The notes beneath the pieces were generated by a model. It did no database searches. It had not been told where the DNA came from and was given only the letters and a program-made list of their open reading frames with translations. 64,000 bases of DNA from Rhynchobatus australiae (Eukaryota). Position 1 is the first letter of the stretch, and every line of letters begins with the position of its first letter. Positions 1 through 64,000 of this stretch are shown piece after piece. The stretch covers positions 60,746,570 through 60,810,569 of the forward strand of contig JAUZTB010000064.1 in the NCBI GenBank assembly GCA_034780895.1, given 5' to 3'. Made by a program: the position numbers and the translations under genes.

Positions 1-879
1 ATTAAGGCAACATAACATGTAGAAAAACAGAAAAAAACTGCAGATACTTGAACTCTGAAATAAAAACAATTTGCTGATCGTGCTCAGCTGGTCGTGCAAC
101 ATCTCTGTGGAGAAACAATTAAAATTTCAAATTAATGAAAAGCTAGAAGAAAAGAGGTAGAGAAAAAAAAAGATGGGGTGGAGACCAAGAAAGACTAAAT
201 GCTGCAAACATTGGTGGTGCTGGGTGAGAGAGGGTGAAGACTAGTTAATTGCTTGTTGACTGGGGAGGATGTAAATATAAACATGGATGAGGAGAAGAGA
301 GGAAAATGAAACATTGTTAGAATCATAGGATATCTGAAATAAGAGATTGTTGGAAACGCCTAGTGGGTCAGGATACATCTGTGGAGTGAAGAAAAACTGA
401 GTTAATATTGTAGGTTGTTGGACTTGCCAATTCTGACGCAAACTGGAAAAGGCTGGTTATCTAAAATCTGCTTGGCACTACCCTGCCAAGTACTGATTCA
501 TACTGAAGGAGGAAAAGAGATGGCCCTTGCTTGAGTGGAAAGCCCTTAAGTAGCAGACTTATGAAAACAAACCTGTAAGGGAAATGCAGCAATGTCATAC
601 CTGTTTTAGTGTTGCATGCTGCCAAAGGGCATCGATTAAGAAGCAAGGAACAGATTCTACCTCATAACAAGTTGGAGTGTGAGAGAGTACCACATCATGA
701 GCTAACTATCATGAAAAATCTGAATTCCAAGGTCAATAAGAGTAACGTAAATAACAGCAGGGAAGATATGCATGTGACATAATGAATTTTAAAAAATATT
801 TACTGATTTTTGCAATGTGAACAACCTAGTCATTGGCTGAACATTATTTCAACATTGTGAAATTCACAAGTTGACAAAG

Positions 880-1640
880 TGTTCTCCACGTGGCAATGGT
901 CAGAACCAGATTGACCATATGATCTTCAAAGACAAATTGAGATGCTGTCTGATGAATATTAAAGTGAGAAGGGGAGAAGATGTTGGCAGCAGCCACTATT
1001 TATGACATCCTCCATCAAGCTAAGACTGAGAAGTTCAATAAGTAGTGCAGCTAATAAAGCTGCTGCCTCACAGCTCCAGTAGCATTAGCCAGAATAGTGT
1101 AACAAGCCAAAGCACCCAGAACAGAGTCAACAAAGCCAGAAATGCATAAAGAACTTAAATATAATGTGAGAATCATCACAATCCAACACTTGCACCAAAC
1201 TGAAGATTTATCACAGCTGCATACTTTCAACATTACACTATAGTGCAAAATGCAGGGGACCTGAGAGTATGATATGTCCAAACTATCTTCAATTCATCCA
1301 ACCCACCTTGAAAAAATCTTCCATATATTTGGCCCAGAACCACCTCAGATTGAAATCATCTTGTAGTGCAGCCAGGAAGATATGATCACCATCAGTACCA
1401 TAGACATTGGAGATGGATTGGCTATGTGCATTGGATGGAAGCCTATTCCATCAATCGAAGCATGTATAAAATGGTTAAATGAAGGCAAGTGAAAATAAGG
1501 CTCCTCGAAAATAACATTGCCAAGAACTATATGGGACATTGCTGGGGGAACATTGAAAGATCTGCCAAAAACAGAGGGGAAGAATGCTATCATGGGCCTA
1601 AACACAAAAAGGCATAATGAGCAGTAAGTAACTGTGTTAC
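880..1640 (+). mobile_element. Degenerate RTE-clade LINE, 3' end of RT ORF
   Basis: Frameshifted remnants resembling RTE motifs, e.g. WRWIGYV (tggagatggattggctatgtg, ~1407) followed by EGK.K.G..K.T..RT-like sequence. Boundaries approximate. Confidence 0.5.
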
Positions 1641-1899
1641 ATTATAGAGGTAACTAGATTAAAACAAAAAACCCAGGCTGAAGATGCAAATCCAATTTAA
1701 ATTGATGATTCTTGTACTATTTCTGATTTGAAAACAAGACTGTTTAGATCTCTTCTCGCCATGAGGATTTCAAAAGTATGGAATGCCTTCTTCCCATCGT
1801 CTTGTTGTCCAACAAGGCTCAGTACATGGACCCTTGGCTATTGTCGCATATATTAATGATTTAGACTCAAAAGGAGGGACGTGATATAGAAATTTGCAT

Positions 1900-2540
1900 G
1901 TTGAAGCAATTAGCATGTGATACAAAAATTGAGAGTGTAGTTGACAGAGGAGGAAAGCTTTTGATATCAGGATAATGATAGTCCAGTTCGATTGAGCAGA
2001 AAAATAGCAAATGAAATTTAATCAGAGAAGTGTGGAGGAGCAGATTGACACTGGAGTGTATGTCCACAGATCTTTAAAGGTTGGAGTACAGGTTAATGAT
2101 TTGGTCAAAGGTCATATGGAATGCTTTCCTTTATGAACTGGAGCACAGAATATAAGATTTCTAAAATTATATGCAATATTTGTTAGGCCACAGTTTGGGT
2201 ATTGTGCTCAGCTCCAGTCGCCACATTATAAGAAGGATTGCACTGAATTGAGATTAACAAGGTTGGAAATTTTTAGCTTTCTGGTAAGATTAGATAGGCT
2301 GGAATTGTTTACTTTGGAACATTGGAGGCCAAGGAAAGACTTAACTGAGATGTATAAAAATTACCTGAGGCCTGGATAGGATAAATAAGAAGGACATATT
2401 TCCCTTAATTAACTGAAGAGTCTGAAACCAGGAGTCATAGATTTAAAGTATTGTGCAGAATGATTAGAGGAAAAATCAAATCACCTGGAGGGTAGTAGGA
2501 GTCTGTAACTCACTGCCTAAAACGGTGGTAGAGACAGTGG
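1900..2540 (+). mobile_element. Degenerate CR1 LINE 3' fragment
   Basis: CR1 RT-end motifs (gttaggccacagtttgggtattgtgctcag..., aggccaaggaaagacttaactgagatgtataaaa, gtctgtaactcactgcct). Confidence 0.7.
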
Positions 2541-4195
2541 TAGGGTTTTGGGAAAATTTGTGCCATATGAATTGCAAATTTGCTGAGTTTTCGTTGTATT
2601 CCCTGCTTAGCTGCGTCTAAAATATGGCCATTCACTTTGTTTCATTGGGTATCCTTTCATCCTTGATATGTCCAAAACAGCCCTGCCGAAATTTATTATG
2701 AAATTGGTGCATCCTTTAGATGAGAGAGTATAACATTTGTCAAAAGAATTCTGAAAGGCTATTCTTTAGGAGAAATTCAGCCAGTTTTGAATGAAGCTCA
2801 CATCATTTTTTCAGTAGTTTTGTGGCCCTGCATTAAATTGACTGGTGGGAGTTGGCAGTGTCATTGGTTTGCACTGAAATCAATCATTGTTATTATTTTG
2901 TTCATTTATTTAACCATGGCAATTTTTAAAATNNNNNNNNNNNNNNNNNNNNNNNNNNNNNNNNNNNNNNNNNNNNNNNNNNNNNNNNNNNNNNNNNNNN
3001 NNNNNNNNNNNNNNNNNNNNNNNNNNNNNNNNTGCGTAAATTTGTTTCGTTTTCCATTTTTCTTTGTAATCAAAATACATCGGAGAATTGCACATTATGT
3101 TGGCATTTTATTCACTTAACCCAAAAGTTTTAAAATAGTGAGCCTGATTTGAGAATAATCAGTTCATTAATTTTATTGATTGTAAAAGATTCTGTGAACT
3201 AATATTTAATTTATGATTAAATATAAAAGAAGAATTTTGCACCAGATAAAATTTGTTTGGACTAAAGTGAAAATGGTATCATTGCTCCTTGCAGTATGCC
3301 TTTAAGAATGTCAGTTGTGTTTCTGCCTGAAACAAAAAAACAGAACAGAATCTGAGAATACTCTGGCATTTCCACCGTTGTTTGCACTTTTCAAATAATA
3401 TTTGACAATTATCATTAATCTTCAGAAATTGCTTGATTCTAAATGTACTAAGGAAAAAGCTACAAAAGGAAATCCATATTCAAAGGATTCATAAATAATC
3501 ACAAGCTGTTAAGCTGTATTCAAAAATTAGGAAATGTATCCCATTTGTATTTATGTCTGTCATATTTTAAAACTCCTGAATCTCAGTACTGTTATCTTTT
3601 AAGCTGGGCATGTGGACAGGNNNNNNNNNNNGACTGCTTTATGACTCCTGTCAGTATTATGAGATGGCTAAGTCTTGGTCAAGGCAGGATTATTTTTTTA
3701 TTATTGTGCTGAAATGTGGACTTAAGTTAGGTTTTCAGTTGATCACCGTTGTTATTTAAATATTCTTCTGGTTTTATTTACAGTATTTGCCAGCAGTTTA
3801 TTAGCTTTTTTTTTGAGTTATACCTTTATTGTGCTGCTATTTTCCAACAAAACAGTCCAAGTTTTAGGAAAGCATCGTTGCCCAATGTAAGCCTCTTTTA
3901 GTTTTAGTATATCTTTTGATACTTTAACAAAATGTTTTCTTGAATGGTGTATGTTGTACAGTATCACAAAGGGAGGGAAAAATTGTTCTTTAGAGTTGAA
4001 ATATTGAAGAAAAAATACTTTCAGGAACATATTGTTTTCCAGTGCAATAATAAAATATATTGTAACAATGCTTTGGGAATGTAACAAGGCATCAGTGGAA
4101 ATTTAAATGAACCATCATGTGAAATAAATAGAATGTAGATTTCTGCCTACTTAATTTAGTACCTTTACATTGTGCACCCTCTGTTTCATTTTCAG

Positions 4196-4403
4196 TCAAG
4201 ATGAGGGAGATCAGGAAGGATATACTGAGATCCAAATCTTACAACCACCATCACCCTTCCTCTCTGCTATCTTGGCTGCTTTCCAACCAGTGGCTTATGA
4301 GGATGAGGAGGAAGCCTGGCGTNNNNNNNNNNNNCAAATGCTGTCCGATACAGATGGATCCTGTGCTGTCCATACATTTCATGTGTTTTCTAGATTGTTT
4401 CAG
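4196..4403 (+). CDS. FRYL: FRYL (furry-like) internal exon; the gene is 5'-partial in this window
   Basis: ttcag acceptor and cag|gtcagt donor. Encodes QDEGDQEGY...PSPFLSAILAAFQPVAYEDEEEAWR[4 aa N]QMLSDTDGSCAVHTFHVFSRLFQ, typical of the FRYL C-terminus. Confidence 0.93.
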
Positions 4404-5299
4404 GTCAGTAGTCTATCAACTGATGATATGGCTTGTTTTTGGAGGATATAATAGATATTATCAATTCAGGAAATATGATCAATGTGATATCCATAGTATT
4501 TGCTTTACTCAATATTAAGGTTATTGAAACAGAATTCAAGTCAGTGGAAAGACTCTAACTGAGAACCCTGTAAGTTGCTCTTCATTAATGGTTGGATATT
4601 ATTTGTATAGAAACAGACTTAGCTTTCCTGAAACCAATTCAACAGGTTTGTTTCAAGATATCAGAATCTCTTGAGCAAAAATACAAGTTAAAAATTAAGG
4701 TCAAATATGCTTTCAAAATACATGCAAGATCTCTCCTTTAAACATTGTTTTGAAATATTTACAAATAGTGCGTTCTGCAGGGATTAGATGATTAGGAAAA
4801 TTCATTATTTATCCATTCTCTTCGGCAAAACTACATTTGTTCTAATTTATTCATGCCTGGAGTGTGTTAAAGGAGAAAACATGGGCATCTGGCTGTATCG
4901 GTGCCATCATAGGAACAAAAGTGCTCATAAGTTCCACTTGCTTGTTGGAGATTAAGGTGGAAAGTGGGAGATTTAAGGAGATGATAGTACCGGAGNNNNN
5001 NNNNNNNNNNNNNNNNNNNNNNNNNNNNNNNNNNNNNNNNNNNNNNNNNNNNNNNNNNNNNNNNNNNNNNNNNNNNNNNNNNNNNNNNNNNNNNNNNNNN
5101 NNNNNGATGTTATGATAGTTGTGTTCATTTTGGTGTACTCTACAACTATATTAATGTTGATTTGGAGCCAAAACTGATTTGTGCCTGTGCTAAACATTCA
5201 TGATGTACATAAACATTGCTGATGTAAAAGTTTATTTCAAAATGTGTGATAGAAATGGTGTCAAAAGGGAAGTTGACAATTGATTGCTTGTTTCTGCAG

Positions 5300-5449
5300 A
5301 ACATTCAGAAAAAATTCTGTGCCATAACTCATGATTCAGTCAGTCATTTGGGAGACAGCCTGCAGAGGATTGGGTCAAAATTCAAGAGTTCTTTGGAAGT
5401 AATGATGATGTGTTCAGATTGCCCTACTGTCTTTGTGGATGCTGAAACT
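5300..5449 (+). CDS. FRYL: FRYL exon
   Basis: ctgcag acceptor, act|gtaagt donor, 150 nt phase 0. NIQKKFCAITHDSVSHLGDSLQRIGSKFKSSLEVMMMCSDCPTVFVDAET. Confidence 0.95.
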
Positions 5450-7345
5450 GTAAGTTTTCCCTCTATAAAACAATTGTTTGAAATTGATATAAACTAATTT
5501 ACATGATGTTTCACATTTACTCAGAAGGCTTTCTTCAAGTATGGGTGTATATTTCTTAAAGGTGACGTTCAGGGATAACTAGTCAATTATATTTTTGAGC
5601 CTTCCAGTTATTCACAATTTCTGTTCAAAAGTAAACAAGTTTACTATTCAAATGCAAAATATTGAAATAATTCATAAAATGCCAAAATACTCAGCGGGTC
5701 AGCTATCTTCTGTGAAGAGAGAAATAGAGTTGCTTGATTTTTGAAAACTGTATTGAAAGGACCAAATAATATGGGATCAGTACAGAAAGGTGATACTAAG
5801 AGAAAAGATCAGTCACAAACTTAATGGTGGAGCAGGTGCAAGGAGACAAATGGCCTACTTCTGCTTCTATTTCTTGTGTTCTAAAATCTTGGATAGATAT
5901 CCTTTCATCAAAACTGGGAAATCTGGAGGTAAAACAATTTTTAAGTTGCAGGGAAAGAGGGGGGTTGGAGGGGATGTAGAGAGAACAGAAGGAAAAGTCT
6001 GTGATACAGTGGAGCAGAAGTGATTGAATGACAGAATTGGTGATGGAACCAGCTGGAAGAAAGTGGTAAGTTACTAGCTTTTATCTCTAACTTTTCCCAG
6101 TTCTGAAACATTAACTCTGTTTCTCTGTCCATTGATAGTGCTTTACTTGCTCGGTATTTCCTGTTTTATTTTAAATTTATGTTACCTTGTTTCATTCTTT
6201 CACAGTTGAAAGACTTACCTTAGGCTCGATCCAAGAAAGACAAAGAATTATAAAGATAACAATTCCATTAGAGAGTTAAATACAGCAGTTCCACCCATAT
6301 TTATCAGTAAATAAAACATTGGTTATTTGTAGGAAGATAGCAATAATAACAAGAAAAATTGCAATAATGTACCATGTATTTTAATAAAAATGGCAATAAC
6401 TGTGTCCAATATAGTATTAAATTTGTCCACAATAGGTAATAGCAATGGTTGATTTGTTGAACCTCTCCGGGTTGGTTACTGTCCTGTCTTTTGGGCCCAA
6501 CTAATTAAATCATCGTCTTCCTTTCAACTGCAGTAACAAGCAAACTCAAAACGAGTGGCCTATTTGCCTCCATCCTCCTCCAGACTGACCCCAGTAACGT
6601 CCACCTGCATTCCAGTTAATGTGACTACAGTGCTGAACTTTGTAATACTATCATCTCCCTTGGATACAATGGTTATACCTTGCATTTCCTATGGACAATT
6701 TTTGGACCAATTTTAGGTGTACGCAATCCATCTTTGAAGTTACCTGTACAATTACAAAAAAAGTGTTTTCTNNNNNNNNNNNNNNNNNTCCTAATCATAT
6801 TAACTTCCACTGCCCCCCCCCCCAAGGGTAATTGAATAACCCATTGTCACGGCAAGGGCAATTTAACAGCTTATTGCTGTGAATGTTTGGTTATTGTTGC
6901 ATAAAAGGTGGGGTTTATGGGGCTGATGCCCAGAGCTTCAAGCATTTTGATATTTCAGTTATTTGATGATTGGGTAATGGTTATACTACTGTTATGATAT
7001 TAGCATATGCAAGAAGCCAGAACACTGCCTGAGACTGAGTGAGGACACATTTGCCATTACTCTCACCCAGTGGAAAACCCACCAGTGACATGACCACAGG
7101 CATCTGACTTCTCAGAAGCCCATTTTCAGTGAAACTACAAGAACTAACCTCAAGTGTCTACCCAAGAACAATGTCACACTCTTGTGGCAAGTATTCCTTC
7201 CTAACCCTGCTAGAGTTTAGGGCACTATTCCGTTGATGGGAGGATAATCTGAATCCACTTCACTACAACACCAATCTGGTAATTGGAGATATTCAAGTGC
7301 TAATTTGCACCCTGTTTTTCCTCCCCTCCTCTGGATGCAAACTAA

Positions 7346-7627
<282 letters not shown>

Positions 7628-9779
7628 TGATAAAGTATTTAACAAAGTTTAAAAAAACTTCAGTTTAATCAAGTTTCTTTTTCTTCTGCTAAACAGTTCG
7701 TGCCAGTAGAATTGTGGAATTCAGCAGATTTTTAACATTGTGAAATGTCCCACTCTCTTTAAAACACCAAATATTGGAATTACAATAAAAACTACTTTTA
7801 ACTTTTATTAAATCTTCCACAGAAGAAAGCATGATTTTTATTTATACATTTTACACTGCCTAATTCATGTAAAAGCACATAATCTGTTCCTTTAGGTGAT
7901 ATGGAATAAACTTAAACTTGGTTTATTCTATACGTATACGACAGATTGGATTGTCAGTTATTTTTGGGTTTAGCTTCTATTCAGAACACCTGCTGCTGTT
8001 TGGGTTGTTGTCGGTGATTTTCTAGTGAGTTGATTATAAAAAAAATAGTATATTGCTTTCACTGACATAAATTATGTAATGATGTATTATTGTGATACTG
8101 ACAAACTGGAAGATGTCCTTTACATTATCTACTGGTTACATGGTATGAATTGCAATAAATACTTCATAATTAGCAATCAATATTTTTTTGACCAGCTGGG
8201 ATGGTTAAAGCTTTTTTCTGGCAAAACTATACGCACATCCTGGCTTGAGGTTGGTGAGATCAGTAAGTCCAAACGAGCAGCCCAAAACTCCCTTGGATGT
8301 TTACTTGCAATAATTTATGCAATTTTGATTTACACACTTGCTGAAGATTAGGTAGGTTCTGAGAAGGTGTAAAAGTATATAAGGTATAGTTTTGCCAGAA
8401 AAAGCTTTAACCATAAACATTACATAGTTTATGTATTGCAATTCATACTATGTAACCAGAATGTAAAGGACATCTTCCAGTTTGTCAGTATCACAATTTT
8501 ATAGTTTATGTAGATTATATATCATTATATAGTCTATGTCAGTGAAAGCAAGATACTTTTTTATAGTCAACTTACTAGAAAATCACCGTCAAAAGTACAT
8601 GAAGTGAACTCTGGAAGTCGTCCACTATGATGAAGACTCCCTAATTGGTTTTGTAGTTGAAGCATAGCACGTTTAGAGGGCATTGAATTACAATGTTTGA
8701 ATGGTGAAAGATTAGGATTCAATCCAGTTAGATGCATTATTTGACATGGGTAAGGGTGGTAGAATTAGAGGTCATTTCTGGATAATGTTTATATTGGCTG
8801 TTTGGTGATGTGCCAAAATATTTCTTCTTAGTGAGTCATTACCAACAGAGATAAGCTGCCAAGATGTGATAGGAAGTTGTCACTATGTGTTAAAGGAGAA
8901 CTTGACAGATTTGAGCAAATTGATAGCTACAGTATTGGGAGTGAATCATGAAGGACAAAAAAAGAGAACTGCAAAGTGCTCTGCAATCAATCTGGCATTA
9001 CCAAAACAAATGAACCCTTGTTTTCCATGCCTCAAATGTCTAAATTTCTCCCCAAAGTTTCTACGGCGTCAGTCTCAACTGTTTCCTTTGAAAGTCCAGC
9101 CCAGGTATTCATCCCTCTGCACAAGATCGGTTTATCAAAGCTGAGTGCAGAATCGCTTTTTTTAATTTTCTCCCTAAGTAATCAAAGTTCAGTTTATTCC
9201 TTTAACAATCTTGAATTACATCTTCTTAGTTTATCATCTGAATCTCCAGGTTATCAGCTTCTTCAGTTCAAATGGATTCAGAAGGATATTAACTTAGATG
9301 CCCTTTTTTACATTGCTTCCAAATTTGAATACTCTTGTTTCAGTGTACTGAGCGGATTTCTATGTAGCATTCTGGCTATGGCTGTCGCCTCCTGGTTTCT
9401 TTTATTTCTCTGTCTATTTACGCTTAAATCCACTAAATCTTTGTTACTGATACTGCATTACAGTGTTGTTGATTTCTGGAATTTATCCATTGATTCTGCT
9501 AGACCCTGTCCTGCATTATATTCAGTGGCAAAGAGGCAGTAACTTCATATTATTGCTGTTAAATTCCCTTCCCGGTCATATATTAACCACATGATATAGC
9601 ACTTTCCACTCCCCCACTCCTCCACCCTTCAAACCCATTTGATTCCTTTAAATAATCTTTCGTTTCCACAACACAAAATTTGCACCTATCCACCACTACC
9701 TTCATCATCACCTCTTGGGGTTGAGCATGACTTGCTTCCAGTACAAATTTGTGGGTTGTGAGGTGGCTGATGAGGGCAT

Positions 9780-10035
9780 TGTCAGACTCTGCCACATGTG
9801 GGCCAGGAGGTGTTTGATAGGGAGACTGTGCAGAGCTCTTCTTGGGCTTCCATATCCTCCCAACAAAGCGACGAGGTTCGTAGTGCCATGTCCTCCTTTT
9901 TGAAAAGGATTCCCATGATTCTTTATTTAGAGACTTTAAGAACATCTTTGAAGTATTTCCTCTGTCCCCTAGATAATTCCTTGTTGTGCAGAAGTCAGAG
10001 TAATCTGCCTATTTTAGAAGTTTGGTGTCAGGCAA
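9780..10035 (-). mobile_element. Degenerate RTE-like LINE 3' fragment
   Basis: Minus strand reads PDTKL...RGQRKYFKDVLK and SWES-like remnants typical of the RTE RT C-terminus. Confidence 0.5.
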
Positions 10036-10179
10036 ACAAACCCTTTATTGACTGAACCAATTTTCAGTTCCTCAGAAATCTTCCCTGCTTTTTTGTTTTT
10101 TTTTCTATCTTGTGAAATGGGTTTGAAAAAACTAATATGACTATGGGGATGTGAACATATTCACATAAGGGTTTGAGGA

Positions 10180-10570
10180 AGGATATATGTGTGATGGAGG
10201 AAGTGCAACAAAGCTTCACCAGGAGAGATGAGGTTTTCTGGCCACATGCTATTTTCAGTTTAGAAGGATGTTGACAGGGTAGAGGCGGAGTTGGTGTTTG
10301 CCCATTGCTGGAGTATCTAGAAACCAGAAGAAGGGGTCAACTATTTGAAACACGGATGAGAAGTGAATCTTTAGAATTCTCTACCTAAGAGGGCTGTGGA
10401 GGCTCGGTCACCGAGTATATTCAAGAAAGAGATTGACAGGTCTTTGGACATTAATGGAATTAAGGATGTAAGGTTGGTGCTGGAAAGTGGTGCTGAAGTA
10501 AAAGATCAGCCATGATTTTACTGAGTGGTAGAGCAGTGCAAGGGGCTGAATATCCTATGCCTCCTCTTCT
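10180..10570 (+). mobile_element. CR1 LINE 3' end
   Basis: gaatctttagaattctctacctaagagggctgtggaggct...gatcagccatgat...ggggctgaata..cct CR1 tail. Confidence 0.7.
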
Positions 10571-10719
10571 ATTTTATTTCTGGAGAAGATGGAAACAGAA
10601 GGAGATTAATGAAGGCAGAAGAGAGAGAAAGAAAAATAAAAGAAAAAAATACTGGAACAGAGAGGTGAAAGAAATACTGGAACAGAGAGGTTATAAAAAA
10701 GCACAGGAGATCCTGGGAA

Positions 10720-11410
10720 TCTGAAATGAATGCAGAGATGCTGAAAAAACTGAAGAAAGGAAACAATTTATATTATAGGTTGTTGATTTTTCTGATGTAA
10801 CTGGAAAGGCTAGTTATTTTTGAATTTATATTCATTAGTGAGGGCTTTAATAAGCCAAGTTGGAAGATGAGATACTATTCCATGAGCTTATGTCGGGCTT
10901 CACTGGAACAGGGTAAAAGGTCAAGCTAGGAGTGGAATGGAAGAACTGAAGTGACAGGCAACTGGAAGTCCAGGATCACCCTTGTGGATTGATCAAAGGT
11001 ATTTGGCAAAACAGTCACCCAATCTGCATTTGGTTTCTCCAGTTCAGAGGAAACTACACCATGAGCACTTAATGCAGTGCACCTAATATAGAATCACCTG
11101 GAAGGAGTGTTAGGAATGTGAGAAGAGGTAAAAGTGTGGGTGTTGCATTTTATTTTTGCAGTTGCATGGGAAGGACTGATGATACCTGACTCACTGAGTG
11201 TTTTAGCATTGTTTTTATTTTACTTTTCCAGCAGCTGCAATATTTTACTTCTATTGTGATTTGTATCTCTCATGTTGATTTCTTACCTAATCATTCTGAT
11301 GAAAGATCATTGACCGGAAACATGAATTCTCTTTCTCAATAGTTGCTGTCTGAACTGCTGAATATTTCCAGCACTTTTTGCTTTTAGTTCAGATTTCCAG
11401 CTTCTTAAGT
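10720..11410. mobile_element. Penelope-like element remnant with inverted termini and GIY-YIG trace
   Basis: Minus strand ~10990-11085 resembles the C..C..LY.GETK.RLGD.F GIY-YIG segment. Flanked by the gcagatgctgg/ccagcatctgc terminal module, with a hammerhead-like motif at 11292-11330. Confidence 0.55.
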
Positions 11411-12137
11411 TTTTACTTTTCCAACTCAGACATACTGTGTGTGTCCTTTACTTTAACAGTTGTGTAACCTATACTGCAAATGAGGTGGAACAATTTGATG
11501 CACCCTGCTTGAATAGACAGCTTTCAGTAAAGTGTTATGTAGCATATAAAGTATCCATACTGTAGGTAATTTGATTCATGTTCTTTGTTTTTGTTTTCAT
11601 TACAAGTGATAAGTTGTTCATAAAAGCGAAGTACAAATATTCAACAATGATGACAATTTCTACCATTCGGGTTCTGAAGAATTTCTTTTCACATTTTATC
11701 TGCAATAATATTAACACATTTGGGTCATTTGGAATATATAGATTAAGAATGATAATTGCAGAGAGACTCCATTATAAAGTCTGATAATTTTATTAGTTTG
11801 ATCATTGTGTACATTTACTACCTAGATGCATTGTTAACAGTTTCCTTAAAGAAAGTGAGATAGTTGCACAATTAAGCTGTATCGATAGTCATGAATGCCA
11901 CCTGCTTGTATCAAATTATATTAAATTCTTTTCTTCCCCGCTCCCATTTCTGTTTTTACAACAACATAATCAGCATTGTCACCTTTAAACATTTGACTGG
12001 TAGGGGATGGTGACATGAGGATCTGCTATATTTTACAAGCAAATTCTGTTGACTCATAAATTTACACTTTAATTAAATTGGGTCACAGAGGAAGCATAAT
12101 AAGATTTACTAATGGAACTTGGAATCGATTCACTAAT

Positions 12138-12690
12138 TAAACAGGCCCCTTACACTCAGGAGTATTCCATCATTCTTGCACAAGCCATCAAATATAATTG
12201 AATGATTTTGGTGGACTTCTTAAATTAATTGGATGAAAAATTGTCACTTTCAGTGACAGGCAAGAAAGACATTTTGAGCAGGCTGGTGGTAAGTACTATA
12301 GGTACATATCTTATACACAATATTGTTTTCTTGTGGACAAAGTTACCAGCTCTCCTTATCATGATGAACAAGTTATAAGAACTTTGCACAAAAATATTGT
12401 TAGGCCTTATTTTCAAAAGTATTAACTCATTTAAATTTATCAATCAGAATTTCATGAATCTGGGTACAGGAATAGATCTTCCACACATTGTTCTCGACAG
12501 GCAGCCAGAGTCTTCTAAACAATCCCCACACTCGTCTGAAGTATTCCATCCATTCTTGAACAAGCCATCAAATATAATTGATTGATTCTGGTGAACTTCT
12601 TAAAATGATTAGATGAGGAATTGTCTTCCTTGCCTGTTACTGAAAATGATATTTTTAGCAGAGCTTGGTGTTAAGGGATATGTACCTGGT
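12138..12690. repeat. Diverged local direct duplication (~170 bp x2: ~12138-12310 and ~12516-12690)
   Basis: Both copies share gtattccat..cattcttg.acaagccatcaaatataattga.tgatt.tggtg.acttcttaaa. Confidence 0.85.
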
Positions 12691-13363
12691 GTATATACAT
12701 AATAAACTATTGATACCTACCCAAAGCTACTGGGGTGGGCATCAGATAATTGGTGCTCTACATCTGTTTTTCCTCCCAGAAGAAATGCATCATTTGAATT
12801 TACAATTATGGTTCCTTTTGGAATTCTGTGGGTATACCTTAATTTTCGGTCGCTAGGAGGTGATGTCACACATATTTATATAGTAATTACAGAGTTACAA
12901 ACTCAGACACTGTCATCCATAGCCAAGTAATTTTAGAATGAATATTCCAGATGCTGAAATTCTGAAATAATACAGGAGGCCAGGCAGCATGTGTGGAGTG
13001 AGAAGCAGAATTTCAGGTTGATGACTCTTCACAACCACTTTCACTCAAATTCTGAGAAACAGGATCCTGGAAGACAGATCCGACAATGATGCTAATTGAA
13101 TCTGTTATTTGTAATATGGCAGCTGAAATACACTCAATTTACTTTGCTAAGTAGTCTTGATTGTTCAACAGGTAAGGAAGGATCAGTGACTGGGAAAGTG
13201 GTGGACTGGGGATTTGCTGTTTAAGTTGTGTGTTGGTTTTGCTGTATGAGAGAGTTCTTGGTCTGGTTATGCATGATTTATCTGCAAGTAACTACATATT
13301 TCAAGTTATCACTGACTGAATATATTTTGATTTGCTGAATTTTTTGAATATTTTTTAATACAG

Positions 13364-13432
13364 TGGTTGGAAAACTGTAAAAGGACTTTTGGTGCAGGGG
13401 ATAGTCTCCAAAGAACCAATAGAGGTGCACAG
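13364..13432 (+). CDS. FRYL: FRYL exon (69 nt, not in the ORF track)
   Basis: tacag acceptor, cag|gtgagt donor. WLENCKRTFGAGDSLQRTNRGAQ, matching the FRYL WL..CKRTFGA segment. Confidence 0.92.
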
Positions 13433-14949
13433 GTGAGTGTCTGCATTTTTCCATTCTTCCACCTTCCTCTCCAACTCCACCCCCACTTCCATATGATATA
13501 TTCATCTTTATATTGATTGCTAAGTTGTAGAGGAACACTTAGAAGAAATGGAAGGTTGAGCTTTAGTATAATTATTTTCATGGCATAATTCCCCATCTCA
13601 AAGATTTTATAGTAACTATTTTACCTCAGAATACAAATTGATTATTCCAACACTTAGTATATAATGCTGGTATCATTTTCACAAATGTAGTTAATTGTGC
13701 AGGCTTCCTCCTGCACAAACTTCTACCACTATGTTTATTAAAAATTGAGCCCATAGGAAAGCAAACACTGGCCTACCGTTAAGAAATGTTATGTGTTTTA
13801 TAAATATGCCTGTTTTGTTTATGTAAATAAGAGAAATTTGCTTGTAGCATTGTAATTTATTTGTGAATAACACCCTATAGCATATTGACCATATTTATGT
13901 TAATCTTTTGCAGATTAGATAATAAGCTTGTAATTTGTACCATGTAACTAAATGTGATGTTACAGTTAGGTTGAGACAAACAGGCTCTCTTGGAACTACA
14001 TCAAATTGATTTTTCTTCATTTCAGAATAAATAATGTCTGGTTGATAATTTCTTCCGTTGAAAGTTCTAACAAGTGTGCTCAGCAAATCATATAGCTAAT
14101 TAGTGAAAGAAACAGATTCAGTTGCTCTGTTTCACTTTCAGTTTTTCCATAATAATATAAATGAGATTAGTTAACCATTGGTATCAACAGTGTTATTACT
14201 CGTTCTTAAACACAGGAGTAAGTTACATGATGACACTTCACTGTGAGATGCAAGATACTCCCATAGAAAACTGGCTGCCTTCAGTTAAGAATATGTCATT
14301 TTTCTAACTGCACTGTTGGCAGTGTATTTTCAAAACCCTAATGGGCCCATTCAATATTTCAACAACATTATATCTGGTGCTTTAAATTCACGTCTTGAAG
14401 AAACTGATTCGAAAAAAGCTTTGAATTGATGAATAAGTTTGATTTGATCAATCAATACTTTCTTGTATTCATAATTTTCATTCATCTTAACATTCATAAT
14501 TTTCAGTGTTGACATTTACAACCATCCTGTTTTGTAGCACGGAAGAAAGCTGTTTGGCTGTTTGTGCCTCTACCAACTCTGCTAAGGCATTTCAAAACAT
14601 GTAATACCATGTATTTTTCTTGAACTATGTGTCTTCTGCAAAAAAATGTTTATCTAATGTTCCTTTGAAAAGTAATGGTTTCTGTTTCACCACCTCTGCT
14701 CACAAAACATTCCATCCTTCAACAAGAATTCTTCCAGCCTTTTTTGCTTTCTTAGTAATTTTGGATTTATGCTTTTTACTCACTAACTTTCAATCTACAG
14801 AACTAGTGTTCCCTGTTAATTCTATTAAAAGTAGCAAATCTTCACAGCTGTATGGTTCTCTCCCCGAATTTTACAAAGAGTAGCTGCATAGTGCTGTAAC
14901 TATACATCTTCCAAAATTCTCTTGATTTATGAATTATTTTGTTAGGTCA

Positions 14950-15790
14950 GAAGACTGTTCATGTCAGTTCACTATTTCAAAAACACAAACAGGAGGGGAT
15001 TGGCAAATTACAGACCCATTATCCTAAGGACAGGGTATATAAAGACTTGAGTTTTAGCTGATCAGCATGCACCCATTGGATTTGTAAAGCGTAGATCTAG
15101 CCTAGTGAGCCAGATTTGAATTTTTCTTTTTGAAGGGATGACCAAAGTAGNNNNNNNNNNNNNNCCCCCCCCCCAACAGGGGGACTTCCAAATGAAAAAA
15201 TGATGAACAAAATGATTATTAGCTGAATAAAAAGCTCATGGAAATGGAGGAAAGTTATTACTTGGTTAGGAAAATGCCTGAGTGGTAGGTGTTAGAAAGT
15301 AGGATTAGTGGGTAAGTACTCAAATTTGGCACAATGTGACTTATGCTCTTCTGCAGCAATCAATATTGGGGCTGCAACTATTCACCGTATAACTATTCAT
15401 GATTGAAAGCTATGTATTGAAGTTTGATGACACAAAGATAAATGGCATTGTAAGTACTAAAGCATTAAATTACAAAGAGATATTAAAAGATTAAGCATGT
15501 AAACTGATTGTGACAAATGGATTTCAGTGCAGGCAAGTGCAAGGTCATTTGTTTTGACTCATACTCTAAATGCTAAGAAGNNNNNNNNNNNNNNNNNNNN
15601 NNNNNNNNNNNNNNNNNNNNNNNNNNNNNNNNNNNNNNNNNNNNNNNNNNNNNNNNNNNNNNNNNNNNNNNNNNNNNNNNNNNNNNNNNNNNNNNNNNNN
15701 NNNNNNNNNNCAGCCATACAAAGACCCTGGTAAGACTATACTTGATGTGTGTGAGTTGTTCTGAACATCACATCTTGAGCATTGCACCCA
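14950..15790 (+). mobile_element. Degenerate CR1 LINE RT fragment (gapped)
   Basis: aattacagacc (NYRP), cagcatgc..ggatttgtaaa and tttgatgacacaaag (FADDTK-like) remnants. Confidence 0.65.
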
Positions 15791-18700
15791 AGGATAGGCT
15801 TTTATCTACTGTGGCGTAGATATCTAAGAATAGGAGATCCATAGTGTAAAAGGCAGAAGTCATAATAGGGAATGGAAAAATTGGCTGAAACAGTATATGC
15901 AGTAAAAGTAGTGACAAACTGAAGTGTGGTGATAACAAACAACAAAATCATTGCTGTAATGGAAGAGAAGGCATTGGACAAATTAAGGGGATCAACAATT
16001 GTAAGATTTATGCTTAATTCAGGATTTGACTGACAAAATCTTAGGGACCATTGGACTACATTCATCAACAATATTTTTGTAAATCACATTGAAGAAGCAT
16101 TTATAGCACATGCACACTTTCTGTTTAACTGTCTCTGTTTATATGATTTATTTTATGAGCTGAGATGACCATTCAGATCTGGAAACTCATTCTTCCTGTT
16201 TCTGTTCTGTCCACATAAGCGCATTCTGTTAGTTTCCAAAATCTTTGCAATTACTAATCCATGTATGTGGCCTTAAAGAATTCTTCCTGTTTAACATTCC
16301 AAAGAGCTAAACTAACTTGTGTGTTTGATGAAAACAAGCAGACTCTGGTTAAATGCAACTTTCATAACACCTCACAAATATTCTTGGGTTTCTGCCAATT
16401 AGCCTTTTCTAAAATGATTCCACAATAACCCCTGTGGTGGCTATACTTTATTCAATGCAAGGAAGACATGGGCATAGACAGGCAGAATGCAGCATGAGTT
16501 ATTTTATCCACTAAGCCTGAGAAGAAGCTGCAATCTCCAAATAATCTCCACTCCTTTTATTGCCATACCTCCCCTGGACAGTATGTTATATCTGGTCCTT
16601 TCAACCACCCATCTTGTTTTTCAGGTTATGTTTATTCAGCAGTTCCAGGTCTCTTGCCAAATGGCTTGCACAACTCTTCCTTCCCTGAAACCACTACTTA
16701 ATATTTTCTTTATATTGCACATCATTATGGAGAGGAGTGGTTGGCTTAATAACAAGTGTGTAAAACTTGCATTCAATTTCCAGTCTAATTACAGGAGTGC
16801 AATGTCATGCAGTAGGATCAAGCTGATTGATATTTGCATCATGCATCCCTCTGCACCCCTTCATCATTGATTGGATGATGACCATTCCAAAAGATGAATG
16901 GATGAGTTTCATGCAAGCATTGGCACTTGGTCATTGTCCTAAGGGAAAGAAATTAGTTAGCTGCTTTGCCAGAAGCAGGACCTTTCCTGTGTATGCTATG
17001 CTATCAAGATTACATTAACCAGTTTAGCCTTGGATCCTCCCAGGCAGGCTGCCAATTCACCTTGCCATAGAATTATGCAGAAAGATGCTCCCCCTTTGAA
17101 CATTTTTGGGAATTACGTTAAAAGTATTCTTACGCCAAATGGTAAAAATGTTTTAAATGTTACAAGATGGATTGCTTGATAAGAGATGGTTATTAACACT
17201 CTCCTATGACTTTCATTGCCTTTCCATAATGAAGCACTCTAAACTGAGTCAGATGTTTTACTTAAATTCATTGTTATTTATTATATGCTTCTATTTATAA
17301 ACCCCTGGATGCTATCATTCTTTTTAATGGCTGCACATAGATTTTCAGGGAATTAAAAACAGTGCCATCTAAGTTTCCTACTCTTTCTGATAAATGACCT
17401 ATATTTTCCTGAAACCAAATGTCCTTTCTTGTCAGCAGTTTTCAAGAGTGTGGTTCCTGCATTCAAGCTCATATATATAGAGCAAAACATAATTGGACCT
17501 ATCCCTGACTTCAGGGGATATCACGTCCTGCACTCCTGTAAAACAAGCAAGATCCATTTACCTTAGTTATTTGGTTTCAAATGTGGTAAACTCTGAGACC
17601 TGCTGCTGCACTTGACATATCTTATACCTGAAATTTGTAAGGTACTTTATTGAATATTATCTGAAAGTTCACTGATACAGCATTGAATGCAATTATTAGA
17701 GCAAAATATTGAATGTGTTTAAAATGTTAAACAGTTTGAGAGTTTGGTTCCATCTGAGCCAAATGCTTCTCTAGATTTCAGATTCAGTTGTTTGAATTTC
17801 CTGTTTAACCAGCAGTGTCGTTTATAACATTTCAGTACTGCTGCCTTGAATGTTGCAAGTGTCTTTTAATAAATATTTTACAAAAGTATTGTGCAACATT
17901 AGGAAAGTATTTCAAAAGTAAATGTGCCTTATTTCATAGCATTGTGAAAGTAGATTTGCTAAGGACATGCTCAAATTTATATCTTAATTATCAAATTTAA
18001 AACTAAAATCTATAAAATTTATGTATTTTGAACTGTGCAAGTTCTCTAAAATACATAATCAGAAAGTGCTTGACAAAAAATCAAAATAACAAGCCACATC
18101 TGTGGAGAGAGAAAATGGAGTTTACCTTTCAACACCATGACATTTTCATAAGAAGTAGAAAATGTTACAGATTTTAGGCAAGTGGAGAAGGGATTGGGGA
18201 TGCAATCAGGAGGAAAAATCAAAAGGGTGGATCAAAATAAAGGCAGAGGTAAATACATAGCAAAAGGGATGATGGTGCAGGATGAGTTAGTTTTCACTTT
18301 GACCAATGCCTTTCTTATCCTTTCTATTAATATGGAGAGCAGACCTCTACACTTTTCCCAAGTATGGTTTAACACAGGTTCAATATACTTAACTCAGTGG
18401 TGCACAGTTCTTCACTGTGGAGGATCAGTTTTCTAATCCAAACTATTTCTAAGCAAACTCATGAAAAACATGCATTAGCTTAACCATACACAATCTTTTA
18501 CCGATATCTTAAAAATATCTGACACAAATGCCTTAGCTCTTGCTGCTTCACTCACTTTCTGCTTTTGACCTTGCTCGACTTGTGCCCATCAAATATCATC
18601 CCCCTCAATTATGCAGCACAGACCTATGCACACCAGTGCTCTATCTATTTTACATAACATATTCATGCCCACCCCAGGACAGAAAACCTTGGTGGAGAAT

Positions 18701-19599
18701 TAAATTTGAACCTGGTCTGGATGGACCCAGAAAATCAGACAGGGTTGCCGTGATTTCAGAAAGCCCAGTGGTTTGGGATCTGGCTCACTAGGTGATGTTT
18801 ACTGCACTCCCTTTCCTCTCATCATGTCTCTAGTTCCTGTGCTCCCTTTCTATTCATTGGAACCCAGTTCCCACACTCTCTTAAAAGTCACCTGGTTCAC
18901 TGGGAAGTTTTTTTTCAAAAGTTGGAAAATACTGCGCAACAACAAAAAAGCAAATTAAATGCAGGTTGGAGTTTTAATAGAAATAACATCCATTAGTCAT
19001 GAAAATCTGCTAGTCTGACACGACCAAAGTAAGACTGTACTGGATTATTAGAGTTTTACTGTAGTCAAGTCCAATCTCAGATCCTCACCCACAGCTACCA
19101 CAGTGCTGATCCTGGTCTCCGTGCACTTTCCTCTGAAGTCACGGGCTACTCCTTTAAGGAGTTGGAGCTACCTGGGCACTTACTGAACTGTTGGCAAATC
19201 AACAGCAGGAGCAGCTAGCAAGGTGAACAGACAGGACTGACGTGAGGTTGCAAGAATAGTGTCTGGACAGGACAAAGCCCCCAGGGCACATGTTGTGCAC
19301 TGCAGGTTTAACATAATTATATAATCATCTGGAAATCGATCTCTTTAATATTTGCCATATTAACTTGTGTCACTGCTTTTAGCCATTTGTGTTTCCTTCA
19401 TTTCTTTATCCCACAAACTCTTATTATGCAAGCAACATATAGTTGCCTCCTCACAGGATGATTAATGTCATTTTGTATTTTTTTTCCAAAATCTTCCTGT
19501 CCATATTAATTAACCCCCAAATTTTGAAAGTATACTTTCATTTCCATCCCAATTATTAAATGTAAATTGATCACAGCAGTGGTTCTTGTATTGATCATC

Positions 19600-19960
19600 A
19601 TGATACTTTGCCTACTAACCTTGGCCAAACTGAGTGGCTGCCCTTGACCCCTGTTGTTTTCAATTCTAGAGCTTGCTGTGCATTCTGCTCCCTCTTTCCT
19701 GAGTCCAAATGCTCTGAATGCAGTCATGGGTCTATCAAAACTCTTAAAGATGTTGTATCCACTGCTTTCCATTGACTTCTCTGCCGCTTCTTAAAAAAAT
19801 TCGATAGGATTATCCTGGCATGAGTTTCTTGTTTGAAATTATGCTGACTACAGTTTTAGTTTTTAAATTTTTTCTATCATTCAATGAGAGGATTTTTCCA
19901 ACTAATAACATTAAGCTAATTGATTTGTGGTTCTCAGAACTTGTTCACTCATCTCGTTAA
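19600..19960 (-). mobile_element. Degenerate CR1 LINE fragment
   Basis: Reverse-oriented CR1 RT remnants (ttggccaaactgagtggc...tggcatgagtttcttg...aagctaattgatttgtggtt). Confidence 0.45.
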
Positions 19961-20982
19961 ATTTAATGATTTACACTGAATTCAAGATTCAACTGATAAT
20001 ATCATTAATAGCCTAAATTCCAACCCAAACTTGGACGAGGAAAGAATCTAAAATTACCTCCTGTTCATGTTGGCAGCCTAAAACTAAAGTTGTGACTAAC
20101 TTGTAGCACAACTGAAAACAATAAACTGAAAGAATATTATTGTGGTTAAATTCCTGCAGTCATATAATTTAAGAAAGACTCTTACAGGCTTATCGTTACT
20201 GTATTGTCAATATGATTTACATCTTTCACTTTGTCACAATCTGTTTAGGGTGCTAAAGGTACATTACAGAAAGCAGTAGCAGGACATGCAAAATCCTTTA
20301 CAATCCCAAATTCAATTAAAATGTAAAAAGATAAATATTTACTTTTTCATTCGTAACTCTGTGAAGTTGATTATATTAATTAAACCCATCATTACTGGAA
20401 CAAAATACTAATTTGATAATTTTATCATGACATTACTATTAAAGTTGTAATTGAACAGACAAATTCTAATTTAAGGAATAAGATTTTGTTGTCTTAGCTA
20501 CTGTAGTTTTTGATTGCATGTGAAATCGATGATTTTTTTTTGGATATTAAGGGATCGGTGTGATGGGATTAGTGCAGGGAAGTAGTGCTAAGGAAAGAGA
20601 TCAGCTATGATCTTTGAATATTGGAGCAGGCACTAGGGGCCAAATGGCCTATTCCTGCTATTTTTTATGTCTAACATAATTTTATGATTGAGTTATTCAG
20701 TTGCATTTTAAATATCATTTTATAAATTTGCCACTGAGCCAAAAATGATTTCTTATAAACATTAGTAACTGTTTAATCTGAAATATTTTTAAATCGGTTG
20801 AGGGGCCTCAAATGACTTAGACGAGTTGAAATTCCTGTGAGTACATCTAACCATCACTCAGTATTTGGGTTTGATCTGTAACAATTTGTAAATTGGTTCT
20901 TATAACACTGGAGCATCTTTGACTGTCACTAATTCTTGATCTCTTTTCTTTCCTTGTTTTGTGACTTCATCCTCTTGCTTAG

Positions 20983-21000
20983 CAAATGGAAGTTCTAGCA
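20983..21000 (+). CDS. FRYL: FRYL 18-nt microexon (QMEVLA)
   Basis: Branch point cactaat at 20927-20933, long pyrimidine tract, tgcttag acceptor, caa atg gaa gtt cta gca, then gtaagt donor. Phase 0-0. Fits the QME.LA peptide preceding ELELCRRLY in FRY/FRYL proteins. Confidence 0.9.
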
Positions 21001-22559
21001 GTAAGTGATGGTTCTTGCCTTCTAGACATCTTAACAGTGTTGGAATTGCAAACTTACATTTGTTTGCTGTGTTTACATTTGTAACCCTGTGGTGTGTCTG
21101 CCATCATTCATATATGTGTACACATGGTTTGCAACTACCAAGGAATGCTATTTATTGCTTCCATGTTGTTTATGCTATTTGTCATTTATGCTTGTGGTCC
21201 TTGTAATCTCTGACATAAATAGGGAAAAGGAAAAATCTTTCATTCAATATCTTCAATAATAATGTAAACTGCATTGGATTTTGTTATTCCGGTATTGATA
21301 AAATGACATTCAGTTGTGAGGTAATTAACATAGCATCAGTTGTTTGATATCAGAAGCAAGTGCAACTTGCATTGGTTATTCTTGACAAGTTAATGTACAA
21401 GTAAGACATTGACATCAGTAATACTGGCTGAATGCTTTAAGAATATGCACTGATGACTTCTCAAGCAGTAGGCAATGATGAACTGAATGGAAAGTATATC
21501 TCAATATTACATTAAGTTATATAACCTTAGAATTGTTACACATAGAAAGAAGCAATTTGGTCCTGAGTAAAGTAACCCTATCAATTCCATGTTCTACTCT
21601 TTTCCTGATTCTTTTGAATAATCCTCATTGACTGTTTCCATCTCCCTTTATAGATGTTGAGTTGATTATAACTAAAATTCTCATATTTTCTCATGATAAG
21701 GAGGAGACCGGTTGGCCCACTGAATATATGCCACCTCTCAACTACTGCAGAAGTAAAAAGATTTTCTTCTTATTCCCGGCAGTTTAAATCTGTGCCCTCA
21801 TTCTTGATACATTCATGATTGAGAAAATCTCTCTATTCATCCTGTCTAACCAGTCATGATCTTTAATACCTCTCAATCCTCTTTGCTCCAAGGAGAACAA
21901 TCATGGTTTCCCCAGCCTAAACCTGAGGGTGAAATTCCATCTCTCTGGAATGCTCAGAAGTCTTTTTAAATTTAGGAAGCATAAAATATCTTTCAAATAA
22001 GATATTCTAAAATATTTTAAAATGTCTATTTTTCTATCAATTTAGGGTACATTTTATTTAAAATATCTAACAAGTACAGTAAGGCTGAAATAAATGATTA
22101 TCTTATTTTTGAACAGTAAGCCAAGTCTCAAACTTGAAATGTCCCAAAGTTGTCGATTCTTTTCTATCCATTTTTCTTCATAAATTGCACAGAATGGTGA
22201 ATATTAATTATTTACCTTAAATATAGAAGCTGTAAATATTTATTCAGTAATAATTAATTTAAATTTGTAATGAAGTAAATCTTCAAAATCACTTTTTATC
22301 TACCAGAGTGTAAAACTTCACTTTAAAAAAAATACATGTACATTAAAATATCTGAAGTATTATCGCTGAGTTGAAAGTAGTCATTGTTTATAATACAGTT
22401 CAGTTTTTTTTGTCTTATAAATACTGAAGATGTTTCCTATCCTTTTAAAATAAGTTATTGCAACATGAATGTTCTGACATAATATAAAAACTCACTGATT
22501 TGGCATTTAACAACTTCCTTCAATTAACAAACTGGTAGAGGAACTCAGCATCTGTCCAA

Positions 22560-23060
22560 AGGGATGATTGACATTTTGGACTAAGTGTAGAGGAAAAATA
22601 GCCAATATAAAGAGGTGAGAGGGAGGGGTGAGATGGGGGCTGGTTGGTGATGTAAAATTCCATTTGGATAGTCTGCAACCCAATGGTATGAACATTGAAC
22701 TTGCCAGTGTCATGTAACCCATGCCTCCTGTGTTCCTTCCCTGCTCCTACCCTTTCCTTTGTTTACTTCTCCCTCACCTCCCCACCTGGTTCCATCTGCT
22801 CATCACCACCGATCTATCCACCTGGGTTTCTTCTCCCCTGGCCTACCTATCCTATCCTCTTTCCCCATCTGCCCATCATCTGTGTACCAGCCCCTGTCTA
22901 ACCCCTCCCTTGGTTATCTTTCTTCTGCACTCTCAGTCCTGATGCAGGGTCTCAACCCGAAACATCGACCATCCTTTTGCCTTGACAGACGTTACTTGAC
23001 TTGCTGAGGTCCTCCAGTGGTTTGCTTTTTCCTCCAGATTCCAGCATCTGCAGTCTTATC
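22560..23060 (+). mobile_element. Penelope-like element 3' region with hammerhead-like motif and terminal module
   Basis: ttggatagtctgcaacccaatggtatgaacattgaa (PLE ORF end, L..LQPNGMNIE), a pyrimidine-rich tract, gtcctgatgcagggtctcaacccgaaacatcgac, then ccagattccagcatctgcagtc. Confidence 0.65.
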
Positions 23061-24789
23061 TCTCCACTTCCTTCAATTATTTTGTTTAACAGTAATTTTC
23101 AGAAATTGTGTTAGATATTTGGCATTTGAAGTACTGTAGTAAATATTAGCAAATTAAGAAAACCTGAAACTGCACTGAGAAAACAAGTAGAGAAATGAAG
23201 GCAATAAAAAAATAGTAATTTTTAACAATTTTAATGTGAAATTTAACATTTTAGCAACTAAACACATCTCTTTAAGATGTTACAGCAGGTTGAATCTTAA
23301 ATTATCTGTCTCACTTATTATGAAGACAAGTAGTAATTTTGCAGTAAATGCTAAATGTATGGAAGAAAAGAAACTTCAAGTGGACCTTTAGAGTCATTAG
23401 GCAGGAACACAGACCAGTGCTCTATGATGTCACAGTTAAAATCTGAAAATATTCACAAGTGAATGATTTGACTCATTGAAGCTTGTCTCTTTTTTGTACC
23501 AGTGTTATCCAAGTCAGAGTTCCATTTGGCTTTTACCCTCTTACATTGACATGTATCACATTTCACTGATTAAAATACTAGACGTTGGTCCAACAGTTTC
23601 ATTGTAATGTTTAGGTTTCATCTTATCTGTACGATAATTGATAATTTTTGTTTGATAATGTTCCTGTGAAACACTGCAAGACGCATTACTACATTAAAAG
23701 TGATACATCAATTCAAGTTGTTACTTTCTGGGCATACGTTAATTGATTGCATTGCTCTATGGGTACTGTGAAATCAGTATTTGAAAATTAAGTAGAACCT
23801 TGGAGTTTAAACTACTAGTGGTGTATGGCTTAAACTCTTAATAAACTATTAACAATACATTATTCCATGTTTAACAAGCAAAAGTCATTACATTTCCCAG
23901 AATTTTTCAATACTGGTTAACAAACAAAAATATTGAAACTATTTGTACATATTTTAGCAAAGCATTATAGTTTTGTTAAATATAATAGTAATTAATAAAC
24001 ATTTTATCACATTATTAAATTACAAGATGGTGTTGATAGTTAAATATTCACTTGCAAGGCTATTATTACAGCATGTTTACAAGTTTGAATGTAATATATT
24101 CTGAACTATGTTNNNNNNNNNNNNCCCATAATTCTGATTGCACAAAGTATCTATAGAGTTTCACTCCTCCAACAACAATCTGCGGTGTAATTTTCAACAC
24201 TTATTTTTACTTTTCTGAAATTAATTCATGTGAATTGTTATGGACTGAGTCAAATGAAGGTGTGGTGAACAACTGCCTTTCATGCAAGAAGGCAGGTGGA
24301 AAATTTAATATTAAACGTGGGTGTGTCAAAAGTAGGACGGTAAATGAATGAGAGTTCTGGGAAGCCAGAACAATTAAAGGTTGGAAAATACACAAAGAAG
24401 GATTCTGGCTGTGCTTAATGGGATGTCATAACATGCAAAGATTATAATGAATTTGGCAAGTGAATTAAAGGCACAGATAATTGTTCAAGTATGATATTAT
24501 AGCGATTGCTGAACATAGCTTAATGAGGTGCAGGAATCATAGCCTTGTTGTTTTGGTTACATGATTTCAGGGAGGATGGGAGATTTTTTTAAAAAATCAA
24601 ATAAAATATACTGATGTTTTAGAAATAAAGAGCAAGAAGATAAGGAAAGAATGGGGCTGATTAGGGACCAAACTCTTTTGTGAAGATGGCCACTTTGTGC
24701 AAGTATGTGTTATACATTCAGAATGGTGCCAACATTGTGATGAGGGAGGAAGAGAAACTGTTCGATGAGTTAAACAAAAGAAAAGTATT

Positions 24790-25670
24790 AAAGGATTTAG
24801 CCTAATTGAACGCAGATAATTCGTCACAAGGATGAAATATACCCTGAGCTGGTAAAGAAAGTGGAAGCACTAACCATCATTTTTCAGAACTTCCTGCCGA
24901 CTGGGCTGCTAATACTCTATTGTATAAAAAGGGAGACAGGGATAAGCCAAAGAATTACAAGCCAGGTATTTTATCTACAATGATGGAAAAATTATGGGAA
25001 TCAGTTATGAGGGACAGATTAATCAAAAGATATTCACAGGGATTTGTTAAGCAGAAATGAGCTCTGATTAACAATTGAAAATGTTCAGAAGGTAGAAATA
25101 AAAGCTGGAATTTAAGGAAGAGAGATAAATTGGATCCAAAGTTGGCTCAGTGATATGAAGCATTGAACAGTAGTTGACCGGTGAGTATGGGATTTTATAA
25201 GGGTCAGGGCTTGAATCCTTGATTGTGGTTATATGTATTGGGCTTAAAAGTAGGGGAACTAATAAAGAAGTTTACAATTGATAAAAAAAAAATTGGTGAT
25301 GCAGTTGATAGTGGGAGGAAAGCCTTAGACTCGGAAGGATGAAGATGTGGATGTCTTGGGTTATGTGGATGGAAAAAAAGCAAATGGAATTAAGTCGGGG
25401 AAGTGTGAGGTGCATTTCTGGAGCTGCGGTGAAGCAAAGGAATACATGATAAATGGGAGGATACTGCAAGGTATGTAGAAACAGGAGAATTGCTGAGCAG
25501 AAACCACAGGTCCTTAATGGTTGCAAAACACATCAATAAGGTGTTTAAGAAGACTTGAGAGATGCTGCTGCTGGCTTAACCCCTTGCTGACACTGGAATT
25601 CAACAAAGAATCATGGCTAAGAGAGTGGTTGGTGCATGGAATGCGCTGCCTGGGGTAGTGGTGGAGGCAG
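24790..25670 (+). mobile_element. Degenerate CR1 LINE RT fragment
   Basis: ttgtataaaaagggagacagggataagccaaagaattacaagcca (LYKKG....NYKP) and gagagtggttggtgcatggaatgcgctgcc. Confidence 0.75.
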
Positions 25671-27486
25671 NNNNNNNNNNNNCCATGTCAACTCTTTGTT
25701 TTCCTCAAATTATGAGGAAATTGAAAAGGTTTTGCTGTCCAGAATATTACAACTTCTTTAGTTTTCAGCGAGTAATAAGTTTTCAGGAGCAGCTGTACAC
25801 TTTGCTTAAAAGAGATCACAAATTCATTCACAGTTCAAGATAGAAGGAACTAGATTCTATGTGAAGCTGTATAACTGAGACAGGATCAATGTAGCATAAT
25901 TCTCATTAAAATGTGCACATGCTCACCATGAATAAATGTTATCTATATCAAACTCCATTCTAACAAGATTATATCTACCAAGGTTATCTGTGGCCAAGAG
26001 TTCACACTGAATGTGTACTTAAAAAGGACATGTATGTAGGTTCATGGAGTATGGGCAGGGAAGTAAATGAATTTCTGACAGACTTGATAGCCTCTCTTTG
26101 TAATTCTGTGGTTCAGATAAATGTCTGGAATTTAGTAAATTAAAATAAATATGTATTTGACCCAAGGAGAAGCATTTTAAATTGAAGACATTCAGTCAAA
26201 TTAGACCTTTTTAAAACTGGTATTTGGAGAATGTTTTATCATTTTGAACAGTTCTAAATGTAATGACTAATAAGATATCAAGGAAATAGGTTTATTGTGT
26301 ATCGCTGGTCACCGAGGGACAAAGGTCACTGAGTAGGAACAGACCCTGTATTGGTGTAAGGCATTAGTTGCAAATTTTGTAAAATGGGTGAAACATCTGT
26401 TGTTTTTATAGTGCATAAACATCATTTTTTTTTAAAAAAATTAGAAACTGGGAATTGCAAGGTAAACTTCTGTTCAGTCCAGGCTCAGAATTATATTACA
26501 GATTTGTATGGGATATCAGCATCATTTTCATTGTTTCTGTTACTTACGGGTATATTATTGATTACACCTGATTGAGTGTGATCGTCATCTTCTATCATAT
26601 GGCAATCTGATATTCAACACTGGAATGGTCTGTCCAGGTTTCAATCTCAAATTATAGTTTCTGGTGCTACTTGGTGGATAGTTAGGAACACATACCCCCA
26701 CCTGTGTCTTGGGCAATGGTTTACAATGTGGTCCACGATCAGTTTTTTGTGTACAGTCAAATTGGGTGGGGTGGTGGCAGTGGGGATTGCAACAGCAGTT
26801 GGTGGAGAGTAACTGGTGGATTTGATTTCTATCCATTGAGTGGGTGGTCACTTCTCCTCATGGGTAGTAATGTATTAGTTGCTGGTTGCCAATATTCTGT
26901 CAGTCTAGTTGCATTTTTGTGGAATCAGTAAGCATCTGTTGAGCACATTCTCCAGAACTCCTTCCTCCTTAAGAGTAGTCACATCATTTTATATTATAAT
27001 ACTATATGGGAATCATAAACCAAATGTAAAATTTTGCTTTTTACTTAATGACTTTAAAGTACCATATTGTTAGGCATAGTGCTAATTATCAGTCCAGCAG
27101 TGGAATTGAAAATTACTTTGTGGGAAATATTTTGCTACATTTGCTAAGAGCCTTGTTCCTGAAAGTCGTATATTAAATTAATGTTTAGTAGTGGTTAACA
27201 TTGTCACAGCAAATGCTAGCTCCTTTGTGTCAGGTGCACCTATGTGAATTTTTTTAATGCTTTCTTTACTGGAATTGGAACTGAGTGTAATGCAAGGCTC
27301 AGCTTTCATCTGCATTTCATCAGCTTTATATTGTATCAGCTCTTTTTAAGATGGAAATTACTTTGTACACTTAGTAAGTAACCATCTTTAATATTTCATT
27401 TCAGAAAGTTCACCAGTATATCTTCATATTATTTCATATGTAACAAGTTATGATACCAATTTATCTATGTTCACTCTTTTTAATAG

Positions 27487-27648
<162 letters not shown>

Positions 27649-28449
27649 TAGTGATTTATCCACCTTGAATTCTATTGTGTGTAACTTTGTTAAAGTCAGC
27701 TTTCTTGCTACTTAACAATTAGGTAACAATTATTCTAACATTTGTTCTCCAGTAATTGTTCCATGTATTTCCAAAGTAAATCTCTTCTCGCACATGACAG
27801 AATTTGTAAAGAAAAATTGATGGAAGATGTATATTTAAAACTTCCACCATATTTTAAAGCCAATAATTCAGTTTGCTCCATCACAGAGCCTTTCTGCCAT
27901 CTCTTGAAATTTTCTCCAAGTATTTCTCATGCTTATTTTTAGCCCTGCAAACTCCCTGTATGGTCCTACATGTACTTTCCCTTCCCTGTCATTGTCCCAC
28001 TGAACATTTACTGTTAGATGTAATGTGTTTTTTTTTTAAATACATTTTTAAGCCACTTCATTATTCATTGCAGTGGCAGCATTGTGTTAAAAGTGCAAAA
28101 CATTTATAGCAGCACACATAAATGTGTAAAACATTCATAGCAGAATAGTTTTCTGCAACAATATCTGTATTATGTAATAAACCTGATGTGGTTAAGAGCC
28201 TAAAGTTGCACAAACATTTATCGTAATAGCTGTCATAACAAGACTGAGTTCACAGTAGTGTTCAAAAGGNNNNNNNNNNNNNNNNNNNNNNNNNNNNNNN
28301 NNNNNNNNNNNNNNNNNNNNNNNNNNNNNNNNNNNNNNNNNNNNNNNNNNNNNNNNNNNNNNNNNNNNNNNNNNNNNNNNNNNNNNNNNNNNNNNNNNNN
28401 NNNNNNNNNNNNNNNNNNNNNNNNNNNNNNNNNNNNNNNNNCTCCAAAA

Positions 28450-28950
28450 AGCAAGGACTCTAGTGGCTAAAGTAAGAGCAATTGTGCAGCTAAAGGGATC
28501 TGTACCACAAATCTAAAAAGGCATAGAAATAGGTAAATATATGCAGATCCTTGGTGACTGGGACAAATAAGTGGCAAAGTGATGGAACGGTGATAAAAAC
28601 TACAAAACAAAAGAATGAAAAGAAACTTCTAAAAATATAAAATTCAACACAAACAATTAGGAAAAGGTGGGTGATCAAGGGCAATGTTTGCCCAATAAAA
28701 ACTGATAAGTGATAATTGAAAATAAGAAAGTATTGAGCATGTCACATTGTTTGTCTGCAGCAGTATTATAGTAGAAGTAAAGAGGGAAGTCCCAGAACTT
28801 GAGGTAATTAATTTTAAATTGAGAATAGGAAATATGCTAAAATTAGGGTACTAAAAAGTGATAAATTCTCAGGATGAAATGTTTTCCATCCCAGAGATTT
28901 AAAGGATGTAGGTAAGAATATTAAAGGTGCCCTTGCTATAACATTGGAAA
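28450..28950 (+). mobile_element. Degenerate CR1 LINE fragment
   Basis: aaaagtgataaattctcagga...ttccatcccagagatttaaagga resembles the CR1 KS.G.D..HPR.LK region. Confidence 0.5.
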
Positions 28951-29899
28951 TGAAACACACAGATTACTGGAAATACTCAGCAGTTAGATAGCGTCTGTTG
29001 AGAGAGGGACGAATTATTGGCACAGCCCTTTTGTTGCCCGTTTGCTTCTGCCTGCCCTGGGCCACACTACTTATTGCTGGGTGCCGTCTGTCATAGCTCA
29101 GCACGCACAAGCTGACTCATCCCAAGCAGTCAGCTGGACCCACAAAACCACTTCAACAGCCACTGATTCTCTATTCATTCAGATCCATTGGCTTTCAAAC
29201 TTGTCGATGCAATTGGATCATTGAATGTTTGTAAATGCCTTTAACATTTGCATTCCATAACACTCAAGACACAAAAATAGTTTAATTANNNNNNNNNNNN
29301 NNNNNNNNNNNNNNNNNNNNNNNNNNNNNNNNNNNNNNNNNNNNNNNNNNNNNNNNNNNNNNNNNNNNNNNNNNNNNNNNNNNNNNNNTATGTTGTACAT
29401 TTAAAAATATATCCTCCCACAAATTCAGCTGAAATCATTGAACTTGTATAAAATCATATTTAATTATCTTCAGGGGTCAATGTGTTCCTTTCAGTTGAAT
29501 GAACTGCCAGATTTAAACCAACATGGGCTCAGGAGGCAGATTTCCCAGCCTTCAGGCTGGAAGGCCTGTGTACTCAGAGGGATCTACCAGAGTAACATAG
29601 TGTCTGGAAAGAAGGTGCTACCACAATTACCAATACTGAACAAACAGGACTTCTGCAAGGAAGTTAGAGATGGAAGTGCGCTGGCAATGCGACTGAGGAT
29701 CTAACTCATTGCTTCAGGTTAATTAACGTTCAGCAGAACTGGGAAAGTTAGAGCAAAATGTTTTAAGAAATTGTTGGTTGATCAAGGAGAGCCATTGCTG
29801 GTTTGATAAGGGGGAAAGACCTGATGGAATTCTTTTTTGAAGGGGAGGCTGAAATACTGGTCAGGGGAATGTTTCTGGGTGTTATACAAGGCATTGTAG

Positions 29900-31020
29900 A
29901 TGATAAAAACAGAAAATGCTGGAGATACTCAGCAGGTCAGAAAGCATTTGCTTCTATATTTAATCAGAACTGGAAATGTGTGAAAACAAGTGTTTTACAT
30001 TGCAGAGAGGGGGAGGAGTGGAGTGAGCAAAGGGAATGTCTGCAATATGGTGGAGATCAAGATTGCCCAGGTGATGAATGCTTGTAAATAGCAGCTGATC
30101 CATCTGGAGGGGTGCATGTAGGGGAAGATGAATGAGGGCAGTAGAGAGAAGAAAAACAGCACTAGAACCATGAGATGTATAACAGTCATTGCTGGAAATT
30201 TGAAGTACAAGAGAATGCTGAATATACTCAACAGGTCAGGTAGGGCTTGTTGAGGGAGGGAACCTCAGTTAATGTGACAGGTGAATAACCTTACATGGGA
30301 AGTCACCAGTTCTGAAACAAACAGGAAAGGCTAGTAATGCAACATTGCTGGCTGCAGGACTCAACACTGAATTCAACAATGTGCCTAGATAGAAAATGGG
30401 GTGCTGGAATTTCTGTTGGTCCTCAGAACAGTTTAAGAAGCCAAAGACAGATGCCAGAGTGAGAGTGGATGGAGAATTAAAAGTTACAGGCATCTGGAAG
30501 CACATTGTCACCCAGTCTACGTTAGGGTTCCCCAACATAGAGGAAACCATATGTTGAGCATTGAATGCAATATGCTAAATTGTGCAAGTGAATCGCTGCT
30601 TCACTTGTAAGAGACCCTGTATGATGGGAGAGATGAGGTAAAGGGTCAGCTGTTGCATCTTCTGCAGTTGCATGTGAAAATACAATGAGAAGGGAAGTGG
30701 TTGGTGGAGATGGAAGAACAAACCATGGAGTCACATGTGGATAGAATGGGGGTGGGAGGATGCAACTGATGGTAGAATCATGTTGACTCGACAGAATATA
30801 GAGGCTGATGGGATGGAACCCAAAGGCAAGGGAACCCTACCCTTGCTGTGATTGGGAGAAGGGGCAAGTAGAGAGGATGTGTTTGAGAGCCCTTTTAACT
30901 ATACTAGAGGGAAGGCCGCAGTTAGGAAGAAGACATCTCAGGAGCATTGGAGTGGAAAGTGTCATCATCAGAACAACCAACATAACCAGAGGAACTGGGA
31001 GAATGGAATGGAAAATGTGA
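29900..31020 (-). mobile_element. Penelope-like element remnant with GIY-YIG endonuclease trace
   Basis: ORF 30522-30734(-) ends NLAYCIQCSTYGFLYVGEP, the PLE GIY-YIG signature (N..Y.I.C..C...Y.GET). The terminal module aaaatgctggagatactcagcaggtcag is adjacent. Confidence 0.7.
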
Positions 31021-31029
31021 ACATCCAGA

Positions 31030-31260
31030 AGGCATTTCCTTCATAAGAGACTTTGCTGAAGTCAAAGCTTGGAGAAATTTATTGACCTGGCCAGAAAATT
31101 GGCTGACAGGAGACAAAGCAGAAATAATGCGCAGGTGTTTAAAGTGGCAGGATGCAAGTAGACTGACCTGCAGGAAATTGTACAGGGGCTCCAATTATTT
31201 TCAGCATTTATAAATGACTTAGATGGGATAGAAAGCCACGTATTCAAAAGATGCTAATGG
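31030..31260 (+). mobile_element. CR1 LINE RT fragment
   Basis: ccagaaggcattt...gaaaattggctgacagg...ttataaatgacttagatg. Confidence 0.6.
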
Positions 31261-33364
31261 AACAAGTGGACAAAACTATAGCAAAAGGATTTCAATATAA
31301 ATTAATTTCTACCGTTAGTACCACTTCTACCACCACTGCACCCAGGCACTGATGTGTCCTCAACCACCAACTCTCACTGCTGACATCCTGATAGAAAATT
31401 ATTAGAATCAGGAATACAAAATAATCGATGTGAAAATCGCGACTATCCCTTTGCTACCACAGATGCTGCTTGACCAGCTGAGTTCCCCCAGCAGTTTGTT
31501 TTTTTTAAACTAAATAATCAATGTGAAAATCAAAAGCTGTAAGCAAATATTTGGATTTTCACACTGACTATGTTGTGATATTCTTCAAACATTCGACAGT
31601 AATCCTACAAAGAGCCCTTTTAGAGCACACTTCAAATTCTAGACTGGAATACCCAAATTACAAAATAGATATTGGAACAAAAAGAATGCATTAAAACACA
31701 ATACTGTTCATCAATGGAAAAGTTAAAACTACTTAAAATTGAGGCATATGATAAAGCAAAGGAGTGCCGAAAGAGAGGTATTTAGGCTGTCCAGCCTTCA
31801 ACAATATTCAGTAATTTCATGGTTGATATGTATTATAACCCATAAAAAAAACTTTATTATTGTTAACTATATGTATTTTCAACCTAAAAATTAACAATTG
31901 TTATAATGTCAAAAACACTTTGTGAAAGAGACATCCAAACTTGTACCACCTATGTGTAGCAGTGTATCCTAACTTAACATCTGAAAGACCAGTTTGTGCC
32001 CAAAGGTCATTAAAAATAGCAAACTACCCCCATTAATAAGTCATTAGGCTTTTACAGTTTGGCCACTTTCATCTTATGAAATTCAGTTTTCTAANNNNNN
32101 NNNNNNNNNNNNNNNNNNNNNNNNNNNNNNNNNNNNNNNNNNNNNNNNNNNNNNNNNNNNNNNNNNNNNNNNNNNNNNNNNNNNNNNNNNNNNNTTAGGC
32201 TTTTACAGTGTGGCCACTTTCAGCTTATGAAATTCAGTTTTCTAAAATGAGATTTAAACTCAACACATCCCATTTGCCAATCTAATACTGCAAGCACTGC
32301 TGGCTGATTCATTATTCAAGGATATCATTCTTTGCACATATCTGCATCCCTGCACCATAGTAATTGTCAATGAAATACACTGCTTGGATTAAACAAAGTA
32401 CTTAATCTTAATTCTGCCTTCAGACCTCTGACTTTACAGAGGGAAGGTCATTCATTAAAATTAGTGAGAGTGATTAAGTCTAGCCCACTGCCCCGAGAAA
32501 CTCCTGCAGCAATGCCATGGAATTGAGATGATTGATCTCCAATATCCTATCATCTTTTGTGTATAGATATAATTCAGCCAGTGAGAAGTTTATTTGATTA
32601 CCATCAACTTCAAAGTGGGTATTCTGTGAAGTGATTCACATCCCCAATTTCCACAAAACCTTTTCATTGTCTATAGCGTGCTATTCTCCACTTCCTTAAA
32701 TATTTTATTGAAGCTATACCCATTCAAGTTCAAAAACATTCAAGAAATTTAATAATGTTTAAAGTAAGGCAGCTCACTTGATTGACCCCCTTTCACCACT
32801 GGAACACCTTGTCTGCAATTGTACACTCTAGCAACATGCCAAGTTTTTCTGGGTAGTACCCTGCAAAGTTATGATCTGGATTACAACAGAAAGATAAGGA
32901 CAGTAGGCACATCAAGACACCACCTCTTGCAGGGTACCTCTGTCTCACATTATCCACAGTTGGAAATAAATCACCAATCCTTAATCAGCACTGAAAAACT
33001 ATTCCAGAACACCCTACCTAAGAGCACATACACTACAGCAATTCAAGATTTTCTGACCACCAACTTCTTTAAGAGGAAATAGGAATGAGAAATAAATACT
33101 AGCCTTCTCAGAAACACATCACAATAATAGAGATAAATTTAAAATGTGTGCATCATGTTTTGTTCTTCAATTACTTANNNNNNNNNNNNNNNNNNNNNNN
33201 NNNNNNNNNNNNNNNNNNNNNNNNNNNNNNNNNNNNNNNNNNNNNNNNNNNNNNNNNNNNNNNNNNNNNNNNNNNNNACTTAACAAAGTACATACCATGT
33301 AGGTGCTTTAGGAGAACTATGTGAGAGTCTGTTTTCATGCACATCTTTTTTTTAAAATATAAAG

Positions 33365-33549
33365 GTGATAAATATGTCTGAGGAACTAGCCTTGTTGGAA
33401 GCCAGTCTGAAAGAAGCAGAAGGCATGAGTGATGAAGTTGAAGTCCCTGAAACCCTGCAAGCATGCACAGAGACTGCCATTCAATCTCTCATTGAATCTT
33501 TGAGGAACAAGGAATTTCCTTCTGCACTTGCTCAAGTCAAGGCATTCAG
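33365..33549 (+). CDS. FRYL: FRYL penultimate exon
   Basis: aag acceptor, ag|gtaaca donor (phase 2). VINMSEELALLEASLKEAE...ETAIQSLIESLRNKEFPSALAQVKAFR. Confidence 0.93.
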
Positions 33550-34633
33550 GTAACACATGACTATTTTGTTCAATAAATGTTAGGAGGAATCCAGATCCCA
33601 TTTTTTGTTATGGAATTAACTCATTTCCAAAGGTTAGCAGGCAAACAAATGAATTCTAGAGTTACATTATGAACAATGCAACATGATTTGACAAATTAAT
33701 GCAACTTTCATGCAATTTTCTTTAGAAGTCCTAAATGTGAAAGTAATAAAGTGCAGTTGATGTCTAATTTCTGCACGATAAGAGCACCAGCTTACTTACT
33801 CCATCAATATTCATGATAGATTTTAGGCTTGCAATTGAAAAATCTGGAACGTTACTCAAAGGATTTTTACTTCTGAATGAATTTTCTCTCACGCTTAAGC
33901 AGCCTTTACTTACAAGGAACCTGACTACATTGTGGGGAAAATCCCAATATTAATGTACATGGGGAAGCATGGACTAGAAAGTCTTTGACCATGTAAGCCT
34001 CCCCTTTCCTCCTAATTTGTATAATCTACCTAGCTGCAGATTTGCTGAATATCCTTTTCATAAATAATTTCCCACCCAGTTATCAAAGCTGATGCAAGCT
34101 AATTTCAAATGATCAATTCCTTGACCAAACTTTGCTGACTTCTTTCTGAGGTTAGTTGTTTCATTGCCATCACCAAGAGGATCAATATGCCAAAATCTGC
34201 TAGAATCTTGGATCATAAGCAACTAGCCTGCCACAAGCATTAGTTTCATGGGCGTCTTAATTCTTGAATGTAATACAACTAAAATGAATACCAAACTGGG
34301 TACCCTACTAGACTCATGACACTGTGACCAAAGTTTTTTTCCTTGTGTTAAACTATAATACATTAATACAACATCTTGCTGATTTTACAAACTGACTTTA
34401 CATCCTAAATGTTTACAAATACTTGATGATATGAAGATGAAATAAAAACTGCAGATTCTGGAAATTTAAAATGGAAACAGAAAATGTTAGAGATACTCAG
34501 GAGGTCAGACAGCACCTGCGGGAGACCTGCTCAGTATTTCCAGCAGTTTGATTTTAATCTTGATAAGATCTACTTAAATTGGTAAGCAGTTGTTACGTTT
34601 GCAATTATTTTAAAAACTATAATGAAGATTTAG

Positions 34634-34963
<330 letters not shown>

Positions 34964-37900
34964 TCTACAGCAGTAACTTAATATTTACACATTGCATTAA
35001 GATATGTTATGAATATTAACCATATCCCCCCCTCACATCAGCTTCAATTTGTTTTGAACACTCACCAGGTTGTATCTATTTATAGAAACAGTCAGACATA
35101 TAAAGAACCAGATGTTAAACAGGGGATAAGTGGAAAAAAAAGTGGGCAGTAGCTGCACACAATTAACAGCAGTATGGGGCAAGTCACTCTAGGTGCACAA
35201 AATAAGGATTGACTGTGCAATCATTAAGACATGGTCTATTGCACTTGTATTGCAGCCATATTGAAAGCAAAAGGCATGGAAGGGCACATATTCTTCTTTT
35301 TCTGAAGACGAGCCAGCTCCCATATAATAATGTATAATAGTAACATTCAGGCTCTCTGCAGCAGGTGGAATGATGCTAAAAATCATCTAGGAAATGGCTT
35401 TAGGCTGAATAACCTGCAAGGCTTCAAAGCAACACATGGCAACGTCAGCTTTCAGTGTCTGGACGAAAACAGGTTAAACCCCTCGGACAGAATTTCATGC
35501 CACGTTCCCTGGGGCAAAGGATTGTATGCAAGAGGTTAACTTGATTTGACATTGACTGCAGGCTTTAGCATAAAGTGTTAATAGTTCATAAGGTCTCTCA
35601 GAGCATGTCTGAAAACTTTTTTTAAGAAATTTATTTTGTATTAGAATTAACATGATCCATGGTATGCTGTAGAAAATCTTATAGAAAGTTGGGATACCAA
35701 GCTGAGTTTTACTCAGCAATGTAAAACTAATACTGCATCTGTTATTTTGTTTACTGTTCAGTGGACATTAGATGTTCTCTGCTCAGTAGTTATGTTACAA
35801 GTACTGATGGTATATAACCAAAAATGCGCCTGTAGGGACTTAACCAAGTGGCAACAGAAAAAGTGCTGCATCCTAGCTATTTTCATTAGGAGAATTCACC
35901 TAAGTTATTCTACTCTGTAAATATTTTAGACTTGTATAGTGTAAAAAAAAGTACTTCCTTGTATATTTGTGCATTGCACTGTTGAGAATAGGTGTATAAA
36001 ACTAATGCAAAACAAAATACTTAAGTACTGGTAATGAGTCTTTATCTGCTGCCTCTCCAGTCTGAATTTAGATAAACCAGAGAGCAAATAATATTCTGTC
36101 TACTCATCTGTCTCCCGTGGATTTTGAACTTCGGGACCATCCTTTGCTGCATTATTGGGAAAGACAAGACTGAATACACAACATTAGTGATACTCAAGGA
36201 CGAATGCTGAAACTTTCCAGCTTTTGAAATAAGTGAGATTGTTCACAGCAGTGGTGTTCTGTGGGGAAAGAAATTGAATGTAAATTCACCCATTGATGGT
36301 GTACTGCCTCTGTTTGCTGGGAATGACCCTGCTTATTATATGCATCTATCCTATCCACTGTGATTTTTATTGGGCTCCATATCATGGAGCATAGAATGTA
36401 CTGTTCAATTTTAGCTTTTTGCCTTCTGAGAAAGTGAACTGTAGACCAGGCATACTTGTAATGAATTGTATGAGTTTAAAGGCACTGTGCATGCTATCAG
36501 ACTGCAAACAGTAGTTAAGATAATTTAAGGCTCTGTAACCAGTCATAGCAAATTAACAAATCACTGTAATCATTCTTCAACAATGATAAATTATTTTGTT
36601 GGCAGTTTGGTACTATGACTCTAAATATTTAATGGGGAAACCAGTTTGTCCATTTTAAATCTTAAGCAATTTTAATACATTTATGATTTTGTTGATAGTT
36701 TTAGAACAGCCCATATTTGTAATATGCTTGAATAAGCAAAAGCTAACCACTGAATAAGATTATTGGACTCTATTTAGCACTTCAATATGCTTACCCCACT
36801 GAACTCAAGGGGACAAATAAGAATGCAGATAGAAAACATGAACCTTTTATCCCCTCACTCTCCCACTGGATATTAAGTCTTTGAAGTACTTAACTGCTAC
36901 ATCACCACACCAGACAGCTGAACCAAGAACTTAACACTTGGTCTACCTATTTTTTCTTAGGTATCTCATTTTGGAGATTAAACATTTCCAAATGTAATCT
37001 TCCTTCATGAACTATGCACAGTGCAAGAACTATGTGACCAAGGTTATGTCTGGAATTTGGTTGATAACCAATTAAGGGGAGCAAGACTAAAAAAAAAAAT
37101 CTAGTCCAAGCTTTCTTGGGGCAAGAGAGTACAAGACAGACAAAGGAAATAATTCAAAGNNNNNNNNNNNNNNNNNNNNNNNNNNNNNNNNNNNNNNNNN
37201 NNNNNNNNNNNNNNNNNNNNNNNNNNNNNNNNNNNNNNNNNNNNNNNNNNNNNNNNNNNNNNNNNNNNNNNNNNNNNNNNNNNNNNNNNNNNNNNNNNNN
37301 NNNNNNNNNNNNNNNNNNNNNNNNNNNNNNNNNNNNNNNNNNNNNNNNNNGTTGATTAAGGGCTTTTAGACATGAACATTTCCAAATGTAGTGTTCCTTC
37401 ATAGGGTGTGAACTATGTACGTTGAATTGCAATTTGGATTTCTATAGTGCAAACCATTTAGTAATAGTACGAGCTTCAGTGAAACTAAGGCTTTTGGCAA
37501 AAGTAAGATGGCCTTGAGATTTATACTGGAAGCAGGTGGCTGCAGGTACTAGAATGTGGAGCCAAAAAAGTGCTGGAAGAATGCACAAGTCCATGGAGGC
37601 CAAGGAACGGTTAATGTTTCAGATGAAGATTTCCTGCGTCAAGAGAAACTATACCAATCACATGCAGTCCTGGATGAGATTCGTTTTTAATGTTTCAATT
37701 TAAAATGTCAAGATTTGGAAATAGGCAAGGCATTTGTTTCCTTGTACATCAAAGGCAGATTCATCTACTGCTCCCGCCATGCACCTGTTCCTATTTACAC
37801 CAAATGCACCCTTGACCACCCACATGGCTGAATGAAGGAAGTTATTCTGCCAGTGCTCAATCGTGTTTTGAAGTTTCCCAGCTTAGAATGATTCAGTAAT

Positions 37901-37980
37901 GGATTAGTTTCAAAATTTATAAACAATGGTATACTTTTACCTAGTTAAGCAATAATAAAATCACTAAATGGACAATCCTG
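34964..37980 (+). other. Probable FRYL 3' UTR (end uncertain)
   Basis: AT-rich and repeat-poor until ~37540. TGTAAATA (Pumilio element) at 35916-35923; candidate AATAAA at 37954-37959. Confidence 0.4.
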
Positions 37981-38019
37981 AAAGGGTAGTAGTGAATTCA
38001 ACAATATGGAAAAAAAACA

Positions 38020-38960
38020 AAACTGCTGCGACTGGAAATCTGAAATAAAAAAACGCTAGAAACATTCAGCACCTGTTGAAAGAAAGTTAATGTTCCAGGT
38101 TAAAGACATTTGTCAGAACTGGGGAAGAGAAAACTAGTTAATTGTTTCGAATAGCAGATGATGGCAAGGGACAAATCATGTAAAGGGGATGTCCGATAGG
38201 CTGAGAACAGCGTGGCCGCAGAGAATACCTAGTTAATAGATTAGAGGGCAGTCAGAGCAAAAGCAAAGAAACATGAACAGTTCCAAGCAGTTTTAGACAA
38301 TGCATAGGTAGGCGCAGTTAGTGGAGAGAGAAACTGAGCCCGTGTTACACATGGGTGATGTACAGCAAAATTCACTAGTCCTGATACAGTTAGAACATTA
38401 CAGGCCCTTCTGCCCACGATGGTGGGCCGACATTTTATCCTGTTCTAACTTCTATCCAACCCACATAGCCCTCCATTTCTCCATCATTCATGTCATCACT
38501 TGTTTTATTCAATATCGAGTGCCGAAGACAGCAGTGCACCCAGCTAAAGGCACCACCATTCAAGCTTTTATTGGCCTTGGTACAATAGTGCAGGAAGCCA
38601 CAAACAGGCTAGTATGGCGAAGAATTAAAGTGACAGGAAACAGGGTCAGCCCTGCAAAGTTAATGGGCAACAACTTTACGGAGCACTTGCAATCTGCCCT
38701 TAGTTTCTCTAATATACAGGAGACTGCACTGAGCACGGAATTCAGTACACTAGATTGGAAGTGCAAGCGAATGACCTCACCTGGAGGAGCTGCAAATTCC
38801 TGATTGGTGGCAAGTGAAGTGCATGTGTTGCAACTGCAGCAGTTAGGTGCTGCAAGGCGGCAAGTGGTCGGAGACAGAAGAGCAAACCAGGGTGTCAAAG
38901 AAGAGTTCCCGTGGGGTGGGGAAAGAGAAAGGAGGGCGTGTCAGCTGCTAGAATAGGCAA
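38020..38960 (-). mobile_element. Penelope-like element remnant
   Basis: Terminal module and degenerate hammerhead-like motif at ~38025-38125. Minus-strand GIY-YIG trace (FTCTSNLVY..., ttcgcttgcacttccaatctagtgtactg) at ~38680-38780. Confidence 0.55.
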
Positions 38961-39378
38961 ACGATGAATCGTTGAATGCGAAGGCTTGAGGAGAATCTTG
39001 TTTCAACGGCTGGATTCGGCCTCTGCCTCCAACTAAATCCGGTATTCGGTCCATAGACTCCGCCAAAGACAATTCACGCCGGGACAGTGGACTTAAATTG
39101 TCCTAATGACCTGAAAGCAGCCAACAAGGCGGACCAAAATCTTGGACAGATTAGAATTTGACTACCAATAATTGATGTGCTAACAGGCGAATTAGGAGAG
39201 TGTCAAATACAGAATCTGAAACTTCAAATAATGGAAACCAGAAACTGATGTTTTAGTTAAACTTGATCCAAGCCTATCCTAGGAATTCATTGGGGTGGAT
39301 TAGTCTCCAGCCATAAACTGCTTTTAAGAGAATGCTGATATCAAGAAGTAGCAAGAGGAAAATATGCTTTTTACACGC

Positions 39379-39384
39379 TTTATT
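39379..39384 (-). terminator. Candidate ZAR1 poly(A) signal AATAAA
   Basis: tttatt on +, ~83 nt past the ZAR1 stop codon. Confidence 0.6.
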
Positions 39385-39466
39385 TTCGTCATTTCTAAAC
39401 CAAAACCAATACTTCCTGCATGCCATTAACTTGAGTCCTAGCAGGAAACCAACCCTACCATCGAAA

Positions 39467-39610
39467 TCAAATGATGTATTTGAAGCTGAAAGTACTGTCA
39501 CACGAGAGCCGTTTGCCCTTGCACCTGCCACACAGATCCTGACGATGTGGTCTCTTTGGGTCAACGTGGCGCATTTTGATGGGACAGGTGCATCTTGTCT
39601 GTTTGCAGGT
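39467..39610 (-). CDS. ZAR1: ZAR1 exon 4 (zinc-binding C-terminus, stop)
   Basis: ccag acceptor. TCKQTRCTCPIKMRHVDPKRPHRQDLCGRCKGKRLSCDSTFSFKYII*, the canonical ZAR1 C-terminus. Confidence 0.96.
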   Translation of the reverse strand, partial: TCKQTRCTCPIKMRHVDPKRPHRQDLCGRCKGKRLSCDSTFSFKYII

Positions 39611-39709
39611 CTGGTGGGGGGGTAGGAAAAAAAAACATGTCTCACTGCAGGCTGCTGGATACTCTTCAGTGAACGTCTACAGCGGCCGTCTGCTTCCTGC
39701 GCTACTTAC

Positions 39710-39784
39710 TTGACAGGTGATGTCCTCGACCCGGTAAGGGTTGTACGCCTTTTCGCAGGTTCTGCAAAACTGCTTGAAGTAGAC
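39710..39784 (-). CDS. ZAR1: ZAR1 exon 3
   Basis: acag acceptor, caa|gtaagt donor. VYFKQFCRTCEKAYNPYRVEDITCQ. Confidence 0.96.
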
Positions 39785-39860
39785 CTGTGGGGCGAGGGGA
39801 TTCGTGAAACAAACTATTCAAGAGCAGCTGGATACACGAATGCGTTTGTTTTATACTTGC

Positions 39861-39953
39861 CTTGCTAGTGCCTTGTACACACCAGACATAAGCACTCTCC
39901 CAACGAGCATTGCAGTCCTTGCAGTGGAAGTAGCCGTACTTCTGTTCCAAGAA
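39861..39953 (-). CDS. ZAR1: ZAR1 exon 2 (GC donor)
   Basis: tttag acceptor. FLEQKYGYFHCKDCNARWESAYVWCVQGTSK, followed by aag|GCAAGT. Confidence 0.94.
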
Positions 39954-40162
39954 CTAAAGCAAGTAGTAAGAACATCTTATGATTCAACGATCCATGTTTA
40001 AAAAGTACCTGCCTTCTCCTCTTACCACCACCACCCCCGGCTTTGTTTAATGGCCAGTGGTGAATAAAGTCTTCGGGTTTAAAAAGCTACACAGGAACCG
40101 GGAGAGCAAGTCTTATTGCTGGTACTTCAACCCCGAAGGAGTCCCCACAAACTTCCTGGAGA

Positions 40163-40320
40163 AACATCTGCTGGAGGAACTCAACGGATAAAGCAGCAGC
40201 TGGGCATTAGGGTCTCGACCCGAAGAGGCGAGGATTTCTTTCCTCCCCTCAAGTGCTGCTCGACCCACCGAGTTCCTCCGGCAGATGGTTTGCAGCTCAA
40301 GATTCCAGCCCCTGCAGTGC
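40163..40320. repeat. Short hairpin-like (inverted-arm) repeat of the Penelope-terminal family in ZAR1 intron 1
   Basis: tctgctggaggaactcaacgg..agcagc pairs with gctgctcgacccaccgagttcctccggcaga. Similar copies at ~51600-51720 and ~53480-53615. Confidence 0.75.
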
Positions 40321-40798
40321 GTGTCCTCCTCACGGCAACGCCTCGCTCCTAGCCTGCGGTGGAAGGTCTACGCACAAAGTGCGTGCTCGGCACTTGAACT
40401 GTTTCCATATTCCGCAGTCAACTCCATTGACACCGAAAGTAAACCTCGATTTGAAGCAGCCCACCATCAAACGGTGGTGGATTATCGTGCACTAGATGAC
40501 CCTCCCTCACCAGTGCCTTGCAGTCAATTACTACAATAACTGGAATTTCATAGACTTCCCGCTAGAAAGCGGAGCCATCGTTAGCATCCAGATATTAACG
40601 AATAAGATTTCCTATCCCTTTACACCCCGCTTGCGCCTCTTTTCAGATACGCTGGAGATTCATTGTGCTCCAGACCATCTGAGCTGCTTCTAGCAGCACG
40701 GGTAATTCCCGGCTTGTGTACTCGCCGGTAGTAAAGCAGCGGACGTTATTTTCGTTTGTTTCTCGGACGGAGGGAAGGTTTTTAAGTAAGATTCTCAC

Positions 40799-41512
40799 CT
40801 GAAATCTTAGCCGCTTCTCACTTTTGGCGGCGTTGTCGAGCGGATCTTCTGCCTTTTGTTCCTTCTCAGTGCTCTCAGTACTCAGCCCACCCGGGACGGT
40901 GGAGACCTCCTCCCCCGGAGCCTGCACCGGCTCGGATGTGCTCTCCTGCTCCCTCCCGTTCTCCTTCACTCCGGATTCTCTCTCCTCTTCCTCCGGGGGA
41001 GGTTCTTTCTGTGGCTCTTCGGAAACGGGTTTCCTGGTGTCCTGGTCGCCTCTGTAGATGAATGTGTTTAGGTTGGGAGACACGATAGGAGAGTAGATTG
41101 CCATGGTCCTTCGGAACCGAACGTTCTTGGGCATACTCGCCGGACTGCCTTGGACCTGGTTTTGCGGAGCTCGGCGCCTGAAGGCTGCTCCCCTGCGGGG
41201 TGTCATCGTCAACGTCCTCGGACCCAAAGAACATTGTACAGACGCGTCAACTTTAGGGTTTACCTGCACGCCAATGTCCTTGGTGTTGGCTTTTCTCACT
41301 CTTGGAGTTAGGTTTGGGTTCACCTGAGACAGTATGGCTTTGAGTTGAGCTCGTTGATAGTTGTCAAAATATTCGGTAGGGTCCCCATAGTTGTTTAAGT
41401 AATGTCTCTGCCTCCAACTGGAACCTTTTGGTCGGTTACTCAAGTATTGGTAAGAATAAGGATTATACGGTGAGTAAATATAATCAAACGCATCTTCGCC
41501 TAAGGTAGCCAT
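40799..41512 (-). CDS. ZAR1: ZAR1 (zygote arrest 1) exon 1; full protein 341 aa
   Basis: ATG in attATGG context. MATLGEDAFDY...RAQLKAILSQVNPNLTPR...DIGVQVNPKVDASVQCSLGPRTL...RLRFQ, then cag|gtgaga donor. Syntenic between SLC10A4 and FRYL as in mammals. Confidence 0.95.
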
Positions 41513-41546
41513 AATCTTAGGCAGTCCTAGGCAAAGCCTTGCATTA

Positions 41547-41667
41547 TTTAAATAGTCCACTCAATTACAAGGCTGTTTCTGATTGATTCAGACAATTCCT
41601 TTAACAAGCTGCTCTCACGGTTTTGAGGCAACTTTATTAGCAACGTGTGAACAAAACATTGCAATTA
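41547..41667 (-). promoter_or_regulatory. ZAR1 core promoter: TATTTAAA box plus two TAATTG homeodomain (NOBOX-type) sites
   Basis: TATTTAAA at 41554-41547; TAATTG at 41567-41562 and 41667-41662. Motif match only. Confidence 0.45.
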
Positions 41668-42167
41668 GAATTAAAGCAATTCTGAAAGATACTATATTAT
41701 TTCCAGTGGCTCAAATAATTCTAGAGAAAATTGTGTTAGACATATCATTTATGAACATAGATAATATTTCCTTAAAGTTATTAACGAAAGGCCATCACAC
41801 TTTGAATTACCAGGTTGAATGTATTGAAGGTTTCGAAGGATCGGTATATTTAACAGCTAAAAGATTATCATAATTTACATGCACCCAACGAATAACAAAC
41901 TCAAACCTGTTAAATTTGCTATTAATTTAGAAATTCTTCAATATGCTAATTTTCCAAAACGAGAACACAGGATTGCACAGAGCACGTGGAAAGCAGACGC
42001 TGGTCATTAATTAGACACAGCCGTCGGTTACNNNNNNNNNNNNNNNNNNNNNNNNNNNNNNNNNNNNNNNNNNNNNNNNNNNNNNNNNNNNNNNNNNNNN
42101 NNNNNNNNNNNNNNNNNNNNNNNNNNNNNNNGTCGGTTACGGGGTTGTCATCAGCGCACACGATGTT

Positions 42168-42683
42168 TCATAGTTGCGTTACACTTGTAGTCGGTTCTAT
42201 CACAGTAGCGTGCTGTTCACTCACAGCTCCGTACACCGACTCATTTATATCTTCTTCTTTGAGTTTCTTGTATGAAATATCCGTCTCATCCTCGTCTGAT
42301 AGTTCTTGCTGCAGCCACATATCTCGTCTGTAGATTTTATATCCTAAAACAAACAGGGTGGCTTCTGTGGCTTGGAACAGAGCATAGAGCAGCGGGAACA
42401 TGTAGATGCCACCAATTATCTGGGGTGGGAAGGCCAACTTCAGGATGGCTGTACAGAGTTGCACGTTTTGGCATCCGGTCTCCAAGGAAACTGTCCTTTT
42501 GCAGTTGGGAGGTAGTTTGAAGAGGGTGGCCAGACCATAACCAGCAACGTATCCAATGAGCGGCATCAGCAGAGCCACAACGTATACAGAAGCTGGAATA
42601 GTGGCGAGAATAGCAGGACCCAGCATGGTGCCAGTGAGGATGAAGAGGATTAAAAGCGTGACCATCAAGGACCAGAGTGAAAC
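42168..42683 (-). CDS. SLC10A4: SLC10A4 exon 3 (stop)
   Basis: ctag acceptor. VSLWSLMVTLLILFILTG...CKRTVSLETGCQNVQLCTAILKLAFPP...DEDETDISYKKLKEE...VTQL*. Confidence 0.95.
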   Translation of the reverse strand, partial: VSLWSLMVTLLILFILTGTMLGPAILATIPASVYVVALLMPLIGYVAGYGLATLFKLPPNCKRTVSLETGCQNVQLCTAILKLAFPPQIIGGIYMFPLLYALFQATEATLFVLGYKIYRRDMWLQQELSDEDETDISYKKLKEEDINESVYGAVSEQHATVIEPTTSVTQL

Positions 42684-44116
42684 CTAGACGAGGATTTTGT
42701 TTTTTTTTGAAAAAGAAAATGTTTCCACTGTAAATTCGATTTCTATGCAATTAAATATTAGGACATTTTTTCTAAAAGTTGCAAGTTCTATACATTTGTT
42801 GTTGGTACCATTTAGACATACTGTAAACTACACGTGATTATAGATTTTGACGTCCGTGTAAAAATAAAGTAAATCGATCTATGTTTATAGCTAGTGACTC
42901 AGTCTGCACCCCGTTTTTGTTTTGATACCTTATAAAATGATTTCAGTTTTGCGGGTTACTCCTGAGTATTTATTTGAGTCACATTTAATCCTTGCGTATA
43001 GAGTGTTTTAAATTGTGTGATGTCTACATTCCTGATAAATCAGTATTCATAGCTTTTTCTAAAAAAAAGGTATTGAATTACAAAATAGTTAGAAGTAAAC
43101 ATTTAGAGTTGGGAACTGAAAGCTGTAGTTNNNNNNNNNNNNNNNNNNNNNNNNNNNNNNNNNNNNNNNNNNNNNNNNNCAGGCTAAGATTTCATCCCGT
43201 ACCACTTCACGGAATGAGACAATTCTATTTTACAACATAGCTGTACCGTGCTGGATTGAGTACCCTTTTGCTTGTCGTTTTCAATCATCTCTGAATGGAG
43301 AAAGGATCTGTGAATTGTGATTAATTCTTGTTTACCACGGTATTTAATAAGATGAAGTAATGTTGTGAAGCCTTAACTAATTAACTAAACTACAGGAACG
43401 GACAACACCACAGTTTAACATCTCGTTCCAAGTACAGCACCGACAACTACACTGGAAAGTGGGCATCTATTATGTACACGATGGATAACTGGGGTTAATT
43501 ACCAATTCAACTCTCAAACGATAACGAGTTGATGTTTTCTTGTTTCTGACAGCGCCTGAGCCAAAGTCAAAAGTTAAATTGATAATAATAAAGAATTCTT
43601 TGCTATTAAACTGTTGTTCCGAGGAAGGATCTTCGACCTGAGACGTTAACGCTATTTTACTTTCCACAGACACCTGCTGAGTATTCCCAGCATTTTCGGT
43701 TTTTGTTTCAGATTTCCAGCATCTGCCGGCTTTTTTGTTTTCTTTAGTTGTTTTGATAATTCATGACATCAAAAAAGCGATAAAGTCGCCTTTAAAACTT
43801 TGCACGCATTTAAGTTGTTAATCTTTAAAAACGGAAGATATTAAGACTGCTCAGGACACATTGGGAGGTGACTTGAGTGACTTGACCTGTTACTCAGGTC
43901 ACATGTGTTGAGGATACATTTTGACTGACTTGACCTGTCATTTTGTGCTTTGCCGCTTATATTTGAATAAGTCAAGACTCGGGATTGTAGTTTCGTTTGG
44001 CAAAAGCAGCGTTTATAAAAACACGACCAAAATTCAGAAACAAATGGCGCAACTCCTCAAATTGGAAAATCTCAATGGAGTATAAATGTGCTGACAGATG
44101 AACAGTGACCGATGAC

Positions 44117-44365
44117 AGTGTGAGGGTGATGGGGTGTGAGGGTCATTGGGGTGTGTGATGGGGTGTGAGGGTGATGGGGTGTGAGGGTCATTGGGGTGTG
44201 TGNNNNNNNNNNNNNNNNNNNNNNNNNNNNNNNNNNNNNNNNNNNNNNNNNNNNNNNNNNNNNNNNNNNNNNNNNNNNNNNNNNNNNNNNNNNNNNNNNN
44301 NNGTCATTGGGGTGTGTGATGGGGTGTGAGGGTGATGGGGTGTGAGGGTCATTGGGGTGTGTGAA
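44117..44365. repeat. GT-rich minisatellite (~49-bp higher-order unit) spanning a gap
   Basis: Repeated gtgtgagggtgatggg / gtgtgagggtcattggggtgtgtgatgg. Confidence 0.9.
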
Positions 44366-44699
44366 CAGTGACAATGGTTAACCGACCGAGTAGAGCGAGA
44401 TGACCACCTCCCATCTCCCTATTGCCTGCTCCAAGCCCTGCTCTTAAAATGCAGATTATAGTTTAATATCTTGTAATATATTTTAATTGCTTTTAGTATG
44501 CTTGGGTCACTTTCATTAAGTCTGATTCATACTTGAATTACAATGCACCATAACAAGCCCTTTGAGCAAAGAATCTGACAGCTCCCTGCTTCGTGAACGT
44601 TTTCCGTGCGAGGCGTGAGCGCGGGTCGATGCAGTCACGCAGGCAGGCGCTGCTCGCCAGCGAACCCCCTTCCACCTACCCCCTTCCCCGGTTACCTAC

Positions 44700-44910
44700 C
44701 TTGAGAAGAACGTCAGCAACTCTACCGTGTCTGAATCTGATGAAGATCCCCAGCCCAATGGGGATCAAAGTGCTGCAGAGAGTGAGAGTTATCGCCCCAA
44801 AGGGCATGAGTTGAACCACGGGGGTGTTAATCCAGGCTCGGCTGTAAATCCACAAGCACAAGGGCATCAGCAGCAGCGCCAGGAGTGTGGAGGACACGGT
44901 CATTATTATA
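44700..44910 (-). CDS. SLC10A4: SLC10A4 exon 2
   Basis: ccag acceptor completes S (AG|T). IIMTVSSTLLALLLMPLCLWIYSRAWINTPVVQLMPFGAITLTLCSTLIPIGLGIFIRFRHGRVADVLLK, then aag|gtaggt donor. Confidence 0.95.
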
Positions 44911-45259
44911 CTGGGGGGTAAAATGCAGAGGACATGTGTATCAGACCCGTCCCTGTGGGTGAGTCGTGGAGCTCCCGCATCAGCGCGGTCGCCGCACGGT
45001 CAGTGCTCGAGTCGTTGATACAGGGGCTCTGTTCACCTTCTCGGGCAGACCCCACCATCGGCCAGCTCAGCACCACACTCTCCTTCACAAACACAACCCC
45101 CACACCCCCAACCCAAACTCTCACTCCCCACACCCTCCCTCGCGCCCCACTACCTCANNNNNNNNNNNNNNNNNNNNNNNNNNNNNNNNNNNNNNNNNNN
45201 NNNNNNNNNNNNNNNNNNNNNNNNNNNNNNNNNNNNNNNNNNNNNNNNNNNNNNNNNTG

Positions 45260-45830
45260 TATCTATACTTACTATCCCTTCATCTTTTGGAAAGTCTATA
45301 TACACATAAAACCCTCTCTTGTCTATTTTAAAGACCCCTATAAACCTCTGGAGGATGTCCTTCATGTCTGATTCTCTTTATCGATAAGAATGGGTTCCAT
45401 GTGCCTGTCTAACAGCCTTCTCAATTTGTTCTTCCACCTTCAAAAAAAATTGCATTTTGAAACCCTTGTTCCTGCACATCCTGTAAAATTGTGCTATTTG
45501 TTCTTTATTATCTCTCACCTCAAATATATTGCTTCACACTTTTCTCTATTAACTTTTGTCTACCATGCATTTGCCATTTTGGTCCATTTGTTTCTCAAAT
45601 CTTTTCCTGTCCTTTTCATTATTTACTACATTTTCAAGTTTCATATCATCTGCAAACTTTGAAATTATGCCATTATACTCAAGTCCAGGCCAATAATATT
45701 TATCACAATCATAATGTATATCCTAATACTGACAGGCCTGTGTCTGAAAAATAACCTTGCACCACTATTATCTGCTGTCTCCTTCTTGGCAAACTTTGTA
45801 TCCATGCTTTTATCCATGCTATAGTTCCTT
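45260..45830 (-). mobile_element. Degenerate CR1 LINE fragment
   Basis: Reverse CR1 RT remnants (atcatctgcaaacttt, gtgtctgaaaaataaccttgcaccacta). Confidence 0.5.
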
Positions 45831-47884
45831 TAACTATATATCCTTTGATGGTGCTAACATGATTTCTTCTGGATAGGAGAATTAAAATTCAAGCCACTGA
45901 TTCAGCAGAAGCATCCTACAATAAATTTCAACAGCAAGATAGTGAGGGACTGGGTATTTGGAAAAGGAAAAGGCTGTGTTAATGTTTATAGAATTTCTGG
46001 ACAATATCTACAAAAATGGTAGTTAGTTAATGCACAGACATTTGCGGTAGTCTGGGTTTTCTATTGATAACCTGGCTAAATTCTTAAAACATCAAACTAA
46101 TGTTGTTTTTACCAAAATGCCTTAAGAAATAAATACATAATTTATAAAAAGTTATCCCCTTGATGAAAGGGAGGAATGTTGCAAACTATCTACATAGGAG
46201 TATACTATATACAGCTGGCAAAATGTGAATAAAGAAATGACATTTACATTTTTATTTTATATAATGGAGTTTCCCCTTTTATGGTTAACATCATAAAGTA
46301 CAACTGACTACTGATTAAGCAAAATCAAGTAATCGTAATTGTTATTAATATTTATTCTTTCCCACCTAGCCATTATTTGTTCAATTAAATCAGATTTATT
46401 AAAACAAAGTATTAATGATTCCAAGGTTATGTACCATACAAAATGCAATGAATGTGGCTACTTCCTAAACAAATTGATACAATATTTTTGTTTCCTTAAA
46501 GACTACTGATTTAGATATGTTTAAGCAACCCCTTTGAATTCAAGTTTAGGCTTCCATTTTGATACTGAAAATTAATGAAACTGATGCAAATATCTTGGCT
46601 GAAGACAGTAACTTCAAACTTGATTAGTTATAGACTTTAATAATTCATATATTTTGGTAATACTCATTTTTAAAGTAGAAAATTCAAAGATGCAGAATAA
46701 ATGCCTCTGGATTTGGTTGGTTCTCTGTGATTCACTGAAAACATCCTAAGCTCAGTCATTTTTTCCAATGCATTAATTTGTGTGCCATATTACAAGCCAG
46801 TGTTGGACTTTGGGATACATCTCATGACATTTTTTTTCAAAATAATACATTGATCATATACTGCCCAGGAGATGCCAATTATTACAAACTCTGACTAGTA
46901 ATCCAGATAAGTAGATTAAATTATCTGGGGATGCATGGTCAAATTCTATCATAGGAACTGAGATTAAATTTTGTTACGTAAAGATAATCTGAAATAAAGG
47001 AACTGGTTTGAATAAGGGTGACTGTAAGACGACAAACTCACTCACTGTGTCGAACTGGCAGGAGAGAACTCAGGAGGTGAGTGAGTGGAGCCAAGCAAGA
47101 AGAACCTGGATGTAGACGTTCAATGACCTTACATGAATGGTCAGGTTAGTGAATGTGACTTCAACTGCCATCTGCCAACATTGAAGGGACACAACGTAAT
47201 GGGGAGGGGAGTGACTACAGTAGTGAATGCATCAATCCTTCTCTCATCCCACCTCCCCCTCATCCTGCAATTTCTTCTGATCTCCAACTGGTTGAAGCAT
47301 GGCAACACTTGCGGGCTGTCCTCAGAACACTCTGTGCAAAGGATGTATTTCACTGTGTGTTTTGATGTACATGTGACTAAGAAAGATATCTAATCTAAGA
47401 GCCTTGGTTTATTCCTACTCCCCCATTGTCCTGACATGCACCCTTCTTCATTCAGCTATCCACGATCTGCAACCTGGTGTGACAGAGGATGAAGAAGGTA
47501 CATGACGAAGGAGAAGAGACCAAATAGACAGGAACCACATTGTAAGTTACTGGGCATGGGTCACCTCCTGGCAGGGCAGGAGGAAAGGTTACCTCAAGAG
47601 CAACCTCCCAGAGGGAATGGTCGCATGAGTTTGCTGCACAGAGCTCAGATGGGGGCTTTGATGCGACAATCTATGGAAGAAAGACAAATGGTTTGTCCAA
47701 TGACTTGCTTGAGGTATTGACCACAGAATCAGGGAGTGAGGAGGAGTAGAGTACAAACCTTGTAGGGGACTTGCATGGAACTTTGATCCCGTTCTTTCCC
47801 GTGGCGGGCAACCCCATTGGCACACTGAAGTCAGATGTGATCAAGCACCTGGTGAGCCATGTCTTGGCATCAGCAGATGCCAAG

Positions 47885-48110
47885 TAGTTCCATAAGACCA
47901 TAAGATAGAGGAGCAGAATTAGACCATTCAGCTCATCGAGTCTGTTCTGCCATGACTGATTTTTTTTTAACCCCATTCTCCCACCTACTCCTCATAACCC
48001 TTAACCCCTTTACCAATCAAGAACCTATCAACCTTTGCCTGAAATACACCCAGCGACTTGGCCTCCACAGCCCTCTGTGGCAAAAAAAATCCACAGGTTC
48101 CCCACCCTCT
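47885..48110 (-). mobile_element. CR1 LINE 3' tail
   Basis: cataagaccataagatagaggagcagaattagaccattcagc...ggcctccacagccctctgtggc. Confidence 0.75.
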
Positions 48111-48949
48111 GAGAATTACCCAGAGCAGTGGCTACAGTTCTGTGGAGAATAAATCTTCTGCCCCCACCCGCAGGGTGAACAGAATTCCTGATTTGCTTTG
48201 CCAGTGCCCCTGTTGTTACACGTCAGTGATCCAGCCCAGACTGTCGATGCTCATCGTGAGGCAGTCTGAACCAGACACAGGGAGGTTTGAGCGTACACGA
48301 GGCTTCCTTCCCTGCAGTGTCAGTGGCACCACGCAGGACAAGAGCATGTGAAAGGAGAAGTGCCCAAAGATTGGGCTCGGGGAGCCATTTTCAAATCCAC
48401 GCAGAAGGCCGAGGACACAGTTGCTGCAGGCACCTTGCCAGCACGTGGAGATCAACCGGAAAGGACAAGGGCACCCTCCAGTATACAACCCTGGAGTAAG
48501 GTCACTCACACAAAATTCTACTGTGTCTATTGGTCCCACTGCAGGCACTGCCCTCGAGCACTAAAGCAATTCTTAACCAGAGAGTTGAGGCCTGAGTCAC
48601 TGATTTGCATCCGAGATCCTCCAGGGAAGTGTTTACTTCAAAACTTCTTACTTGAAGACCATCTTGCCTCCTTCACCTGATCCTATCTCTGGTTGTCCAT
48701 GATCTATTCCTTCCACCCAACCATACTCTGACAACCATCTATCCAAACTCAGCGATCCTCTTGCCAACAGCACTACTTTGATCTCCACCCTCCACAATAG
48801 AGGGAGTTTGTGGTATTCATGCTTGGGTTTTATTCAGGGTGCCAAGCCAAGATTTGCGCATGTTAAATATGGCCCAAGGGTCATTGTTTGTGAGCCATTA
48901 TATTAAGAGAATGCACAAGGGTGATTTGCTGATTTTGGTATTTGATGTA

Positions 48950-49470
48950 TAAAACTGGAGTATCGTGCTCAGTGCTGGCCGTCTCATTATAGGAAGGATG
49001 TGGAAGCTTCAGAGAGGGTGCCTGAAATGGAAAGCATGTCATATGAGGATAGGCTGAGTGAGCTGGCACTTTTCTCTTTGGAGAGAAAGAGGATGAGAGG
49101 TGACTTGATAGAGGTGTACAAGATGACAAGAGGCACTGATAGAGTGGACAGTCAGAAACTTTTTTCCAGGGCGAAAAGGGCTAACACGTGGGGGCTTAAT
49201 TTTAAAGTGATTGGAGGAAGGTATAAGGGGGATGTCAGAGGTAAGTTTTTTTTATACACAGAGAGTGGTGGAGAACACACTGCTGGCAGAGGTTGTGGGG
49301 GCAGATACATTAGGGACACATTTAAGAGACTCTTGGATAGCCACATGATGATAGAAAAATGGAGAACTGTGTGGGAGGGAAGTGTTAGATGGATATTAGA
49401 GCAGCATAAAATGTCGGTACAACATTGTGGGCCGAAGGATCTGTACTGTGCTGTGATGTTCTATGTTCTA
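48950..49470 (+). mobile_element. CR1 LINE 3' end (relatively young)
   Basis: ORF 49000-49566 contains SYEDRLSELALFSLERKRMRGDLIEVYKM...RGKFF; short tandem tail ttctatgttctatgttcta. Confidence 0.88.
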
Positions 49471-50025
49471 TGTTCTATTTTCATCTTGTATTGGTACATA
49501 TATATGTATGTATTACAGCCAAGCAGATGCAAAGATGGTATCAAACCAGCAATGCATGAATATTGAAGCTATGATATGCCCAATCTGTCTCCTTCTAGAA
49601 TCACCCTTATTAATATCCTTCCCAACAAGGTGACTAGCATGATTTTCACTGCAATTGTATGTGGAGAGATCAGGCACCTTGTAGGAATTAATTTGACACC
49701 TACTGTACACAAAATGTTGGTGCAACATGGGGATCCCGTGACCCTCAATGGCTTGCTGAGATACATTTTTGACTTTGAATACAGGGGAGAAATGAGAAAT
49801 GCTACTTTCAAACCTTGAATTCTCCCACTTTAGGAAATCCCCACCCCACCACTCATCTTCTCTTCTTCCCTTTCCTAGCCTCATTTTCTCTTCCTTTTTG
49901 TTTCCTTTCTCTCCCTACCCATAACCCATCCCCTGGTGGATCTGCTCTCCCCTCCTCCTCTGCACCTGCCTATCACTATCTTTGACCTGCATCTACCTAT
50001 CGCCCCCCCCGCCCCCCCGCTTTAC

Positions 50026-50501
50026 CTGAGGTTCATGTCTCCGTTAACCAGAAGGGCCATGATGTTGGAGAGGTTGCCGCCCGGGCAGCAGCCGCACAGC
50101 AGCACGGCGACGGCCGCCACCTCGGGGAGGGCGAAGAGCAGGGCGAGGAGGAAGGCCACCATGGGCATGATGACAAACTGGGCGATGGCAGCCAGCGCAA
50201 CCCCCACCGGCCTCCTGAGGTGGGCTCCCAGCCGCGGCAGCTCCACCGCGCAGCCCAGACCCAGCATGCTGAAGGCCAGCAGCGCCGCCACCAACACGTT
50301 GATGCCTTGGCTCAGGCCGGAGTCCCAGAAGGGCTTGGCATGAGGCTGCCCAGGAGTGGGAACCTCCGGGCTCCCCCCGCAGCTGGATCCCTGCACATCT
50401 GGCGGGCCGCTGAAGCCCGCAGTTGTGCCCGTGGGACCGCTCACGTCCAGGACGGTGGTTGGCGTCCAGGTGGCATTAAGCGGGGAGGTAGAGTTTTCCA
50501 T
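50026..50501 (-). CDS. SLC10A4: SLC10A4 (sodium/bile acid cotransporter family member 4) exon 1; full protein 400 aa
   Basis: MENSTSPLNATW...FWDSGLSQGINVLV...MLGLGC...AQFVIMP...LLCGCCPGGNLSNIMALLVNGDMNL, then ag|gtaaag donor. SBF-family motifs; syntenic with ZAR1. Confidence 0.95.
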
Positions 50502-50577
50502 CCCGGCTCCGCCTGGTCAGAGCCAAGGAAGCAAACGCCCTGCTTCCCTCCCAGGAGCTCGGGCAGCCCACGCTGCA

Positions 50578-50634
50578 TTTATATCGGCTGGGAATCTGCT
50601 TCTCCAATGGTCGCTTCCAGCGGGATCTTATTGG
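50578..50634 (-). promoter_or_regulatory. SLC10A4 core promoter (TATAAA and CCAAT) at the edge of a CpG-rich region (~50000-53600)
   Basis: TATAAA on - at 50583-50578, ~80 nt upstream of the ATG; CCAAT on - at 50634-50630; high CpG density. Confidence 0.6.
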
Positions 50635-52064
50635 CGAGAGGGCAGTCCTCGCCCCTGTTCAATACAAGTCTGATTAGCATCTCGTAAAGTCAAACGCAAC
50701 CCACCCCCCTCCCCCCCCCCGCTCTGCACAAGCCTCCCGTTTCACCCTGCCCGCACCGCTTTGCTCTCGCTAACCTTTCAGTTTGGTTCGCGGTACTTCT
50801 GGGGGTTTGCGCTCCTGGGATTAAATGCCACAGTTGCACCTCGCGGTCGGACGCACGGGGAGCGGGACTGGCCGGGGATGGTGTCTGTGGACCTTGTTTC
50901 ATTCGGGATTTCTTCAAGCCATCACGAATGCTCGTAACGTTTCACGAGAGGCGGGGAGACAGCCGACCTTGTGTCTGTCTCTGGTCTCCGGGTGCCGGGA
51001 CTGCGCCTATGGTGAGAAGGCAAAATGCCCACACCCGGCGCTTTGGCAGTTTGACCGCACGGTCCTGGGNNNNNNNNNNCTGGGAGAGGACAAAACCATG
51101 CGTCTGTCAAAAGCCAGTTTTGCTCCCGATTTAAATGCAGTTTCCCCCCTTGGGTCACCCTGCCCCGCGTTCAAACAGTGCCCGAGCCTGTAGCCGGTCC
51201 TGCGAGAGGATCCCCCTCCGCCCACACCGCCAGCTCTCTGTGCAAAGCCTCCCCGACCCTCGGCTTAACGGGCACTGAGACATTAAGGCGAGTAATCGTA
51301 TGTGAAGTGGTTTCAGAGTTTTAACAACCGGAACGTCGGTCGCCTCTGCATTTGGGCGCTAATTGTGAATCCAGTTCAAGTCCTAACTGATCCCAGTGTG
51401 GAGCGGAGCGGGTTCATTGCAAAGACAACTCATCCCCAGCCCCGGTCTGAGCTGCGTTACTTTTGCAAACGAGCTTCACCGAGGAAGGCGCTTCGATGTT
51501 CGCCCTGAGGTGGAGCCAGTTGGACAAGGTGGGAGAAAGCCGTTAAAAGACAGCAGCAGGACTCCCGACGGAGCGAACACACACAGAGTCCAGTGCAACG
51601 AACAATCTGCTGGTGGAGCTCAGCGGGTCGAGCAGCATTTGTGGGAGGAAAGAAGGAGCTGTCGGCATTCCTCCGGCAGATTGTCTGCTGCTCCAGATTT
51701 CAGCATCTGCGGTCTCTTGTGTCACACGCAGAATTCAGACGGCTCCTAACCGTCTGTTTACTGTACATTTGGGCTTTCTTTTTTTAAAAAGTATTGAAGC
51801 AGCAGGTGCTGACATCTGAGTTACTGTTTTGAAGGGGGGGGGAACCAAGTCAAACGGCGGGACGTGCAAAACTCCCCCCAACCCTCTTTTAAGTCCCTCT
51901 CTATCTTTTCTAAACGGTGGAAACCCCGGAACATTAAGTATCCGGCGCCGTCCTTCTCTCAACCAGACCTCTGCAATGGCCACAGCATCACAGGTATTGA
52001 TCCATACTGATGCTCTCTCTCGACCCATGTTGGCTGAGCTCCTCAGGTGATCGGGGTCGGCGGC

Positions 52065-52220
52065 TCCACCTGCAATGCACTTCCCTGTAGCTGTACTCTG
52101 TTATTGTTTTTACCCTGTACTACCTCTATGTACTGTGTAATGAATTGACCTGCACGAAATGTATGCAAGACAAGTTTTTCACTGTACCTCGGTGCAAGTG
52201 ACAATAATAAACCAATACAC
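52065..52220 (+). mobile_element. 3' tail of the Rex/L2-type LINE family also seen at 53985-55020 (opposite orientation)
   Basis: ttgttattgtttttaccctgtactacctc...ttttcactgtacctcgg..aagtgacaataataaacc is the reverse complement of ~53985-54170. Confidence 0.7.
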
Positions 52221-53984
52221 CAAGGTCGAAGTGCCTGCATTACCTTATCAATACTTCCAGATTTGGTTAAAACAAGACCAGTGAAACGATGACCAGCGGA
52301 CATCGCTGGATAAACTGGGCGCTTAAGCAGATGGCGCTGGGGGGCCGGGTCAGATGGCCCCGGGGCGGCACCTTACACAACCGGTTCCCATTCCGTTGCG
52401 CTCACTCTCCACCCACGCCCGACCGCCTTTCTCAATGTCATTGGCCAAGCGCCGTGCTAACTAGTGGCAGCTGTGAGAGCGCCCGGTCACACTGCGAGGT
52501 GCGAGGAACGGTCCCAGAGATTGGAACTGGGTTTGATTTCAAGATGAAAGGTCAGTAAAGCCTGACGACTGCGGCCTCAGGGTGATCCAGTTTAGACCCC
52601 CCTCCGCTCCCCGGCGACATTCTCAGTGACACCGCCGGCTCCTCCCTGGTTCCCCGTCCCCAGCCTCGGGGTCTCACTGCCGCTCCGCACCCCTCACCCG
52701 CCACCCCTACTCGCCAGTGTAACGCAGCTCAGGAGACCCCGTAATGTTGGAAGTAATATTGTCGCGGTGTAATATGCTCACCGCGGCACCTCCCCAGCCC
52801 GACCAGCAATCGCGGCTCCTGCTGCTTAAGGTTTTAAGGTTTAAGTTTCCACAACTTCGGTTGTGGAAAGATCCACAGCGCAGGTCAATGGGACTAGCGG
52901 AATAACATTTCGGCACAGACTAGAAGGGCCGAATAGCCTGTTTTCTGTGCTGTAGTGATCTATGGTTCTAGCGACTCAGCCCGGCCTTATCCCCAGCAGC
53001 CTAGGATATTATCTCAACGTTGTGAGGCTGCGAGCTCCCGGTACAATCTGTTTGCTAATTTTCGAGACATAGGAGGGCGGGGGGATTCAGTCCGAACACA
53101 GACTCCGAGAAACAGCAGTCGCCTCTTCGGTGCTGAGAGAAGGAGAAATTCAGGTCTGACGCCGGCAGAGATCAGGGTTCCGCACCTCCCACTGCACCGG
53201 GTGTGGTCACTGCCATCCACCCTGGGTGTGGTTGGCGTAGGGCTGGTGCTGGAATGTACTTCATGACCGAGAGAGTGGATTCCCCGGCTCACTGGGTGCG
53301 GACAATTGTCAGCAGATCTCTTGAAGCTGCCCCGCTGATCTGATCGGTGGCACCTTTCCCGCCTGTTCCCCGCAGCCTTTGTGGTCCAAACATCCAAACC
53401 GTGAATGTACTCAGTGCCCACAGCGCCGCAATTCTCCAAGCGAACCAATTCCTCCCCATTTTAAAGAGAGACACGCAAGACTGCGGATGCTGGAATCTGG
53501 GGCGACACACAATGTGCAGGAGGGACTCAGCGGGTCAGGTCTCGACCGGGAATGTCGACCGTCCTTTTCCCTCCACAGATGCTGACTGGCCCCACTGAGT
53601 TTCTCCAGCGCTTTGTGTGTTCCTCCCCATTTTAATCCTACGCGGGTGACCCTTTATCCCAAAAGTACGCCTAGTTCTCCATTCCTCTACCAGGGGAAAT
53701 ATCCTCACATCATATTCCCCATTTCAGCTGGGTCTGACTTCTTCAATACTCATTGTGTATTTGCTTACCTGACGAGAAAAAAGAAAGTGCTGCTAAATAC
53801 AATGGTCAGGAATTGAACAATTGCACTGTAGCACTGTGCATGCAGGTGCTGTTATCACCCCATTTGAATGTAAATTCTAAAGGCAGTTCCAACCACATTC
53901 CACCGTAGCCCTGCCCTGTTCAGTGACTAGAACTCTACTATTTGTCTCTGTCACTGTTCTGATACAAAGTTGCATTAAATGTAA

Positions 53985-55020
53985 ATTGATAATTTGGTTT
54001 ACTAGGGTCATGCGTACCAATGTACAGTAAAAAAAAACGTTGTTTTGCACGCCATGCATACAGATCGTTTCATCACATCAGTCCATTGAGGTAGTACAAG
54101 GGAAAACAATAGCAGAGTGCAGAATAAAGTGTGGCAGTTACAGAGAAAGGGCAGTGCAGGCAGATGATAAAGTGCAAGGCCATACCGAAGTAGATTGTGA
54201 GGTCAGGAGTCCATCTTATAGTAGGAGGGAACCGATCAATGGTCCTATAACAGCAGGATAGAAGCTGCCCTTGAGCCTGGTGGTACATGCTTTCAGGTTT
54301 TTGTATCTTCTGCCCAATGGGAGGGGGGAGATTAGAGACTGTCAGGGGTGGGTGCGGTCTTTAATTATATTGGCTGCGTCATTGAGGCAGGGAGAATTGT
54401 AGACATGGAGGCTTGGTTGGTTTCTGTGATGTGCTAGCTGAGTCAACAGCTCTCTGCAGCTTCTTGCTGTGTGGAGCAGAGCAATTGCCATATTAAGCCA
54501 TGATGCATCCAGATAGGAAGTATGCCTCCTGAGGAAGTAGAGANNNNNNNNNNNNNNNNNNNNNNNNNNNNNNNNNNNNNNNNNNNNNNNNNNNNNNNNN
54601 NNNNNNNNNNNNNNNNNNNNNNNNNNNNNNNNNNNNNNNNNNNGCCATGATGCATCCAGATAGGAAGTATGCCTCCTGAGGAAGTAGAGACACTGGTGAG
54701 CTTACTTGGCTGTGGCGTCTATGTGTTTGGACCAGGACAGGCTGTTGGTGATGTTCACTTCTGGGAATTTGAAGCTCTCAATCTTCTCGACCGCAGCACT
54801 GTTGATGTAAGCAGGAACGTGTGCACTACACCCTTCCCGAAGTCTATGACCAGCTCTTTTATTTTGCTGTCATTGAGGGAAAGGTTGTTGTCATGGCACC
54901 AGGTCACTAGGCTCTCTTTCTCCTTCCCGTACTCCAACTCTCCAACTCATCATTATTTGAGATTCAGCCCACTACAGAGCTATCATCTGCAAACTTGTTG
55001 GTAGAATTGGAGCAGAATGT
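53985..55020 (-). mobile_element. Rex-Babar/L2-like LINE 3' fragment
   Basis: Minus-strand KFADD.. and ESLVTWCHDNNLSLNDSKIKELVIDF motifs. Confidence 0.8.
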
Positions 55021-55172
55021 ACATAAAACAACTGCTGTATCTTCAGGGCTCATTGACCTATAGCTAATTGCAGTAATTGAAATTGGTAATTTATATATAT
55101 AATTACAACCTGCAGATGCTGGAAGTCTGAAATAAAAACAGAAAATGCTGCAAACATTCAGCAATTAGGCAA

Positions 55173-55781
55173 TGTATTGTGAAGGGTTGTGGCTGTCATG
55201 TGACAACACTGACCCCCATCTGGTCAGATGACAACACTGACCCCATCTGGTCAGAAGACACACCACTGTCAATCAAGGTTTGGCTCCACCCCTGCCCCTC
55301 TGGGCACACCTGATCATTGGTCGCTTTAAACACCTTTGTACCTGGCCCACTTAGCCATTGGCTCTTTTGAACCACCTGGGCTGGACCACCCCAGCCCTCC
55401 AGCACTATAAAGAGTGCCGCATGTGCTTGGTTCCTTCTCTTTGTTGTTTCTGAGGGACACTGAGGTAAGCTGTACATTGCTTAAGAGTAGTTAGTTAAGG
55501 ATCCTTCTAGCATAGAGCTGATGCTTGCACTGAGTCAATGGGGGTTGTAGCTGTCATATTGTTTCTTCCTTGATTTGCTTGTGCCCAGTTTGTTGTGTGT
55601 GTGAATGCATCTCACCCTTGTTGCGATCCCCCCAAGTCTGTGATCACCTGTGTGCATGTATATGTGTGTTTTGCCCCTGTTATTTCTTCTGTGTTTGTCT
55701 TTGTAAATAAAATCATGTTAACTCCACAGACTGTGTCCAGAGTTCTTGCCCTTTAAGATCTTATGAACTTGTCCTACAACA
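55173..55781 (+). mobile_element. Putative solo LTR (609 bp)
   Basis: TGT...ACA termini with imperfect TIR (tgtattgtg / tacaaca) and flanks ggcaa/ggcag (TSD-like). It splits a host repeat (cagcaattaggca|gcaacag). Internal ~28-bp tandem repeat, ATTGG boxes at 55316 and 55357, TATAAA at 55406, AATAAA at 55706. Confidence 0.7.
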
Positions 55782-55929
55782 GGCAGCAACAGTTGAAAGA
55801 GAAAAACAAGATTACATTGTTAAGGAAATGAGCTTTCATCAGAATTGCAAAAGAGGGATGTGACCACTGGGCCAACATTTATTTGGATATGTTCTGTAAC
55901 AGGAACTTAAGAAGCAGCTGGTGGAGATC

Positions 55930-56860
55930 ATGGCCTCAGCACCACTTTCCCACACTCTCTATACCCCTTGACCCCCTTGTAGTTTAAATGTCTGTCCACC
56001 TCAGTCTTGACTATATTCAATGACCCTGCCCCCCTAGTCCTTTGAAGTAGAAAATTCCAGAGGGCCATGACCCACTAAGAGCAGAAATTTCACCTCAAAT
56101 TTGTCTTAATTGTGTGAACCCTTATTCTGAAAGTATGTCTCAGTTCAAGATACTCCCACTAGGAGAATCATTCTCTCAGCATATACCCTGAAACCTCACA
56201 GTATATTTTATGTTCCAATAAGATTGCCTCGTTCTTCTAAATTCAGCTAGGCCTGACCTGCTTAACCTTTCTTCATATGTCAACCCCTCATCCCAGGACC
56301 AACCTGGTAAACCTTCTCAGCACAGCCCCAATGCAAGTATATCCGTTCTTAAGNNNNNNNNNNNNNNNNNNNNNNNNNNNNNNNNNNNNNNNNNNNNNNN
56401 NNNNNNNNNNNNNNNNNNNNNNNNNNNNNNNNNACATCGTGTGCAATAAAGACCAATATTTCCTAATCAATTTCTGCATCTGTATGCTAACCTTTTGTGT
56501 TTCATGTACTGGGATCTCCCAGATCCCAATGTGCTGCAACATTTTGAGCTGAAGTGGATAATCTCTCTCATTCCCATAAGACTCTATCTTCCAATTTCCT
56601 GCCTGGTCACCTAATCTATCAGTATCCTTTTGCAGACTCTTTGTGTCCTCCTCAAAACTCTCTAACTGATGTATTGTTGTATCATCGGCAAATTTGGGTA
56701 CAGTACATTTGTTTCCTTTATCCAAGTTATTAACATAAACTATAAATGGCTGAGGCTCCAGAACCGATCCCGGTGACACCCTACTAGTTACTGAATGCGA
56801 ATCTGAAAATGACCTATTTATCCCAACTCACTGTTTCTATGAGTTAGCCACTCTCGTGTC
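55930..56860 (-). mobile_element. CR1 LINE RT 3' fragment
   Basis: ORF 56288-56779(-) contains PGSVLEP..F..YVNNLD...KFADDT. Confidence 0.85.
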
Positions 56861-57001
56861 CTTGGCAAAATAATACCCCCTTTATGTTATCTCCAAAGCT
56901 TCTGTCTCAAGTTAAGTATTCAATGAATCTGAATGCTGGTTGGACTGACAGTACCTAAAACCATGCATCTTACTCTTGTTTCCACCTTTTTAGCTTTAAG
57001 A

Positions 57002-57047
57002 ATGGAAGTCTTCCTTGCATTTTCTGGAATCCTCTTGGCAGTCCAAG
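57002..57047 (+). CDS. PGRP first coding exon (signal peptide)
   Basis: agaATGG; MEVFLAFSGILLAVQ-G, then g|gtaagg phase-1 donor matching the next exon. A splice acceptor (tttttag, 56993) lies just upstream. Confidence 0.72.
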
Positions 57048-57559
57048 GTAAGGAAATCAGATGCACCAATCATATTGGCATGTTACCTGTAGTGGAACAA
57101 ANNNNNNNNNNNNNNNNNNNNNNNNNNNNNNNNNNNNNNNNNNNNNNNNNNNNNNNNNNNNNNNTATGGCTCATTCCTGTTTGCCCTTGAACTGGTGGTG
57201 AACCATTTTCATGAGTCTCTGCAGTCCATGGGGTGAAGGTATTCCTGTTAGGTGGGGAGTTCTAGGATTTTGATCCTGATATATTTTCATATCAGGGTGG
57301 TTTGTGACTTGGAGGGAAGACTGGTGATGCAGTGTTCTGGGTGGCAGAGGCAGGTGATGTTGAAGAAGTATTTTCAAATGCACCTTAGCAGATGCATTGT
57401 GCCAGTGGTGGTGGGAATGAATTTTTGGAAAGATGAATGAAACAGTAATCATTGCATTAGTAGAGGATGACATTCAGCTTCACCCAGCCAGATTCCTGAC
57501 TGTCCTTGGGATAGTCTTATAACAGTGGGATAGAAGCTGTCCACTAATTCTACACTAAG

Positions 57560-57815
57560 CCTGTTTTATCTTCCCCACGTCCCCATCGACTCCTCAGATT
57601 CTACCACTCACTAGGGGCAATTTAAAGTGGCCAATTAACTTGCTGACCTGCATGTTTTTAGGATGTGGAAGGAATCCTGAGCACCCAGAGGAAACCCATG
57701 TGTTCACAGAGAGCCTGTGCAAACTCCGCACAGACAGTGCCTGAGGTCAGAGTTGGACCTGTGTCTCCGGCGCTGTGATGTAGCAGTCCTCCCAGCTGCA
57801 ACACTGTGCCTGCCA
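57560..57815 (-). mobile_element. tRNA-derived V-SINE (HE1-like)
   Basis: Reverse V-domain (gagcacccagaggaaacccatg...tgcaaactccgcacagacag) and tRNA-like head. Confidence 0.8.
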
Positions 57816-58117
57816 CCCTATGATTTACCATTTGACTTCCCTGCTAATCTCAGATGATCTCTTTACCTTTCTCACTAAAAAATATCCTCTCTGTTAACGA
57901 TAAACCAGATATTCACCAAGGCAATTTCAATAGCCCTGGGTTTTCTTTCTCTAACTGTCCTTATCAAACAGATAATTTTTATCAACAGCTTATCTTCCAT
58001 GGCATTCCTGATCTCACCCAATCAGGCATACTTCCTTTGTCCTATCCATACTGCTCCCACCCTCTCTGCAACTTAAAACCAACTCATTTCCCTCTTCCCA
58101 GTTTTGACAAAGAGTTT

Positions 58118-58455
58118 AGGGGCGGCACAGTAGCGTANNNNNNNNNNNNNNNNNNNNNNNNNNNNNNNNNNNNNNNNNNNNNNNNNNNNNNNNNNNNNNN
58201 NNNNNNNNNNNNNNNNNNNNNNNNNNNNNNNNNNNNNCGATGCTATTACAGCGCCAGCGATCGGGGTTCGATTCCTGTCGCTGTCTGTAAGGAGTTTGCG
58301 CGTTCTCCCATGTCTGCGTGGGTTTCCTCCGGGTGCTCTGGTTTCCTTCCACATTCCAAAGATGTATGTGTAGGTTAACATGGGTTTAAAATGGGCGGTG
58401 CCAACTTGTTGGGTCAAAAGGGCCTGTTATCACGCTGTAAATATAATTTAAAATT
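58118..58455 (+). mobile_element. tRNA-derived V-SINE (HE1-like), gapped
   Basis: ggcggcacagtagcg A-box region, ggttcgattcc B box, V-domain gcgtgggtttcctccgggtgctctggtttcc. Confidence 0.85.
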
Positions 58456-59027
58456 TAAAGTCTTTAACTTGAAAATTTAACTGTTTTTCTTTTTCCAGAT
58501 GCTGCCTGATATGCATTTCAGTTTTTAATGTGGGAAATACTGACAAACAGTTGTTTCTTCAGATCGGAGAAGTTGCCAGGGCTGAAGAGAGAACATTTGC
58601 TCCTTTGGAATTATCTGTACTTGGCTATACAGGGTGCAATATAAAAGCTTAGATATGACATCACGCTTAACATTAGAGAAGTGTGAAGTGAAGAATTTTG
58701 TAGGAAGAATAAGGAGAGGCAACGTGAGCCAAATGGTACCATGTTAAAGGGGGTGAAGAGCAGAGGTCTGGGGCTTTATGAAGCTGGGAAATATTATAAC
58801 ATGGGAATGCACTGCATGAGAGGATGACGGAAGTGATTCCATAACAACCTTCAAGAGTAATTGGATAAACGATTGGAGGGGTAAAATCGCAGAGCTTTGG
58901 GAAAGTGCTTGAGGAGTGAGGGTACATATAGCCTTTTTGAGAAGGGTTTCACTGGCACAATAGTGTAAATGGCCTCTGCGTCAATCTATGAATCTGACAT
59001 TTAACCGTCCATTAACATTTCTCATAG

Positions 59028-59229
59028 GTTGCCCGCACATTATAAGTCGTTCTGAATGGTCACCACGTGCTTCGCTTTGCAATAAAATACTCCCACCCTC
59101 CCGAAAGTATGCTGTGATTCACCATACTCAAGGCAAGCGCTGTTTCAGTATGGTGACGTGTAAGAAGCAACTACAAAATATCCAACATTACCACATGATC
59201 ACCCGCAAATGGTGCGACATTGGCTACAA
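59028..59229 (+). CDS. Short peptidoglycan recognition protein (PGLYRP1/PGRP-S-like) coding exon 2
   Basis: catag acceptor. CPHIISRSEW...YAVIHHTQGKRC...C..QLQNIQHYHM...WCDIGY, then aa|gtaggt donor. Confidence 0.93.
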
Positions 59230-59799
59230 GTAGGTCACTGTAAGGAAACTCTCTACGTCCCAGGAGGTTTCAATGCTTCATCTCACTTCTTTCTGCTGTC
59301 GCTTTGAAATGTGGCCTTTTGCCTTTGGATTGGCAGTAATGACTTTCATGCACATCTGAGCCATCCAGAGGGGCTCATCTCCTACAAGTGCGATGAGAGG
59401 CAGTTCAAAGTGTTTGGGTGTGGGCAGAGAAAGCTCACACCTTATTTGATATAAAAACTCACTCTGCCCAGATAACTTTTCTAGTTTTACTTCAAATTCC
59501 TCCTGGCATTTCTGATTTATTCTTTTTTTCAGTTGTCATAGGAATTATTTTTATCCTGCGTATCACTTCTGTTATCTCCAGATGAGAATTGAATGCCATA
59601 ATCAGATTTGGATTTTCTTATTCAACCTGTTTGTTTTTCTTTACTTGACTTGCAGCCATTGTCTCCTTAGTCATTGCATTTACTCTCGGTAAATCCTTCT
59701 TTATTTGCCATATTTTGCTATTTTTAATAGTCCTTGATATAGTTTTTTTAAGGTCCCTTTCCCACTTCTATGCTGCGTCACTTTAACATTGATGTCTAG

Positions 59800-59918
59800 C
59801 TTCCTCATAGGAGAAGATGGAAATATCTATGAAGGACGTGGATGGACAAAGCAAGGAGCCCATACCTATGGATACAATTCAAAAAGCCTTGGAATAAGCA
59901 TCATGGGAAACTTCATGA
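59800..59918 (+). CDS. PGRP coding exon 3
   Basis: ctag acceptor completes N. FLIGEDGNIYEGRGWTKQGAHTYGYNSKSLGISIMGNFM, then a|gtgagc donor. Confidence 0.94.
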
Positions 59919-60084
59919 GTGAGCAAATATATTTAACTATTCTGACCAAAATTTGGTTTTATACCAATTGGAGTACTAAAGCTGCTAAATTTTATGTAAT
60001 ACTTCTGATGACATTAAACTTCTGATAACGTGAAAATATTTATTGAAAGTCAAAGAACTAGGTGTACAGATAAGTTGGGTGGCT

Positions 60085-60392
60085 ACAGCCTTTTCCCCCA
60101 GGGTAGGGGAATCTAAAACGAGAGGGCATAGGTGAGAGGAGAAAGTTTTAAAGGGGACCTGAGGGGCAAGTTTTTCACACAGAGGGTGCTGGGTGTATGG
60201 AACGAGCTGCCAGAGGAAGTGGTAGAGGTGAGTTCAATTACAACCCTTAAAATACATTTGGACAGATTTATGGATAGGAAAGGTTTAGAGGGATATGGGC
60301 CAAATGCAGGCAAATGGGCCTAGCTCAGGTTGGCATGGATGAATTGTGCCAAAGAGCCTTTTTTCTGTGCTGTATAACTCTGTGACTCTATA
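60085..60392 (+). mobile_element. CR1 LINE 3' end
   Basis: FKGDLRGKFFTQRVLGVWNELPEEVVE...HLDRFM; tail tgtgctgtataactctgtgactcta. Confidence 0.88.
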
Positions 60393-60404
60393 AGTGTATA
60401 AGCT

Positions 60405-60715
60405 AGAGATCTGAAGAAAAAACAGAAAATGCTGCAAACATTCAGCACGTCAGGCAGTATCTGTCTCTATCTTTCCTCACTCCTCTATTAACCAGACAGC
60501 TCTGTAAACCTTTGTATCACTGATGTAACCGTGGTCTCACCCTATCGGAGATACTCCCCTATCCATCCCTTCCCCATCTTCTCTGCAAAGTAAAACTAAC
60601 TTGCTTTCTCACTTTCCTGGTTCTGATGAAGGTTCTTTGACCTTGAAAATTAACACTATTTGTTCCTCAACAGTTGTTGTCTGCTGAGTGTTTCCAGCAT
60701 TTTCTGTTTTCATTT
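60405..60715. mobile_element. Short non-autonomous Penelope-type element with inverted termini and hammerhead-like motif
   Basis: aaacagaaaatgctgcaaacattcagca (~60419) is inverted relative to tgctgagtgtttccagcattttctgtttt (~60682). ctgatga...gaaa at 60623-60648. Confidence 0.7.
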
Positions 60716-62487
60716 AAGAATATTAATATCTTTTTTTAAATGTCCTGGTGCATCAAAGATGTGCTTAATTCTTCATCTAATGGGCACATTAAATAAATTC
60801 AGTGTGCTGGTTGAGCACTGGAGGGTTACTCATTGAGAGAAGTAAAGTTAAAGTTCAGACTTAACCAGTTATTTGAGGCACCAGATCATTGGTTAGACAT
60901 GGGGAGCACAGCCTCCCTCTGTGCTGTTACAATTCCACCATTCTCTTCTGCGACATTTCAAGCACTGCTATTTGTGTCGTGATAAAGCAGAAAAGCCAAC
61001 CTTTTAGAGCAAGGGTCCAGATAAGCATAAAAAATATTGATTGACTTGTGTATGTGAATGAGACCCCCAGTGACAAAACAACTAGTTCCCATCTTACTCA
61101 TAAAATGAGTCCTCCCTTTCCCACCAAACCAAGAATTTGTCACCTGATTCACCAAACGTTGGATCTTTGTCCACACTTCCAATGAACAGTAGTTATGCTT
61201 GTGACATGAAAATGTGGGAGTTTCAGTTCATTATCTGACCTCGTGTTCCTTGTCCTCTTTTCAGTCTTTGTTATGGGTCATTCTTCTTCAAAGCCTTTCT
61301 CCAGCTCAGTGGGATTGTCTTCAGTTTGACTCATTCTTAGCTGTTTGATGTAGCCAGAGGATGTCACCAGTCTTTCTGCTGCCACATTTTTTTCCTCCAA
61401 GGACCTTTTGAGTATCCTTTGATTCCCAAACTTTGCATATTAACATTCTGCTTTCTTCAGTGATGCCACCCACAGAAATAAACTCAGCCTTTCCACATAT
61501 ATTAGATGCACTACCCAAACACTCTGCAACTTTTCCTCTAGGCTCTCCATTGCTTCTCTGTTATCTTTTTACATCCGATATCCAGTCTGGAATGAGCTGC
61601 AATTTTCTTCAATAAAACACAGGGCCGACTGAGACCGTTGTATTTGGCCTCTGCCACAGTTTCCATACCCTTGCCACAGATTCCATTTTCTTCCGAGTCA
61701 TGATCTCAGGCTATGCTGGACTGGTTACAATCTCACATTCCCACTTGACCACAGGCTGAATTTTGAATCCATATCCTCCCTGACATTTAAAAAAAAATCA
61801 CCTTCTATCTGCATAACATTTTCTGTTTCTGCCCATCTGCTGCCAAATCCTTCACACTGTCAACCATTCCAAAGCTCAGCTTATGCAAATCTCTGTACAC
61901 AATTCGGAGTTACCAAACGTTGGTGTGTGTGACATAGCTGCTCTATCAGTAGGAAGCAGGTGTGCAGTAACCTAATCACTCATCTGTAAAAGGACCATCT
62001 CATGGCATTTGTACCCTATGTATGTATATCTATGATAATAAACTTGAACTTGACAACTGGTAGGTTCTTAGAGAACATTGTTTATGGTTTTTTGTTTCTT
62101 TTTCTTGTAGAAGCACCTGATTTTCTTTCTCATTGCAGTCAGTGTGAACTAGCAATGGTTTTAAGCACAACGCTTTTGAGAAGTTATTTTAATATCAATA
62201 CAGTTTAGTTAAATTTAGTTGAATATTGATATAATTTTATTTGTTATTTACTTTAATGTTATTGTTTTTTATTGTCATGTAAGTTGTGTATTACTTATGT
62301 TAATTTAAGTTTATATAATTTATGTTTACAATGTGCCATGCTGCTGTTGCAAAAAAGCTAATTTTCATGGCATTTATATCCTGAGCATGTATGCCCATGA
62401 CAATTAACTTGAACTTGAGAATTTAATTGTAGAATAAATAAATGGGAAGTAAGAGGCTGCTCAGATTAATGTCCCTGTTTGCATTAG

Positions 62488-62663
62488 GTAATGCACCAAA
62501 TAACTTGGCACTAACTGCTGCCCAGAATTTGATTCGATGCTTAGCTTCGAAAGGTTATCTGGCATCCAACTATGTGCTGAAGGGCCACAGGCAGCTGGGA
62601 AGAACCAATTGTCCTGGAGATTCACTCTACAATATCATAAAGAAATGGTCGAACTGGTCCTAA
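62488..62663 (+). CDS. PGRP terminal exon; full protein 180 aa
   Basis: attag acceptor completes S (A|GT). NAPNNLALTAAQNLIRC...NYVLKGHRQLGRTNCPGDSLYNIIKKWSNWS*. Candidate AATAAA at 62950. Confidence 0.93.
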
Positions 62664-63679
62664 TGCTGTTCATAGTTTGAATGCTGTTTCTTTAAATACT
62701 ATTCTGATATTTGCTTATCTTATGCCTTTACGTGATTGACATAAACTAACGTGGAAAAGTAATGCGATTCATATTTTTGTGAAGTGTATCTGCCCTACAT
62801 GCATAATATACTGCTTCATTCTTATGCCAAACAGCTTTTTAAATGTATGTGGTAACTTTGACATTCTTTGTCTTTATGAGTAATACATGGATATATGATG
62901 GCTATGTCTTTGGAACTGTAATTTTCAATATAATACATCAAATCATCGCAATAAATTAGTGAAAATATAAATCCAAAAATGAGGCCAGATTGTCTTGCTG
63001 TTGATATGTAGTGTGCCATGAGCACCATCTGCTGGGCACATTGAATGGTCAATTATCAAGGGATGCACAAACACACCTAAAATCAAGTGTGAACACAATT
63101 TGGATGAGAATTATACACCAGCAGCCACATTTACTTCCAATGACTTCTACACTTCTTGCAGGTGCTTGTCTGGAAGTATCCCTCATACTGTGGGCGTTCT
63201 ATGTGCAATGTACAACAGCCTCTATATACCAGTAAGACATAGTTTGTTTAAAGAAGCATTTCAGAATATATATGTTTTCTGCCCTGGAATTTAATCACAA
63301 GCAATAATTGATGTAACAGAGATGGTGCGCCCAAGCTCAGCTGCCCGGTGTGGGCTGAGTCTTTGGGATTTTGAGTAGCTATTTCTCTGAGTGTTGCCTT
63401 TTAATCACTTCCTGTCCTGCACAAAAATCATAGGTCATTCTTTCTCTCCCTGACAGTATTTGTTGGCTTTACTCTTCTAATGTGAGGTCATCAACCAGAT
63501 ACATTAATCTCACCTTCCTCTCATTACAGACCCTGCCTGGCCTTCACTTGCAATCTGTCTGCCAGTGAAGCCTTTCTTGCTGCTTGGGATCAGTGTAGTA
63601 GACAATGACAAACCGCTGGAAATAAAGACAGAAAATGCTGCAAACACTCAGCAGGTCAGGTCTGTGGGAAGAAAAACAA

Positions 63680-63716
63680 GGTTAATGTTTCAGGTCAAAG
63701 ACTCTTCATCAGAATT
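63680..63716 (-). ncRNA. Minimal type I hammerhead ribozyme-like motif within a repeat
   Basis: Minus strand AAUU CUGAUGA AGAGUC UUU GACCU GAAA CAUU AAC. Core boxes intact and stem II pairs; stems I and III are degraded. Confidence 0.5.
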
Positions 63717-64000
63717 GGGAAAGAGGGATAAAGATTGCAGACCTGCACAGCAGATCACTTGGTGTTGGGGATGTCACCTGTTGCATCCTGGGGGAAAAAA
63801 CAGATCACAAAAACCCAGAATGTTTCTGATCATCCCAAACAAAGAAACATCCAATCTTTAGATTAGCTGAGTTGCAGTTGATCCTGGAGCAGGTGGCAAG
63901 AGCACTTTAGAAGCTCCCTAATAAAGTGGATCCTCCCTACACAGACCACCTTGGTCAACTGCAGGCAAAACATTGTGCTGGGATATATGGTAGGATAGGA

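Follow-up and report, generated by a model that had tools for sequence, protein, structure and literature searches.

Dispersed repeats with damaged minimal hammerhead motifs as probable 5'-truncated 3' ends of a Penelope-like retrotransposon

The window, by which we mean the whole 64-kb stretch of DNA analysed here, contains parts of FRYL-like and SLC10A4-like genes together with many copies of a ~130-bp repeat module. Two of the copies lie in sense orientation in FRYL-like introns, between Fry_C exons at 7346 and 27487, which bears out the intronic location proposed in the first-pass annotation. One is a pLTR stub of subfamily A at 11290..11420 (+) with a minimal hammerhead motif at 11293-11327, and the other is a stub with a pyrimidine-rich 3' UTR at 22758..23065 (+), whose motif occupies 22936-22969 (+). 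Further subfamily A stubs are located at 43614..43741 (+; motif 43616-43650), at 60613..60731 (+; motif 60620-60654), with an opposite-strand stub nearby at 60464-60390, and at 63615..63721 (-; motif 63715-63681). The stub at 43614..43741 sits between SLC10A4-like exons of the minus strand and is therefore antisense to its host. All five motifs had been annotated before and were recovered within 1-2 nt.

Profile searches also recovered the degenerate copies that had been suspected, namely a stub at 12934..13043 (-), a subfamily A stub with a broken core at 38011..38124 (-) and, weakly at 12-15 bits, a stub at 55780..55848 (-). Head-to-head inverted stub pairs were found by profile search at 34439..34557, 40164..40319, 51596..51719 and 53469..53636. 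Both GIY-YIG endonuclease remnants that had been noted are real and lie on the minus strand. The first, at 10827..11082 (tblastn E 9e-12), is followed by a weak module match at 10794-10708 (-) and is opposite in strand to the copy at 11292; a shorter stub consisting of the downstream module only (11175..11252, +) is likewise inverted relative to the adjoining endonuclease remnant. The second, at 30759-30498 (tblastn E 9e-8), belongs to the longest copy of the window (30171..30975, -), in which the linker and GIY-YIG remnant (30975-30498), the 3' UTR and a heavily decayed module (30309-30171) all have the same sense. A third GIY-YIG remnant in the window, detected at the DNA level, covers 38871-38693 (-).

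The first-pass annotation had counted roughly 20 copies in both orientations; by profile search we found 26-29 on the two strands. A profile trained on the window gave 29 module copies with nhmmer (E<1e-3), and one built from genomic copies outside it gave 26 (>=20 bits), with no match in reversed random loci. In a random genomic sample of 478,592 bases, 104 copies were detected (control 0), corresponding to ~217 stubs per Mb and, by extrapolation, to ~4x10^5 copies genome-wide, in agreement with the very large number that had been predicted. The module forms at least four subfamilies, and the order within the element is 3' UTR, hammerhead, ~100-nt module and ORF start. Head-to-head pairs contain 32 of 130 unbiased copies, compared with ~5% expected from density alone by our own arithmetic. 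The 3' ends cluster in two classes, at model positions 110-125 and 150-159, consistent with the 30-40-bp tail of Penelope-like elements (PLEs; PMC8557442).

The Penelope origin of the family is supported by near-complete copies (L130-L134, L141 and L148), in which RT, a CX4CXXC linker, GIY-YIG and the 3' hammerhead are joined. The RT domain matches RVT_1 at E 4e-7, while the GIY-YIG match (E 3.5e-4) lies under the Pfam cut-off and the copies are frameshifted. RT occurs together with GIY-YIG at the C terminus in a single ORF region lying upstream of the repeat, as in EN+ PLEs. The traits of a pLTR are present as well: the 3' end is continuous with the 5' end of the ORF, there is a tail, and 5' ends are copied in inverted orientation, for instance over 232 bp at 86% identity in L132. 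Among first-look candidates in the genome, numbers fall from 38,292 for the endonuclease to 10,118 for RT and 1,454 for the N-terminal region. The cut site precedes a conserved ORF start by ~135 nt. At the 30 best ORF-start loci the module tail is usually upstream of the ORF, and 4 of these loci have the hammerhead in register. Translations read by eye contain a CX2-5CXXC linker between RT and EN, a motif that is common to Neptune and Nematis. Judged from this linker, the element likely belongs to the Neptune clade. Neither an intact ORF nor a full-length copy with hammerheads flanking the ORF on both sides was found in this assembly, which has many gaps inside elements, and the long open frames among the candidates proved to be mostly N runs. 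The L134 ORF found no match among PDB sequences.

Genome-wide, 4,618 motifs with an intact core were found in subfamilies A, B1 and B3 (control 0), which upholds the assignment to minimal type I hammerheads with a palindromic stem III; they represent ~1% of the ~4x10^5 stubs. The complete set of features (CUGANGA, stem II, GAAA, palindromic 15.2-16.2, NUH and stem I) occurs in A, B1 and B3, and is incomplete in the C9 subfamily and in all five motifs of the window. The motif at 11293-11327 has intact core boxes but has lost the stem III CpG and, as a correction to its earlier description, has G at H17. The stem III CpG is also lost at 22936-22969 and at 63715-63681, where the core is otherwise intact and the outer stem I pair is mismatched. 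At 60620-60654 the stem III palindrome is destroyed. The copy at 43616, noted earlier for retaining CGUU and its stem I, is not near-intact, because it carries U4C and A14G despite its preserved stem III palindrome. All five copies are thus damaged and likely inert as ribozymes.

CpG decay had been proposed as the cause of inactivation. Loss of CpG is indeed the most frequent lesion, affecting 45 of 54 unbiased copies, whereas stem III CpG loss is the sole lesion in just 10 of the 54. Retention at non-CpG positions is 469/535 (0.877) in the core versus 1123/1297 (0.866) in the downstream block; the copies decay neutrally, the core at the background rate. At the level of the masters, too, the core does not clearly exceed the downstream block in conservation. 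Of the stem covariation described earlier, the stem I part comes down to one varying pair (C-G 12 and U-A 9 of 24), which amounts to one event. The stem II part is not seen between subfamilies, which differ by G-C versus G-U, a one-sided change at a CpG. The count of double-change pairs was reached by 126 of 500 shuffles. An Rfam scan, the kind of descriptor search that had been recommended, gave no match at E<=1. In folding predictions for the full module, with one copy each, z-scores were -1.8 (B1), -0.6 (A) and +0.2 (C), and the catalytic form was absent among the minimum-energy folds.

The C after G8 in the copy at 22936 is a subfamily state rather than private decay. We counted 1,146 otherwise intact motifs with C at the conserved position 9 and 276 with G or T. 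C9 is a subfamily trait; a core of this kind would probably cleave weakly or not at all, yet it was amplified. It is conceivable, though rather unlikely, that in one whole lineage C took the place of A9, or was inserted between G8 and A9, that this lineage nonetheless came to make up ~1/4 of the hammerhead-bearing copies, and that younger subfamilies may have regained A9. If so, the genome would record a natural loss-and-regain experiment on the need for PLE ribozymes or, alternatively, C9 would be an undescribed active core variant. In a 62-nt tree, C9 and B1 rows are intermixed. A 275-column tree, covering 36 of 96 candidates since 60 lack the shared upstream region, requires 2 changes and contains no subfamily A row as root. 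Our literature search retrieved no A9C or A9-G12 hammerhead variant; the survey of PLE variants by Lunse et al. 2017 may describe C9. The role of PLE hammerheads is discussed as an open question (PMC8557442, PMC11167929). Whether amplification needs cleavage could be tested directly with sister subfamilies differing at one conserved core base.

Overall, we consider it most probable (about 0.88) that the repeats are 5'-truncated 3' ends, or pLTR stubs, of an RT and GIY-YIG encoding PLE, likely Neptune, each with a minimal type I hammerhead that would have to dimerise within an intact tandem transcript in order to cut, and that is likely inactive in these decayed single copies. This reading builds on the observed truncation gradient, inverted 5' copies, two 3'-end classes and neutral decay. 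The element protein would nick DNA and, as demonstrated for the anole element (PMC11167929), begin reverse transcription on uncleaved RNA; the start would lie inside the module, ~60-100 nt downstream of the cut site. Most such events would abort after 100-400 nt. Stub formation would not need hammerhead cutting, which, if it takes place, would process tandem precursors ~135 nt upstream of the ORF.

The copies had been called retrozyme-like and non-autonomous; a retrozyme would be an independent non-autonomous element that excises itself from tandem transcripts, circularises and is moved by PLE proteins. RNA of the family is abundant, rare internally deleted copies (L262 and L224) have two direct hammerheads 400-600 nt apart, and tandem non-LTR retrozymes have been described for one chondrichthyan in a 2026 preprint, which derives them from pLTRs (bioRxiv 10.64898/2026.07.22.740005). 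However, both motifs of L262 are decayed, the module is none of the 7 TRF arrays in the window, and same-strand neighbours within 700 nt (28 of 130 copies) are near the density expectation. Inspection of the three closest exact direct pairs, apparent dimers, showed that each spans a 100-N gap and is likely an assembly duplicate. The hammerhead is minimal, without canonical stem III and loop contacts. Finally, the RNA ends anticipated at the cut site did not appear: read starts and ends showed no pile-up there in three RNA runs, which are fragmented libraries chosen by species label and possibly from another species. Since tandem arrays, a canonical hammerhead and, in DNA copies or RNA reads, a pile-up of 5' ends at the cut site were not found, we regard a retrozyme as improbable and the copies as truncation stubs of a coding element.

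Slightly less probable still is that the stubs are reverse-transcribed 3' cleavage products, shaped by a ribozyme active in vivo. Many stubs measure only 100-140 bp with the cut site near the 5' end, but the majority span the entire hammerhead, and just 2 of 95 random copies start near the cut site (53/54 in the model), within positions 50-59, although local alignment blurs the 5' boundaries of old copies. Moreover, hammerhead mutants leave in vitro insertion of the anole element unchanged (PMC11167929). That some intronic copies are domesticated regulators cutting or splicing host pre-mRNA, for example of FRYL, is very hard to credit: the two sense copies in FRYL-like introns, and a pyrimidine tract with CAG that follows the motif and looks like a 3' splice site, are offset by broken motifs in both copies, core decay at the background rate and no canonical splice joint in the best-supported 15 of 102 joints.

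The truncation-stub reading places the family among known PLEs. Minimal hammerheads have already been published for PLEs of fishes, amphibians and reptiles, where they occur in Xena, Poseidon and Neptune of fishes, coelacanth, Xenopus and reptiles (PMC4209133). Ours resemble them in being type I with no stem III beyond the palindrome, in the extra nucleotide between 9 and 10.1, the G10.1-C11.1 pair, the short stem I and the thousands of mostly single copies, whereas stem II differs, with 5 bp and a 2-3-nt loop. In the supplement searched for that paper (PMC4209133) no chondrichthyan term was found, and its passages on PLE hammerheads do not mention a C9 core. A literature search combining hammerhead, Penelope and shark retrieved nothing relevant; the family may already be listed in the supplements of the 2026 preprint.

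Neptune-clade EN+ PLEs (Craig et al. 2021, PMC8557442) share RT followed by C-terminal GIY-YIG, a zinc-finger-like CX2-5CXXC linker, strong 5' truncation, inverted 5' copies, a 30-40-bp tail and a hammerhead in the pLTR. Our family departs from them in the stub density of ~217 per Mb and in that no intact ORF was found, and the likeness is read from the linker rather than from an RT tree. Poseidon PAc of Anolis (Frangieh et al. 2024, PMC11167929) likewise has its hammerhead at the pLTR-ORF junction, two 3'-end classes downstream of the cut site and no RNA-seq ends at that site, but its ORF starts inside the hammerhead, whereas in our family the cut site precedes the conserved start by ~135 nt, and the clades likely differ. 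Metazoan non-LTR retrozymes (PMC7229834; bioRxiv 10.64898/2026.07.22.740005) have in common with our family a type I hammerhead, the link to PLE pLTRs and short non-coding copies. In contrast to our single or inverted stubs with minimal motifs, they form tandem units of 150-450 bp, typically with canonical hammerheads and abundant circular RNA (Cervera and De la Pena 2020, PMC7229834). Our data add another vertebrate genome, with a high density of stubs, to an association already known, and caution that intronic hammerhead motifs of this kind are to be seen as fossils rather than regulators.

We found that the repeat in the window is real and belongs to a known kind of element. The five hammerhead motifs reported by the first-pass annotation are all present at the positions it gave, and its recurrence of the module, the 3' end (pLTR) of a Penelope-like element (PLE), on both strands was borne out by profile searches, which returned 29 copies at E<1e-3 or, with a profile built from non-window copies, 26 at 20 bits or more. 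The same non-window-trained profile found 104 copies in a random sample of 57 genome stretches of 10 kb (478,592 non-N bases) and 0 in the reversed control, which extrapolates to about 4x10^5 copies in 2.23 Gb, counting large contigs only. A core-intact hammerhead pattern gave 4,618 exact matches in the genome (control 0), and an Rfam scan for known RNA families gave no match.

In the window, a remnant of the linker and GIY-YIG domain, a pyrimidine-rich UTR and the module follow one another in one shared sense at 30171-30975 (-). Genome searches showed that longer copies carry RT (RVT_1, E 4e-7), a CX4CXXC linker, GIY-YIG (E 3.5e-4, under Pfam's cut-off) and a 3' hammerhead; no intact ORF of the element was found in these searches. 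First-look candidates drop from 38,292 for EN to 10,118 for RT and 1,454 for the N-terminal region, and these falling counts, which vary with the query used, fit strong 5' truncation. Among the 30 best ORF-start matches, the module tail usually directly precedes the ORF start, and in four the hammerhead lies in register, about 135 nt 5' of the start codon. Head-to-head pairs account for 32 of 130 unbiased copies, and at one locus (L132) a 232-bp stretch of the 3' end is repeated in inverted orientation at the 5' junction. Module 3' ends form two groups about 35 nt apart, and a 9-nt inverted repeat closes the module in all subfamilies. In eight further loci (L241, L244, L248, L250, L258, L262, L264 and L268), internal deletions fuse the start of the ORF to either the end of EN or the 3' UTR.

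Clustering of 219 copies on the sequence 3' of the motif separated the subfamilies. Subfamily A is old; it diverges by 17% from its own majority and holds six of the seven window copies that entered clustering. The corresponding values are 11% for B1, 9% for B3 and 18% for the C group. A, B1 and B3 differ at N7, H17, loop II, 11.1 and the 2.1-1.1 pair, all of them hammerhead positions tolerant of change. The covariation proposed for stems I and II was seen at one stem I pair (C-G in 12, U-A in 9 of 24 hand-picked copies), and stem II varied only as G-C versus G-U at a CpG, so that this support is thin. In predicted monomer folds of L096 and 22936, the 5' core box pairs with the NUH strand, which would block cleavage.

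None of the five window motifs is intact. The motif at 11293 (+) has lost the stem III CpG and carries G17, 22936 (+) combines C9 with CpG loss in stem III, 43616 (+) carries U4C and A14G, stem III is destroyed at 60620 (+), and CpG loss is the sole lesion at 63715 (-). CpG decay, previously claimed for most copies, was confirmed in 45 of 54 unbiased motif-covering copies; it was the only lesion in 10, and two were intact (one in the random set under a stricter pattern). Retention is 0.877 at non-CpG core positions and 0.866 in the downstream block, and this near equality indicates no copy-level selection.

A9 is a conserved hammerhead core base. Searches that kept all other core positions constant and varied position 9 gave 4,618 matches for A, 1,146 for C and 276 for G or T; C occurs in 13 of 54 unbiased copies. 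Since this transversion outnumbers the other two changes combined by four to one, it must be the state of a master element. EN remains lie upstream in 2 of 30 C9 loci, and trees of copies gave no direction for the change. Because A9 is conserved, either the ribozyme was dispensable in the C9 lineage or a C inserted ahead of A9 is tolerated. Section 8 of PMC3088659 describes core changes as usually lowering activity and does not treat A9 to C; our literature search, whose scope did not include the main survey of such variants, found no paper on the change. One C9 copy has a new predicted hairpin that sequesters the 5' core and would block cleavage.

A retrozyme-like system, as first suggested, is not supported, as no tandem array in the window involves the module and no pile-up was seen at the cut site in DNA copies or RNA reads. 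Same-strand neighbours within 700 nt were seen for 28 of 130 copies, near the density expectation, and of 95 random copies just 2 begin within model positions 50-59, the interval around the cut site (53/54). Three close direct pairs were considered as ribozyme dimers and rejected, since all straddle assembly gaps; the repeat ends duplicated either side of 100-N gaps at L117, L118 and L119 are assembly artefacts mimicking tandem dimers. A few internally deleted copies do have two hammerheads (L262, L224), those of L262 being direct, about 600 nt apart and both decayed. In three raw RNA runs, chosen by species label and possibly from another species, a young copy attracts 13,773-31,075 mapped reads out of 11-13 million, from both strands and with no pile-up of read starts or ends. 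In a second mapping, sense reads exceeded antisense reads by about 3-4:1 in the UTR, assuming conventional strandedness of the libraries, and the cut site showed no pile-up, fragmented libraries being a weak test of cleavage ends.

Beyond the anatomy, truncation, inversion and decay observed in the copies, a mechanism may be proposed by analogy with an anole PLE, for which PMC11167929 reports that hammerhead mutants left insertion unaffected and that cleavage required the protein. On that model, the element protein would nick DNA and prime reverse transcription within the RNA 3' of the hammerhead, with uncleaved RNA as the template. Most stubs (5'-truncated copies) run through the cut site, so their templates cannot have been cut there. 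Any cleavage would serve to process tandem precursors immediately 5' of the ORF and would need two motifs paired through the palindrome; the in vitro activity of such minimal hammerhead dimers is low (PMC4209133). A pyrimidine tract and CAG lie 3' of the hammerhead in all subfamilies, and a second acceptor-like site precedes the ORF start. Introns in PLE pLTRs are already known; among the best-supported RNA-read joints (15 of 102), none is a canonical splice joint.

Many stubs lie in the long introns of a FRY/FRYL-like gene, of which the window holds the 3' part (5228-33550, +), with Fry_C exons matched at 5228, 7346, 27487 and 33356. A 305-aa first exon at 40643-41560 (-), without a Pfam match, resembles ZAR1, and an SLC10A4-like gene with an SBF domain occupies 42168-50516 (-); the order FRYL-ZAR1-SLC10A4 is that of vertebrate synteny. 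At 49811-50018 (+), a fragment of the element's 3' UTR, pyrimidine-rich and lacking the module (81% over 109 bp), stops exactly where the first coding exon of the SLC10A4-like gene ends. Adjoining this gene is a peptidoglycan-recognition/Amidase_2 exon at 59738-60022 (+; E 1.9e-8). Frames at 48946-49566 (+) and 56288-56827 (-) have no Pfam match and resemble CR1/L2-type LINE ORF2 remnants.

The motif has the same architecture as the minimal type I hammerheads described in PMC4209133. In PMC8557442, a CX2-5CXXC-type linker marks Neptune or Nematis, and EN+ PLE insertions are characterized by a pLTR, an inverted 5' copy and a 30-40-bp tail, all of which are matched by this repeat.
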